A DNA stretch of 56,075 nucleotides, counting the filler, from Rhizaria sp. SCN 62-66 (lineage: Eukaryota): NCBI GenBank assembly GCA_001724265.1. It is 4 parts of 4 records of this genome, joined end to end, with 100 filler letters (N's around TTAATTAATTAA, not from the genome) between each part and the next. Parts side by side here need not be neighbours in the genome. Positions count along the whole stretch, not along the records: positions 14,262 to 38,738 come from MEDY01000708.1; positions 38,839 to 49,016 come from MEDY01000709.1; 2 more parts are not named here. One strand, 5' to 3'. The notes under the pieces are model-generated. The model saw only the letters and a list, made by a program, of their open reading frames with translations. It was not told the origin of the DNA and did no database searches. The translations under genes and the position numbers were made by a program. Positions 1 through 56,075 of the stretch are shown piece after piece (position 1 is the stretch's first letter; each line of letters begins with the position of its first letter).

Positions 1-1
1 G

Positions 2-3000
2 TGGTACAGCGCCGGCGTCGAGTCGCTGTTTAACAGCGTCGGCGGCGTTCGCGGTACGATCCGCTTTTGCGATAGCTCGCCAGTCCTGTTCTCTGCAAGC
101 TCTGCGATTACAAACTCTGGTTGTTCAACGGTGTCGGCCGCTTCGACGCGCTTCGTGTTTACGTGCCCGGCTGGAGCGACTCTCGGCTCCGGCAAGGTCC
201 AGCTGAACATCACGAACGTCCAGTCGCCGATGAGCTCCGGCATGCCTTCCATTCCTGGTTACTGTTTGATGATTTATCTCACTTCTCAAGCAACGACAGG
301 TGTGCCCGTCACCGTCGCGACGTCGCTCGCGGCGGCCATCTCTGCTAACATGCGGACGATGACATACAGCTACACTCCAAGCTTGCTTGTGTTGACGCCT
401 GTGGCCGGTGATTTCACACAGGTTGTCTCAACGTTTAGCGGAACCTTTAACGTTGAGGCTGGCGAAACCCTCTCCACGTCCTCATCACTCACATTTACGA
501 CAGCGCTCACATCCTTTGACTTTTCCTCAGCCACCGTCACGAGCGGCTGCACGCTTGCCGGCGCTTCAAGTTCCCAGCTAGTGATCAGGCCGACCACGTC
601 CGTGGGTGCCGGCTCCATGATCTATTGCGCTGTCGCCAACATGCGCGTTGTCTTTGCCAACGCAGCCTCGCGTGTGTCGTCTCTTGACCCGTACACTATC
701 AACAAAGACGCGTTGAAGCTGACCTCGCCTTCGATCACCACAGGCATCTCTGCGTCGTCGCATTTTGTAATCCGCACCACCGGCACTGCTGCTTATTGGT
801 TTCATATGACGCCCATCGACCGTGCTCTTGTCCAAGGCTCTGTGTCCTCGACATCACGCCTGTTACAAGTCTCCATGCGCATATACTTTTATGCTACCAA
901 CCCCAGCGCAAGCGCCATCTCTTATGCGGTGACGTCGTCGTGCAGCGACATCACGCTTCTCACATTCTCACACCGTCAGGCTCCGTCACGCCGTCGGGCG
1001 ACTACCGCGTCACGCAAGGCACAGCTACGTCCATCAGGTTTGACGTCACCGCCTCGGCGCGCTACACGCTCGATCTCGCATGCTTTAGCATGGGAACTAT
1101 CGCTCGCGCTGTTGCTGCGGCGCAAGCGGTCTCGGCGTACTCGCGCCAGCTTGACTTTGTGTTCTACCCCGTGACCGCAAGCCTTGCATCTGGAATTAGT
1201 CTCACCGCCACCACGCACGAAGCTGCAACTGTCAACCTTGAGTATGAAGTTTTGGTTTATGCCCATGCAGCACTTGCTGCAAACTGGGGCTTTACACTGA
1301 CCATGCAAAGCGAGATTGCTCTGCGTGCTGTGGTTACCACCAGCACGGCTGCTATTACGTCTTACACGGCCGGCACCGGACTCACCAAGGTCACCTGCAC
1401 AGTCAGCCGCACTAGCGCAACTGTGGCGTCTGTGAGTGGCTGCGGCGCTGTGAGCGGTTCAAGTAACTATTATGCGCCGCGTGTGTTCCGCTTTGGTCCC
1501 GTGACTTCAACCTATGCCAACTATTTGTCGATGTTTAAGACTTATAGCACGGCACAAGGTGCCCTTGGAACGGTGTCTGGAGTGAGTGTGCCGATGCAAA
1601 ACTTAGACTTGTCCGACGACACAATTTTGGCCGCGAACTCGAAGCCCAGCGCTGTGGCTGCGCTTTATACGACGCGTGTTATCACTGCTACGGTTGCTGG
1701 TGCCACTACGTTGACCCCCACAGTCACTGGCTCGTCACGGCAGAACTATCTCGTGCGCGTCTTCTTCTTTAAGCGCTTTTCGACTTCAACTGTAACTTAC
1801 AGCTACAGTGGGTCATCGGGCTTGACCTCTAGTTCGTCAGCGTCAGTTGGTGTCTGTACTGGCTTCACGCAGGGCTCGATCACCTGTTCCTCGTCGCTGT
1901 TGCCAGCAATGTACTTTTCATTCTATACCGGTCAATATACCGTTGCCTATGAGAAAACTTCGTTCACAGCCTCTGAGTTCAGCTTCACAATCACCAGCAC
2001 ATACGTGACGGCAGGAGCCGACTCGACAACTGTGTTCGCCTTTGCCAGCTCTACGCTCGGTGCACCCATCATGTATAGCCCGCCGTTTGAGTTCACGACT
2101 GTTTTGACTGAGATCGCATGGGCCAGTACCGACCTGACTGCTAAGATCCACCTGTACCTATTCCCGCACACAGACGAGCTTAGCGCGTTCAACTTTGTTC
2201 TTCAGAGCAATTGTGGCGTCTTTACTACAAGCAAGCCCGTTGCACTGATCAATAGCCTCACGACTGGCACCTGTGTGAGTCGTTACAGCAGCGGCTTTGG
2301 GCAGATGTCGATGCCCGCAACATGTATGCCTGCGCAGCCTAAGTTCATTGGCTTCCAAATCGAGGCGGCCTACTTTTTGAAAGCTGCCCACAAAACGCCG
2401 TACGCAGCAACAAGTCTTGTTCCCGCATCTTGCTTCACGCTTGTTGACTCATCGACCTCGACCGCAATTACAGCGTTGCACAGCGTTGACATCGGGCCCA
2501 TCCCGCCGCCCAACGCGTTCATGTACGATGTGCTGCTTGTGCGCAGCTCGGCAGTATCCGTGCAGCGCGCGCGTGTTGACATTCACACTGTGCTGACTGT
2601 GTCCATTCCAGCGACTTCCGTCAAGGTGGCCATCACTGTTTCCAACTCCACAGCCGACAACTGCCCTGTCGGGCTCACGGTCACCACGGCTGAATTCTAC
2701 CCTCTTGGCTCTAGTTGTATACGTACATCAGCCGTGGGATCTGAGCTTGTTGCCACCTGCACTGGCGGCCCCTGGGGCAACAAGGACGTCTTTGCGTTTG
2801 GATTTGATCATGTCAACTTCCCGACGACCGTAAACAACGCAGATGAAACGCCCTACTTGGGTCCTGGCTGTATTTCTGTCAAGATGAGCTACGGGGCGTT
2901 CACTCTCACTGGCACCCCCATGATGCCCGTGTGGTCACGCCCACTGTTGACTGCTGAGCTCGAACGTACTCTCAGCGCAGATGCAACTCAGGGTGCGGCT

Positions 3001-6000
3001 TACCATCTAAGTCTTGACCTGGGCGATGAGAAGTTTGTGTCAACGACCAACGACTTTTCGTTTTTTGCTCTGCTACGCGGCTTTAGCGGTATTACTTTCT
3101 ATAGTCACAGTGGCTTTGTGACTACGAGTAAGATTGACTGGAAAGTGGCTTCGCCCGTGTCTAATGCGGTTGAGTTTGGTCCCAACACGCCTGTGTCCGC
3201 CGCTGGCGTGTGTCTACCCACTGCTCCTTGCACAGTTCGCATCCCTGTCACTGCCACATTCGCGGGCACAGTCCCGCTGTTTACGTCAGTAAACGTGTAT
3301 GTCAAGGAGACCTCAACGGGCCTGACACGGCCCTACGCCACGGCTCCCGTGCGCATGCCTGCAGGGGTGATTCGACAGCAACTGACGCTGCCCACAATGC
3401 CCTTGAGGGCAACAGCGTTTACCGTCACCGCAACTGCTGCTTCGCCTTTATTGCGCACGTTTTCGATTACTCTGCTCGACACCACAGTTCTCAACACAGT
3501 CGCTTTACAATACTGGGTGGTACAGCTACCTTTGACCGGTTTCACCTTCGCCAGTGCGGTATATACTCTCAAAATTGGTTCTGGCTCTACTTCAGCCGCT
3601 GTCTCTGTTCCCTCAGATGGTGAGATAACGATTCCGTACATCAGCACTATGGTCAACGTTAATGTTGTGATGACTGTGAGCAGTGTGACGCTCACGCTGG
3701 TGGAAACGCCTGAGCTTGTTACTGTGTCGCTGGAGCACTACTCGATGCGCAACACGCTGACGGCCAACAACACGCAGGCCGATCGTGTCGTTTCTCTTGG
3801 CTACAGCGCACTGAAGCAAGATACGCGCTCCACGTACACGGTATCAAATAACGCGTTTGCCGCAGGCCTCCGGCCCGTGTACGCGACCGCAAATTGCGCG
3901 ATGATTCTTGGACAGCCGCGCTACCAGATGAAGTGCACGGTGGTCTGGACCGGACTCGTTGATATTACGCCAAGCCTGACTCTTGCGCTTGTCACACGTG
4001 CTGCCTCGCCGCACACGACGCCCACGGGCACGCGGCTTGAGAGCGCGACGCGCATTAGCCCCACGCCAGTCTCCGCAGCCTGCACACCAGTGACTGCGGG
4101 TGCAGCGATTGGGATGGCCAGTTGTCTTGCAAACGGATACTCCGCGCTTACATTGGAAGTGCTTATCTCTGCCGTCAGCTTCTTGGTCGAGCAGCAACTT
4201 GAGATTGAGCTTCGCTCTGGCACTGCACGCCGTGCAGTTGCTCAGATGCGACCGCCCCTGGGTGTGATTGGGCTAACCGGTGTCGACTCTGTGTTCACCG
4301 CCGCGTCTTCGACTTCACACAACGGACTCCTTGTGATGAAGCCTGTGATATCGTACTATGCAAACACAATCTCCAGCGCGCTTTTCGTGGAAATCAAAGT
4401 CCTCGGTGGTAGTTTTGGCTCACGTTTTGTCGCTGACGCAAGCACAGGGACTACCGCCGTAACATTTAACAGCTGTGCTGTTGAATGCGAGCTTAACAGC
4501 ATTATTTACCCCAATGTGTCGACTTCTCTTCTCTGTCCGATCTCCAGCTGCACTTTGCCTGCATCTGGTGAGCTGACGGTTTCGGTTACAAGCGGCTTCG
4601 TGCCTGGGCCGACTACAGAAGAGCGTGCTGTGCTGCAACTGTTGATTGCAGCAACTGTGGTTGGTCCTGGTAACCGCCGCGTGCTCTACAGTGGGCTCTT
4701 CACCGCGCCGCGCGGCACGCTTACTGGTGGTGACACCTCTACCGGTTCTGACACAGTCACTGCAGGCACTTTAGCGCGCACAGCTGTGCATACACTGACC
4801 CCCGCGACCACATTATGCAATGGTGGTGATATTGTGCTTGATGACGGAGAGTACTTTCGTATCACGCCACCGCTATCAGCGCGCACCAACATGGCTTGGG
4901 ACGCACTGGTCGCTGCTCAGTACACCTGGCGCTCGCCTGATCTTGCCGCCAGCGGAACTACAACAGTAATGCTGACATCCAGTGTCTCGAGCAAGCAGCG
5001 ATGGATTCTCCTGCGCCCGCAGACCGAGGGCCGTGCGTATTGCTTTGGCGCGCGTCGACCGAATCTTATCGCCACGCTCCCCATCGTCATTCCTATGGTG
5101 GCGTTAGAGAGCTTAACGGTGGAAATTCTCTCTCGGGGCGGACTTGTCCGCTACAGACACCTGGCGCGTTTGTCATCACTGCCCGACACCGAGCTGCCCG
5201 CTGTACTGACGCTGAGCTCGCGCGCGCAAGGCGACTACTCCGCGGTGGGATATCTCAAGATCAACATCACCGACCTCACTGTTGCTCAAGTTAACGAGGC
5301 ACGCTTCTCGTTGACGATGGGATCGGCATGCAATTACTTCCCGGTTGTCGGCACCAAGACTTTGATTTCATCCGACAACGTTGCTCTTGCCGACACTTCA
5401 AGCGACGCCCTGCTGTACAAGACGCCTGTTGTGAACACACTTGAGTTTTACATCAAGGCTACCGCGATTCCTGTTGTTGCTTACGTCCCCGGTGTGTTTT
5501 GCTCATCCTCAGCCGACACTACAGTCACCGTCGCAGCTTACTACGGCATGAGTGCAGCCGTAGTGATGAGCAAGACTGCGACGCTGCCTGTGGCAGCGCC
5601 AATCCCCAAAACACAAGTTGCAATGTACGCGATGCACCTGAACGGGAAATTTGCAACAGCCGCTGGTGCAATGCGTCCGCCCGTAGCAGGCATCGCTGGC
5701 TACGCTTTCAGCGATAAGTTCGACATGTCGTTCATTGTGCTCCCCGCTCTTGGTATCCCACCTGGCTATTATCTCTCTCTTATCGTGCCATGGGTCACCA
5801 CAGGAACGTTCACCATCTCCGTTCTTGACTCCACGCACGCTGCCGTCGTCAACACTGTCCAGACTCTGGTCCCGGCCGAGCGGCGCGTGTCGGTGCAGTT
5901 CATCAAGGGCTGGCCCGCAGGTACGCCTTTAATAATTGTGCGCAGCGGTTCATCTGTTGACCCAACTGTCACGTCGCGTGACGTCACGGCCAAGATCACG

Positions 6001-9000
6001 ATGACTCTTGACAGCATGACGAGCAATATTCTTGAGCAGGGAACCAGCACAGTGCCGCTTCGCTCAGACTGGTACAAATCGTTGACATCAAGTGTTGTCG
6101 TTGCGCCGACTGTTCTTGGCAGTGGTTACTCACGTGGCGTGTCTCTTACAGTTAATTTCCGCGCTCCAGCCGCAACATACATTGCGCTGTCACCGAACCC
6201 TCGCTCAGTATTGCTCGTGCAGTTCCCGACAATCGATGTTGCTGCAACAGATGCTGAGCATGAGAGTGCCAAATTCATTTACTCTAACGCCGGCAGTACA
6301 ACTCTGCAGTGTGGGTCGCTCGCTGTGAAGACGCTTGCAACGCCACGTGAGTTTGGGCGTTATGCGAGTGCTTTGTCTGCTGATGGCACGACTGTCACGT
6401 ACGCTCCTGGCTTCCGTGTCGAGCTTGAGTATCAAGTCGCCTCGATCAACGACAACTGCGTGCTTATCGTGACACATCTGCACGCGAGCAACGTTTATTA
6501 CCGCGATGCTCTTGCATCAGTCAGTAAAGCTACGGTGACGCTACTTTCTGGCGCAAGCGCGACTGTGCTCAATAGCTTTTACTACAGCACTTCAGCGGCT
6601 GCAGTTACTACAACTGGAGTTTTGAAGACAAACGCTTTGCCGACACCATGGGCAGTGATTCTGCCGTTATCACCATTGTCGTTTGACTCGACATCCACGC
6701 TACGTTTCTTGTCTTCTGGCAACGAGCTCTCTGTGATGGGACCTCAAGCTTTCTTCTATTCAGCCTCAGCTAGCACGCGCAATGAACCTGGCTTTGCGGG
6801 ACTCGGTGACGTCTTTTCGATTGCGCTGCGTATGCAAATTAAGTTAGTACCAACATCAGCCACTGCAATGTGCTTCTCATTGCCTGTCGGGACTAATTCG
6901 AGCGTTACGTCTATCTCCCTGTATGTAGACGGTCAATCCACTGCGTCGCCCGCGAGTGTTGCCGCAAACGCCACACTCTGTCCTGACGGACTGCACGACG
7001 TGATATCGACCTTTGACGCACTTTCATTCACGGCGGACTCTGCAGCACGCGGTGATGCACAGCGCGCTGTCCTACCCACGCAGTGCGTTTGCACAAATAG
7101 TGATTCTCTTCCTGTTGTCTTAAAGCTACCTGGCTCGATTATGACAGTCGTTATTCCCGGTGTCCGATTTATGCCCTCGCTGACTGCTGATCCTGTTGAG
7201 TCGCTGCGTATGTCCCCACTAACCATGGCCGCACCTGTTACCAACATCAATGACACGATGAGGACTGTTGCCGCGCCTGCTGTATCTGTAGGCGCTGTCC
7301 CGCCGCGCAACCGCATTTTCCCTCGTGAATTCCACATCGCAGATCCATTGACGCCCTTCGCTGATCTTGCACAAGTCTCCGCCGCAGCAGCTGCACCAAG
7401 CATGTCGCTTATGTATGCTGTGGCCTTAGACGGGTTGTACGTTGCCTCACCAAAAGTGACGGTACCGACAACAACGCCGACGGCCTATGTGTCTCCGCAG
7501 ATCAGCACGCTTTCTGCCTGGAAGAGGCTCACGTCCGTGGCTAGTAGCCGTGTGTCACTTGCGGTCGCGCCAGATGACACTACAGTTGTGCTCAACTCCG
7601 ACAACAAGCAGATGACAGTCATTGAAACGTCTTACGATGACACTATCAGGACAGCAGAGATCCCACTTCCACTGAATGACAAACAATCATTGCATCCTCA
7701 TACGAACACTCACGAGGCACAGTTATTTGCTCCCATTATTCTCGGCTGGCAAGCACGCACCAGTTACACTGCAAGCACACCCTCAGCAACGGTGGTTCTT
7801 CCTGTAGGCGGTTCGTTACATGTCTTTAGTTTCACTTCAGAAGGCCAGTCCAAGCTCTTGCGCACCGAGTATCCTCTTGGTGAAACCAGCACGATTACTT
7901 CTGTCGCGTCAAGTCCCGCCGCGCTCGCGTTTGTGGTTTGTGGTACTATTCCCAATGTAACTGGTGCGCATTGCGTCACTGTCAAGCAAGCTCTTGGTGT
8001 TGTAACGTTCACTACATCTGCGCGCATCACTATTGACTCTCGGGCTGGATTTGTTCCTACTGCCGCAGACCTGTGCCCCGCTGGATACAACGGACAGACT
8101 CTGGATGCCTGTTTCTTTGTTGCCGTCCGAAACGCTGACGCAGCCGCTCCAGCAAGCACAATCTATCGCATTTCGCTTGGGGCTATTATCAGCGTAACGC
8201 GCGCCGCCTTTGTACCTGACATTCAGGTCGTTGACCTCAAACTCACGTCGTTTGCGAACCAGATTGTCATTTTGCGCAATAACCCGAACTTGACTCCGCT
8301 TGCATCAGTTGAGATTGTGGTATTATCACGTATAAGCGACAGCTGGCTCTATGAAGTCGGTGACGATCTTAGCAGCATTTTCTTCACTCTTCCGTCAACG
8401 GATGCAGTCCCATCGCAACGCAATCTTCCAGCGCTCGTTGCCTCGGCAGACCGTGAGTCTTTCATAGTTGCTGCAGGCAACGCCGCACAGTGGCGCTCAC
8501 TCAAGGCGCTCCCTGTGCTAAACAACGCTGTTGCATTGACGCCGTCTTTGACGGCAATGTCCGTCCAATTTTCTCGCGCCTCAACATCTCATCAGATATT
8601 CTTTGCCAGCAACACGTTCGCGCTGACGCTGACACTTGCGGGTTCGCTCTATAACGGCTCTATACTGACTCAAACGCTGCGGACTTCATCGAGCGTTAAC
8701 GAAGTCAGTGTATCGCTACCATTAACCACCGCAGCGCCGTGGTACGTAGCTGACTCGATATCACCCTATTCAGCTGCTCTGGCCTACGGCGTTCATCCCG
8801 CAACTACTGGTGCCAAGGATATCGAGCTGTCTTCGCACTTGCGCATGGTGACAATGTTTCCCAATACTGCTGGATTTGTCGCCGCTTCCGATGTAATGAT
8901 CCCTGAAAAGAGTTGGTTTGGTGGCATAGTTCCGACGCTCGTTGGTAGTCACATTGCAGACCCTATGATGAGCCGTGGCACGGCCACGACATGGCGTGTG

Positions 9001-12000
9001 TGGTTTACTTCACCTGATGCGCTGCACACTCCCGCAACTTGGACTCTTGCATTGCGCTATGCGACCGTTGCGCAGCAAGTCGCCACGGTTTATGCCACCA
9101 ACGCCAACTGGACTCTTTCAGTCACCTGCACGCCCGGGCTCATTGGTAAAGTCTCGTGCGCACCGCGCGCATCTGCAGTGACGGATGTTGCTACCAACAC
9201 GCCACTGCTCCTGCGGCTTGATCTTGATGTGACACTGATTGCGTCTGCTGACCTTCAAGCGACGTCCCAGACAGGCAGTAACTCGTACAGCCTGATGACC
9301 ATGACACGTGGTGCAACTACCGTGCCGACGCAGCCCTTCAGCTACGTGCGGCCTGCCGTCAAACCTGCCGGATATTTTGGGTTTGCACACCGTGCTCCAC
9401 TCGGTGCACACTTGCCCAGGCGCGGGCCTGGACAGGTAAGTTGGTATGCCAACTCTGAGAATGCATTGTGCTACACCTTCGCTCGAGACTTTTACGGGTG
9501 CTATCGCTTCACACACCGCAGCAACGTGATCACTGGAGACTGGGTTGCTGCACGCAACGCTGCGACTGCACCGAGTGTGGACATGCCTTCTGCGTACGGA
9601 CCCCAAGGGACACTTGTCAGCCTCGTCACTAAAACACGCACAAACAACATGGTTAGCGCCATGCGCTTTACTGCGCCTGACCCGACGACTGGTCCTCCTG
9701 CGGCCAATGCGCTTCCGAGCTATTTGGATCTGCCTTTTGATTCCAGTATGTTCTCTTTCCGCCTTGGAACTAGTGGTGCTGCACACATGTATATTGTGTT
9801 ATCTGCGGAGCTTACTGGTGGACTTGTCATCATTTACAATGATGCCTATGAGGTTGTTATGCTTGTGCGCATGAACCCACGCACAATGCGTGCGTCAGGC
9901 ACCGACAACATTTTGACTGAAGAACTGTACAAGCGCATGGATACTCCAATCAAGTTCCCTGGTGCTGCTGCTGGTGACCGTATTGTTGCTACATTTGACT
10001 GGACCGCGCCCAGGTCACTCACGAACTTTTCACAGCCCACTACGCGTGTTGTGTTTGTCTACGCTTCAGGCTTGGTACGCGCGTGTGTCGCCAACCTTCG
10101 TGAGAGCTCTGCGACTGCCAACCGTGGCACTGCTTCTTTTACTGCGGACAGCGCACGCTTCTCGTGTGCGCAGGCCGACGGTGCTACAACGCACTGGGTT
10201 ACTAGCAGTGACGGCACTGTGCTCACACCAACGTCTGCGGTTCTTGCCGTCTCTAACGGTGTGGCGTACATCGGCACTGAAGAGAGTGTTATTGTCGCCG
10301 TGAAACTTTCATCCACCACGGGTGTGATCACGATCATAGTCAACCATGTACCTAGCCTCTCGACCGTCTGTCCTATCGCCGCACTTGCAGCTCATCCCTC
10401 AGGGCGAATTCTGACTGCGGCATGTGCTGACTCTGGCGCGCTGTTAAGCATTCGCGTCCTGCACAGTGAGGACCTGGGCCGCTACATCTTGCGCGGTAAT
10501 CAAACGGCAGGCTGCATGGTGCACGTGCCTGCCGAGCCAACGCGTGACCTCACAAAAGCGGATCGGTTAGATTTGCTCTCTGAGAGTGTCGACTCGTACC
10601 GTTACTTCGTGTACGAAGCTGGGTTGCGCACTGTTGTCGCCATGGCGTACGCGCCGCACGGCACGCATCTCGCCGTAATGGGCACGACAGACGTGTCCCC
10701 TAGCAACACAATGCAGTTTCTGCGCATGGCTGAAGAGACTCCGGTCATATTCTCCCCGAGTAGGCTTGGTGGTGGTGTTTTAGCGAACTGGACCTTTACG
10801 TTTTCCTTCGAAAGCTTTGCGTACCCGGCATTGCCCGTGTGCACTGTGCGGGGTCCGCAGTCCACATCGTTTACGGGCGTCACACGTGTCACCGTCACAA
10901 CGAACCCTGTGACTGTAAACCGCACGGTCACAGCCATCACTCAAACGGCACATCGACTGACATTTACTGGTACTGCAACAATGACGGCGACTACTGGCAC
11001 CTGGGAGGTTGTTGTAGAAAACGTCATGAACCCAATCATGAATGTCACTCAGGAACTTCAAGCTAGCATTTCTTGCTCACACTTGGTCACGCCACAAAAC
11101 CCGGGCAATAGTCTGTGGTCAGCAGATAACTTGGCCCCGATATGGACTGGGCCCTCGCTGCTACCAGGGTTGCATACGGTCGCTGTGATATCTGCGCCGA
11201 CACCAATCACGGCGGACTCGTATCCATGGTCATTAGCGTTAATGTCGCTTGCTAGTGGCAGCCCTGTCGCGCTGACATACCTCCCGCCATTTTCGCGCGC
11301 GCCGCTCGCTTTGCAAGACGTTGTTAAAATCGGCAAGTCGCAAGTCTTCCGCGTGCGCGTGCGGCTCCAAGATGGCAATCCCGCGCCGTGCATTGTTGGT
11401 GACGGTGAAGCGGTCATCGTGTCGATTGCCACCCGCACAGGCATTTCGACAAGTTTTATGCTGAGTTGCTCCGCTGCGACAACGTACGCCAATCCTATCA
11501 TTGTTGAACTCACACCTTGGGTTGGTACTCTGGCTACAGGCTATGCAGCAGCACTCCCCAGTATTTTGACCAAGCCTGTGCGTGTGACCCCGACGTACTT
11601 CCTCACAACCACCGTCCGCGTTGGTTCCACCGTGAACTCAGAGCCGGTTTCATACCCTGCTGGTGCCGATACAGACGTAATCTTGCGCTTTAACGTGCCC
11701 ATGACTGAGGATACGTCGTACACTCTTTCATTTTCCACGGCCAGCGGCACCTGTCGTTTCTATAACGCCGTCACTGGCGATGGCCCTACGACAAAGCTTA
11801 TCGGCTCTATCACGCTTCCAGGCGACTTAGACCGCATTGACGGCAACAGCATCCTCATTGGTCGGATGCGCTGCTCTGCGCCGTTCAGCCCAGGCGTCAC
11901 GATCAACATGGTCATTCCTTCTGACAGGGGCTTTGTAGGAGACACGATGCCAGTGCGTCCCATTGTTGGCACTGTGTTTGTGCGTCCCACCATGACGTAC

Positions 12001-14161
12001 GCGCTTGAGTTTAGCATTGGCGCCGACAACCCGCCTGTCGAACTTGCAGTGCTGGCACAGCCTGCTTTTGCAACACGCTCTGCGGTCAAGCTGGAGCTGC
12101 TGCGCAACGGACTGCCACTTGGTGTACCTTGCTCACTGATGGCAACATCTAGTAGTGCAGCTGCTCGCGTGCGTGCACTGACAGTGCAGCTCACTTCTAC
12201 AACGTATGCTGCAATTAACTGTCACGAGAGTGTGGCGCCGACGGACAACATTGCGCTCTCAGTCTCATTCCCCACCAATGATGGCTCATACGATGTGGTC
12301 ACAACGAACTACATTACGGCATGGCTGCGCTCGACTGTACGCATGCTAACTGTAATGCCGACTGGCGTGGCAGCTCCAACAACGCTTCCTGTCTTTACGC
12401 CGTTCTACGTTGAGTTTGATACGGAGATCCGCGTTGAGCGCTACACAACAAACAACTACCGGCACTCGGCCGGCGGTGATGCGTGTGCCTTTGCACCGAT
12501 TGCAAGTCTGTCCAAGTTGCTGCACATTAGGAATGATGACGAGTATCAAGCTTTAATCGCTGCAGGTGTCATATCGGAGCAAATGACCGAACGCGTCAAC
12601 CTCATCTCGACAAACACGCAGCGTCACACTGTACTTGCGGTCTGCAGCACCGCGGCAGTGGCTTTAGGTACGAGCGTTGATTTCACACTCGCGCGTGTTG
12701 GCGACTCATACATCTATCCTGCACGGCTATCAAACCACGCAAGTGTTGTGAAGATCAACTTCACACCTAAGGCCGCTGTATATGATGCAGCACGTGCACC
12801 CAACCCTCTTGGCGCGACGCCAATGACGGATATTGCGCCTTATGAGTACTTTGTCGATACGTTGCCGCTGTCACTCACACTAGAGTGGGTTCTGCCTGTT
12901 GTACGTACAAGTTCCATGACTGTTTCCGTGTATATGCTCAACAATGCGCCTTGCTACTTCAACAACAATACGAACATCACCAGCGCAAGTGCTACTGTGT
13001 TGCCCGAAGATTCAGAGTCTGGAGCGATAGTGTTCACTGTAGTCTGCACCGTGATGCGGTACTCTGAGCAATTTTTCACGCGCATTACAGATGACGGCAC
13101 GGGCAATGTCGTTGCAGAGTTGACAGCGCTTCAGGTGCGCATTACTGGGCGCATTACATTGACAGCGGCGCTGCCTACCACAGATACAGCTGTTGCAGGC
13201 ACGCTTGATTTGACTGATAGCACCAAGACAGTTAGTTTCCCTCGTGCGGTTACAGTTCCAATGACGTTGACATTCCGTCCACCGCTTGCTGACAACGGCG
13301 TGATTCAACTCAGCTTTACAAACCCTTCTGCCGACTGTTTCTTCAAGGCCTCTGCAGTGAATGCGGCTGATACACTCACAAAAGACTCTTATCTTGTGGC
13401 CGGTCTCTCGGAGGTTGCTTTCTCAATCACATGTGCCCACCCCGCGTCAGACCCGCCCCGTGTTAGTGCCGTGTTTGCCGAGAACTCTAAGGTATATTAT
13501 GACCGCTTTGAGTCCAGTGGACTCCAGACTAAGGGTGAGCTGCGGCTGACGATCAACAACAATGCTACCGCTTCTTACTTGAGCTTCGTTGTGCGTGAAA
13601 CGTACATTATTAGTGGTGAGTTTGTGCCCACACCGAAGCTTTTGCAGACTGTGCCCATCAAGCAAATCACTACGCCTGGTGATTGTGTGTTTCTGTTGAA
13701 TGACGGTGCGGCGCTCTACACGCGGGAGCCCGTGTTCAAACAAAAGTCCCTCACAGAACCGTTCTTCGCGCGCATGGTATGCCGTCGTACGCATGGTGTT
13801 GGTTCGATTCTCTTGATTACAAGTGACGCATACACAGGCGAGACAATTGGCCCGACTCCTGTGTGGGGCCTGATTGGAATGGATTTCTTTGTCCCTCCAA
13901 ACATTGTGGGCGTCAACCGAGAAATTACTGACCTTGTGGCGCGTGAAAAGTTCAGCACCACTGCGGTGACATCTGGCGCAGCGGAACTTCCAACTCCATA
14001 CGTGCTGCGCGTACCGGCGACCAACACAACGCAAGTGCGGGTGCGCATGATTCCGTCGGTATTGGCAATGACCATTGTGTACGTTACTTTCACAAAGACC
14101 AACGGTCTCTGTGGCTTTACAACCTACTCAGAGTTGGGTGATGCTACTTTTTCGTACACTG
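2..14161 (+). CDS. Giant (>4,700 aa, partial at both ends) intronless S/T/A/V-rich multi-domain protein, probably secreted or cell-surface; one frameshift at 957-972, so possibly a pseudogenised allele
   Basis: Frame 2 is open from base 2 (WYSAGVESLFNSVGGVRGTIRFCD...SCSDITLLT). The frame-1 ORF (796-14217 in the track) continues in the same style from 973 (PSGSVTPSGDY...) to the contig end. Removing one TTCTCACA copy fuses them. Low charge, alternating hydrophobic beta-strand pattern, paired Cys, many N-x-S/T sequons. Confidence 0.85.
957..972 (+). repeat. Perfect 8-bp tandem duplication TTCTCACA-TTCTCACA causing the frameshift in the giant gene
   Basis: 957-964 and 965-972 are identical. Deleting one copy gives ATC ACG CTT CTC ACA CCG TCA GGC (ITLLTPSG) and restores one ORF. 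Confidence 0.9.
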
Positions 14162-14261
14162 NNNNNNNNNNNNNNNNNNNNNNNNNNNNNNNNNNNNNNN
14201 NNNNNTTAATTAATTAANNNNNNNNNNNNNNNNNNNNNNNNNNNNNNNNNNNNNNNNNNNN
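14162..14261. other. Artificial contig linker (N44-TTAATTAATTAA-N44, stops in all six frames)
   Basis: 100-bp N spacer with TTAATTAATTAA at 14206-14217. Confidence 0.98.
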
Positions 14262-15546
14262 TTATTTGACGGAAGTTTGACAAAGTTGTATGGCTATTTC
14301 AAACTGCCCCTTCCAGGCGCGTTTTTGCGTTTTCCATAAACCTCTACATCAGGGGTATATTGAAGCAAAGCGTGCGTGTTCAAGTTATATATATCTCTGG
14401 TCTGGTAGCAGACAAACCATCTTAAGCTTACTATTATATGATTGAAGTCAATCATCAGTTGGGAGACTCGGTGACCAATAAAATCGACCGTCCAACACAA
14501 ATATGCTTACCTATATCTTCTCATCTCATGCTTTAAGGTGCAATTTTTAGATATTAATATTGAAGATATTTTTGAAATTTATATTTCCAATGCTCATGGA
14601 TATTGCAGCTTTTTGTTAGTTTGCAGGTGTCGGAAGTTTTCATTCTTGATTCTATTGATGCACTCGGGGGCCGAAATCGGTGACGCTTTCAGACTTGGAC
14701 GACCACTCGAAGACCCCGAACGCTGTTAAGTTTGCAAGTAGGAATGCTGCAAAATGTCTTTTCTATTACTGGCTGCTCACTTTAAAACCCCCACAATCAA
14801 TGTTAAGCTTACAACTTAGAGCGAAGCTTGATCAATCAATTGACAGAGGTGACATCTTCTCTGAAATCTAAAAAATCGGGTGCGTCCTCCATCAGACAAG
14901 AGTACGATCAATAATTGTTAAATAAAAGAAAAATATATCGTAAATAACCCTTGCTCTGCTGCTACTTCAAGTTATGATGCTCATTTGACTATCTTTTGAG
15001 GATAAACAGCTGATCTCCTGCCAGGGAGTAATCCTTTTACTTTGGTGGGTGCTTGCTGCTGGTGGCGCTTGACGAGGGGTCAACGGCTATGACCGCCAAC
15101 CGACTATCTTTTAAGGACTAATGCGACGTATAAACACATGAGATGGGACTGTTTCTTCATGTCATCACGTTGATATACGCTGTTTTCTATTGAAACTGTA
15201 CTTGTACTTCCAAATATTGCGCGGAAGTCCATCGAATATCAGGCTGGAGCAGTCGCGCTTCCGAGCTGCTGCAGAGACGACCGTTCGAGAACTTCCTTCG
15301 CAGATCTCAGCCTTTCTTTCAATGTTCTCACGGTATTAGATTCACCAATGAAATCAACACTCACATTACTATCTAATATTGTTTTATCGTTTTCAGTGTC
15401 GCTTTTCGCCAGTCCCGACCGGCGTTTCCCCGCACTCCCCCCACAAACACCACAAGGGTCTCGCCCCCCACCCACTTTCTCGCGGCGTTTCACCGCCAAC
15501 CTTTGCTTAGCCTCTTTTTAAAATTGCACACCCGCCTTTCACCAGC

Positions 15547-16981
15547 ATGTTTGTTCACGAGCGTGCAGCTGAGCTGAAGGCTCGCTCACAGTTTGCGCTG
15601 ATTTCCTTCTCCCGCACCCTTGTCCGCGGGATCGTCAGCGCGGCCGATGGCGTACGTCTCTCTTTCTCTCTCTTGACCTCAACAATCCCTTCATTTCCCG
15701 ATGTGAACGTACTCATACCCAACAAATGACTTACCCGTTTGCGACTTTATTCGATCTGTTTGCTTTCTGTTTTCTTTTCTTCTGCGGACACAGACCGTCC
15801 ACTTCCTGAGCTCTATCGCGAGCCGCAAAGTCGGCCGCCGCAAGAGCAGCCGCAAGGCGCGCCGCGTCACCATCACGGGCTCGGCCTCCCCGTCACCCGC
15901 GCGGCCGCTGACGACACATCCGGCGCGGCTGGACGAGATGGCGCGCAAGCTCGAGGACGCCAACGCGGCGACGCTGGAGCAGGAGGAGCGTGTTCGTCAG
16001 CTCGAGCGTGAGAACGCCGCCGCGCAAGAGGCCGCCGCTGCTGCTGCGGCCGCCGCGCAGGAGGCCGCGGCCGCCAAGGAGGCCGAGGTTATGGCCCAGC
16101 TCAAGGCACTGCAGAAGCAGATGGAAGATTTCATGGCGCTGCAGGCGCGCACGGCACAGCAGCAGCTCGAGGCCGCCGCGGCCGCCGCGGCCGCCGCTGC
16201 CGCCGCCGCAAGCGCAGGCATCCCGCCCCCGCCGCCGAATCTCTTCGACGACGACGTACCCGCCGCCGCCGCCGGGGGCGCGCCGCCGCCGCCGCCGCCC
16301 GACTTCGACTTCAACTTCGACCTCCCCAGCGACGTTCTCGTCATCTCCAAGCCCAGCAAGACCGCCAACGCCAACGCTAACGCGCCCGCAGGCATGCGCG
16401 GGCTCGTGCTGCCCCCGCCCGGCGAGCGCCCTCCCGGATGGGGCAAGCGCGTCGAGCGCCAGGTACGCATATACTTGCGACATTCACGTTAAATTCCAGC
16501 AATTCTGCCTGCCGCTAGATTCTGACTATTTGTTTTTGTTTTTGTTGTTTTTTGTTTTTGTTGTTGTTCTTTGCTCTTTGCTCTCACCTCTAGGAGCGCC
16601 CGCTGCCTGCGCCGACGGGCCCGATGAACTTTGCTGAGTTGATCTCGCGCCAGGGCGGCAAGTCTGCGCTGCGCAAGACCGACGTGCAGCGCTCCCCGGG
16701 TGGCACTCCAGTGCATAAGGAGAAGAAGAGTGACTGCGAGCCCTTCACCACGAAGCTCCGTGAGAAGTTCAAGGTACGATATAAACGCCGTGAATTTTCG
16801 CATGAATCCAAACTATTGCCTACTCCATTTCATTAAGAACATCTTACTTTGATATTTATTCTTAATTCTTTTATACTAACTTGAATCTGTGTTGTGGTGT
16901 CACTTTGTTTCTTCTGTGTAGAACGTCAACATGCCTGCCGAGGTCCTGAACGACGAGGACCACGAAAACTGGGCCGCTTAA
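15547..16981 (+). CDS. PRR11/MTFR1-like proline-rich protein with coiled coil and C-terminal WH2-central-acidic (VCA-like) tail; exons 15547-15651, 15794-16462, 16594-16773, 16922-16981
   Basis: Three GTACG...AG phase-0 introns join the exons into one ORF ending TAA. It has a coiled coil (LEQEERVRQLERE), polyproline tracts, MNFAELISRQGGKSALRKTDVQRSPGGTP...FTTKLREKFK (resembles the PRR11 C-terminal LRKVDVERSPGGTP...ALRRKF motif as I recall it) and a C-terminal DEDHENWAA. Confidence 0.75.
15652..15793 (+). other. Spliceosomal intron, 142 nt, GTACGT...CAG, phase 0
   Basis: Pyrimidine-rich; removal joins ...SAADG to TVHFLSS... in frame with the 15938 ORF. Confidence 0.8.
16463..16593 (+). other. 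Spliceosomal intron, 131 nt, GTACGC...TAG, phase 0
   Basis: T-rich with a long TTTTG tract; joins KRVERQ to ERPLPAP in frame. Confidence 0.9.
16774..16921 (+). other. Spliceosomal intron, 148 nt, GTACGA...TAG, phase 0, TACTAAC branch site at 16874-16880
   Basis: AT-rich with a canonical branch heptamer; joins REKFK to NVNMPAE. Confidence 0.9.
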
Positions 16982-18131
16982 ACAAAGCGCCCCCGATAAA
17001 CGTCATAATTTTAAGCTCTTGCTCTTAATCAAGACCGGGATAAGCTCCATAACAACAACCACTCGAGTTTGAGGACATCTTTCGTAGAGGCTGTGTCACT
17101 CTGGCTCGTGGAGCGAGGTCACATGTTGGATGCGGAAAGCAGCGACACATGCATTTTAAGCATCACAAGACCACGCATTTTCTAAACGAAATAGTAGTAC
17201 TAATAACATCTCAAAACCAGTTCGCACGGATCGCGTGTGGACACAAAAACAATACCAAAACAAAATACACTGTAGTACGTACATCAAGTAACTTTCACGA
17301 TTGCGTTTCGTAACGTATTTGTGGGTGCTCGGTCACTCAGTCATTGAGCAGAGCTTCAATCATAGCATTGCTACCTGATTTCGCAACCAGAATCTTAGCA
17401 ATATTCATCAACACTCTTTCGTAGGAGCAACTGGATTCGCCAATGCGAGTCACTTTCCATCGTTACAATGCTGTCGGAACTGCTGGTTCGATTGAAAACC
17501 TGGATTCTCGAAGTAATGCCACGTGTGAGAGTTCGTTTATATTTGTTCACTGTTATAATCAAAGCCAGTTGATGCAATGTTATGCTTTAACTTTGCTGTT
17601 ATCTCACATTGATGGCGTTGATAGCTTCTCTCTGTAGTGAGGGGTGTTAGATGACGTTTGTGGTGGAAATCATCAAGGCGATTTTCGAGATCATACGTCG
17701 TCTCATGGGATTAATATGAAGATTTTAAGAAATAATCCCCAAGATACATTACGAGTACAATGCCAATTTAAGTTTGTGAGAGCTTCGCAGCAAGGGTTTT
17801 ACGTCTTAATGATCAAATATGCTTTTCACCACAAAACGTTTTTCCATGGTTTCGGATATTGCGAGCATCCACAAAGAGGAGGGTCGCTTTGTACACAATT
17901 AAGAGTAGCCCACAAAGACAGCCGAATCAACTGCCATAAATTGTTTTCAATAGTTCATTTTAATTTATATACATTTACTGATTTTGTTATTTCTATGGGA
18001 GCTTCTACTTATCTCTACACGGCCTCTAAGCAGAGTCCTTGACAAGTCTGTGTCTGACCGTTTGCATTCCTGTCTTTTGCTGCGGCTCCAGGTTTTAACT
18101 CAGACTCGATACAGATACCCCTCGCATATCT

Positions 18132-21100
18132 ATGAGCAACTCGCGTCGCAAGCTTGCTGACAAGGCCCGCGCGCTTCTGCAGGATGACATCGACGACATT
18201 CGCAACGAGAACCTCGCCAACCCTGCAATGCACAAGGGCGGCCGCGGCAGCAACGGCGGGGGCTACGACGACGACGTCGACGACTACTACGACGATGATG
18301 ACGAGTATTATGACGAAGACTACGAGTACTACGACGAGGGTGACGCCGACGCGGACGCGGACCTCGATGGCAACAACAACAGCGTGGGTGGTGCCACTAC
18401 TGCCCCCGCTGCTTCATCCTCAGGCAAGCAGCAGCAGCAGCTGCCCGCCTTCAACGGCGCCATGGTGACCGATGACCCCGCGCTGGCGGCCGCCGACTTC
18501 ATGTTTGACGACGACGACGATGGCGAGTTTGCGCCCCAGCTCGGCTCTCATAGTGATGAAGCGGGCGCGGACGTGGCCGCCGGCGCGCACGACATCACCG
18601 ACGCCGCGACCGACGCGGCCCGCGCCGCCGCCAGCTCCGGCTCTACTGCTGTCACTGCTGGTGCTGCTGCTGGCGCCGCTGGTGCTGCTGGCTCTGGCGC
18701 AATCCGCCGTGCCGCGGCCCCGGCCTCTGCCCCTGCTGCGCCCGTCGCGCTCGACCTCACCACTATCACAGTGCCCTCCCCGGCCACTGCCGCTGCCGCC
18801 ACGCCGACGACGGCGACGGGGACGGGGACGGTGACTGTGACGTACCGGCGCGCGCGCTTCGCGGACCGGCTGGGCGCGCTGGCAGACGACGTGCTGACGC
18901 GCATCTGCGACTACCTCGGCAACAGCCAGGCGCACTTCACGCTCTACGTCCTCTCGCGGGCGTGCGCGCGCTTCGTCAGCACCAAGGCGATGAACTTCGC
19001 CGTGCCGCTGCACAAGCTGCCACCGCGCGTCGTCCTGCACGGGCTGCGGCGCCTGCGCACCGTGCCGACGCTGAACCTGGCCAACTGCACGCGGCTGGCG
19101 ATCCTGCCGCAGATCGCCGCCGCCGTCGACTGCCGCGCCGTGCGCTCGCTCTCGCTGGCCAACCACAAGCTGCTTACGCCCGTGCTGCTGGGCGACCTGG
19201 TCGAGCGCATGACGGCGCTTGCGCACATCGACCTCAGCGGCTCCAACGCCACCGACTCGTGCCTAGACCCGCTGCTCGCCGCGGCGGCCGCGTCGCTGCG
19301 CAGCGCCGACGTGTCGGACACGAAGCTCACGACCAGCGGGCTGCTGCGGCTGCTGCGCGCGTGCCCCGTGCTGGAGCGCCTTGTTGCGCGCGGACTGCCC
19401 GTGTCGCTCGAGCTCTGCGCCGGGCTCGCGCGCCACGCCGCGCTGCGCAGCGTCGACCTCTCGCGCTGCCGCAGCCCACATGGCGTGCTCATCGTCTTCC
19501 CGCCCGCCGCGCCGCTGGCCGAGTTCGTGTGCAGCAGTCCCGCGCTGCCGGCGCTCACGCTCAGCTGCGCGGGCGTGCGCACCGTGCGCGTTGACCGCGC
19601 GCCCGCCGGCTTTGCGCTCACGCTCGCCGTCCCGGCCGCGGAGACGCTGAGTCTCGAGCGCGGCCGCAGCGACACCGAGGTCACGGTGATGCCGTACTTC
19701 TCTGAGCCCACGGCGCTGCTGAAGCGCGACGCGGCGGCGACGGTGGTGCTCGACTGCACCGATCTCGCTCGCCCCAGCACGTGGAATGCCGCGCCCGGCT
19801 CGCGGTACCACGAACTGTTACTCAACGAGTACGCGAACAATGTGCGGAAGATTGAGCACCGCGCCACGCGCGCGCCCGCGCATCCGCTGCTGCCGCGGCT
19901 CAAGACGCTCAGTCTTGCCGGGTGCAAGTACGCGCCTAACACGCTGTCGCAGCTATTTGCCCACGCACCCGCGCTCAAAACGCTCAACCTCGAGGCGTAC
20001 AAGGAGACGGAGCGCCGGCTGTGGCTGAGCATGATGGCCGGCAACGCGCTGCAGAACCTGACGGCGCTGACCATCAACCCGTACGCGGTGATCCCGGCCG
20101 CCGAGAGGGATCGGCTGATTGACGTCATGTCCGCCGCGGTGTTCGAAGACGAGCAGCGCGCCGCGCGCGACGCTCAGTACAACAACAGCAACAGCAACGA
20201 CAACGATGATGATGACGATGTCTGGGGCCCGAACCGCAACCACGACAGCGACCCGTTTGGTCTCGGTGCCATCGACAGCAGCTTTGCTAAGAGTTCCAGC
20301 GGCGGCGGCGGTGGCGATGAGGCTGACGCGCGCAGCAGCTTCGACGTGCGGTCGTTCGCGCTGTCCGACTCCGCGAGCGCGTACTCATACGCTTCGGCTA
20401 ACGCGATCCGCGCGCTCGCCACAGGCGCCGTTACGGCGGGCGTCAGCGGGCTTGACTTTACCGCCGCGCGCGCCGCCGTCGCGGCCTTCAACCGCGATAA
20501 CGCGCGTCCGCTTGACTGGGACACGTGCTCCGTCGCCTCGGTGCGCTCGGCGCTCTCCGCGGCGGCCTCGCTCGCCAACAGCAGTATGGCCAACGATGCC
20601 AACGCTAATAAGGGCGGCGCCAAGAGCGCTGCCTCTCGCACGCGTTCCGTCGCGGGCTCCATTGCGGGCTCGAGCGGCGGCTTCAGCCTGGTGTCCAATA
20701 TCAGCACGCAGAGCGTTAGCAGCCTGGGCTTCGGCTGTGTCGCATCGTCGTCGATGCAGTTTGTGTCGCGACAGCCCGCGGCGCTGGTGGCGCCCGCGGC
20801 CGGCACCCGCGCCGCCCGCGCCGCCGCCGCCGCCAAGCGCGCCCGCCTCGCCAGCAACAGCAACAGCAACAGCAACAAGAGCAACAGCAGTAGTGGCTCG
20901 TTGCGTGACAGCTGGGTCGACTTCAATCTGACTGATGACTTGGAAGATGACGCGGACCTGGCGCTCACGCTCACGCCCTCGGGCGCGGCGCGTGTGATGA
21001 GCAGCGAGGCCCCCAGCGAAACGCTTAGCCGCGAGCTGAGCCGGGCCCTCACCGGTGACACCGAGGATACCGACGCCGACGCTGCTGTGACGGTGGCGGT

Positions 21101-21602
21101 GGCGCGCGAGACTGCGGTTGCTACGGGCTCCAAGGTCAGGGCTGCTCCAACCGCCGGTGCTGCGGCCGCTGCGCCTGCGCCTGCGGCTGCGCAGGCGACG
21201 GCGACTGCGACTGCTTCCCCCGTTCCTGAGGATGACGACGAGGATGGGCAGGGGACTGACTTTGAGTTCGATGCCATCAGCTTGACTAGCAATGGTGGCT
21301 TTCAGAAGAAGTCCACGGCGGCCGCGACGGTTGCTACGCGTGACGCTCCGGCGCCCAGGGCTGAGTCGGCTGAGTGTGACTCCGGCGCTGTCGAGGCTGA
21401 TGGGGCCAAGGCTGAGGTCGTGAAGACGGGCGCTGACGGCGGCGTTGCGGGCGTGTTCGCGCCGCGCACGTGGATGGACGCGCCGCTGTGGAACGCGGGC
21501 GCGGCGAAGCTGGCCGTGTTCGAGCCCCTCAAGGACTGGGATCCGATCGAGGACAACGAGGACGACAACAGCGTCGGTGACGAGTTCGAGTTGCTCGAGT
21601 AA
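18132..21602 (+). CDS. F-box / leucine-rich-repeat (FBXL-like) protein, 1156 aa, intronless
   Basis: F-box-like LGALADDVLTRICDYLG...LSRACARF, followed by LRRs (LNLANCTRL, LSLANHKLLT, IDLSGSNATD, VSDTKLTTSGLLRLLRACPVLERL, VDLSRC, LKTLSLAGC). Acidic/Tyr-rich N-terminus and disordered C-terminus; ends TAA. Confidence 0.8.
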   Translation: MSNSRRKLADKARALLQDDIDDIRNENLANPAMHKGGRGSNGGGYDDDVDDYYDDDDEYYDEDYEYYDEGDADADADLDGNNNSVGGATTAPAASSSGKQQQQLPAFNGAMVTDDPALAAADFMFDDDDDGEFAPQLGSHSDEAGADVAAGAHDITDAATDAARAAASSGSTAVTAGAAAGAAGAAGSGAIRRAAAPASAPAAPVALDLTTITVPSPATAAAATPTTATGTGTVTVTYRRARFADRLGALADDVLTRICDYLGNSQAHFTLYVLSRACARFVSTKAMNFAVPLHKLPPRVVLHGLRRLRTVPTLNLANCTRLAILPQIAAAVDCRAVRSLSLANHKLLTPVLLGDLVERMTALAHIDLSGSNATDSCLDPLLAAAAASLRSADVSDTKLTTSGLLRLLRACPVLERLVARGLPVSLELCAGLARHAALRSVDLSRCRSPHGVLIVFPPAAPLAEFVCSSPALPALTLSCAGVRTVRVDRAPAGFALTLAVPAAETLSLERGRSDTEVTVMPYFSEPTALLKRDAAATVVLDCTDLARPSTWNAAPGSRYHELLLNEYANNVRKIEHRATRAPAHPLLPRLKTLSLAGCKYAPNTLSQLFAHAPALKTLNLEAYKETERRLWLSMMAGNALQNLTALTINPYAVIPAAERDRLIDVMSAAVFEDEQRAARDAQYNNSNSNDNDDDDDVWGPNRNHDSDPFGLGAIDSSFAKSSSGGGGGDEADARSSFDVRSFALSDSASAYSYASANAIRALATGAVTAGVSGLDFTAARAAVAAFNRDNARPLDWDTCSVASVRSALSAAASLANSSMANDANANKGGAKSAASRTRSVAGSIAGSSGGFSLVSNISTQSVSSLGFGCVASSSMQFVSRQPAALVAPAAGTRAARAAAAAKRARLASNSNSNSNKSNSSSGSLRDSWVDFNLTDDLEDDADLALTLTPSGAARVMSSEAPSETLSRELSRALTGDTEDTDADAAVTVAVARETAVATGSKVRAAPTAGAAAAAPAPAAAQATATATASPVPEDDDEDGQGTDFEFDAISLTSNGGFQKKSTAAATVATRDAPAPRAESAECDSGAVEADGAKAEVVKTGADGGVAGVFAPRTWMDAPLWNAGAAKLAVFEPLKDWDPIEDNEDDNSVGDEFELLE

Positions 21603-22040
21603 GAGGCTTATGTAGCGATTTATCTTGCGAGTAGAATATTTTTCAGTTTGTATACAGTAGATTTGATATTGAATACACATAATAATACGTGCGTGGTTCC
21701 CATCTTCAAGTTGAAGTCGCATTGAATACGTCTGTAACGTAACACAGCGTTGCGAGACTTTTTTGTGGTCGGATGGCGCGGTTGGACGGCTTGAGAAGTC
21801 GGCCAGCAACACAAGGATCGGAAGCTATGTCATCAACGAAATTACATTGTTTTGAGGCAGGTTATGAATTTAATGCACTGTTTTCTGAATAATATCGTTT
21901 ATGATTTTCAACAAACCCTCATCTGGCATCGCACAACTTTCAAGACGCGACCTTTTCCTCGCTCCACAGTCGCACAACTTTATCACCAGGAATTTTGACC
22001 AGGCGCGAGCACTTTTGCCGTCTTTGAGCAGCGCTTTGGG

Positions 22041-24875
22041 ATGCGTTTCACGATTGGCGACCCCGGCCTGGAGGTTATCTTCCCGTATGACTACATCTAC
22101 CCCGAGCAGAAGGACTTCATCGAGCACGTCTACCGCACCCTCGTCCAGTCCCGTCTCGGCTCCGGCGCCGAGAACACCGGCGCGCACTGCGTCATCGAGA
22201 TGCCCACCGGTACGGGCAAGACGGTCTCGATGTTGTCCGTGTTGCTGGCGTACCAGTACAAGTACCCGGACGTGGGCAAGATCGTCTACTGCACGCGCAC
22301 AGTGCCCGAGATGACCAAAGCGCTCGAAGAGCTCAAGCACCTCGTCGCTTACCGCGAGCGCGAGATCCTCGCCGACCAGGCCGCGTACCGCCGCGCGTAC
22401 CCGCACCTGTTCACTGAAGACGCCCTTGCGCGCGCCTCTGCGGCCTCGGTCGCTGCGGCCGCCACCCGCGACGCCGGCGCCGCGTCCTCGCTGCAGCAGC
22501 AGCAGCAGGCGCTGACCGTGGGCGTGGATATTGCGGACCCGGCCGTGATGCGCTCGCCGAGCATCCTGGGCGTGTGCCTCAGTTCGCGCCGCAACATGTG
22601 CATCCACCCCGTCGTCGCGCAGTTCGACCACCAGGAACGCGTCGATACGCTCTGCCGCACGATGACTGCACACTTTGTCCGCGAAAAGAAGCGCGACAAG
22701 CTCGCGCGCGACCGCGGCAGCTTTCCCACCAGCGGCGCTCACAGCACCACGACGGCGCACTCAGACAACAGTCCCCGTCTCAGTACGAGTGCGAGCGCCA
22801 ATTCAGTGCCGCAGCCGGTGCCTGGCGCCAGCTGCGGCTCTTGCGCCAACAACGCCAGCTGCAGCAGTGGCGGCTCCAGTGCGGGCGCGCCGCTGCGGCC
22901 GACGGGCGGCAGCACGAGCGCGACCGGCGGCGCGGGCGCGGGCACGGTCCCGGCGCCTCTGCCTGACTTGGAAGAGCTTGACCGGGTGGGGCTGTGCTCG
23001 GCGTACGAGAACCTCGAGGCGAACGGACAGGACCTCGCGCTGACGGGCGTGTACACTATCGGTGACCTCAAGGCGCTGGGCACGGAAAAGCATTGGTGTC
23101 CTTACTTTGCGGCGCGGCGGCTGATCTCGGTGGCGGACGTCGTGGTGTACAACTACCACTACATGCTCGATCCGAAGATCGCGGGGCTGGTCAGCAAGGA
23201 CATAAGCAAGGACTCGATTGTGGTGTTTGACGAGGCGCACAACATCGATAACATCTGCATCGAGGCGTTGTCACTCACGCTTAACAAAGGTCTCATCTAC
23301 GCCGCCGGCCGTAGTCTTAACAAGCTACGGCATCTCACGCAGGAAGCCGAGGCGAATAACAACAAGCGGCTGAATGACGAGTACCAACAGCTGCTGAGCT
23401 CGATGACGGCGTCCTCTGCCATCTCGGAGGACGTCGCGCGCCTCGCGGCCTCGCCAATTTTGCCCACGGACATGCCCGCCGACGCGATCCCGGGCTCGAT
23501 CCGCCGCGCTAAGCACTTCATCTTGTTTCTGAAGACGTTTGTTGAGTACCTCAAGGCCAAGATCGACGGCAAGGAAGTCAAGTCGCAGACGCCGCCGGCG
23601 TTTTTCCTCGACTACGAGCGCGAGACCAAGGTGGCTGATGTGACAGGGCTGCAACACTCGGTGGACCGGCTCTCACTGCTGCTTAGCACGCTCGAGGTCG
23701 CCGACATGGACGAGTTCACGCCGCTGATGAAGATCTGCTCGTTTGGCGCACTGGCCGCGACGTACGCGGAGGGATTCGTGGTGCTGTTTGAGCCCGTCGA
23801 CGACCACGGACTGGCGGACCCGCGGCTGATGCTTTGCTGCGTCGACGCCGCGCTGGCGATTCGCCCCGTGTTTAGCAAATACCGCTCCGTGATAATCATG
23901 TCTGGCACGCTGTCGCCGCTGGATATGTACCCCAAGATGCTTGATTTCCGCCCCGCTGTGGCCGAGTCGTTGACCATGTCACTGTCGCGCGCGCTCGTGC
24001 TGCCGCTGGTTGTGTCCAAGGGCAACGACCAAAACCCGATCACGACGTCGTTCAGCGCGCGCGAGGACAAGTCGATCACGACCAACTACGGCGGGCTCGT
24101 CTTTGCGCTCGCGTCGAACGTGCCCGACGGCGTCGTGGTCTTCTTCCCGTCGTACAGCTACATGGAGCGCATGGTGACGCAGTGGCATGCGTTGGGCATC
24201 CTGAGCAAGATCGGCGAGCGCAAGCTCATTTTTCTCGAGACCAAGGACATCGAGGAGACGACACTCGCGCTCGCGGCGTACAAGAAGGCTTGTATGTCCG
24301 GCCGCGGAGGCATCTTCATGTCTATTGCGCGTGGCAAGGTCGCCGAAGGCATCGACTTCAGCGGTCCCCTCGGCCGCGCCGTGGCGCTGATCGGCGTGCC
24401 GTACCAGTACACGCGGTCACGCGTACTGCTCGCGCGGCTTGAGTTCCTGCGCACCAAGCACGACATCTCCGAGAGCGACTTCCTGCACTTCGACGCGCTG
24501 CGGCAGGCGTCACAGTGCCTGGGCCGCATCGTCCGCAGCAAGAGCGACTACGGACTCATGGTGTTCGCGGACCTGCGGTACTCGCGACAGGACATGCGGC
24601 GCAAGCTGCCGCGGTGGATCCAGCAGTTCATGCTACCCGAAAACCTGTCGGTGTCGACCGAGGCCGCGATGCACGCCGCGCGCGGGTTCCTGCTCAAGAT
24701 GGCGCAGCCGCATAACAAGGCCGAAGACCTGGGCACCATTCTGCTGTCTGAGGAGCAGGTCAACGCGCGCATCAGGGCCGACAACGCCGCTAGGGACCTC
24801 CACGGTATTGCTAACGCCAATGCTATTGCCAGTGTGAACTCGAACCACGAGGTCAAAGCGATGGTGGACGAGTAA
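22041..24875 (+). CDS. XPD: TFIIH helicase subunit XPD (Rad3/ERCC2), 944 aa, intronless
   Basis: N-terminal FPYDYIYPEQ, Walker A EMPTGTGKT, YCTRTVPEM, 4Fe-4S ligands (MCIHP, LCRTMT, LCSAYEN, WCPYF), FDEAHNIDNICIE, SGTLSPLDMYPKML, RGKVAEGIDF, QCLGRIVRSKSDYG. Confidence 0.97.
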   Translation: MRFTIGDPGLEVIFPYDYIYPEQKDFIEHVYRTLVQSRLGSGAENTGAHCVIEMPTGTGKTVSMLSVLLAYQYKYPDVGKIVYCTRTVPEMTKALEELKHLVAYREREILADQAAYRRAYPHLFTEDALARASAASVAAAATRDAGAASSLQQQQQALTVGVDIADPAVMRSPSILGVCLSSRRNMCIHPVVAQFDHQERVDTLCRTMTAHFVREKKRDKLARDRGSFPTSGAHSTTTAHSDNSPRLSTSASANSVPQPVPGASCGSCANNASCSSGGSSAGAPLRPTGGSTSATGGAGAGTVPAPLPDLEELDRVGLCSAYENLEANGQDLALTGVYTIGDLKALGTEKHWCPYFAARRLISVADVVVYNYHYMLDPKIAGLVSKDISKDSIVVFDEAHNIDNICIEALSLTLNKGLIYAAGRSLNKLRHLTQEAEANNNKRLNDEYQQLLSSMTASSAISEDVARLAASPILPTDMPADAIPGSIRRAKHFILFLKTFVEYLKAKIDGKEVKSQTPPAFFLDYERETKVADVTGLQHSVDRLSLLLSTLEVADMDEFTPLMKICSFGALAATYAEGFVVLFEPVDDHGLADPRLMLCCVDAALAIRPVFSKYRSVIIMSGTLSPLDMYPKMLDFRPAVAESLTMSLSRALVLPLVVSKGNDQNPITTSFSAREDKSITTNYGGLVFALASNVPDGVVVFFPSYSYMERMVTQWHALGILSKIGERKLIFLETKDIEETTLALAAYKKACMSGRGGIFMSIARGKVAEGIDFSGPLGRAVALIGVPYQYTRSRVLLARLEFLRTKHDISESDFLHFDALRQASQCLGRIVRSKSDYGLMVFADLRYSRQDMRRKLPRWIQQFMLPENLSVSTEAAMHAARGFLLKMAQPHNKAEDLGTILLSEEQVNARIRADNAARDLHGIANANAIASVNSNHEVKAMVDE

Positions 24876-25207
24876 ATGCCCAAGTAGCAGCTCCATTTGT
24901 GATCAACCCTTGATGTCTGGCGACAGGATTTTGTTTCGATTAGTGTAAAAAAAAACACACATATTTCAAAATGATTACTTAGACTTTTTATTTTAAGACT
25001 TTTTCTTTCACTCTTGGACGAGCACGAACACATGTAGTTTTATGATGGCTTAGTTTAATACACACGACTGTACGTTCACTAGTATCAATTCAAACTAGTA
25101 AGATGAAGACTAATAGTTGAACTTTGTATTTAAATAAGAATAAATTAAGCTGTTTGTGATGTTTGACTTTAAATAATAGTTGCAGCGTGCTCCGAGTCCT
25201 CTCCATC

Positions 25208-28200
25208 CTAAATGCTCTGGTCGTAGTAGGACCCGTCATTGCCGTCTTCCTTGTTGTGCCCATCGGCCGACACCACTGCGTTGTCCGTCGTCCGGTTCAT
25301 CGCCGGCGCGCCGACCAGCGCGGCCAGCGGGTCCGCCGCCACGCGGTAGTCGCGCACGACGCCGTACAGCGCCTCAGCCGCCAGCGCCGCGGCGTCCGCA
25401 CTCGTCGCGTCGCCGCCGCTGCCGCCGTTGCTGCCTCTTGCGGCGGCCGCGGCGCTGGCACGGTGAGTGGCGAGAACAATCGCGCGCGGGATGCCTGGCA
25501 CCACGGCGCGCGGCCGCAGCCCGGTCCACTGGAGGATGTTCTTAAGGTCTTCGCGCTCCACCGGCGCGTCCACCTCAATCTCCATCTCATCCACCGTGGC
25601 AGCGCTCTTGCTGTTCTTGCTGTTATGATTGCTGTTGAGCTGAGGCTGCTTGCGGAGCGTGCTGCGTGCGGCGCGCGGGAGCAGAGGGCCCGCGGCGGCG
25701 ACGCGCGCGGCGTTGCGCGTGGGCGTGGCAAGCCCGTACTTCTCATCGTCGGCGTGCACGATGTCGTCGAGCAGGTGCTCCACGCGGTACACGTCCTCGA
25801 TCTTGCTCGCAACGACGCGGAAACGCGCGACTTGCATCAGAAGCGCGTCGCCCAGCGCGCGCTGCTTCTGCGCCCACGCACCAAGCGCAGCGTTGGTCGT
25901 CTCAACCGACTCTGCAGCAGTGGCGGACGCAGTGGTGGCAGCAGCGGTATCAGCGGCGTCAGCAGCGGCGAGGACGACTGTGGCGAGGTCCTCAACGACC
26001 TGGGCCATGACCGGCGATGGAAGGAGCCCCAGCGCCGCGGCCTCTGTCGCCAGCGGGTCGCGCAGCCCCGCCAGCGGCGTATGCTCACCCGACAGCACCG
26101 GCGGCGCGCGCTTCGCACTCCCACCGTCAACACGGCCGTCGCCAGCAGTGTTGAGCGAGACGAGTGACTGCGAGCGGTCGAAGTCGGCGGCCTCGCGCGC
26201 AAACAGCCACGCCGCGTGCGCGCGCTCCATCGCGTCGCCCCAGTCGGCGAGCGCGCGGACGGCGTGCGCGGGGGCCTGTGCGGCGAGGGCGGCGCGGAAC
26301 AGCGTCCAGTAGTCGACGGCCGCGAGCTCCACCACGGCCGCCGCGAACGTCGTTGGGCGCGCCCAAGGCATCACCGCGCTCGCACTGCTGCTGCTGGCGC
26401 TGTTGCTGTTGGTGCTGTTGCAGTCGTTCTGCTGTGGGATGAGGCCGGCCTCGCGGGCGGTGACGCGGACTTCACGCCCGTGGACAGCGCTCGCGTACGC
26501 GTTGGCCTGCTCGGTGAAGCACAGCGACAGCTCACCGAGGCTCTTGGCGACGTCAGCCATCGCGAACGGCACGCCCGGCATCGACAGACGAGCCGCGCCG
26601 AAGCCGCACAGCGACACGGGCGGAAGCATCACGTTCTTAGCGTTCTTGGCGCTGTTGGCGATCGCGGCGGTGACGCCGGAGACGACTGCGGCCGTGGGTG
26701 TGAGTGTGTCGTCCAGCGACGCGCGCGACGCGGACATCGCGCTCGCGGCGTGCGCGTACAAGTACAGACCCGCACGCAGGTCCTTCGCGGCCGCGGCCAG
26801 CTTCACCGTCGCGCCCACACTGGCGGCGCTCGAGTTGCTCCCGTGACCGTTCACGACGGGGCGGAGCGTGGAGACGAACTTGAGCAGGTCGGTGACGACA
26901 GCGTTGCGCGAGAGCTGCCCGCGGTGCTCGACCTCCTTGCCCGTCGACGGCTCGAGCTGGCCGGGCAGCAACCTGCGCGCGCGCGCCCCGGCGCCGGCGC
27001 CGTCGACGGGCAGCGCGGGCAGCCCAAGCGCGAGCGCGGCGAGGTACGGCAGCGCGAGGTCGGGTCGCGGCGAGGACGTAAGCAGCGTGCGCGCGACGGC
27101 CGCCACGGTCGCGGGCGCGAGGACGCCACGCATCGCCATCTCGGCCAGCACGGCGTCGACCAGTAGCGGGCCCGCGGCCACCGGCGCGCCGACGGCGAGC
27201 GAGACCTCGTGCGCGCGGAGGCTGCCCGCGCCGCTGTGGGGGTACATAAACCCGAGCGCGGGCGCGCGGCCCAACGCCAGAGCCAGCGCGGGGAAGCGCA
27301 CGGCGTCCTCGCGGGACAGCGCGGCCGCGCGCGGGGCGAGCTTCGCGATGACCTGCTGCGCGGACGCTGGCGGGTTGTACTGCGCGCCGACAAGCGCCAC
27401 GGCGTCGGCGTGCGTGCGGCGCGCGCGCGGCAGCACCACGGGCACCGCTCTCAAGGCAACCGCCCCCGTCGCAGTAGCCGCCCCGCTGTGGTTGCTGTGT
27501 GTGTGTGTGTGGTTGCTGGGGGGCGCGGAGGCGGCGGCGGCGCGCGTGAGCGCGATGAGCGTCGAGTGGTAGTTGAGCGTGCGCGGCTGAACGTCCGCGG
27601 CCTCGAGGAACTGTCGCTGCTTGGCCTCGGCGAGCGGAGACGCGAAGTGGACGTTGCCGAGGATGTTGGCGAGCGCGGGCGACGACAGCAGAGGCACCGT
27701 GGCCAGCGTGCGCGCGTGTGCCGACTGCTTCGGGGCCAATGCCGCGGCGACGAGCTCCGCGGCCGACGCGTCCTCGCTCGAGCCAGGGATGAGCGCGCCT
27801 GACCCGGCGGCGGCACCGCCGGTACGCGAGGCGGAACCGGTGGGACTGATGAGGCCCGCGGCGACGGCGCGCTCAACGGCTGCGGACGCCTTCTTGGTGC
27901 GGAAACGCAGTGCAGTGAGTGCGGCCGCGGCGGTGGCGACCCGCGGCGCCAACCAATCCTCGCTCGGCACGCTGCTGCTGTTGTTGCTGCTGCTGTGAGA
28001 GTTTGCCGCTGCGGCGGTCTTGTAGTCGGCCTCGGGGACGACGGGGAGGCCGAGCAGCGCGCAGAGCCGCGGTTGCGCGACAGCGTAGCGCGCGGCGGCC
28101 TCGAGTGACCACGGCACGTCGCGCGGCAGCGGGCGCGCGGAAGGCAGCGCGGAGCCCAGCATCGCCGCCGCCACGGTCTCCTCGCTCTCAGCCTCCTGCA

Positions 28201-31200
28201 TGCCGCCACTAAAGACGCCGCCGCCGCCGCCGCGCTTGTGGCCACCGCCGCGCTTGTGGGCGAGCGACTGCGCGGTCCAGTGAGCCTGAGCCTGAGACTG
28301 AGACTGAGGCTGACGCTGAGGCTGAGGCTGAGGCTCCGGTGCTGGGGAGCGCGACTGGTAATAGTATGCGTCCTTGTCAAAGAAGGGCGCGATCACAGGC
28401 CGGCCGCCGAGCACATCATGCTCAAGCTCCCAGCCCAGCTGCAGCATTAGCCCGCTGTTATCAGCGCCAGCAGGTGCAGTGGTCCTGGCATTACCGCTGC
28501 CAGAGCTGCTGCTGCTGCTGTTGTTGTGTTTGAGGAGGCCGACCATGGGTCCGCAGAGACGAAGCCGCTGGTCGACGGTGATCGCCCCCGCCCCCGCCCC
28601 CGCGGCCGCAGCGTGGGCCGCCACGTATGTCTGCGCCTGCTCCGCGCTCGTTGCATCAAGCGCGACCCGGAGCCAGAACCCCACGGCCGCGCGGTCGCCG
28701 CGCACGGCAGCGTGGCGCATGAGGCCTTCGAACCCGCGGTAGTCAAGACACTGGCGCACGCGCGCGGACCCCAGCGCGCGCAGCAGGTCCTCGGCGGGGT
28801 GGAGACTCTCGGCCAGGGACGCCAGCGCCGGGGTCGCAAGCAGGGACAGCGACGCGGTAACGTAGGACGACACGCCGTCGCCAGCGGCGCGGCCCTCGGT
28901 GGCGGCCACCCACACCGCGTCGCCCTCGGACGGCACTTTGACCGCGAACAACTCGTTGGTAGAGACACTCGCATCACTAGCCGTCGCAGTGGACTTGAGG
29001 AGTTGGCGGCGGCGCTCGAGTTCCGCGGGGACGGCGGCGGGCGAAACGCCGAGGACTGTGGCGGCGCGGGCGGTCACTGTGGCCGGCAGCGGCGAAGACA
29101 GGTCCCAGGGCGCGACCGTCGCGGCGGTGACCGCGGCGGCCGTGGCGGGCGCGCCGCCGCGCATGGTGTAGAGCGTCGAATGCAGTGGGACCGTGCTTGC
29201 GAGCAGGAGCGTGCCCACATCAGCCGCGCTCAGCTCACCAAGCGCGCCTTCCGCTGGCCCCGAGCTCTCATCACCCTGGTTTACAGTGGAGTGAGCGTTA
29301 TTGGTATTGACGAGTCCCATGAGCATCTTAAGTGCGAGAACGCTCGCACCGGGCAGCTGCATCATAATCGCGCACGCACACGCCGCGATCTCCCCCGTAA
29401 GCGTCATGCCGACCCGCTGCATGTCCTGCGCCAGCCATAGCACGTTGCCGGGGGTCAGTGTCTCGAGCCGTGTCTCAGCGCCCACCGCCGCGGGCGTCTG
29501 CGAGAACAGCGGATGTGCCGCCACGCCGGTTTCAACGGCCCGCAGCGCGGAGGCCGGCAGTTGCAGCCCGTGCGCGATGTGGTTCTCCTCGACGGCGGCG
29601 AGCACAAGCCGCCGCGCTGCCGCGCCGAGCGCGTGGTTGCGCAGCGAGAGCTCGTTGACGCGCAGCAGGTTCCGCAGCACGCCCGCGACGACCTTAGCGC
29701 GGTAGTGCGCCGTGAACGCCTTGCCACTGCGCAGAACGTCGTACACTTCCTTGAGCTGCGCGAAGTCGCGGGAGCGCGCGGCGAGCTCGGCGCGCGCCTC
29801 AAGCGCCACGGCGCCGAGCTCCATTTTGAGCGGGACACGCGCGGTAAGCGCGGCTGAGGCGTGCACGGCGTCGGCCTCGGTCTGCTGCGCCTGGTAGAGG
29901 TAGTTGTGCTTGAGCGAGCCCTTGAAGGAGCTGTTGCGGGCGTTGACCTCGATCAGGTCCGACTCGCGCAGCGGCGCGGTCTGGTACAGCCGCTCTAGCG
30001 CCGCGCCCCAGCGGGCCGCGCGCGCGAGATCGCCGGCGTTGGCCGCGATCTCCTGCGCGTGGCGCAGCGAGGCCGCGGGAACCGCTGGGAACACGTGGGG
30101 GGCCTCGACGGCGAAAGTGCGCAGCTCCTCGATGGCGATCTCGAGCAGCTCGATCGACCGCGTGCGGAGCGCGGCGAGCACGAAGGCTTCGTGGACGTCC
30201 GCAGCGAGGCGCCACCACAGGTCGCGCATCGCGAAGGTCTCCTCGCGCGGCCGGCGCGGGTAGCCCTCGACCGAGAGTTCCTCCCGGGTACGCAGCTCCG
30301 CTAGCGCGTCGGCGTACTGCTCGGCGTTGCGGATCGCAACGAACAGCGCGTGCGCGTGCCGGGCTGCGCGCGCGAAGTCGCCCTGCTCCAGGCACGACGA
30401 GATGAAACCGGAGATCGAGTCCAGGTACAGGGCCTGCGGAGATGGGAAAAAAACATAATAGAGTTTGATATGTTAATATGCGAGTTTTGAGTTGGAATTA
30501 TTAGGAATGAGCGATAACACAACAAGACACGTTCAAGTAAATTTATGGTATAGTTGGCCGCTATTATATCGAGATATATGCGTTGTCGCGTTTTTGCGTA
30601 CCTGGTCAGGGCGGCGGTAGAGCGAGGGCGCGAGACGGGGCAAGAACTTGCTGGCGCCACCCTCGCCAAACGCCGTGGCGGGCTGGAACAGAAACGGCTG
30701 GAAGCGGACGACCGTGGGCGCCGTGGTGAACGCCTCCGACGCGTGCATGACGATGGGGTCGAGGTAGTAGAGCCCCGGGTGAGTGCAGTTGGCAAACTGG
30801 GCGAGAACCTGCCGCGGCGAGCGCGCGTTCTCGAAGCCGAAAAGCTGGCGCCGCACCGTCCGCGCGGGCTCCGAGTCTGCGAACCTGAGCACGGCGGCGT
30901 CGCGCAGGAGCAAGATCTCCTCCTCAGCGCGCGCGAGGTCGCCGCAGACAGAGTAGAGCACGGCGCGCGCAGCGGCGACGACGAGGTCAACTGACGGCAC
31001 GTCGTCAGGGTGGCGGTCCAGCGGCACGAACACCAGGCTGCGCGCGGCGGCCTCGTAGTAGAGCGCGACGACGCGCTGGAACAAGGGCTCGTCGCCGGTC
31101 CGTGCGACCGCGAAGAACGCCCCTCGCCAGGTCGAAAACGGCAGTGACGCAACGGCGCTGCCGCCGCCGCCGCTGCGAAGCGAGTGGCGCAGTGAGAGCT

Positions 31201-32065
31201 CGACGAAGCGCCCCGCCGCAGGGCCGCCGAGGTCGCGGAGAGCCGTTGTGAAGGCGGTGACGATGCGCCGCCACGGGTGCGACGTCAGAGGCCGCGCAGA
31301 GGGGTCGTGGACCTTGTGCAGTACGGCCTCCCAAGCGCCGTAGAGGTCGTTACGCTGGAGGATGAGCTCCTCGATGCGCGCGAGCCACGGGCCCCAGTAG
31401 GCCTGCGCGGACGCGGCGGCGGCGGCGGCGTCGGGGTTGCTGTTGTACTGCGTGTTGCGCAGGGACGGGTTTGTTACGACAGCTGGGGAAGTCGGGGACA
31501 GGGGCGCGGTGGAGCGCGGTTGCGGCGTGCGCAGCCCACTCGGCACCAGAGATGACGACGACGATGCTCTGTTAGCGGCGCCGGCGCCGGGGGAGGAGAC
31601 GTGGGCGTACGGGTTCGGAGTCATGCGAGGGCGCAGGCTCTCCGCAGCAGCAGCAGAGACATCAGTGTCGGCGCCGGTGCCGGCGGTAAGAGCAAGCTTG
31701 GCCTCAAGGCGCTGCTTTTTGGCCTCTGCGATGGCGGCGGCGGCGGCGTTTGCGGCGACCTTGCGTGTACGGCGTTCAGCGCTCTTGGCAGAGGCCGCCT
31801 GCATGCTCTGCACTTTCTTGTTTAACAGCATGAACGCAGCGTTGCCCGTCGTGATGCCGCGCGCGGGTGCGCTCGTGACGGACGCAAATGCCGCGGAAGC
31901 GAAGGCGGATGTGGAGCTCGCAGTGGTGGACGCGGCGGCGACAGCGAAGGACGAGCCTGCTGTTGCGGAGGCGGAGGCGGCGGAGGCGGGCAGAGGGCCG
32001 GCGGCGACGAGACCCGCCAGGGAGCCGCCGGCGCGGAGAGTCTTGTCCAGACCCTTGCTCAACAT
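25208..32065 (-). CDS. Large (~2,229 aa) Ala-rich, helical uncharacterised protein with putative mitochondrial presequence; exons 32065-30602 and 30433-25208 (may extend to TAA at 25171-25169 if the TAG is read through)
   Basis: The intron at 30601-30434 joins the 510-aa and 1673-aa track ORFs in frame (YRRPDQ|ALYLDSISG). The N-terminus is Ala/Ser-rich, nearly free of acidic residues, and ends in ...SAPARGITT, like a processing-peptidase site. Gene model is solid; function and targeting are inference. Confidence 0.75.
30434..30601 (-). other. Spliceosomal intron, 168 nt, GTACGC...CAG, phase 0
   Basis: AT-rich island in GC-rich CDS; minus strand reads CAG|GTACGCAAAA...TTTTTCCCATCTCCGCAG|GCC. 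Confidence 0.9.
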
Positions 32066-32577
32066 CGGCGCTACAGTATCAGTGCGGTTATGGGTTTACT
32101 GGGATTGAGGGAACGGACGGCTGTGGGGAAGAGCGACAGCGAGCAAGTGCAGGCCACAAGAGTCGAAGTGAGGGCAAGAGACATGAATAATACGGCGGTA
32201 TAAAGTGATCCTGACGATTCCTAGTTCATTAACAGTTAGTTTGTAAGCGGACCGACTACGTGTGAGCGCAAAATGCGATTTGTCGGATGTATGACCACGT
32301 TTGCAAGGACTTTAGCGAGACGGACTTCGTCCAACTTCGGTCTGCAGTCGGTCGCAACTCTTTTTTCGGTCCTCAAACGGCCTCCCCTCCTCGTCGTAAC
32401 GGTTTCCAAAAAACGCATATGCAGCACTGCCATGATCGTCTGCACTTAAAGTTACGCCTATTTCCAGATATATTTTGAATTAATCTATGCATTATTCTTA
32501 TTATACCTCCAATTATCTTGATCTTCTTCTTCTTTGCGCGTAGTTCAGCACCCCAGTCCAAACTTACTTTCAGCTAG
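32066..32577. promoter_or_regulatory. Short divergent (head-to-head) intergenic region, candidate bidirectional promoter
   Basis: About 510 bp between the start codons at 32065 (-) and 32578 (+). No specific motif identified. Confidence 0.4.
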
Positions 32578-35500
32578 ATGAACGTCGAGGGCCCGCGATT
32601 GCCCTCCGCGGCTGAGACGGCCCTGGCGCAGCTCTCGCACCCGTCCGTCTCGAGCGCCTTTCGCGGCGTCTCCGGCCAGGTCCGGCTCCCTCGTCTCGGC
32701 CAAACCGCGCTGCTAGCGATGAACACAACCTACGACTCCTCCTCCTCAGCAGCTTTCGCTGCCGACGCCACCCCGTCAGGCGGCGGCTCGGCAGCGGTCT
32801 TTTCACCTTTTGGCACCGGCGGTGACGACGCGACGTGGTCGCACCCGCGCCGCCGCTGGTGCCGACTTGCTCTGCGCGTGCGCATGGCCACCTGGCGTGG
32901 TGCATTGCTTGGCCCTCAGCCAGTGCGACTAGCGACCTCTGTCTCCTCAAACACGCTTGGTAACAGCATTAATAGGGGCAAGGCGGACGCGAAGCGGCGC
33001 GGCAAGCGCGGCGACGGCAGCGACAGCAGCGGCAGCAACAGTGGCGGCAGTGGCAGCGACACAGACTCTGACAGCGACAGCTCCAGCGACAGTGACAACA
33101 ACAGCGACGACGACGACAACGACGCTGCTGCGGACAACAACGCGAGCGCACTCGCGGCTCTCAACGGGCTCAGCCGCAACAAGACCAGCAAGAGCGGCGG
33201 CATTGACGGCGACGCCGATGCTGAGGAGCGCAGCAAGCTCCGCCGCGAGCGTCGCCGCCGCCGCCATCGCCGCCACCGCAGGACTCGCGGCAGCGGCAAC
33301 GGCGACGGCGACGGTGACGGTGACCACGACGGCAACGACGACGCCAACAGCGGTAACGACAGCGACGGTGACGACGCTGACGTGGGCAGCGGCAGCAAGC
33401 GGCGCAAGAGCAAGCGCCGCGGCGACAAGAAGGACAAAAAAGACAAGAAGGACAAACAGGACAAGCAGCAACAGCAGCCGAAGCACGGTCTAGAGCCCTC
33501 GCCGACCAACCCTTTCGCGCCCTTGATCGTCCCGAACCGCCCGCTGCGCACACGCAAGCATCTGCTGACGCCGCAGGACCCGATTGTGAAGGCGGCGAAG
33601 CGCGGCGACGTAGCACGACTGAAGCTCATCATCGACTCGTACGATCCTGGCTACGACGTGCGGTGTCTAATCAACGCACCCGATCAGGCCGGTTCACATT
33701 CAATCCTCCACACGATCTGGCCCGGGCACGTCGCCGCGCTGGCGCTGCTGCTGCTGCACGGCGCGGATCCGAACAAGCAGAACAACCGCCTCAACACGGC
33801 GCTCCACTTCGGCTGCGAGCGCGGGAACAAAGCCATCATCCACCTGCTTATCCGCTACGGCGCAAACGCGGAGCTCGAGAACGCAAACAAGCAGCTGCCC
33901 TGGCAGACGCCCTATGCCGAGGCGGACCAGCTCGCCATGCGGCTCTTTGTCGAGCGCTGCCTGCTAGAACGCAAGGGCGGGTATTCAGTCTCAACCACTG
34001 CGCTCAAGCTGCCCAATCCGCGTGCGCAGACGCCCTTCCGCGCAGAGTTCTACCGCGCGAGGTACGTGGGATATCTCATCAAAATAGCGAAATATAAATT
34101 AAACGCATTGTGTGTGTGTGTTTTTTTTTTTTTTTTTTTTTTTTTTCGAATTGTTGGATGTCTGCGTTATGTTTGTGTATTTTGTAGGGACCGTGAGACG
34201 GCTGCAAATGCGCCGTTGCAGACCGCAATCGGCGCTCTCGTCACAGCAACCGAGGCAGCAGTCCTAGCCGAGACCCATAGAGGCGCACTCAGCGGCTCTG
34301 ACGTTGGCCGCGACGACATTGGCGACGATGGCAACACGAGCGGTATCATGAGCGTGACCACGAGCACAGTCAACCCCGCCGCTGCGACTGCTGCTCATGG
34401 CGACGATAAATCACTCGTTCGTCTCGTCACAGAGCACGGCTCACTGCGCCGCCCCGGCACCTCGGCCTGGGTGCGTCCCCACGGCGGCGGCCTAACTTCC
34501 CGCGCCGGTGGCTCAACTTCCGCGAAGGCGCCCTCGACGGCGGCTGCGACGACCGCGGCGGCCGCTGCCGAGTCTGCTGCGGCGGCGTTGCGCGCACTAT
34601 CGCTCGCACCAGACTGCACGTTTGCTGCGGGCGACACTGCCGCTAAGCGGGATGGCCAGGCCAAGTCACGCAGTAGCGCAAACGCTGGCGGTGGCGCTGG
34701 CGCCAATGGAGCGAAGGCTGATGTGGACACGTACTTGCCGCCCCATTTGGCGATTTTGAAGCTTTACGCGGGAAAAAGCAAGCCCATCGATCGCTCAAAT
34801 AACGTGCCAAACTTGACTGCTCATAGGCTGATCACCAGGCCCGCGACCGCGTTTGCCGGCTCCAGCGCCGGCTTAGTCAGCGGAGCGACTGCTAACGCGA
34901 CCGGTCTTGGTGGTGGCAACGCTGCTGCTGCGGCTGCTTCTGTTGCTGGAGCGACACAGGGTTTCTCGCGGCTGCCGCCCCGGTCCCAGCACGCCGCACT
35001 GGCGCGCGCGCGCGAGACTGAGTCTCTCGACAACAGCGCTGATCCCAGCGCGAACAATGCTGGCGCGTACGCGGGTGCAGTGACGGCACGTGCACGCAGT
35101 GCTCTATCGCACCGCAGGGATAGTTCCACTCGGAACAAGACCAGCGCTACTGCTGCTTTGACTTCTGCTTCGGGTAGCGTAGCGGCTAACCATGCGGTGC
35201 CGCGCGCTGCGACTGCTCGCGTGTCCACTGCCAATGCAATTATCGCTGCCAGCAACACCAGCAATGGTAGCCATGCGGGCAACGGTGCGATGATCTCTGG
35301 CAGTATCAGGCCTGCAACCAGCGCCCGGCTTCACAACTCTGTGGGCGCCGGTGCCCACGGCCACGATGCGAGCTCACATTCGCATTCGCAGTCGTCGTTG
35401 TTGTTCCAGCAGCACAGCAGCATCACCGCGCAGCCTTCGAGCTGGGGCGTCAAGGCGCGGCTTCACGCCGCCGACGAGAGCCGCCGCCGCATCAACGGCA

Positions 35501-37494
35501 CCAACTCAAACAATAACAACACCACCACGACCGGCAACGCGAACCTCGGCGGCAGTCAGAGGCGGCGTGGGAAGAACGCAACTACTGGTTGCCACCGGAG
35601 CAACGCGGTTGATCATTTCCCGTCTCCCAGTCACGGCGACAGCGGCGACGGCGCTTTTGGCGGCAGCGGCGACGCTGGAGGCTCTGAAGCGAGTGGCAGT
35701 GAGTTCGACTCTTCCGACAGCGACGGTAACGACGCTAACCGTAACCGCGCCGACGACGGCGACGGCGGTCACGACGGCAACGGCCACCCTCGCAGTCGTG
35801 GCCGCAGTAGTGGCAAGAGTAGCGGCTTTGTGATTGACGTCCCGGGCGCCCCTGTGCCCCGCGCTGTCGGCCGCCTCGACTCTCACCTCGGCACACATAG
35901 CAGCGCCACACCACATGCAAACGGTCCTGCGTACATGCACGGCAACAGCAGCTACAACTCGTACCCTACGACTAAGCCTAAGGGTGGTTTGACCGGTCTC
36001 AACGCCCATGTCGGCGGCAGCAGCGAGTCTCTCGCTGCTGCCACTCCCGACGCTGCTGCTTCTGCGGCTGCGCCCGCTGCTGCGGGATGGGATGAGCGGC
36101 CTGCGACGTTCACGCCAGCGCGTCTGGCGCCGGCCAGTGCGGCGCGCGCGCTTGTGACGCGCCGCATCGCCGCCGCGCACGTCGCCGCGCTCGAGGCCAC
36201 GGTCGGCATTCTGCGGCGCACGGCAGCGCTGCCCTCGTCAAACAGCAGCAGCAGCAGCAGCAGCGGCAGTGGCACCAGCAGCGCTCGGGGCGATAGCGTG
36301 AGCGGCGTGAGCGTTGGTGTCAACTCCGATCGCGGCGCGAGTGAGGGACTGCCGATTGCCGGGATCAGTCTCAGGTCGCCTCTGGACATGATGACGCCAC
36401 GCCCTAACCCGAGCGGCGCTTTGCCTGACAATGCTTTCACTGGTGGCAGCAACGCTGGTGGAGTCGACGGCCACGGAACGGGCGATGCGCCAACTGCGGG
36501 TGGTCGGCGCAGTAAGACTCAGAGCGGCGCCACTGGCTCTAACACGGCTGCAAGCTCGAGCTCGAGCTCCAGCTCTAGCTTCAACGCCAACGTTAGTGCT
36601 GACGCTAGCAGCGCGCTTGCGGTACAAGTTGCGCGTGGGTTAAGTCAAGCCGCGATGTGGATGCGTCCATGGCTCTCTTCCAACGCTGTTAACGCGAGCG
36701 CGGTTGCATCTGGCTCCGGTGTTGCTCAGCCTGGCTCTGCTGGCGCCGTCAGTGCGGGCAAGGTTGGCACTGTTGGAGTTACTATGGGCGAGGCGGGGAC
36801 TGGAAAGGAGACCACCGCAGCGCGAGTCATGCATTTACTCGACCTGGCCGGTATTACTGCTAACAATAACAGCAACAACAACAATAACTCTGAGAACGCC
36901 AACGTGAACGCCAACAACCGTTTCATGAGCTCGTACGCGGGTGCGCACGGTCTCTCCTCTGCTGCGCGCGACGGGGCTCGCGCTGCTGTTGCTGGCAACT
37001 CTGGCGCTGGTACCTCTGGTGCGAGTAGCTCTGGCGCTGGCGTTGTTGTTGGCAGTGGTATTCCAGTCCTGCCAATGGATCCGAGTCGTTGGGACTCTGC
37101 GCATGATGCGAGCAACAACACCAGCGATCCCACTCAACCCGGTAAGAATGCCGAACAACAGCCGCAGCAGCAGGGTGTCGCGAGTGTCCGTGGTTGGCGC
37201 GAGCTGCGTGGTCGCGACGGCGGTCACTTAGACTCGTCTAAGTACCAAAACAACACGGATAAGGGTCTCACCACAGGTACCAACGCGGCGGCAGCGGGCC
37301 AGGGGCAGTCCGGGCGCGTCGCCGCGACTGTGAGCGCGAACACGAGCGTTGTCGCAGACGCGCGTGCGACGCTGCGCGAGATTGAGATCAAGCAACAGCA
37401 CGCTGCGCTGCGGCGCCGGGCGATGCTGGAGCGCGGGCACACGAACATGCGGAGAGCGGAGAGGCGCGATTCTGAGTTTTTGAAGAAAATTTAA
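32578..37494 (+). CDS. Ankyrin-repeat protein with long disordered tails (~1,596 aa spliced); exons 32578-34061 and 34188-37494
   Basis: Ankyrin repeats DPIVKAAKRGDVARLKLII, GSHSILHTIWPGHVAALALLLLHGADPN, NTALHFGCERGNKAIIHLLIRYGANAE. Asp/Ser-rich and basic tracts at the N-terminus; C-terminal helix; ends TAA. Confidence 0.85.
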   Translation: MNVEGPRLPSAAETALAQLSHPSVSSAFRGVSGQVRLPRLGQTALLAMNTTYDSSSSAAFAADATPSGGGSAAVFSPFGTGGDDATWSHPRRRWCRLALRVRMATWRGALLGPQPVRLATSVSSNTLGNSINRGKADAKRRGKRGDGSDSSGSNSGGSGSDTDSDSDSSSDSDNNSDDDDNDAAADNNASALAALNGLSRNKTSKSGGIDGDADAEERSKLRRERRRRRHRRHRRTRGSGNGDGDGDGDHDGNDDANSGNDSDGDDADVGSGSKRRKSKRRGDKKDKKDKKDKQDKQQQQPKHGLEPSPTNPFAPLIVPNRPLRTRKHLLTPQDPIVKAAKRGDVARLKLIIDSYDPGYDVRCLINAPDQAGSHSILHTIWPGHVAALALLLLHGADPNKQNNRLNTALHFGCERGNKAIIHLLIRYGANAELENANKQLPWQTPYAEADQLAMRLFVERCLLERKGGYSVSTTALKLPNPRAQTPFRAEFYRARYVGYLIKIAKYKLNALCVCVFFFFFFFFRIVGCLRYVCVFCRDRETAANAPLQTAIGALVTATEAAVLAETHRGALSGSDVGRDDIGDDGNTSGIMSVTTSTVNPAAATAAHGDDKSLVRLVTEHGSLRRPGTSAWVRPHGGGLTSRAGGSTSAKAPSTAAATTAAAAAESAAAALRALSLAPDCTFAAGDTAAKRDGQAKSRSSANAGGGAGANGAKADVDTYLPPHLAILKLYAGKSKPIDRSNNVPNLTAHRLITRPATAFAGSSAGLVSGATANATGLGGGNAAAAAASVAGATQGFSRLPPRSQHAALARARETESLDNSADPSANNAGAYAGAVTARARSALSHRRDSSTRNKTSATAALTSASGSVAANHAVPRAATARVSTANAIIAASNTSNGSHAGNGAMISGSIRPATSARLHNSVGAGAHGHDASSHSHSQSSLLFQQHSSITAQPSSWGVKARLHAADESRRRINGTNSNNNNTTTTGNANLGGSQRRRGKNATTGCHRSNAVDHFPSPSHGDSGDGAFGGSGDAGGSEASGSEFDSSDSDGNDANRNRADDGDGGHDGNGHPRSRGRSSGKSSGFVIDVPGAPVPRAVGRLDSHLGTHSSATPHANGPAYMHGNSSYNSYPTTKPKGGLTGLNAHVGGSSESLAAATPDAAASAAAPAAAGWDERPATFTPARLAPASAARALVTRRIAAAHVAALEATVGILRRTAALPSSNSSSSSSSGSGTSSARGDSVSGVSVGVNSDRGASEGLPIAGISLRSPLDMMTPRPNPSGALPDNAFTGGSNAGGVDGHGTGDAPTAGGRRSKTQSGATGSNTAASSSSSSSSSFNANVSADASSALAVQVARGLSQAAMWMRPWLSSNAVNASAVASGSGVAQPGSAGAVSAGKVGTVGVTMGEAGTGKETTAARVMHLLDLAGITANNNSNNNNNSENANVNANNRFMSSYAGAHGLSSAARDGARAAVAGNSGAGTSGASSSGAGVVVGSGIPVLPMDPSRWDSAHDASNNTSDPTQPGKNAEQQPQQQGVASVRGWRELRGRDGGHLDSSKYQNNTDKGLTTGTNAAAAGQGQSGRVAATVSANTSVVADARATLREIEIKQQHAALRRRAMLERGHTNMRRAERRDSEFLKKI
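34062..34187 (+). other. Spliceosomal intron, 126 nt (3n, no in-frame stop), GTACGT...TAG, phase 2
   Basis: AT-rich island with (TG)n and T26, read through by the ORF track as YVGYLIK...FFFFFFFF. Spliced junction GCG AG|G GAC. Confidence 0.88.
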
Positions 37495-37981
37495 CTGATT
37501 AAAATCTGATACATAGTTCCTTTTGTCGCTTTCACAAGCGACCTCCGAGTCAGCTCAGAAATGGACTGCAGCGGCAACGAAATCCAGGAAATTATTACGA
37601 AGGATAAATAGATCAAACAAAGAGTTTTCTCACTTGAATTGAGATATATTCTATCTTTGGCTACGGGAAAAATGTATTCATTATTTAATTCTGGTTTACC
37701 TTTCTTGAACTCAAGATATACCTTGAAACATGTTTTGCTTGTGTCGGCTGCACACTGGCCCGAGTTGGATGGAAACGATCAAGATTGCGAAATAATCATC
37801 GTCACAACAAGCTAAATTTCACGAGATCGAATATAAATCCGCGTTTTAAACATTTCTCGTTCATTATACATGGCATCATGCGCGGTGTGGTGTAATCTAC
37901 GATCATTTCTTCAGCTCACCCCCGTTGCATGTTCTTTGTATTAATATGGTTTGTTCTTCAAATCACAAAGTCTTTGTCGAG

Positions 37982-38738
37982 ATGGCGACGAAGGTGCCCA
38001 GCTGCAAATGCTGCGGCAAAACCCTTCGCGCTACTGGCAAGAGTCGTCCCCCTATTCTTTGTCATGAATGTCTCAAGGTACGAATCTTCGAACCAAACGC
38101 GCCAGTCTGGGCGCAATCCATCCGTACATTCTTTTACATTCGTTCATGGCACATAAACCACAATATCACAACGAAGTATGTTTGTGGACACGATCTCATG
38201 TTTTTCTTGGTTTTCATTTGTTTCACTTTTACATTCAGTCTGAGATTGACCTCCAAAGCGAGCCCTATTCGTCGTAGTCCGATGATAAGACTCACACTTG
38301 CAGCGACATGAGTGCCGATGGCAGTGTCGTAAGTGGTGCCATCGTGTCAATACTTGACACTCCTGCGCGTCGTAACCCTAACGTACGTATCAACTGGTCG
38401 CTAGTCAACATTTAATGCTTCCGAGAGTTGACGCACGACACCAATGCTCATGGCTCATAACGTGTGACTAATGAAGAGGACTAAAAAACCTACTTGTTGC
38501 TGACGAGTATCACATTCACAGAATTTCTTACATCACCTGTTTCCATAACATTATTATCTGCCCGATTCAAACGTTCATAGTGTTGCTACAAGCACGACGA
38601 GCCCGTACTCATGCTCTACTGGTGCGACACCTGTGTCAACGTCGTCTGCAGCCACTGCGCACTTATCAACGGTGAGCACAATAACCACGCCATCCGCAGC
38701 GTCAAAACCAAACACGCTGAGCTACGCTCTCACGCTGC
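37982..38738 (+). CDS. B-box zinc-finger (TRIM-like) protein, 3' truncated by contig end; exons 37982-38077, 38239-38382, 38581-38738; exon 2 contains an in-frame TAG (38275-38277), possibly a pseudogene
   Basis: Exon 1 is MATKVPSCKCCG...LCHECLK (degenerate RING-like). Exon 3 is CYKHDEPVLMLYWCDTCVNVVCSHCALINGEHNNH, a B-box type 2 C/H pattern. Two GTACG phase-0 introns keep the frame. Confidence 0.75.
38078..38238 (+). other. Spliceosomal intron, 161 nt, GTACGA...CAG, phase 0 (alternative acceptor possible at 38277)
   Basis: AAG|GTACGAAT donor; strong polypyrimidine tract TTTTCATTTGTTTCACTTTTACATTCAG. Confidence 0.75.
38383..38580 (+). other. Spliceosomal intron, 198 nt, GTACGT...TAG, phase 0
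   Basis: Joins ...RRNPN to CCYKHDEP (B-box) in frame. Confidence 0.8.
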
Positions 38739-38838
38739 NNNNNNNNNNNNNNNNNNNNNNNNNNNNNNNNNNNNNNNNNNNNTTAATTAATTAANNNNNN
38801 NNNNNNNNNNNNNNNNNNNNNNNNNNNNNNNNNNNNNN
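38739..38838. other. Artificial contig linker (N-TTAATTAATTAA-N)
   Basis: 100-bp N spacer, motif at 38783-38794. Confidence 0.98.
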
Positions 38839-41221
38839 CGAGCGCGGCGTCGGTGAGCCCGGCGCCCGCGAGCCGCACCGCGCGCGCGCAGTCAGGGCCC
38901 ACGGTGCCCGCCGCGAAGGCCGCCGTCAGCGCCGCCGCCGCCGCGGCCGAGGCGGCAACGCCCGGCGGCAGCGCCGCCGCAGGCCCCAGCAGCGCCGGCG
39001 GCGCCGACTGGCTGTGGCCGTGGCCGCGGCCCGAGGCGGCGCCGCAGGTCGCCCAGGACGCCGCCGCGAAGAGCGCGTCTAGGACGGCGCGGGAGGACTT
39101 GAGCCCGCGCGAGGCGCTGCCCACGTCGACCGCAGGGGACGCGAAAGGACTGCTCGTGCTGACGGCGATGGCGGCCGCGCTGGCGCCCGCGTTGCTGATG
39201 CTGTTGCCGCTGGCGAGGGCGCGCGCGAAGGCGGCGTTGGCGGCCGCGGCGTCGAGAGCGGGCAACGCGGCCGCGGTCTGCGCCACCGCCGCCGCCGCCG
39301 CCGCGCTGCTGCTGCCGCCCGCGCGGGCAGCGAGATTACCCGTGGTGTTGGAGGTGGAGAGCGGGAGCGTGGCGTCGCGCGGGTAGAATGGGTGTCCGGC
39401 GTGCTCGGCGGGCTCGTACACGAAGGCGAAGCACGTCTGGCGCATGTCCTTGGTGCGCACCTGCAGCACCCACGGCGCGGACCGCCGCACCGGCGCCGGC
39501 ACCGGCACCGGCACCGCAGGCAGCAGGCCCGGCACTGCGAACACGCTCCTCGACACACTCGACACACTGGCACTGTCGCCGCCGTCACCGCCGTCGCCGC
39601 CGTCGGCGGTTGCGGGGAGCGCGGGCGCGAGGTGCGCGGCGGGCTGGTAGCGGTACGCGCGCACAACGTGCGAGCTCGAGTAGGCCGAGCGGACCAGCGC
39701 GTCGCTGCCCGCGGACAGCAGCAGCGGCAGCGCCTGCGCCGGGCCAACCTCCGCAGAGCCACCGCCGCGGCTGCTGGCACCGCTGCTGTCGCCGCAGTTG
39801 TCGGAGACGCCGGCGACCGAGGGGCCGAGCAGAGAGGAGCGCAGCGCGAAGGCGGTGATGGTCGCGTCCGCCGCCGCCACCGGGTCCCTCTCCTTCTCCC
39901 TCGGACTGGCGCTGGCGCTGACGCTGTTGGCGCTGGCGATGACGCTGACGGGGGCGGTCGTGGCGGAGACAGCGGCGGGGGTGGTGACCGTGACCGTGCT
40001 GGCGGTCACCGAGGGCTCCGCCTCAGCCTCCGCAGTCTCAGCTTCAGTCTCAGCATTCGCGTCGACAGCGTCAGCCTCAGCGTCAGCCTCGGCAGCCTCG
40101 GCAGCCTCGGCGTCCGCCTCAGTGTCGGCGCTGTCGGCGCTGCGGCTGCCTGGGCCCCGCGTGCTGACGCTCTTGCCCACCGAGCGGCCCGGACTCGCGG
40201 GACTGCCGCCAGCAGCGCCAGCGCCAGTGCCAGGGGTTGGGCTCGCGGCCTTGGCGTCGTCCCTGCTGCTGTTGCTGTCCTTGCCTTTGTCCTTGACGCC
40301 GTCCTTGATGCCGAAGAACGAGAGGAAGCGGCTGCCGACTCCGGCCTTCTTCGACGCGCTGCCGCCCGCTGCCGCCGCCGCGCCGCCGTTCGCACTGCCC
40401 CCGCCACCGCCCTGCTTGCTGTGAGCCGTGGCCGTGACCGTGAACTCGGCGCCGCCGCCGTCCTCGTCGTCCTCTAGCCCGGTGACTGTTTGCGATGCGC
40501 CTGGTGCGCCCGAAGCGCCAGCGGCGCCGGTGCGCGCGTGGCTGGCCGCCGCGCCGAGCCCGTGCTGCTGCTGCTGCCGCTGCTGCTGCTGCTGCTGGGC
40601 CGCGGCCGCGGCGGCCGCGGCTGTGCGCGCGTAGCGCAGCGCGAGCCCCGCGGCGGCCGCGGGCGCGGCGGCGGGCAGCGCGGGCGCGGGCCGGTAGCCG
40701 TGGCCCTCGACGACCTTGAGGCGATGCACGCTCTGCAGCGGCAGCGAGCAGTGCGCGCGCAGCAGCGGGTGCGCGGAGAGCGCCGCGGCGGCTGCCACGC
40801 TGAGGCGGCCCGAGGCGGGGCACAGCACGCGCGGCGTGAAGAGCAGCCGGTAGTTGGTCACACGTAGGGAGCCCGAGAGCACGCCCGGCACGCCCGTGAA
40901 CATGTTCGTGTTGTGCAACTGCTGCTGCTGCTGTTGCTGCTGGCCCTGCTGCGGCTCTGTCCGCTGTTGGTGTTGCAGAGTGAGCGCCTCCGAGAGGACG
41001 GCGGCGGGGAGGTCGAGCAGCGCCACGTCGGGCACCCAGAAGAGCACGTGCTCGCCTGGGTTCAGCGCTAGCGCGGCCTCGTCGTCCTCTGCCGCAGCCG
41101 CAGCCGTGGAAGCAGGAGCAGTTGCAGCAGACGCAGGCGCGGCGGCGGGCAAGGGGGAGAGCGGCACTGCGCTGGCAGCGCCGGCGGCGCCGGCGGCGCT
41201 CGCAGGCGGGCTCGAGCTCAT
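38839..41221 (-). CDS. Myotubularin-family-like protein, N-terminal PH-GRAM region only (3' truncated by contig end)
   Basis: LNPGEHVL...LSGSLRVTNYRLLFTP...SLPLQSVHRLKVV and, far downstream, LQVRTKDMRQTCFAF match the myotubularin PH-GRAM pattern (LLPGE, GTLTVTNYRLYF, VPLGVI, CKDMRNLRFA). The phosphatase domain is not in the contig. Likely start MSSSPP at 41221. Confidence 0.72.
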
Positions 41222-42210
41222 GATGCGTGGGAGAGCGGAGAGCGGCGGCGCAGGGTGCTGGGGGAGCGCGGGGAGAAGCTTAGTGCGGCTGCGCGCGGTG
41301 GGTGCGAGTGAGTGTGTGACGTTGACAAAGGAGTGTGTGTTGAGAAGGGAAGCCGGGGGCTGCAAAAGCGCAGATATGAGGGGGGCGGTGAGGGTGTAGA
41401 GAGTAGCGCAACAAGGGCAGTAGAGAATTGTGAGATTTGTGCAATATATATCGTGCAGAACGGGCAACGCTGTGCTTTAAGTTAGGGACGATGACGAATA
41501 GGAGTGGCAAAGAGGGCGGTCACACGAGACGTAACAGGCGGTCCCAAAAGTGGTATTATCTATGCCTAAAAGTGGACAAACTGATCAGAAAAAGTAGATA
41601 GAGGTGTACCATAAGCATTATACTGCTGCACACCACAAATTATCAAGGAAACACGAGCTCTCGGCACATAAAACGCCGCTGCAGCAGCTGCTCGAGATGC
41701 GGGAAGCGACAGCGACGCAGACAGGCGGTCGATTGTCGACTGGTCAGTGACCGAAGACGGCTTGTGGTGACGCCTGTTGTGATTGGCGGACAAGAGTGAC
41801 AGGAGCGGGGAGAAAGGGGGATCGCGAAGAGGGGCGCTGTGACGTGGGAATAGCATGTATTTTGGTGTGTGGACTGCCATGCTTGTGGTGTCTGTCTTGC
41901 TTTTGGTTAAACTGTGCAGTACCCTAGGAAAGCGCCTCTCATCGGAGTTTAAAGAAACCAACCTTAAGGACCTCTTCCGTTTTCTCAGCTGTCCAAATTA
42001 CTAGCATTTTCGCAACAAATGTTATGCAAACCGACACACCCGTCTTTTCACTGTTATTTCCCTTGCATTTACTTTGTAATTTTGTGTTTATACTCGTCTA
42101 ATCCTTCAGCTTACACGTATATTTCCCTTTTTTATTGTCCCGGCCATGGGCTCCCTCCACCCTCCTCCGCATTGTCTCCGGATGCTGCTCGTGCCGCGTA
42201 GACACGGCAA
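41222..42210. promoter_or_regulatory. Divergent intergenic region between the myotubularin-like and PPEF genes
   Basis: About 990 bp head-to-head spacer, with pyrimidine-rich leaders on each coding strand. Confidence 0.35.
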
Positions 42211-45200
42211 ATGGACCCCGGTAGTGCCCCCCAAGGCCGCTCTCCACCGCGCTCCCCGACGGCGGGCCGTCTGCGCATTGTGCCCGCGACCCGCAAAGCG
42301 CGCCAGCCCGCCGCGGCGACCGGCGCCGGCGGGCACCACAACGGCGACAGTAGTGGCAGCAGCGACGACGACGTCGGCAACGCCGACGACGCCAAGGCCG
42401 GCAAGGGCGCCAAGATGGGCGACAACTCCTTCGCGGCCTTTGTCAGCGCCACCTCGCCCACCGGCGCTGACACCCACAGCCACGGCCACGGCAGCGGCGG
42501 CAACGGCGGCCACAGCCCCAGCAGCGCGGGCGGCAAGCAGTTCAACGTGCGCCTATGGCCCTCGCGGCCCACGGCGTCAGCCACGGCGGACTCGGCGCTG
42601 GGGGGCGACGAGGCCAGTAGCACGGTGTCGGGCACCAGCTCCGCCTCCGGCACGAGCGCCAGCTCGGCTCGCGGCAAGCGCGCGCTCTCGCACCTGGACG
42701 CCGTGTGCCGCGTGCAGTCGCTTGTCCGCGGCAAGCTCGCGCGCCTCGCCGCGCAGAAGCAGCGCCTGCTAGTCGCCTGGCACGAGCTCGACCGCAAGGA
42801 GGAGGCGGAGCTCCAGGTACGGCCAAGAATCTTAAACTTCGATATCCACTTTGTGTCGAATGAGCAACAAGAACCGCCGAGTCATAATTATATCTTTACG
42901 ACCTCAATTATTTTTAAACTCGATGTCTATCGATACGAATAAGTTATTTCGATATAATCACGGTGTATTTGTCTATATTCTTTTTGATTAAAATTATATC
43001 TGCCTATATCTTACCCGAAATCCGACATGTATGTTTCCGATTGTCTTCATCGCTCGCTCAGGAGGGCCACCGCGAGTATTCCTTGCTCAAGACACAGATG
43101 GGCCTGGCGCAGGTCGACGCGGCGCGCGCCGAGGCCGAGGCCGAGGCCAACGCCGTCCTTAACACCCCCGCCGCCTCCGCTTCTGCCTCGTCGTCGTCGT
43201 CGTCGTCCTCGGCGCTGACGGCGGCTGCGCAGGCCGCGCGGCTGGCGGTGGGCGACACGCTCTCCGACGCCAAACGCCGTCTGCGGCGCCAGCAGCACGA
43301 CGGCGACGACGACGAGGAGGACGACTACGACGCCGGCGACGACGCGGACGACGACGCCGAGGACGAGGAGGCGGAGGACGAGGAACGCCGGCAGCGCCGC
43401 CTGGACCGACTCGGCGCCGGCGGCTCCGTCCGCAGCGCGATCGAGGACGCCAACGCGCGCATCGCCGCTGCCGCGGCCACGCTCTCGCTCTCGGCCACCA
43501 CGACGGCCCCCGGCGCCGCGGGCTCTAGTGGCAGCGCGCTGCTGGTGCCCACCGCACCCGCTCCGTCGCTGTCGGGGCTGATCGTGCCGACCACGCTCAC
43601 GCCCGCCGCCTCGGTGCTCTCGTACGCGCCCGGCGCGGGCTTCCACGCCGGCGCCGCGCAGCAGCAGCATCAGGCGGGCGCGGCGCCCGCCTCGACGCTG
43701 TCGGTCGTCGCGGCAGCCGAGCGCTCCGGGATGGCGGCCGCGACGCTGCTGGCCGAGGAGGGCCTGGTGGCCGCCGAGACCAGCGCCGAGTACGCCGACC
43801 GTGTTAAGGCGCGCCTCATGCAGCTACGCCTGCTGCGCGAGTTCCGCTCCATCGCCTCGCCCACGGCCGCGCGCTCCGGCGCCGAGGGCCGCGGCCGCGC
43901 GCAGGACAACAGCGGCGGCGCTAGAGCGGGGACGACGGCGGCGCGGCGCGCGAGTCTGCACGACGAGAGCGACGATAGCGGCGACGACGACGATGAGGTG
44001 AGCAAGAGCTACCGCGCAGCATCCGTGGCCTCTGGCATGTCGCTCGCGTCGGCCGCCTTCGACGACAAGGCCTCGACCGCTGCGGGGCTTTCTCTCGAGG
44101 ACATCTTCAGCCAGGTACGATAAAATCGCAACAAATATGTCATATATTAGCACTTTCTCACAAAACGAATCGTTAAATGATTCCTTTCTTTTTAAAAAAT
44201 TTACATTTTAATCTCTAATCGATGACTTTTGGCTTGTCTCCCTGTGCAGGACTTCTGGGCCGCGTCCGCGCAAGTCGACCAGACGGACCGATTCCGCCAG
44301 TTCGCCGCCACGGCGGCGCCGCGCCTCGCTGAGCTGCGCCGCACAGCCGGCAGCGCCCCGCGCTCGCGCCGCGGCTCCGCGCTCGGCAACACCAACAACA
44401 ATATCAGCGGCAACAACAACAGCAGCGGCAGTACGGTCGCGGGCAGCGCGAGCGGCAACGGCGGGCTGGGCGGCGGCATGCAGCGCGCCGAGGTGCGCGC
44501 GCTGAGCCGCGCGCGGCCCATTGACGCGGCCTGGGTGGCCAAGCTCACTGACGAGCTGGCCGCGGGGCGCGCGCTATCGCTGCGCGCGGCAGAGCGGCTC
44601 GTGCTTCTGGTCTTCCCTCTGCTCGCGCGCGCTCCCAACGTGCAGGAGTGCACGGTGGCGCGCAACGGCAAGGTCACCGTGGTGGGTGACCTGCACGGAC
44701 AGCTGGCAGACCTGCTCTCAGTCTTTCGCCTCAACGGCGTGCCCTCGCCGCAGAATCAGTACATCTTTAACGGCGACTGGGTCGACCGCGGCGCCCACTC
44801 GTGCGAGTGCCTGCTGCTGCTGCTCGCCTGGAAGGTGCTGTTGCCCGGCTCCGTGTTCCTGAACCGCGGCAACCACGAGGCGGCCGACATCAACTCGCGC
44901 GACGGGTTCGAGACCGAGGTGCTGCTCAAGTACGGCCCCGACCTTTTCGCGCTCTTCTCCGAGCTCTTCGCGTGCGCGCCGCTGGCTACGGTCATCCGCG
45001 CCTCAGACGCCGCGCAGGAGGCGCTGCGGGCCAGCCAGCAGGTCCTGCCCTCGGTGCTCGTCCTCCACGGCGGGCTCCCGGCCTCCGCGCCGCGACTCTC
45101 GCTGGCCGACCTCAACGCCGTGGACCGCTTCCACACGATCCCGCCGCCCAACTCGCTGCTGTGCGACCTGCTCTGGTCCGACCCCGGCCGCCGCCGCGGC

Positions 45201-46571
45201 TCGCGGCCCAACCCGCGCGGCGCGGGCGTTGAGTTCGGCCCCGACGTCACCGCGGGCTTCCTCGCGCGCAACAACCTCTGCATGCTCGTCCGCTCGCACG
45301 AGTGCGTCGACAACGGCTGGTCGCTCATGCACGAGAACCGCTGCGTAACGGTCTTCTCCGCGAGTAACTACTGCGGTGTGACCGGCAACCAGGGCGCCTA
45401 CGCGCTCTTCGAGGGTAACCTCCGGCCCACGTTCGTGACGTACTTCGCGCAGCACGAGGTCTTCGCGGCGCGCTCGTCGACGCGGTACCGGCTGCTGGAA
45501 CAGGACGTGGTGCGCAAGCTCATGGACCGCATCGCGATGAACCGGCTCGACTTGGTTGAGCACTACGCGGCCGCCGCACGCCACAACCGCGCGACGCTGC
45601 CCGACTGGCCGTGCTCGGACGAGGTCGTCACGCGCGCGCAGTGGGCCGCCGGGCTGGCCGAGGTGCTGGGACTCGATGTCCCCTTCCTGCTCTTCCAGGA
45701 GCAGCTGGGGCTGCCCGAGCGCGGCGTGCTTGGCGACGAGAAGGGCGCCATCAACTTCATGACCTTCCTCGCGCCCTTCCAGCCCTCGCACCAGGCGCTC
45801 AAGTCGCTCAACCTCACCAGCACCAGCAACGCCCGCGCCGCGGGCCGCCAGGGCGGCAGCGACTGCGGCAGCGCCAGCGGCAGCTTCGCGGCCGCGTCGG
45901 TGATGACGGGCGTCTCGCTGAGCGACCCGGCGGCGCTGGAGGCGGCGCGACAGGAGGGCTCTGCGGAGCGCACGGCGCTGCAGCACCTTTCGACGCTGTT
46001 GTTTGCGCACAAGTACGAGCTGCAGTCGGTGTTCCGCTTCTTCGACCACAACGGCGACGACTCGGTCTCGCTGGACGAGTTTGCCGGTGGGCTGCTCGCG
46101 CTCGTGCGCCTCTTCCGCGCCCGCGCGCGCCTCGAGGCGCAGCAGCAGGAGCAGGAGGACGCTGCCGCAGCCGCCGCAGCCGCGTCGAGCGAACAGGAGC
46201 AAAAGAGCCGTGCGGCGGAGCGCAACAGCGCGGCGCTGACGCGTGCGGGAGTGTCGCTCGTGCCGCCCACCTTCTCGGCCGTGGCGTCGATGCCGGACCG
46301 CCCCACGCGGCGCTCGGCGCTGTCGGCGGCGCAGAAGAGCGTGCTGGGCCGCGCGTGGACGCTGCGCATGATGCGCCGCGTCGCGCGGCTCGTCGACCTC
46401 AACGGCGACGGCGAGATCCAGTACTCAGAGTTTTTTGCCCACTTCGACTACAGCGCGTCGGGCGCGTCGACGCTGCTGCAGGACCGCAGTGCGGACCCGC
46501 TCGCGGCCAAGTACCGCGCCACTTCCCCCTCAGCGCCGCAGATCACTTCCGTTGTCACGCGCGACCCGTAA
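42211..46571 (+). CDS. PPEF: Ser/Thr protein phosphatase with EF-hands (PPEF/RdgC family), ~1,326 aa; exons 42211-42816, 43062-44114, 44250-46571
   Basis: IQ-like motif VQSLVRGKLARL. PPP motifs GDLHGQ, GDWVDRG, RGNHE, LHGG, DLLWSDP, RSHE, TVFSASNY. EF-hand loops DHNGDDSVSLDE and DLNGDGEIQYSE. Two phase-0 GTACG introns; ends TAA. Confidence 0.92.
42817..43061 (+). other. Spliceosomal intron, 245 nt, GTACGG...CAG, phase 0
   Basis: AT-rich; joins EEAELQ to EGHREYS in frame. Confidence 0.85.
44115..44249 (+). other. Spliceosomal intron, 135 nt, GTACGA...CAG, phase 0
   Basis: AT-rich, CTAAT branch-like motif at 44215-44219; joins DIFSQ to DFWAAS. Confidence 0.9.
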
Positions 46572-47374
46572 CATGCAAAACGAAAAGTGTAGCATGTCTG
46601 AAGTGTGAAGGAGGTTAATTTGAATGAGGTTCAATTTCGTTTATGTGTTGCTTGAATTTGATGTTTGTTCGTTGTTTTTGTTGTGTTTTTTTCTTGTTTC
46701 TCTGGTTTTTTTATTCTGTACTATTACTATTCGCATTGTAACTTGCGGCGAGTCAACAATCATCATACTAGTGTGTGCATGTTTGTTGCTGCTCGTTGAT
46801 TTTGTTATTTTCCAATCACCCTGTTGCGCAGCCTCGTGGTTTTAGTCTATACGCATTCATATTGTAGTTCTCAAGTTACGGAGTTATGGTTTTTAGACTC
46901 GGAGCTCTGCGTCGCGTGTCTTCGTACGCTTTTGCATTTCTTCAGTCTTTGACTTTTAATTAAACTTCAAATAGTATGTTATGCACATACCTAACCATCT
47001 GTCATATGTCGCCGCTTGTTATGCCATGTGTAATTGTATTATAATGGCATGGCACTCTTACTTAACCAACTAGATGAATAAGAAGTTACGTGACTTCAGT
47101 GTAAGCTTTTATGAATACTGAAGATTGTACAGTGCGAGCGACAAAGAACGGACCCACAATACGCTTGATACTAAGTGATTTGGAAAAGCGACAACCATAA
47201 AAAACAAGCGCACAAGGCTCTTGGGATTTAAAACCCTTACATCAATAAAAATCTATAAATCGTCAAAAAATAATATATTGCTGTACTCAAATCCTAGGAT
47301 GCGGAATCCGGACTCAACATGCGGTATCATGAGATGGCCCGTGCAAATAAAATGTAATTTAGTTCATTTAGTCC

Positions 47375-47410
47375 GTCAATCTCTCCACAACATGTAGTGG
47401 AGAGATTGAC
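47375..47410. repeat. 36-bp near-perfect palindrome
   Basis: GTCAATCTCTCCAC-A-ACATGT-A-GTGGAGAGATTGAC: perfect 14-bp arms plus a palindromic core with one A/A mismatch. Confidence 0.9.
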
Positions 47411-48511
47411 TATGTTTTTGCAACATGCGAATGCAGATGCAGGAGTGATTAATGAAACGCGTTCCGCACGCGAAGAGAGATAAAGCGTTAGAAAATAGAC
47501 TGAAAACATCAATTCATGAGCGTTTTCTCGCATTCATTGTGTACCATTGAACTTCTGAGCGACTTCGACTCAGATATGACTCAGATATCCCTAAATATAC
47601 CCAGCATTTCAAGTAAAGAGTGATCCAGACATCATAAAGTTCAAAATAAGCATATTTACACAAATATATAAATATGTTCAGCTATAGAATATATAAATAT
47701 ATTTTTCAACCAGGTTATATATTAAAATATTTTGATCTGAATATGTTTATTATTTATTATACGATTTTAAATATAAAAGATGATCAAACAATGAAATTTG
47801 ATATTGTAAGCTCATTTAATTGTCATTATTTTTATGGCATAACATAGATATTTTCATTAAATGTAAAACAATTTGAACGAAAACTCCTGAGATGCATAAT
47901 TTTGAATTATTTTTTTTTTAAATTTACATAATAACATTATAAATTTATTTAACTAACACCACGCTGATTATTTTTACATAGAATAAAAATATTTTAAATA
48001 TTAAGTATGCTTTTTAATACAATGTGTACTTGTTTATATAATGTAAATAATTTGATGTTTTTTTTAAAATTGAAGAGACCTTCTTTCAACTAGATTTTGG
48101 GACAGTTAGCTGAGAAAACCCAACATTGTTGTACTATCTGTTGTAACTATCTGCATGTAATGTACACGTACATAGTGCTGTGCTTCTCTTTTGTTTCGTT
48201 TTAATGGTATATGGATCATTTGGAAGGTTTCAGTTTTCGAAATTCGAAAAATAAAGCGGAACAGCACCCTTCTGCTTTAGCACATGTAACAAGGCGCACA
48301 TTTCAGCGATTACGGTGCTCACTGGTACTCGCTAGTTGTGAGAAGCGAACAATAATTAACACAGAAGAAGGCAACTCAAAAGACAGAGTTGACAGACTTG
48401 CCTTCCTCCAACTCTGTCTTTTTGTAACTGGATTCAGTAAAACTAAAACTGGATTCAAATTTGTGAAAGGCGTCTAGATTGTGTATTTTTGCGTGTCAGG
48501 GGGCGTTTCGC

Positions 48512-49016
48512 TTACTCCTGGACGGGGAAGGAGAACTCAACCGCGGAGCGGGTGAGGCGGTTGTAGACGGCGGCAAAGGACTTGAGCTTGTCCTCAGTCT
48601 CCTTGGCATCCTTCTTGTCGACGAAGACCTTAAGGAGCTTGGACTGGTCCGCACGCACGCGGGTGCGCTTGCCGACGATGGAGGAAGGGAAGACGATGTC
48701 ATCGAGGATGGCAGCATGCACGGCGGTGAGGGTGCGCGACTGGGGGCGAGCAATGCCCTTGTACTGAGCCATCTGTGATGATGTAGAGATGATAGAGCAA
48801 GAGCAAAGCAAGTGGGAGTGCGCACAGATGAGAAGGTGAGCGTGAGAAGTGAATAGCAAGGCAAGACAACGGCGTATGTGGATGCAGCGGAGGTGTGGAC
48901 GAAAAAAAAAGATGTGAAGAAACGTACCTCGTTGGTGAGGATGGTGCGCTGGGCAATGAAGACGAAGTGGGTGTTGGCGAACTTCTTCTCGAGCTCGCGG
49001 GAGAGGCGGGGCTGGA
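48512..49016 (-). CDS. RPS7: 40S ribosomal protein S7 (eS7), 5' truncated; exons 49016-48928 and 48772-48512
   Basis: QPRLSRELEKKFANTHFVFIAQRTIL | ...RPQSRTLTAVHAAILDDIVFPSSIVGKRTRVRADQSKLLKVFVD...FAAVYNRLT...VEFSFP matches the eS7 signature; ends TAA. Confidence 0.96.
48773..48927 (-). other. Spliceosomal intron, 155 nt, GTACGT...CAG, phase 0
   Basis: Minus strand GAG|GTACGTTTC...CATCACAG|ATG; boundaries constrained by eS7 homology. Confidence 0.92.
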
Positions 49017-49116
49017 NNNNNNNNNNNNNNNNNNNNNNNNNNNNNNNNNNNNNNNNNNNNTTAATTAATTAANNNNNNNNNNNNNNNNNNNNNNNNNNNN
49101 NNNNNNNNNNNNNNNN
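49017..49116. other. Artificial contig linker (N-TTAATTAATTAA-N)
   Basis: 100-bp N spacer, motif at 49061-49072. Confidence 0.98.
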
Positions 49117-52100
49117 GCGGTGGCGGCGAGCAGCGGCGCGTGCGTGCGCGCGAAGGCGGCGCGCGCGGCGGCGACGAACGCGCGCGCGGGCCGGCACTGC
49201 GAGTGCGCGGAGCGCGACGCGGGGCGCGGCAGCGGCACGGCGGCGCAGGGCAGCTCGATGAGCCCGTCGCGCGCCCACACGCCCGCCGCGCCGTCGTCGC
49301 CGTCGTCGCCGCCGTCGGCGGTCACGGCGCAGTCGACGCCGTCCGTAGTGCCGAGCGCGCGGAGCCAGGCCGGCGTGTTGGCAACGCGCGCGGCGAGCGC
49401 GTCGGGGCACGCGAGCGTGGCCGCGGCGCGGTGCGCGGCGCCCTCGCGGCGGCACAGCACGAGAGACAGCGCGGCGGGCCGCGGGCCGGGGTGCGCGACG
49501 TCGACGGCGAGCAGCGAGCCCGCGCCCAGCGGCAGCTCCACGGCGCAACCCAGCCCCGCCGCGCTGCCGCCGCGCACTGGCACCAGCGCTGGCGCGGCCG
49601 CGGGGCCCACCACGGCGGCCGCAGCCGCGAACGCCAGCGCAGCGGCCGCGGCGGCCTCAGCCTGAGCGTCGCCAGCGGATGAGCCGGAGGTTGAGGCAGA
49701 AGTGAAGGCGGTCTGCAGCGCGCGCAGCGGCGCGGGCAGCGCGGGCGCGGCGGCAAGCGGCGGCAGCGGCAGCGGGGTTACTGTGCGCACATCGGGCTTG
49801 ACATACGCGAGCACCGCGGCGGCGCCCGCGGGGGCGAAGGTCGCGCCGCCGTCGAGCGAGACCTCAACCAGAACGTCGCGGCGGCCGAAGGTCTCGCCGC
49901 GCGCGGGCGCCGCGCGCTGCGGCCGCGGACCGCGCAGCAGGCGGCGCGCGACGCGCAGGTAGCTCTGCGGCGTGACACACGCGGCGGTCTCGCGCGCGCG
50001 CCTGTGGCGCACGGCGACATGTTCGTCGCCGGGACACCACGCCACGTCGTCGTCGTTGTCGTCGTTGTCGTCCGAGGCGTCTTCGCCGTCGTCACCGCCG
50101 TTGTACCCGGCCGCGTATACGCCGTCGAACACACCGGCTGCCACGGCCGACAGCGGCGGCGCCACGAAGGTCACGTTCACGGAGACCGCGGCGGCGGCCG
50201 CAGTCGCGGACGCGGCGGCCTGCGCAGGGAGCCAGCAGGCCGCGGCCTCGGCAGCGGCAGCCTGCGCCTCGGCCGCGGCGGCGCGCGCCAGCGCGGTGGC
50301 AGCGTGGAAGGCGGGCGTGGCGGCCTCGGCGGTGGCCGCGGCGGCTGCGGCTGCGGCACTGGTGCCGGCTTCGGGGTCGTTGTCGCTGTCGCGGAAGTCG
50401 ACCAGGAGCCCGGCCGAGGCGGCGGCGCGCGCGGCAGCGACCACGGAGGCGGCCGACAGCGCGGCGGCCGCGGTGGCGCCGTCGCTCAGGGCCGCGGCGG
50501 CCAGTGCGGCGGCACGCGCGGCGGCCGCGGCCTCGGCGGCGGCGCCGGTGATGAACTGCGGGCGGAAGGCAAGCAGGTGGCCCGACTCGGCATCGCGCAG
50601 GCGCACCAGAGGCGCCGCCGCTGCAGTCGCAGTGAAGGGCGCGCCACTGCTGCTGCTGGTACTACTATTGGTGACGCCGGAGACAGTAACAGCGGTGCCA
50701 CCGCGCCATAGTACGACGGCGGGGGACACCACGGGGCCCTGCACGCAGGCGGCGCCAGCGCGGGCGCTGGAGCTCGAGCCCGCAGCGTTTGCGGCGTTCG
50801 CGGGGGCCGGCAGCGCGGGCGGGCGCGGGCGCGCGGCGTCTGAGGGCAGCCGCGCTGAAGAAGTAAAGCGTAGCGCACGCAGCGAGGCGCTGCCCAGCGC
50901 ACCACCGTTGCCGTTGCCGTTGCCGTTGCTGGAGGGGCCTGCGGGGGGCTGCGGCGACAGCGGCGCCACGGCAGTGCTGTCGCAGCCGTTGCTCTCACCA
51001 CCAGCGTCGCCCGCGGCGGGGTCCGCAGGCGTGAAGAGCGGCAGCAGCACGGGCCGCGAGTAGGACCGGCCGCCGTCGACGCTGACGGCCACGCTGACGG
51101 CCGTGGCCGCGGCGGCGCCGGCGGCGTTAAGCGCGGGGACCTGGGGCACGACGATGGCGTCGTGGGCCGGCAGCACGAGCGCGGGCGCCATCACTGCCGC
51201 CGCCACGGCGTTGCCCGCCGCGTCCACGAGCCGCAGTGCAACCTGCGCCGGCCGCGCCGCGTGCGCCGCGGCCGCCGCAGTGCCGGAGTGCGCTGCGGCA
51301 AACGCTCCGTCGGAGAGGAGCGCGGCGGCGGCGTTGCCGTGGAGGCCGGCGCCGGCGAGCCAGAGAGCGCCGCCGCCGCGCGCGTTGAGGCGCCGGGTCA
51401 GCGGCAGCCCCGTCTTCGTGGTCGCAGCGCTGCCACTGCTATTGCTACTGCTATTGCAGTCGGCGAGCAGCGGCGGGAAGAGCTGCGTGGGCGCGAGCAG
51501 GAGCGTGTGGCGCGGGCCAAGCGCGACCACAGCGCAAGCCACGGGGCGCGCCTCGGGCGCCGAGTCAACGCCCACCAGCGTCGGCTTCCATACGCTCGTG
51601 CTGACGGTTGCCGCCGCCCCTGCAGCGCCTGTCTTGGCACTGTCGCCGACGGCGCTGCGGCCGGTGCCATCGGCGCGGAGCACGGCTTCCTCGGCGCGCG
51701 CGCGCAGCAGCAGCTCCGAGTTGACGCCCAGCTTGTCGGCCGTGTTGTCGCCCCAGACCCATACGCGGCCCAGCGCATCGACGGCCGCCGACGCGTGGCC
51801 GGCCGCGAACACGGCCGCAGCGCCCGCGGGCACGCTCGCGCAGGAGTTGCCAAGACTAGAGCCCGCGCCAGAGCTAGAGCTAGAACAGGTCACTGTGGCG
51901 CCAGAGGGCAGGCCGAAGGAGGCGGCGGTCAGCCCGGGGGTGGGACAGCCGCGCGCGGGCGCCGCGGGCACTGCGGGCAGTGCGGGCGCCGGCGCAGCGA
52001 GGTGCACCGGCGTCAACGCGGCGACGTAGCCGCCCGCGAGCGAGGCCGCCAGACCCAGCTGCCCGTGGGTGTTGAGCCCCATCGCGGCCACCGTGCGCGT

Positions 52101-53672
52101 CTCGTCGACGTTGCTGGTGCTGCTCGCCGGGGTGGCGAGGACGGCAAGCAGGTGCATCTCGCCCAGCGCAACAGACACCACGCGGGGGCGGCCGGCGTTC
52201 GCGGCGACGGCGGCGGCGGTCGCACGCGTGGCAGCAGCAGTGAGAGCCCCCGAGCCCGAGCCCGAGCCCGCGGTCGCAGAGAGCGTGTTGCTGGCGGCGT
52301 CGTCGTAGCCCGCGAGGGGTATCTGGGTGGGGGCCGTGCGCAGCCCCTTCCAGGGCCCTGAGCCCCAGGCGTAGAGCGTGCCGTCGTCGGTCACGGCGGC
52401 CGAGCACGAGCCCGCGGCGCAGATGCGGCGCACGACGACCGTGAGCGCGCCCGCCGACGCCGTGACCGAGGCAGGCACGGGCGCGCCTGCCACGGTCAGC
52501 GCGCGCACACCCGCGGCCGCGGCAGCGCTGCAGCCGGGGAAGCGGACAGGCACGGGCGTCGGTGAGGGCGGCGTCGACACGAACGCGCTGGGCGCCGCCG
52601 CGGGAGTCGCTTCGCCCCCGGCGGACGCGACGGTCGCTGCAGTGGAGGCACTGTTCGCAGCGTTGTTGTTGTTGTTGTTGTTGTGGATGAGGCCGAGCTG
52701 GCCGGCGGCGCCGTCGCCCCAGGCGAAGACGTCACCGCGCGCTGTGAGCGCGAGCGCGTGGCGCGCGCCCGCGGCGACGGCGACGATGCGCACGCGCGCG
52801 GGCGGCGCGAGCAGCGCGCGGTCGCTAAGCGGCGCCGGCGGCAATGGGTGCAACTTCGAGACGATCGTGGGCACGTACGTGTCGCGCGTGTGGCCCAGGC
52901 CGAGCTGCCCGAAGTCGTTGGCGCCGAACGCAAAGACGAAGCCGTGGCGCGTGAGGGCGAGGAAGTGCCCGTCGCCGACCGCGACATCGACCACATAGTC
53001 GGCACCCGCAGGGGTGTTGCCGCCACCATTAGTCGAATCAGCAGAGTTCTTGCTCTCGTCACAGTTGTTGCTGCTGCTGCGGCTGCCAGCGGCGTCAAGC
53101 CACGCCTCAGCCTCGGGGTCGTGCTCGAAGACTTTGCTGTTCACGTTCCTCGTGGCGGCGGCCTCGCACTTGGCCTTGGCCTCGAGTGTGCGCGTCACCC
53201 AGTGCGCCTTGACGGCCACGGGCAGCTGCGCCAGTGCTTCATCGACAAGCGCGTCCGTCGCGGCGTCGCTCGCGGCCGCGCCGGGCCCCGCGGCGGCGAA
53301 GGCCAGCGCGTCGGCCTCGGCGGGCGCGGCGGCGGCGGAGCGCAGGCGCAGCAGGCGGGAGCCGGTGAGCAACACGAAGTCGGGCCCGCAGAGTTTGATC
53401 ACCTCGGCGGGAGTGAAGCCGGCGCGCGAGCCCGCGGCGGCGGCTAAGGCGCACGCGTCGGGCGCCGCGAGTGGGAGCCGGCGCGTGAGGACGCCGCGCG
53501 CGGCCGTGGCGGGCGCGGCGCCCGTGAGCGGGTCCGCGCGGGCGGCCGCAGTCTTGGCCAGCGAGGACGCGCGCAGAGAGCGTGGCTGCATCGCAGAGGG
53601 ATGGAACGGGCGCGGGGCGCGGCGATAGTCGACGCCGTAGCGCCCAAAAACGTACAGCTCACCGGAACTCAT
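49117..53672 (-). CDS. RCC1-like beta-propeller protein with downstream IPT/TIG-like domains (>1,500 aa, 3' truncated)
   Basis: RCC1 blades VVDVAVGDGHFLALTRHGFVFAFGANDFGQLGLG, IVAVAAGARHALALTARGDVFAWGDGAAGQLG, SAAVTDDGTLYAWG, VAAMGLNTHGQLG, AAVDALGRVWVWGDN, and N-terminal half-blade SGELYVFG. IPT-like RGGGALWLAG...VSVSVDGGRSY-type and RGGTAVTVSG...VEVSLDGGATF motifs. Confidence 0.88.
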
Positions 53673-53920
53673 CGGGGAGCGGCGCTACCGGGGGCGACTG
53701 GGCGGGACGAGCGCGATTGGTACTGTGTGTTGAAGAGAAAGGTGCAGAAGGAAGAGCTTTTCAAGCGAAAATGCAACCTACAGGAAAGTTCCAGAAAAGA
53801 TTATTAAAGAATAACACAGGTAACGTGGTGTGAGTGAGTGGGAGTGCTACATGGAATTGATTGAGCCCGCGGTGGCACTGAGTATGAGTATCGAGCGTTT
53901 GTCGGTTACTGCTCGTTGAG

Positions 53921-54053
53921 AATAGTGTACAGAGACATGCCCTTCCAGGACACTACGTAGCTTTTCGACCACTGTCTCGATTCTCTTGTCGTCGAATCGA
54001 GGAACCACTGGAAAAACCACATGGCTTCCTGGAAGGGCACTCTGTACACTATT
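53921..54053. mobile_element. MITE-like / fold-back element with ~27-30-bp terminal inverted repeats
   Basis: Left AATAGTGTACAGAG(ACA)TGCCCTTCCAGGA (53921-53950) is the reverse complement of TCCTGGAAGGGCACTCTGTACACTATT (54027-54053) apart from a 3-nt bulge. Internal CTCGATTC/GAATCGAG stem. The inverted repeat is certain; mobility is inference. Confidence 0.5.
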
Positions 54054-56075
54054 TTAGAAGCCCCTTCCCACTACATTCATCAATCGGTCCCATCTAAATT
54101 GGCAACCCAGAGTCTGCGGGAGACCGCGCCCAAATCGAGGCGCCCGCACCCAAAATCATGAACACGATTAAATAGGGCGCCGATACCTGTGATTTTTCCG
54201 TCAATCGACACTATAACGGCATTTATCGAGTTGATTAGTGCTTGCAAATTTAATACCTTTATAATTTTCCTTAAATATATGTTTAACCCGGCCATCCAGC
54301 GCTCTGAGAAAGTGGTGGCCAGTTCACAGGGAGTGCAGGCGCTGTCGGCGCCAGCGGCGTGAGATGATCATAATACGGGATGTACGGTGCACTGGAAGGT
54401 CAAAGCCTATGTGAAAAACGTGGCAACAGCCGTTCTTTTGGTGCTTGTAAGCGCATTCATGCCTAAAATCTGGGTGGAAGGCAAGTGGATCATTGCGCAC
54501 CAACGTAATGATTTGTCATCGGAACAAATATCATGCTTCATAATTTCAACTTCTGGTGTTAGGTGTATATTGTGTTTAATGTGAAATAATATTGCATATA
54601 TGTTCTTGGGTTTGCGAATTGACTTTAGTAGAGTGGTGAAATCGTCATCCGTAGTGTACGCCACGAGGCGCTGTTTCACGATCTTCTCACCGGGCACCTA
54701 GGTTCTGACCAGGGACTTCTTACAAATCAATTAAAAATACGTGTTCTACTAATTTCATTACATTTTGTCTAGTATATCTTATATTTCCACTCGCACGTTG
54801 TGCTTATACTGTGATTTTCAGCTCGTGTTAGATCCGATAATGTCATTTCGCACCATTTGACTGTGGCAGTCCTGGGGCTTCACTGGCCGCGGGCTCATCA
54901 TCATCGCACTTCTCAATAAAAAAATTAACACCACTAAAAACGTTAACATATACCGTGCGCGCAACGCTTGTTTTCTGCGTCTTTTATGATATCTCCGCTC
55001 CGCTATGGGCCCTTTAGCCCGGCCGGCCGTGTCAACACCTACCCACATCAGCTCATCCCTATGGTCAATATCTCACAATGAAGTGAACATATGTTTGGGA
55101 CTGTTTAATAGCATGATTATGAATATTACGTGGGATGCATTGCTTAGTACAACCATTCAGACCTCGATTCATCATGAGGGTCACACTCAGACTTGGCTGG
55201 CAAGGAGTAAATCCATGTCACTGAAGGCTATCCACAGACTCGTCATTATACTCACTTCGCACAATTCGCACTTTTATTGGGATATTATTATGAGTACTAA
55301 CGTATAGTGGAGATTTATGTTACTCTGAGACATCCCCTGATCAGAAGACCACACAACGCTTGGTAGGTCACTCGTGCGAAATCGGCTATATAACTATGAC
55401 GGAATATATCTCTTTATAATCACACTTTAACTTCATAGCTCTTGCTTTTCTTAACGTAATGACACTTTAGATAATAAATTAACCTGATTATTTTTGTATA
55501 TTTACTAATTTCACAAATACATCCTTATTTTAAGTATCCATATTTGGACTCTGAAGTTACGTTCTCAAAGACTGACTTCAAGACGATTGGTTATGGCTAC
55601 GGTACTTGCAGAATCGAAGTTTAAACGCAGAATTCAAATTTCAAAAGGTTTCATAATAATCTTCATCTATTTTATTAATAAAATCTGTTACAGACCTACG
55701 GCAGAGGGGATGGTGATATTTTGAGAACCCCTGCTCACAGTCACTTTTCCAGGCGCACCTCCCGTCACCAGTCCGATGGGCTGCTAATGTCAATGAGGTC
55801 TGCCAGGGTCGTTTTTGGGCACATTTAGTCATAGTAATTTTTGCGATCTCCACTATGCATTATATTCAATTCATAAACACTTTCACCACATGTAGTCGAC
55901 GTCATTGTTATGCGCAAATGGGTAGCAATCTCACATTGTAGTTGCGCACACGTCGACACCACCTGCCCCGCCCCCTACCTTCCTTCGGCTCCCAGAGGAA
56001 CTTTGGGGTGAGGAAAACGGCATGCAGACAGATGTTCTCGATATGAAAATGGTTGCTTATTGTTATGTTTGCTGT

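Follow-up and report, generated by a model that had tools for sequence, protein, structure and literature searches.

Reading frame and its single lesion

What does a reading frame of more than 14 kb in an assembly of Rhizaria sp. SCN 62-66 encode, and is it a living gene? The analysed stretch (the window, 56,075 nucleotides) consists of four contigs and three linkers of the type N44-TTAATTAATTAA-N44, and the frame occupies the first contig. Positions 2..14160 are filled by one plus-strand reading frame, running in frame 2 from 2 to 964 and in frame 1 from 973 to 14160, with 321 + 4,396 = 4,717 stop-free codons. From the base composition, 157 stops would arise by chance in the second part of 4,396 codons alone (log10 P = -69); each of the remaining four frames carries 132–317 stops. 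The layout is as follows.

2..964, + strand: first part of the ORF (frame 2), residues 1–321 of the giant protein; open at the left edge of the window, no start codon or signal peptide visible
957..972, + strand: 8-bp tandem duplication, TTCTCACA twice; frame shift of +2, the only disablement in 14 kb
973..14160, + strand: second part of the ORF (frame 1), residues 323–4718; stop-free up to the N linker
14162..14261, no strand: assembly linker N44-TTAATTAATTAA-N44; connects an unrelated contig artificially, without biological meaning

Continuous coding with one 8-bp lesion, as proposed in an earlier sequence-only reading, was thus confirmed, and the search for further disablements returned none beyond the exact duplication at 957–972. 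The same reading described the frame as open at both contig ends; the right end is in fact an assembly linker, and the left one is only the edge of the window.

The gene could be a pseudogene fragment disabled by the duplication. The frameshift is truly present in the assembly, and the GC content at third codon positions (GC3), far below that of the other genes, would fit relaxed selection on codon usage. On the other hand, there is one lesion per 14,159 bases and no stop among the 4,717 codons, GC3 is even along the gene (0.50–0.61 in nine blocks), and both the cysteines and the collinear alignment are intact on either side of the break: the alignment with a 7,944-aa relative, P0005, carries on across both flanks of the duplication. 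A dead gene is therefore unlikely; if the gene is dead, its death was very recent, and an error in the assembly is no less likely. The ORF is a real gene fragment under constraint, and the duplication arose either through faulty assembly or as a lesion of very recent date.

Since the contigs are joined by artificial linkers, the other genes of the window are not neighbors of the giant ORF. These contigs code for eukaryotic proteins, including XPD (contig 2), a PPEF-like phosphatase, RCC1, and ankyrin proteins, and their ORFs contain long Ala, Asn, and Gln runs. The longest homopolymer in the giant protein is AAAAA, and homopolymer inserts are absent. The previously noted lack of poly-Ala/Gln inserts therefore stands for the protein itself, while the genes with which it was contrasted sit on unlinked contigs. 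Rfam and tRNA scans of the window yielded no matches and hence no taxonomic marker.

Relatives and the presumed C-terminal part

Homologues were identified among 1.84 billion representative sequences: nine representatives share 27–76% identity with the window protein, all at E <= 1e-30. P0005 is collinear with residues 122–4718 of the giant protein (32% identity over 4,709 columns). Another relative, P0014, has 79% identity over the last 342 residues of the window protein and then extends beyond the end of that protein's visible part, where it contains three more Cys-pair units, Sushi repeats, IPT/TIG, Cys-rich repeats of the Ephrin_rec_like type, and some nine membrane segments, together with a sub-threshold TRP-like match. 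In 18 relatives scanned with Pfam, Sushi and TIG domains were each found in 11 and Ephrin_rec_like (PF07699) in 14. In five relatives the sequence extends to the end of the membrane region, and these have 6–9 strong hydrophobic segments in two groups, as judged by hydropathy; in the relatives the ectodomain and anchor are kept in a single chain.

By these similarities, the window protein is a member of a small and unnamed family found in eukaryotic microbes, the C-terminal third of which, beyond the visible part, consists of modules matching well-known Pfam families. Extrapolating from its 79%-identical relative P0014, the window gene would share this C-terminal part. The suggestion of a giant surface-type protein much longer than its visible part thus agrees with the length of P0005, with the continuation of P0014 past the last visible residue, and with the Sushi, TIG, and Cys-rich modules found there. 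The nine or so hydrophobic segments of P0014 favor membrane tethering among the alternatives proposed earlier, and there is no specific sign of a coat, scale, or extrusome protein.

The visible 4,718 aa had no Pfam match, and NCBIfam gave just one 13.6-bit chance match. Searches of PDB sequences with the single protein and with a six-member family profile returned nothing at E <= 1. Pfam applied to the six members of alignment A3 produced only DUF3098, in one member at E 0.077. The earlier statement that the protein belongs to no recognizable family consequently holds for the visible part; it does not hold for the whole, given the nine relatives and the well-known C-terminal modules. Literature searches on giant multipass extracellular proteins and on protist Sushi-TIG-ephrin proteins turned up no description of the family, which does not prove its absence.

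Cysteines are retained far better than the sequence as a whole: 63 of 70 are shared with P0005, against an overall identity of 34%, 23 of 24 with P0003, and 29 of 30 with P0007. Such conservation is expected of structural disulfides in a secreted domain. There is no transmembrane-like stretch in the visible part (maximum KD19 1.99), and the N-terminus of P0005 is unlike a signal peptide. The protein has fewer N-glycosylation sequons than expected (22 vs 35 +/- 5), a shortage that fits poorly with a heavily N-glycosylated coat.

Domain architecture of the visible part

The following regions were delineated within the protein.

2..7734, + strand: N-terminal region, residues 1–~2576; Thr/Ala/Ser/Val-rich, low charge, conserved Cys pairs, no recognizable domain or internal repeat
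7735..8526, + strand: first candidate propeller-like all-beta segment, residues ~2577–2840; weak, from AlphaFold2 (AF2) model A1 and Foldseek
9424..10686, + strand: second candidate "propeller-like" segment, residues ~3140–3560; contains the best-conserved block, AF2 pLDDT mostly <50
11203..14160, + strand: seven complete Cys-paired, predicted Ig-like beta-sandwich units and one cut-off unit, residues 3733–4718
11203–11565, + strand: unit R1
11566–11943, + strand: unit R2
11944–12297, + strand: unit R3
12298–12765, + strand: unit R4
12766–13149, + strand: unit R5
13150–13497, + strand: unit R6
13498–13923, + strand: unit R7
13924–14160, + strand: unit R8, cut off and without the second Cys

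The C-terminal units have a period of ~120–155 aa, and their profile-profile alignments are in register, with 5 of 21 pairs at E < 1e-3 (best 5.8e-6). The predicted eight or so Cys-paired repeats were thereby recovered as seven complete units and a truncated one. Both AF2 models were drawn from residues 2540–4718, and their mean pLDDT values of 47 and 62 correspond to low to moderate confidence. In the C-terminal rod, all-beta modules were predicted with pLDDT 72–88 over model residues 590–920. The best Foldseek matches of the rod were tandem Ig-like arrays (TM 0.09–0.20), among them ciliary central-apparatus proteins, mastigoneme MST1, the MG domains of alpha-2-macroglobulin/C5, and PrgB, including entries 9b4h_A, 8wa2_D, and 8tx1. 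With moderate confidence, the models indicate that the last ~1,000 aa fold as tandem Ig-like beta-sandwiches.

Two propeller-like segments had also been suggested, and this claim is only weakly borne out by the modeling. The model behind them (A1) has a mean pLDDT of 47. About 24 short strands were predicted in its residues 38–300, with pLDDT 55–79 over residues 50–230 (giant residues ~2589–2769), and its top Foldseek matches were multi-propeller proteins at query-normalized TM values of 0.10–0.17. Comparison of the two segments with themselves by hhalign revealed no blade or internal repeat, and Pfam detected none of the known beta-propeller profiles (WD40, YWTD, FG-GAP, Kelch, NHL). Residues ~2577–2840 are a probable propeller-like domain. 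Within the second segment lies the most strongly conserved block in view, residues 3201–3400 (nt 9607–10206), which is 43–53% identical to five relatives whose overall identity is 29–44%. Its identity to P0011, the most distant of the relatives compared over this block, is 20%.

The long run of Cys-containing beta modules proposed for the N-terminal part is suggested by the conservation of Cys pairs and by a hydrophobic pattern of period 2, the only such hints in residues 1–3700, but no repeat could be demonstrated there by sequence. When the C-terminal unit was sought across these residues, 82 of 84 windows were unmatched and the best E was 0.029; comparison of 300 window pairs for module repeats gave a best E of only 0.009. 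Self-BLAST of the giant protein in 150-aa tiles gave no off-diagonal matches at 1e-3. Across P0005, the window protein, P0008, P0007, and P0011, self-BLAST returned just two overlapping off-diagonal matches, both at P0005 5156–5503. In the ESM Atlas, the N-terminal 2,046 aa fell near unnamed clusters at 0.91–0.92 with low recognition (1131), one of them mostly of Perkinsozoa, which is a lead only; the C-terminal 1,199 aa gave nothing usable.

Origin of the contig

The first contig may come from another organism than the remaining three, as a contaminant, a co-cultured eukaryote, or a recent transfer, in which case the contrast with the "other genes" would not reflect the biology of one genome. 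GC3 is 0.57 in the giant gene vs 0.70–0.92 in seven ORFs of the other contigs, and the GARP/FYMINK ratio is 1.47 vs 2.5–6.5 in six non-housekeeping ORFs. The contigs are connected through artificial linkers only, and the check for paralogues on the other contigs (tblastn) found none at E <= 1. However, the ratio is low also in the conserved XPD gene of contig 2 (1.30), and the intergenic DNA of the other contigs has 43–45% GC, so that weak codon bias alone could yield a GC3 of 0.57. Among codons ending in G or C, the preference for C within the eight four-fold families is nearly equal in both sets (r = 0.99; GGC 0.80 vs 0.85, CGC 0.83 vs 0.81), an argument for a single genome that is weakened since the pattern is common and two families drive the correlation. 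On balance, we consider a foreign origin improbable.

That the contig is a contaminant coding for a giant adhesin of bacteria is far less credible still. The size, beta-rich Thr/Ser/Ala/Val composition, and lack of introns of the giant ORF recall bacterial fibrillar adhesins, and Ig-like domains of PrgB are among the Foldseek matches. Nevertheless, neither NCBIfam nor Pfam detected bacterial stalk or adhesive domains, and a pattern scan in which each bacterial and archaeal species was represented by one genome gave 30 pattern matches and no confirmed relatives. Moreover, Sushi, TIG, and ephrin-receptor-like repeats occur in the relatives, as does a multipass anchor whose long cytosolic loop is disordered.

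Comparison with known giant surface proteins

The best reading by analogy is a design like that of CRMPs, polycystin-1, or the Chlamydomonas mastigoneme proteins, without implying family membership. CRMPs (cysteine repeat modular proteins) occur in Apicomplexa and ciliates. They are described as surface proteins of very large size whose ectodomain, modular and Cys-rich, includes ephrin-receptor-like and EGF-like repeats and is followed by several C-terminal membrane helices, of which Toxoplasma and Plasmodium have nine, and by extended cytosolic portions; they are proposed to sense contact and trigger exocytosis (PMC9815656, PMC9670195). Their conserved core is given as two EGF-like domains and nine transmembrane helices (PMC9815656). 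The relatives of the window protein likewise carry ephrin-receptor-like repeats and about nine hydrophobic segments. In them, a Cys-rich EGF-like stretch with sub-threshold DUF7630 matches precedes the 6–9 segments, with helices counted by hydropathy only. In contrast, by their descriptions CRMPs have Kringle and MAR domains and no Sushi/TIG series, while the window part holds none of the CRMP core and, according to Pfam, no ephrin-receptor-like repeats. A search with the C-terminal part of P0014 returned no protein named CRMP.

Polycystin-1 (PKD1) shares the general design of a huge Ig-like-repeat ectodomain on a multipass membrane core, but no Pfam match to PKD, REJ, GPS, or PKD_channel was found in the window protein or the 18 relatives. 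A further candidate for the membrane core is PF06011, which we take to be the fungal Flc/TrpR family. The second helix group in 4 of the 18 relatives matches its C-terminal half (profile positions ~187–407 of 426; E 2.8e-5 to 9.5e-4), although all matches score 18.5–23.6 bits vs the curated cut-off of 28.5, and the matched region is not within the window. These matches are a lead for possible distant homology of the membrane core, not for membership.

The mastigoneme comparison bears on whether the ectodomain is shed or polymerized, forming a hair- or mastigoneme-like filament, coat, scale, or extrusome content, instead of being part of a receptor. By published accounts, MST1 comprises a tandem row of nine Ig-like domains and, after it, a Cys-rich domain of the growth-factor-receptor type, and in MST3 a giant ectodomain is joined to a membrane domain resembling PKD2 (PMC11015965, PMC10602792). 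MST3 connects the mastigoneme filament with a PKD2-like channel (PMC11015965). The top Foldseek matches of the Ig-like rod include MST1 chains, a likeness at the fold level only, and the best PDB sequence match of P0014 is 8tx1_A (E 9.7e-14), confined to its Cys-rich region. The CRMPA ectodomain may undergo cleavage (PMC9815656). However, the Ig-like Foldseek matches of the rod are generic, with low TM scores, and PDB searches revealed no sequence similarity of the Ig-like part to MST1. The giant protein is four times larger than MST1, and its anchor, as seen in the relatives, is not recognizable as a PKD channel. It also lacks the hydroxyproline-rich polyproline-II helix with which MST1 assembles into filaments: PPP occurs once along the visible 4,718 residues, and Pro makes up at most a fraction of 0.175 in any 40-aa stretch. 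Polyproline segments were likewise absent from P0005 and P0014, where Pro peaks at 0.325 (cytosolic loop of P0005) and 0.225 (start of the Sushi region of P0014). Together with the joining of ectodomain and anchor in one chain in the relatives, this makes a shed or polymerized structure doubtful.

Proposed architecture and function

The window probably holds the distal N-terminal ~60% of a gene for a ~7,800–8,000-aa cell-surface protein of a eukaryotic microbe, a giant multipass receptor for adhesion or contact sensing. We infer its topology, length, ligand binding, and any signaling as follows. The visible part would be extracellular, a long, low-charge, Thr/Ser/Ala/Val-rich, disulfide-stabilized all-beta chain in which a ~2,570-aa N-terminal region is followed by the probable propeller-like domain, the strongly conserved domain, and the Ig-like beta-sandwich rod. 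By analogy, the missing part would add three more Cys-pair units, Sushi repeats (eight, counted by eye), one EGF-like module (by eye), IPT/TIG domains, ephrin-receptor-like Cys-rich repeats, and an anchor of about nine helices arranged as a group of three, a 600–850-aa cytosolic loop, and a group of six. The stalk, perhaps 100 nm long, would jut from the membrane of the cell or cilium. Through its distal domains it may attach to a partner such as prey, substrate, mate, or matrix, and the multipass core, with the large cytosolic loop, may relay contact or tension into the cell.

A bolder and more tentative possibility is that the family comprises undescribed ~8,000-aa "filament receptors" of an unnamed protist lineage. 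In such proteins a rod of >5,000 aa, built of novel beta domains and Ig-like modules, would act as a built-in mastigoneme-like hair on a nine-helix CRMP/Flc-TRP-like core and serve as a mechanosensory or contact trigger, e.g., for exocytosis or feeding.

For annotation, the giant gene is shortened by the assembly, and the contigs strung together in the window are not linked. Giant surface proteins determine the contact of free-living and parasitic protists with prey, hosts, mates, and substrates, and to our knowledge very few have been studied. The family described here joins ~3,700 residues unrecognized by domain libraries to a receptor-like multipass anchor. Should the anchor be kin to CRMPs or TRP-like channels, it would provide an independent example of a very long extracellular probe coupled to signaling. 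If the filament-receptor possibility is true, the first ~3,700 residues would represent several new extracellular domain families, and CRMP-type contact sensors would reach well beyond the alveolates.

Coding sequence of the first contig

The N runs at positions 14162-14261, 38739-38838 and 49017-49116 are identical in form (N44-TTAATTAATTAA-N44), and this element is an artificial six-frame-stop linker. The window is four contigs strung together, not one locus, and neighbourhood arguments across the linkers are therefore invalid. The sequence-only reading had described the giant gene as open at the contig ends, which needs correction because 14162-14261 is linker.

1-14161 (contig 1), plus strand: giant open reading frame (ORF), a single reading frame filling the contig

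On this strand, the open stretch of frame 2 extends from the window edge to 1174, and that of frame 1 begins at 688 and continues up to the linker. The switch between them falls on 957-972, where the 8-bp sequence TTCTCACA stands twice in exact tandem, in agreement with the single 8-bp lesion reported earlier. The uninterrupted coding sequence claimed in that reading was likewise borne out, since no stops occur in the 321 codons of positions 2-964 or the 4,396 codons of positions 973-14160. The base composition of contig 1 predicts 157 stops in the 4,396-codon part (log10 P = -69), and the four remaining frames contain 132-317; finding none versus 157 expected indicates that the giant ORF is a real coding sequence. 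In the numbering of the encoded window protein, X at 322 marks the break and residue i >= 323 starts at nucleotide 973 + 3(i - 323).

Relatives and conservation

Neither Pfam, NCBIfam and PDB sequences nor a first word-index search gave a match to the visible window protein. An exhaustive phmmer search of 1.84 billion cluster representatives with its last 1,199 residues returned nine proteins, all with E <= 1e-30 (27-76% identity, 162-7,944 aa). The protein thus has relatives in an unnamed family, and the earlier statement that no family could be recognised holds only for the named databases; a limited literature search yielded no description of this family. The relative P0005 (7,944 aa) aligned to giant residues 122-4718 in one collinear BLAST segment (32% identity, 4,709 columns). 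A second search yielded P0014 (3,379 aa), which shares 79% identity with the final 342 residues of the window protein and extends beyond it. Searching with the C-terminal part of P0014 gave 13 proteins (E <= 7.9e-148), among them P0014 itself and P0003, P0006 and P0009, which the phmmer search had already returned; all come from ENA or JGI sources and are either nameless or annotated as "hypothetical protein". The first hit bearing an organism name, Triparma verrucosa, matched this part in the Cys-rich repeats only (27% identity, 11% of the query). Across bacteria and archaea, with one genome taken per species, a pattern scan revealed no relative, and it is hardly conceivable that the giant protein is a bacterial adhesin.

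A second BLAST segment linked giant residues 650-833 (nt ~1954-2505) to P0005 residues 5-195 (31% identity, E 2e-15). It lies off the collinear diagonal, 650 residues into the window protein, and has no matching P0005 self-hit; it could reflect an ancient duplication within the protein, or else the P0005 N-terminus may be chimeric or wrongly modelled.

In six relatives, the cysteines of the window protein are far better kept than the average residue.

Conservation of window-protein cysteines in relatives
P0005: 63/70 Cys conserved, overall identity 34%
P0003: 23/24 Cys conserved, overall identity 44%
P0007: 29/30 Cys conserved, overall identity 32%
P0009: 21/22 Cys conserved, overall identity 29%
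P0008: 25/28 Cys conserved, overall identity 39%
P0011: 23/28 Cys conserved, overall identity 24%

From the alignments, these residues look like structural disulfides of a secreted or extracellular chain. Their above-average conservation argues against a long-dead gene; that the giant gene, with its one frame break, is a recently disabled pseudogene is improbable.

Identity peaks at residues 3201-3400 and 4601-4718 and elsewhere is ~23-40%. Residues 3201-3400 (nt 9607-10206) share 43-53% identity with five relatives and 20% with P0011, the most distant one, and are a candidate functional core. This block is the best-conserved 200 residues of the visible protein, yet has the worst predicted fold and no family match.

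Composition and predicted folds

The window protein is rich in Thr (12.5%), Ala (11.5%), Ser (10.6%) and Val (9.8%), poor in Lys (1.7%) and Glu (2.5%), and nearly balanced in charge (D+E = 286, K+R = 283), with 70 Cys. N-X-S/T sequons are depleted (22 observed versus 35 +/- 5 in shuffles), although Ser and Thr together make up 23% of the residues. The visible protein lacks any TM-like stretch (maximum KD19 1.99). The period-2 hydrophobic pattern exceeded the helical one in 8 of 10 blocks of ~500 aa; it was weak at residues 3001-3500 (0.52) and equal to the shuffled value at 2501-3000 and 4501-4718. Over residues 1-2500 it was as strong as in the part modelled as beta-sandwiches.

AF2 model A2 (residues 3690-4718, 11 alignment rows) had a mean pLDDT of 61.9, with 424 residues at 70-90 and values of 72-88 for model residues 590-920 (giant 4279-4609). 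It is a predicted string of 7-9-stranded beta modules, for which Foldseek returned tandem Ig-like arrays from PDB (E 1e-11 to 1e-7), namely ciliary central-apparatus proteins (9ijj, 7sqc, 7som), mastigoneme MST1 (9b4h, 8wa2, 8tx1), MG domains of alpha-2-macroglobulin/C5/CD109, and PrgB. The TM-scores were just 0.09-0.20, since the comparison used the entire multi-domain chain. The ~8 Cys-paired repeats proposed earlier were confirmed: profile-profile comparison brings the seven complete units into register (5 of 21 pairs with E < 1e-3, best R5-R6 at 5.8e-6), and unit 8 continues in P0014, giving 11 units in the family. Unit R4 carries a helical insert and did not significantly match any other unit.

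Model A1 (residues 2540-3560, 8 rows) had a mean pLDDT of 47.1, and only model residues ~50-230 reached 55-79, with ~24 short strands. Its best Foldseek matches were the multi-propeller proteins SF3B3, CPSF160, DDB1, Elp2 and Sevenless (query-normalised TM 0.10-0.17), and no blade repeat was detectable by sequence in the propeller-like segments. The modelled resemblance is only a hint, and the case for two propeller-like segments is weak. The N-terminal run of modules is also unproven: 82 of 84 profile windows showed no significant match between residues 1-3700 and the C-terminal unit (best E 0.029), the two significant ones overlapping the C-terminal units themselves, and 300 window pairs within residues 1-3700 gave no match (best E 0.009).

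Architecture of the family beyond the visible part

Pfam scans of 18 relatives found Sushi in 11, IPT/TIG in 11 and Ephrin_rec_like in 14; matches to TNFR_ELAPOR1-like and DUF7630 were sub-threshold. PF06011 (TRP) was also sub-threshold in 4 of 18 (P0009, P0014, P0016, P0018; 18.5-23.6 bits versus a cut-off of 28.5), which falls short of membership of this family.

Beyond the last residue of the window protein, P0014 completes Cys-pair unit 8 and adds three more such units, followed from ~residue 776 by Sushi repeats (eight by reading the sequence; Pfam reports four stretches), an EGF-like module recognised by eye, TIG domains and Cys-rich repeats. After these come two helix groups, with a low-complexity loop of ~600 aa between them. 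Hydropathy gave 2 + 5 segments in P0014 and 3 + 5 in P0003; reading the sequences gave 3 + 6. P0005 and P0003 have the same domain order. P0005 reaches just ~77 residues further upstream, and its start is unlike a signal peptide. By extrapolation, the window gene would encode ~4,718 + 3,040 residues plus a further N-terminal piece, in support of the earlier suggestion that it is much longer than its visible part.

P0024 (4,931 aa), with 33 ephrin-receptor-like and 17 TIG stretches and F5/8 type C domains, is a different giant protein, related through the Cys-rich C-terminal part alone; this implies a membrane-proximal cassette reused with other ectodomains.

The other contigs

The long ORFs of contigs 2-4 encode eukaryotic proteins.

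18099-21602, plus strand: LRR protein
21999-24875, plus strand: XPD/ERCC2-type helicase (DEAD_2, HBB, Helicase_C_2), a single unbroken ORF containing low-complexity inserts, GC3 0.85
25208-30472, minus strand: 1,754-aa ORF without Pfam match
32578-37494, plus strand: ankyrin-repeat protein
44226-46571, plus strand: metallophosphatase with EF-hands (PPEF-like)
49117-53684, minus strand: RCC1-repeat protein

These ORFs are extremely Ala-rich and carry Ala, Asn and Gln runs; the five besides the helicase have 15-27% Ala, Ala/Asn/Ser/Gln runs and GC3 of 0.70-0.92. The intergenic spacers have 43-45% GC, and this juxtaposition of very GC-rich coding and AT-rich non-coding DNA is an unusual contrast.

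The giant gene is a compositional outlier in a comparison spanning unlinked contigs. Its GC3 of 0.57 lies outside the 0.70-0.92 of the contig 2-4 ORFs, as would be expected if contig 1 were foreign to the others. Two observations nevertheless speak for one genome: among codons ending in G or C, the eight four-fold families favour C to nearly the same degree in both sets (r = 0.99, a common pattern in which two families dominate r), and weak codon bias could explain the low GC3 given the intergenic GC content. The preference for T over A agrees less well (r = 0.64). We regard a foreign origin as unlikely; it would be compatible with the receptor role discussed below. The difference from "other genes" noted earlier stands for homopolymers (the longest in the window protein is AAAAA, versus long runs), but the contigs compared are unlinked.

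Likely role

The data point to a visible chain that is all-beta, extracellular and braced by disulfides, and that makes up the distal portion of a giant protein anchored in the membrane. The earlier assignment to giant surface proteins was retained, with membrane tethering most likely, as relatives carry C-terminal helix groups; that the ectodomain is shed or polymerised as a hair, coat, scale or extrusome protein seems doubtful. A very long modular ectodomain would be followed by membrane-proximal Sushi, EGF, TIG and Cys-rich modules and then by a multipass core whose cytosolic loop is large. Since this is the design of contact and adhesion receptors, the window protein probably represents the distal ectodomain of a giant receptor with a multipass core that serves in adhesion or contact sensing; its manner of signalling is proposed with lower confidence.

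The closest described examples of this design, compared by description, are CRMPs, which occur in Apicomplexa and ciliates. These proteins combine repeats of the ephrin-receptor-like and EGF-like types with nine TM helices; rhoptry discharge requires them, and a role as host-contact sensors has been proposed (PMC9815656, PMC9670195). MST1 of Chlamydomonas comprises nine Ig-like domains together with a Cys-rich domain; in MST3, a PKD2-like membrane domain bears a giant ectodomain, and the authors compare MST3 to PKD1 (PMC11015965, PMC10602792). MST1-like membership of the giant protein fails on the polyproline helix, and membership of PKD or the known propeller families fails for want of a Pfam match.

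The giant protein is not categorically new, since the theme of giant modular receptors is already known; what is new within this theme is ~3,700 residues of unrecognised domains.

Follow-up and report, generated by a model that had tools for sequence, protein, structure and literature searches.

An unusually strict GTACG donor at ten spliceosomal introns of Rhizaria sp. SCN 62-66

Genes and introns in the window

The stretch of DNA analysed here (the window, 56,075 nucleotides from assembly GCA_001724265.1 of Rhizaria sp. SCN 62-66) consists of four pieces joined by runs of N. Ten introns were located on two of these pieces, seven on the one spanning 14262-38738 and three on the one spanning 38839-49016 (Table 1). 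They interrupt six genes on two contigs, and genes B, C, G and J each consist of one open reading frame of 880 to 1,520 codons. The sample covers introns within coding sequence, of which this window has about 30 kb, so that ten introns correspond to approximately one per gene.

Table 1. Introns located in the window. Positions count along the whole window, and a slash marks the boundary between exon and intron.
Intron	Gene	Coordinates	Strand	Length (nt)	GC	Donor	Acceptor	Phase	Remark
A1	A	15652..15793	+	142	0.43	ggc/GTACGT	acag/	0	
A2	A	16463..16593	+	131	0.37	cag/GTACGC	ctag/	0	
A3	A	16774..16921	+	148	0.32	aag/GTACGA	gtag/	0	
D1	D	30434..30601	-	168	0.36	cag/GTACGC at 30601	cgcag/	0	
E1	E (ankyrin-repeat protein)	34062..34187	+	126	0.29	gag/GTACGT	tgtag/	2	
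F1	F (B-box zinc-finger protein)	38078..38277	+			aag/GTACGA	cgtag/ at 38277		acceptor uncertain
F2	F	38383..38580	+	198	0.41	aac/GTACGT	catag/		weakest of the ten
H1	H (PPEF-type phosphatase with EF hands)	42817..43061	+	245	0.36	cag/GTACGG	ctcag/	0	
H2	H	44115..44249	+	135	0.31	cag/GTACGA	tgcag/	0	
I1	ribosomal protein eS7 gene	48773..48927	-	155	0.48	gag/GTACGT at 48927	cacag/	0	

All ten sites are real GT-AG introns, the one starting at 38383 being the weakest. GT stands at the 5' end and YAG at the 3' end in every case (CAG in five, TAG in five), T- or C-rich tails precede the acceptors, and the introns are AT-rich and 126-245 nt long among exons of 60-75% GC. The junctions of D1 and H1 are placed by homology to the residue and that of I1 to within one residue, and the reading frame is restored by removing A1, A2, A3 and H2. 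Frame is uninformative for E1, which is open in frame, and uncertain for F1 and F2. The placement of A1, E1 and H2 is based on frame, the drop in GC, a pyrimidine tract and YAG. A sequence fitting the branch-point pattern CTRAY is found in the last 90 nt of five of the ten introns and TACTAAC in one, and no branch-point motif shared across the ten was found. Our best explanation, to which as a whole we assign a probability of about 0.7, takes these to be ordinary U2-type GT-AG spliceosomal introns with a homogenised donor; against it stands the missing common branch-point motif, since in the classic transformed lineages this element is usually under constraint too.

In gene A, the first in-frame AG after the pyrimidine tract of A1 joins a 47-codon to a 232-codon open frame, and an AT-rich island spans 15666-15785. 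Frame and composition are the sole support of A1, and also of F1 and F2. A2 is placed by frame and by an AT island at 16474-16578, and A3 carries TACTAAC 48 nt before its acceptor and is followed by a last exon of 19 codons. Contigs from RNA libraries, low-depth ones only, were fitted to positions 15001-35000. The fit of a cDNA-library contig (X3 record 17) begins at 16592 and ends at 16773, a piece that coincides with the exon at 16594-16773; 30 letters before 16592 and 8 after 16773 are unfitted, and the unfitted end before 16592 is as would be expected of spliced cDNA. While the end of this fit at 16773 speaks for A3, a contig from a polyA RNA library (X1 record 1) speaks against it, being collinear with the DNA over 16668-16954 and therefore unspliced through the intron; this contig is unspliced RNA or DNA. 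No clean GT..AG joint is listed among the low-depth contigs fitted to this range. The joints that are listed have sides of 20-23 letters and ends other than GT..AG, and are read as repeats or other organisms, evidence neither for nor against splicing.

A search for homologues of gene D gave one relative only (P0242). Its uninterrupted open reading frame matches exon 1 through the final residues ...RRPDQ and exon 2 from the very start, ALYLD.... Since P0242 is continuous across the junction, the junction of D1 is exact and the relative is without this intron. Gene E is also present in another assembly (P0243), where it differs from the read-through open reading frame of the window only at codons 522-523. 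These fall inside the codons of intron E1 (495-537), so that P0243 translates the intron, an example of how prokaryote-style gene callers read through such introns. E1 contains a long T run, and the similarity of gene E homologues ends at residues 492-498; the search with gene E among representative sequences gave mostly ankyrin proteins and no homologue bridging the junction.

In gene F, the exon before F1 has 32 codons, beginning with an ATG at 37983 and reaching up to the donor, the exon upstream of F2 ends in AAC, and an in-frame exon at 38278-38382 between the two introns is possible. The alternative is one intron of 503 nt from 38078 to 38580, which is also in frame. The exon from 38581 follows directly on an in-frame TAG and encodes the B-box (PF00643, E 5.7e-05) from its second residue on, and some intron must therefore end at 38580, the choice of donor between 38078 and 38383 being ambiguous.

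For H1, seven homologues (P0124, P0125, P0126, P0127, P0130, P0131 and P0145) align without gaps across residues 202 and 203 of the computationally spliced protein. Removal of H2, which is accompanied by an AT island at 44106-44236, joins a 399-codon to a 773-codon open frame, and its junction is crossed by one weak alignment only (P0136). The junction of I1 was judged against solved eS7 chains: residues 1-27 of exon 1 match residues 76-102 of chain 9axt_AK, residues 8-84 of exon 2 match residues 113-189, and nine query residues fill a 10-residue gap in this chain.

Strictness of the donor motif

On its own strand, each of the ten introns starts with GTACG. The ten hexamers are exactly those listed in the initial annotation, and its description of positions +1 to +5 as fixed, +4 as always C and +6 as free is borne out in ten of ten. 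Positions +3 to +5 are identical throughout and A is never found at +4, while +6 varies (T in four, A in three, C in two, G in one). On the exon side, position -2 is A in nine and position -1 is G in eight introns, with AG immediately 5' of the donor in eight. Given ten of ten, the one-sided 95% lower bound on the frequency of GTACG is about 0.74 by our arithmetic. Minor introns were considered as well and rejected: the U12-type donor consensus is RTATCCTT, which fits none of the ten donors, all of them reading GTACGN.

The pentamer is not rare in itself, with 126 matches on both strands of the window against 109 expected, and 25 sense-strand copies lie unused inside exons, so that GTACG alone does not define a donor. 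With a motif this common and only ten introns, the uniformity might be an artefact of sampling or ascertainment, produced by GTACG-guided finding or by an unrepresentative window in a genome whose donors are degenerate. A composition scan for AT-rich islands inside genes, in which the motif was not used, nevertheless recovers nine of the ten introns and gives no further intragenic candidate, only two shallow low-GC stretches within an unbroken open reading frame. In eight of the nine intragenic islands, the 5' edge lies no more than 15 nt from a sense-strand GTACG (null 0.031 per island), and in the ninth the distance is 45 nt (null 0.087). GTACG marks intron starts far beyond chance. Furthermore, three junctions were set by homology, independently of the motif, and if GTACG made up 10% of donors, ten of ten would have a probability of 1e-10 by our arithmetic. 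Also in favour of an artefact is a single candidate drop from GC to AT upstream of gene G (41652-41667, minus strand), which is without GTACG and, if it belongs to a 5'-untranslated-region intron, would be an exception to a rule assessed on introns within coding sequence. For this window the artefact is largely refuted, and we regard it as very improbable.

The ten introns could also be introners, copies of one mobile element with GTACG at its own end, and their uniformity would then reflect recent common descent rather than selection on the splice signal. The absence of D1 from a close relative would be compatible with such recent gain. However, an all-against-all blastn of the ten introns returned nothing but T runs and 7-11-nt words, with a T-rich stretch of 28 nt (E 0.009) as the top match, and their lengths vary (126 to 245 nt). 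The introns share no other sequence and are thus not an introner family, an origin that we find hardly credible here.

GTACG is a genuine splice signal of unusual strictness. Signals of this kind have been described before in a few other lineages with few introns, and we infer from the ten of ten in the window that GTACG is a property of the whole lineage. A signal of the form AG/GTACG...YAG would allow corrected gene models in this organism and its relatives.

Position +4 and the splicing machinery

According to our best explanation, the 5' splice site of an intron-poor protist would have become nearly invariant as AG/GUACG with +6 left free, which appears to be the phenomenon described in other intron-poor lineages, where homogenised atypical donors have a pyrimidine at +4. 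The U1 would keep the standard ACUUAC 5' end, pairing at -2, -1, +1, +2, +3 and +5 and tolerating the mismatch at +4, and C would come to be preferred at a later step, that of the U6 ACAGA box and Prp8, or through proteins. On the precedent of those lineages, we lean towards this mechanism with a standard U1. A rewired code, in which the splicing machinery was changed to match the donor, is possible; the sequence of the window neither shows nor requires it. Rfam searches for snRNA genes in the window gave no match at gathering scores, and the five matches at E up to 1 are all chance-level.

The compensatory change of U1 suggested by the initial annotation would turn its 5' end from ACUUAC into ACGUAC and give seven unbroken Watson-Crick pairs with AG/GUACG. 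The invariant positions +3 to +5 (10/10) and the AG at -2/-1 (8/10) are exactly the block that would be paired, whereas the free +6 counts against such co-evolution, being weakly informative. There is precedent in a candidate ACGUAC 5' end in Mastigamoeba balamuthi and in the ACAAAC of Entamoeba, which matches GUUUGU donors, as described in the text of a preprint (bioRxiv 10.1101/2022.06.08.495308). The same text names six intron-poor lineages with atypical donors, of which only some have a changed U1. Most lineages with a +4 pyrimidine kept the standard ACUUAC, including Saccharomycotina (about 70 species), Giardia, Trichomonas and both of the others that prefer C at +4, namely Thecamonas trahens and Mamiellales (GYGCGY) (bioRxiv 10.1101/2022.06.08.495308). 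We consider a co-evolved U1 a serious but doubtful alternative.

The change may instead lie on the side of U6, where an altered ACAGA box, or one left unmethylated by loss of METTL16 and/or SNRNP27K, would shift +4 away from A. The background given for +4 in the initial annotation is sound, as the text of PMC10581693 ties this nucleotide to METTL16 and SNRNP27K and describes that in Saccharomycotina their loss accompanies a switch of +4 from A to U. A at +4 in none of ten donors would agree with this, but the published association is between A and U, not C. By our reasoning, moreover, Watson-Crick pairing between a C at +4 and the box's central A is impossible, whether or not that A is methylated. 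To our knowledge the U6 box is also almost universally invariant, which counts further against a change in it. Altogether a U6-side change seems unlikely.

The most far-reaching possibility is a U1 with ACGUAC that pairs perfectly with AG/GUACG, possibly together with loss of U6 m6A, in a protist that adjoins Rhizaria on a single-gene tree. We treat it as speculative. If the ACGUAC end is real, it would be the third independent case of co-evolution of U1 and donor, the earlier two both being in Amoebozoa, and the constraint in this lineage would fall on the donor only and spare the branch point. One more lineage with a strict C at +4 would be an independent data point on why atypical donors become fixed in some lineages with few introns and on whether the machinery changes along with them, and would test the link of METTL16 and SNRNP27K to +4 outside fungi.

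Related donors and placement of the organism

The lineages closest to the present case in their donors appear to be the apusomonad Thecamonas trahens and the Mamiellales, e.g. Micromonas, which are likewise described as having C at +4 and a donor that mismatches a standard U1. The genomes of both are GC-rich, like this one. The consensus described for Mamiellales differs in having G at +3 and Y at +2 and +6, while here all ten introns have A at +3 and +6 varies freely. The XPD and PPEF homologues of our organism are not close to either lineage.

Saccharomycotina, Giardia and Trichomonas are described as intron-poor lineages that have a standard U1 and a near-invariant six-letter donor, GUAUGU, in which +4 is the sole difference from GUAAGU. 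More broadly, the donor of Giardia and Trichomonas is GUAYGU. Their +4 is U, in contrast to C here, and GUAUGU lineages also conserve the U at +6 and have UACUAAC as a strict branch point, whereas the present introns have a free +6 and are without a shared branch-point motif. GUACGU itself is described as a non-consensus donor in S. cerevisiae.

The U1 candidate described for Mastigamoeba balamuthi, ACGUAC, is the exact complement of the GUACGU seen here, but this species belongs to Amoebozoa, GUGCGC predominates among its donors and its genes have about 2.5 introns each. Entamoeba, which resembles our organism in having a near-universal atypical donor and, as described, an intron-poor genome, differs in also belonging to Amoebozoa. 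No lineage with a GTACG or GUACGU consensus was found in the literature, in a search that covers running text rather than logos in figures and supplements, and the text available of two rhizarian genome papers gives intron densities and no donor motif.

Scans of genome contigs with the XPD and PPEF proteins found no relative of the organism, and a metagenome scan with the PPEF protein gave one distant locus only (L001, 35% identity, 1.4 kb long). Named relatives have 35-51% identity, and the organisms to which P0002/P0242 and P0003 belong are close relatives. In a quick, unfinished XPD tree of 35 chosen rows, without opisthokont or amoebozoan rows, the sequence of the window joins four environmental sequences with support 100, and this group falls towards Chlorarachnion and Plasmodiophora with support 99, which tentatively suggests a placement beside Rhizaria. 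We also noticed that genes of the window are present in other assemblies, where the contigs reach 72 and 85 kb.

The GTACG donor and the genes that carry it

All ten introns placed in the window (see table) begin with GTACG on the expected strand, so that positions +1 to +5 are fixed, as the initial annotation had claimed, and its sixth letters agree exactly with ours (+6 is T in four, A in three, C in two and G in one). The preceding exon has A at −2 in nine cases and G at −1 in eight, with the full AG before eight of the ten introns, and the acceptors are YAG throughout (10/10). The introns are 126-245 nt long, with a GC content of 0.29-0.48, and nine are in phase 0 according to the gene models. 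No common branch-point motif is evident among the ten (CTRAY in five, TACTAAC in one); this is one apparent difference from the classic transformed lineages, and it contrasts with the strictly fixed donor. The ten have no sequence in common beyond T runs, which argues that the uniform donor was not inherited from a repeated element. Most likely, AG|GUACG is the nearly invariant 5′ splice site of this particular lineage, whose introns are few, short and AT-rich.

Gene models and intron donors (introns are named by gene letter and order; donor positions in brackets)
Gene	Product or features	Coordinates	Strand	Introns
A				three: A1 (15652), A2 (16463), A3 (16774)
B	leucine-rich-repeat-like
C	XPD/ERCC2 helicase, 944 codons	21999-24875		none, single exon
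D				one: D1 (30601, minus)
E	ankyrin repeats			one: E1 (34062)
F	B-box zinc finger			one or two: F1 (38078), F2 (38383)
G	divergent from gene H		minus
H	PPEF-type phosphatase, EF hands, weak IQ motif		plus	two: H1 (42817), H2 (44115)
I	ribosomal protein eS7, truncated by contig end			one: I1 (48927, minus)
J	RCC1 repeats

Runs of N at 14162-14261, 38739-38838 and 49017-49116 split the window of 56,075 bases into four pieces; gene models were made on pieces 2 to 4, where exons have ~60-75% GC and introns and spacers 30-45%. GTACG occurs 126 times in the window against ~109 expected, and the exons (30,066 nt) hold 25 unused copies on the sense strand and 33 on the antisense strand, with no AGGTACG on the sense strand of the same exons. 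Because the motif is this common, introns were also sought independently of it. A scan of the gene spans on pieces 2 to 4 for low-GC islands, set at under 47% GC in 41-nt windows, returned eleven, nine of which correspond to nine of the ten introns, the one missed being I1 (GC 0.48). A sense-strand GTACG lies at most 15 nt from the 5′ edge in eight of these nine (null 0.031 per island) and at 45 nt in the ninth (null 0.087). The other two islands are shallow, 58-59 nt long and within the unbroken ORF of gene E, with no GTACG within 88 nt. A second scan collected every GT at which GC falls from 60% or more upstream to 42% or less downstream, and gave 33 clusters; GTACG is present in five, all among the ten introns. 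The remaining clusters, sorted by position against the gene models, appear to be antisense acceptor sides, gene ends and opposite-strand gene starts, or fall within piece 1 or the AT-rich end of piece 4. The uniformity of GTACG is confirmed and, within the window, is no sampling artefact.

Evidence for individual introns and possible exceptions

D1 (30434-30601, minus strand) is delimited by homology. The sole relative found for gene D, database protein P0242 (64-71% identity), is encoded by one unbroken ORF in another organism. Its residues 3-178 match exon 1 through the final residue (...RRPDQ), and residues 178 onward match the frame opening at the acceptor (QALYLD...), the Q being the acceptor CAG read through. 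This two-sided alignment fixes donor and acceptor to the residue, with the intron absent from P0242. An XPD relative 80% identical to gene C probably shares one contig with P0242, since each lies on a contig of 9,451 bp. Absence of D1 from the closest relative found points to a recent gain or loss inside the clade.

For H1, the gene H protein, spliced by script before alignment, aligns without gaps to seven homologues from other organisms over residues 202|203 (WHELDRKEEAELQ|EGHREYSLLK). For I1, residues 76-102 of eS7 chain 9axt_AK correspond to exon 1 and 113-189 to exon 2, nine query residues filling the 10-residue gap between them. RNA comparison relied on low-depth contigs. Record 17 of library X3 (a cDNA library contig of 220 letters) matches the DNA over 16592-16773 only, with 30 letters before and 8 after this span placed elsewhere; relative to the predicted exon 16594-16773, the two extra bases are AG either way. 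From the matching span alone it looks like cDNA spliced at A2 and A3, its run being rated "RNA? (probably DNA)". A contig from the polyA RNA library X1 is collinear with the DNA over 16668-16954, and is therefore unspliced through A3.

The 126 nt of E1 (34062-34187) are divisible by three and free of in-frame stops, so the reading frame is no evidence for it; with a GC of 0.29 and a long run of T, it resembles no coding stretch nearby. P0243, the same gene in another assembly (1,649 aa), reads straight through E1 and differs from the 1,638-codon read-through ORF solely at codons 522-523, within intron codons 495-537, by an 11-codon indel and two substitutions in the T run. A1 and H2 are predicted from frame and composition. 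In gene F the B-box begins straight after an in-frame TAG, so some intron must end at 38580; either 38078 and 38383 may both be donors, leaving a middle exon of 35 codons, or splicing may start from 38078 only.

P0247, a protein 57% identical to gene E around 33540-34061, has an ORF ending in ...EYYAGK and a stop three residues beyond the position aligned with the E1 donor. If an intron there shared the place and phase of E1, its donor, as judged from the protein sequence, would start with GTAA, GTAG or GTGA, not GTAC; if true, this would suggest that only the closer clade follows the GTACG rule. The spacer between genes G and H (41497-42210) holds a C/T-rich patch of higher GC (~200 nt, 41659-41859), followed on the minus strand by an AT-rich stretch. 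The GC drop upstream of gene G (41652-41667), one of the clusters of the second scan, has no GTACG near it on that strand and could be a 5′ untranslated region intron lacking the motif, an exception to the rule, or just a GC-rich leader.

Relation to U1 and U6

The AG|GUACG donor most likely falls into an already described class. A preprint (bioRxiv 10.1101/2022.06.08.495308) describes six lineages with massive intron loss and a preferred donor that pairs abnormally with U1. It lists a standard U1 for Thecamonas trahens (+4C), Mamiellales (GYGCGY), ~70 Saccharomycotina species, Giardia and Trichomonas, and a changed one for Entamoeba (ACAAAC) and Mastigamoeba (ACGUAC). Given this record, we favor, at a probability of roughly 0.6, a standard U1 whose mismatch at +4 would be tolerated; a compensated U1 matching the donor, as in the latter two genera, is the less likely alternative on the same record. 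No snRNA genes were found in the window. The annotation's linking of +4 to the U6 ACAGA adenosine, METTL16 and SNRNP27K agrees with a publication (PMC10581693), where the +4 association is A versus U. A text search returned no published lineage with a GUACG donor, although logos in figures or supplements could exist.

Placement of the organism

Piece 1 (1-14161, ~55% GC) is nearly all one S/T/A/V-rich ORF of ~4,500 codons without a Pfam match, holds no AT-rich islands deep enough for introns, and may come from a different organism than the rest of the window. A frame change near 950-1000, which looks like a frameshift or indel rather than an intron, divides this ORF from a 390-codon ORF open 5′. 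Two long AT-rich stretches, 46581-48496 and 53733-56075 (1.9 and 2.3 kb, 29-43% GC), gave no convincing ORF or Rfam match; small patches of higher GC lie inside the second.

Named relatives of the XPD and PPEF proteins are oomycetes, chlorarachniophytes, Plasmodiophora, labyrinthulids and green algae (35-51% identity). In a quick XPD tree of 35 hand-picked rows, drawn from outside opisthokonts and amoebozoans, a clade uniting the window with four environmental sequences receives support of 100 and stands beside Chlorarachnion, Plasmodiophora and one EukProt row (split support 99). We take a position near Rhizaria as a lead only. The XPD protein exceeds the usual length of 740-800 residues by ~180, a long form common to the window and the four environmental sequences of the fully supported clade in the quick tree. 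Near-identical pieces are present in runs labelled activated sludge and wastewater.
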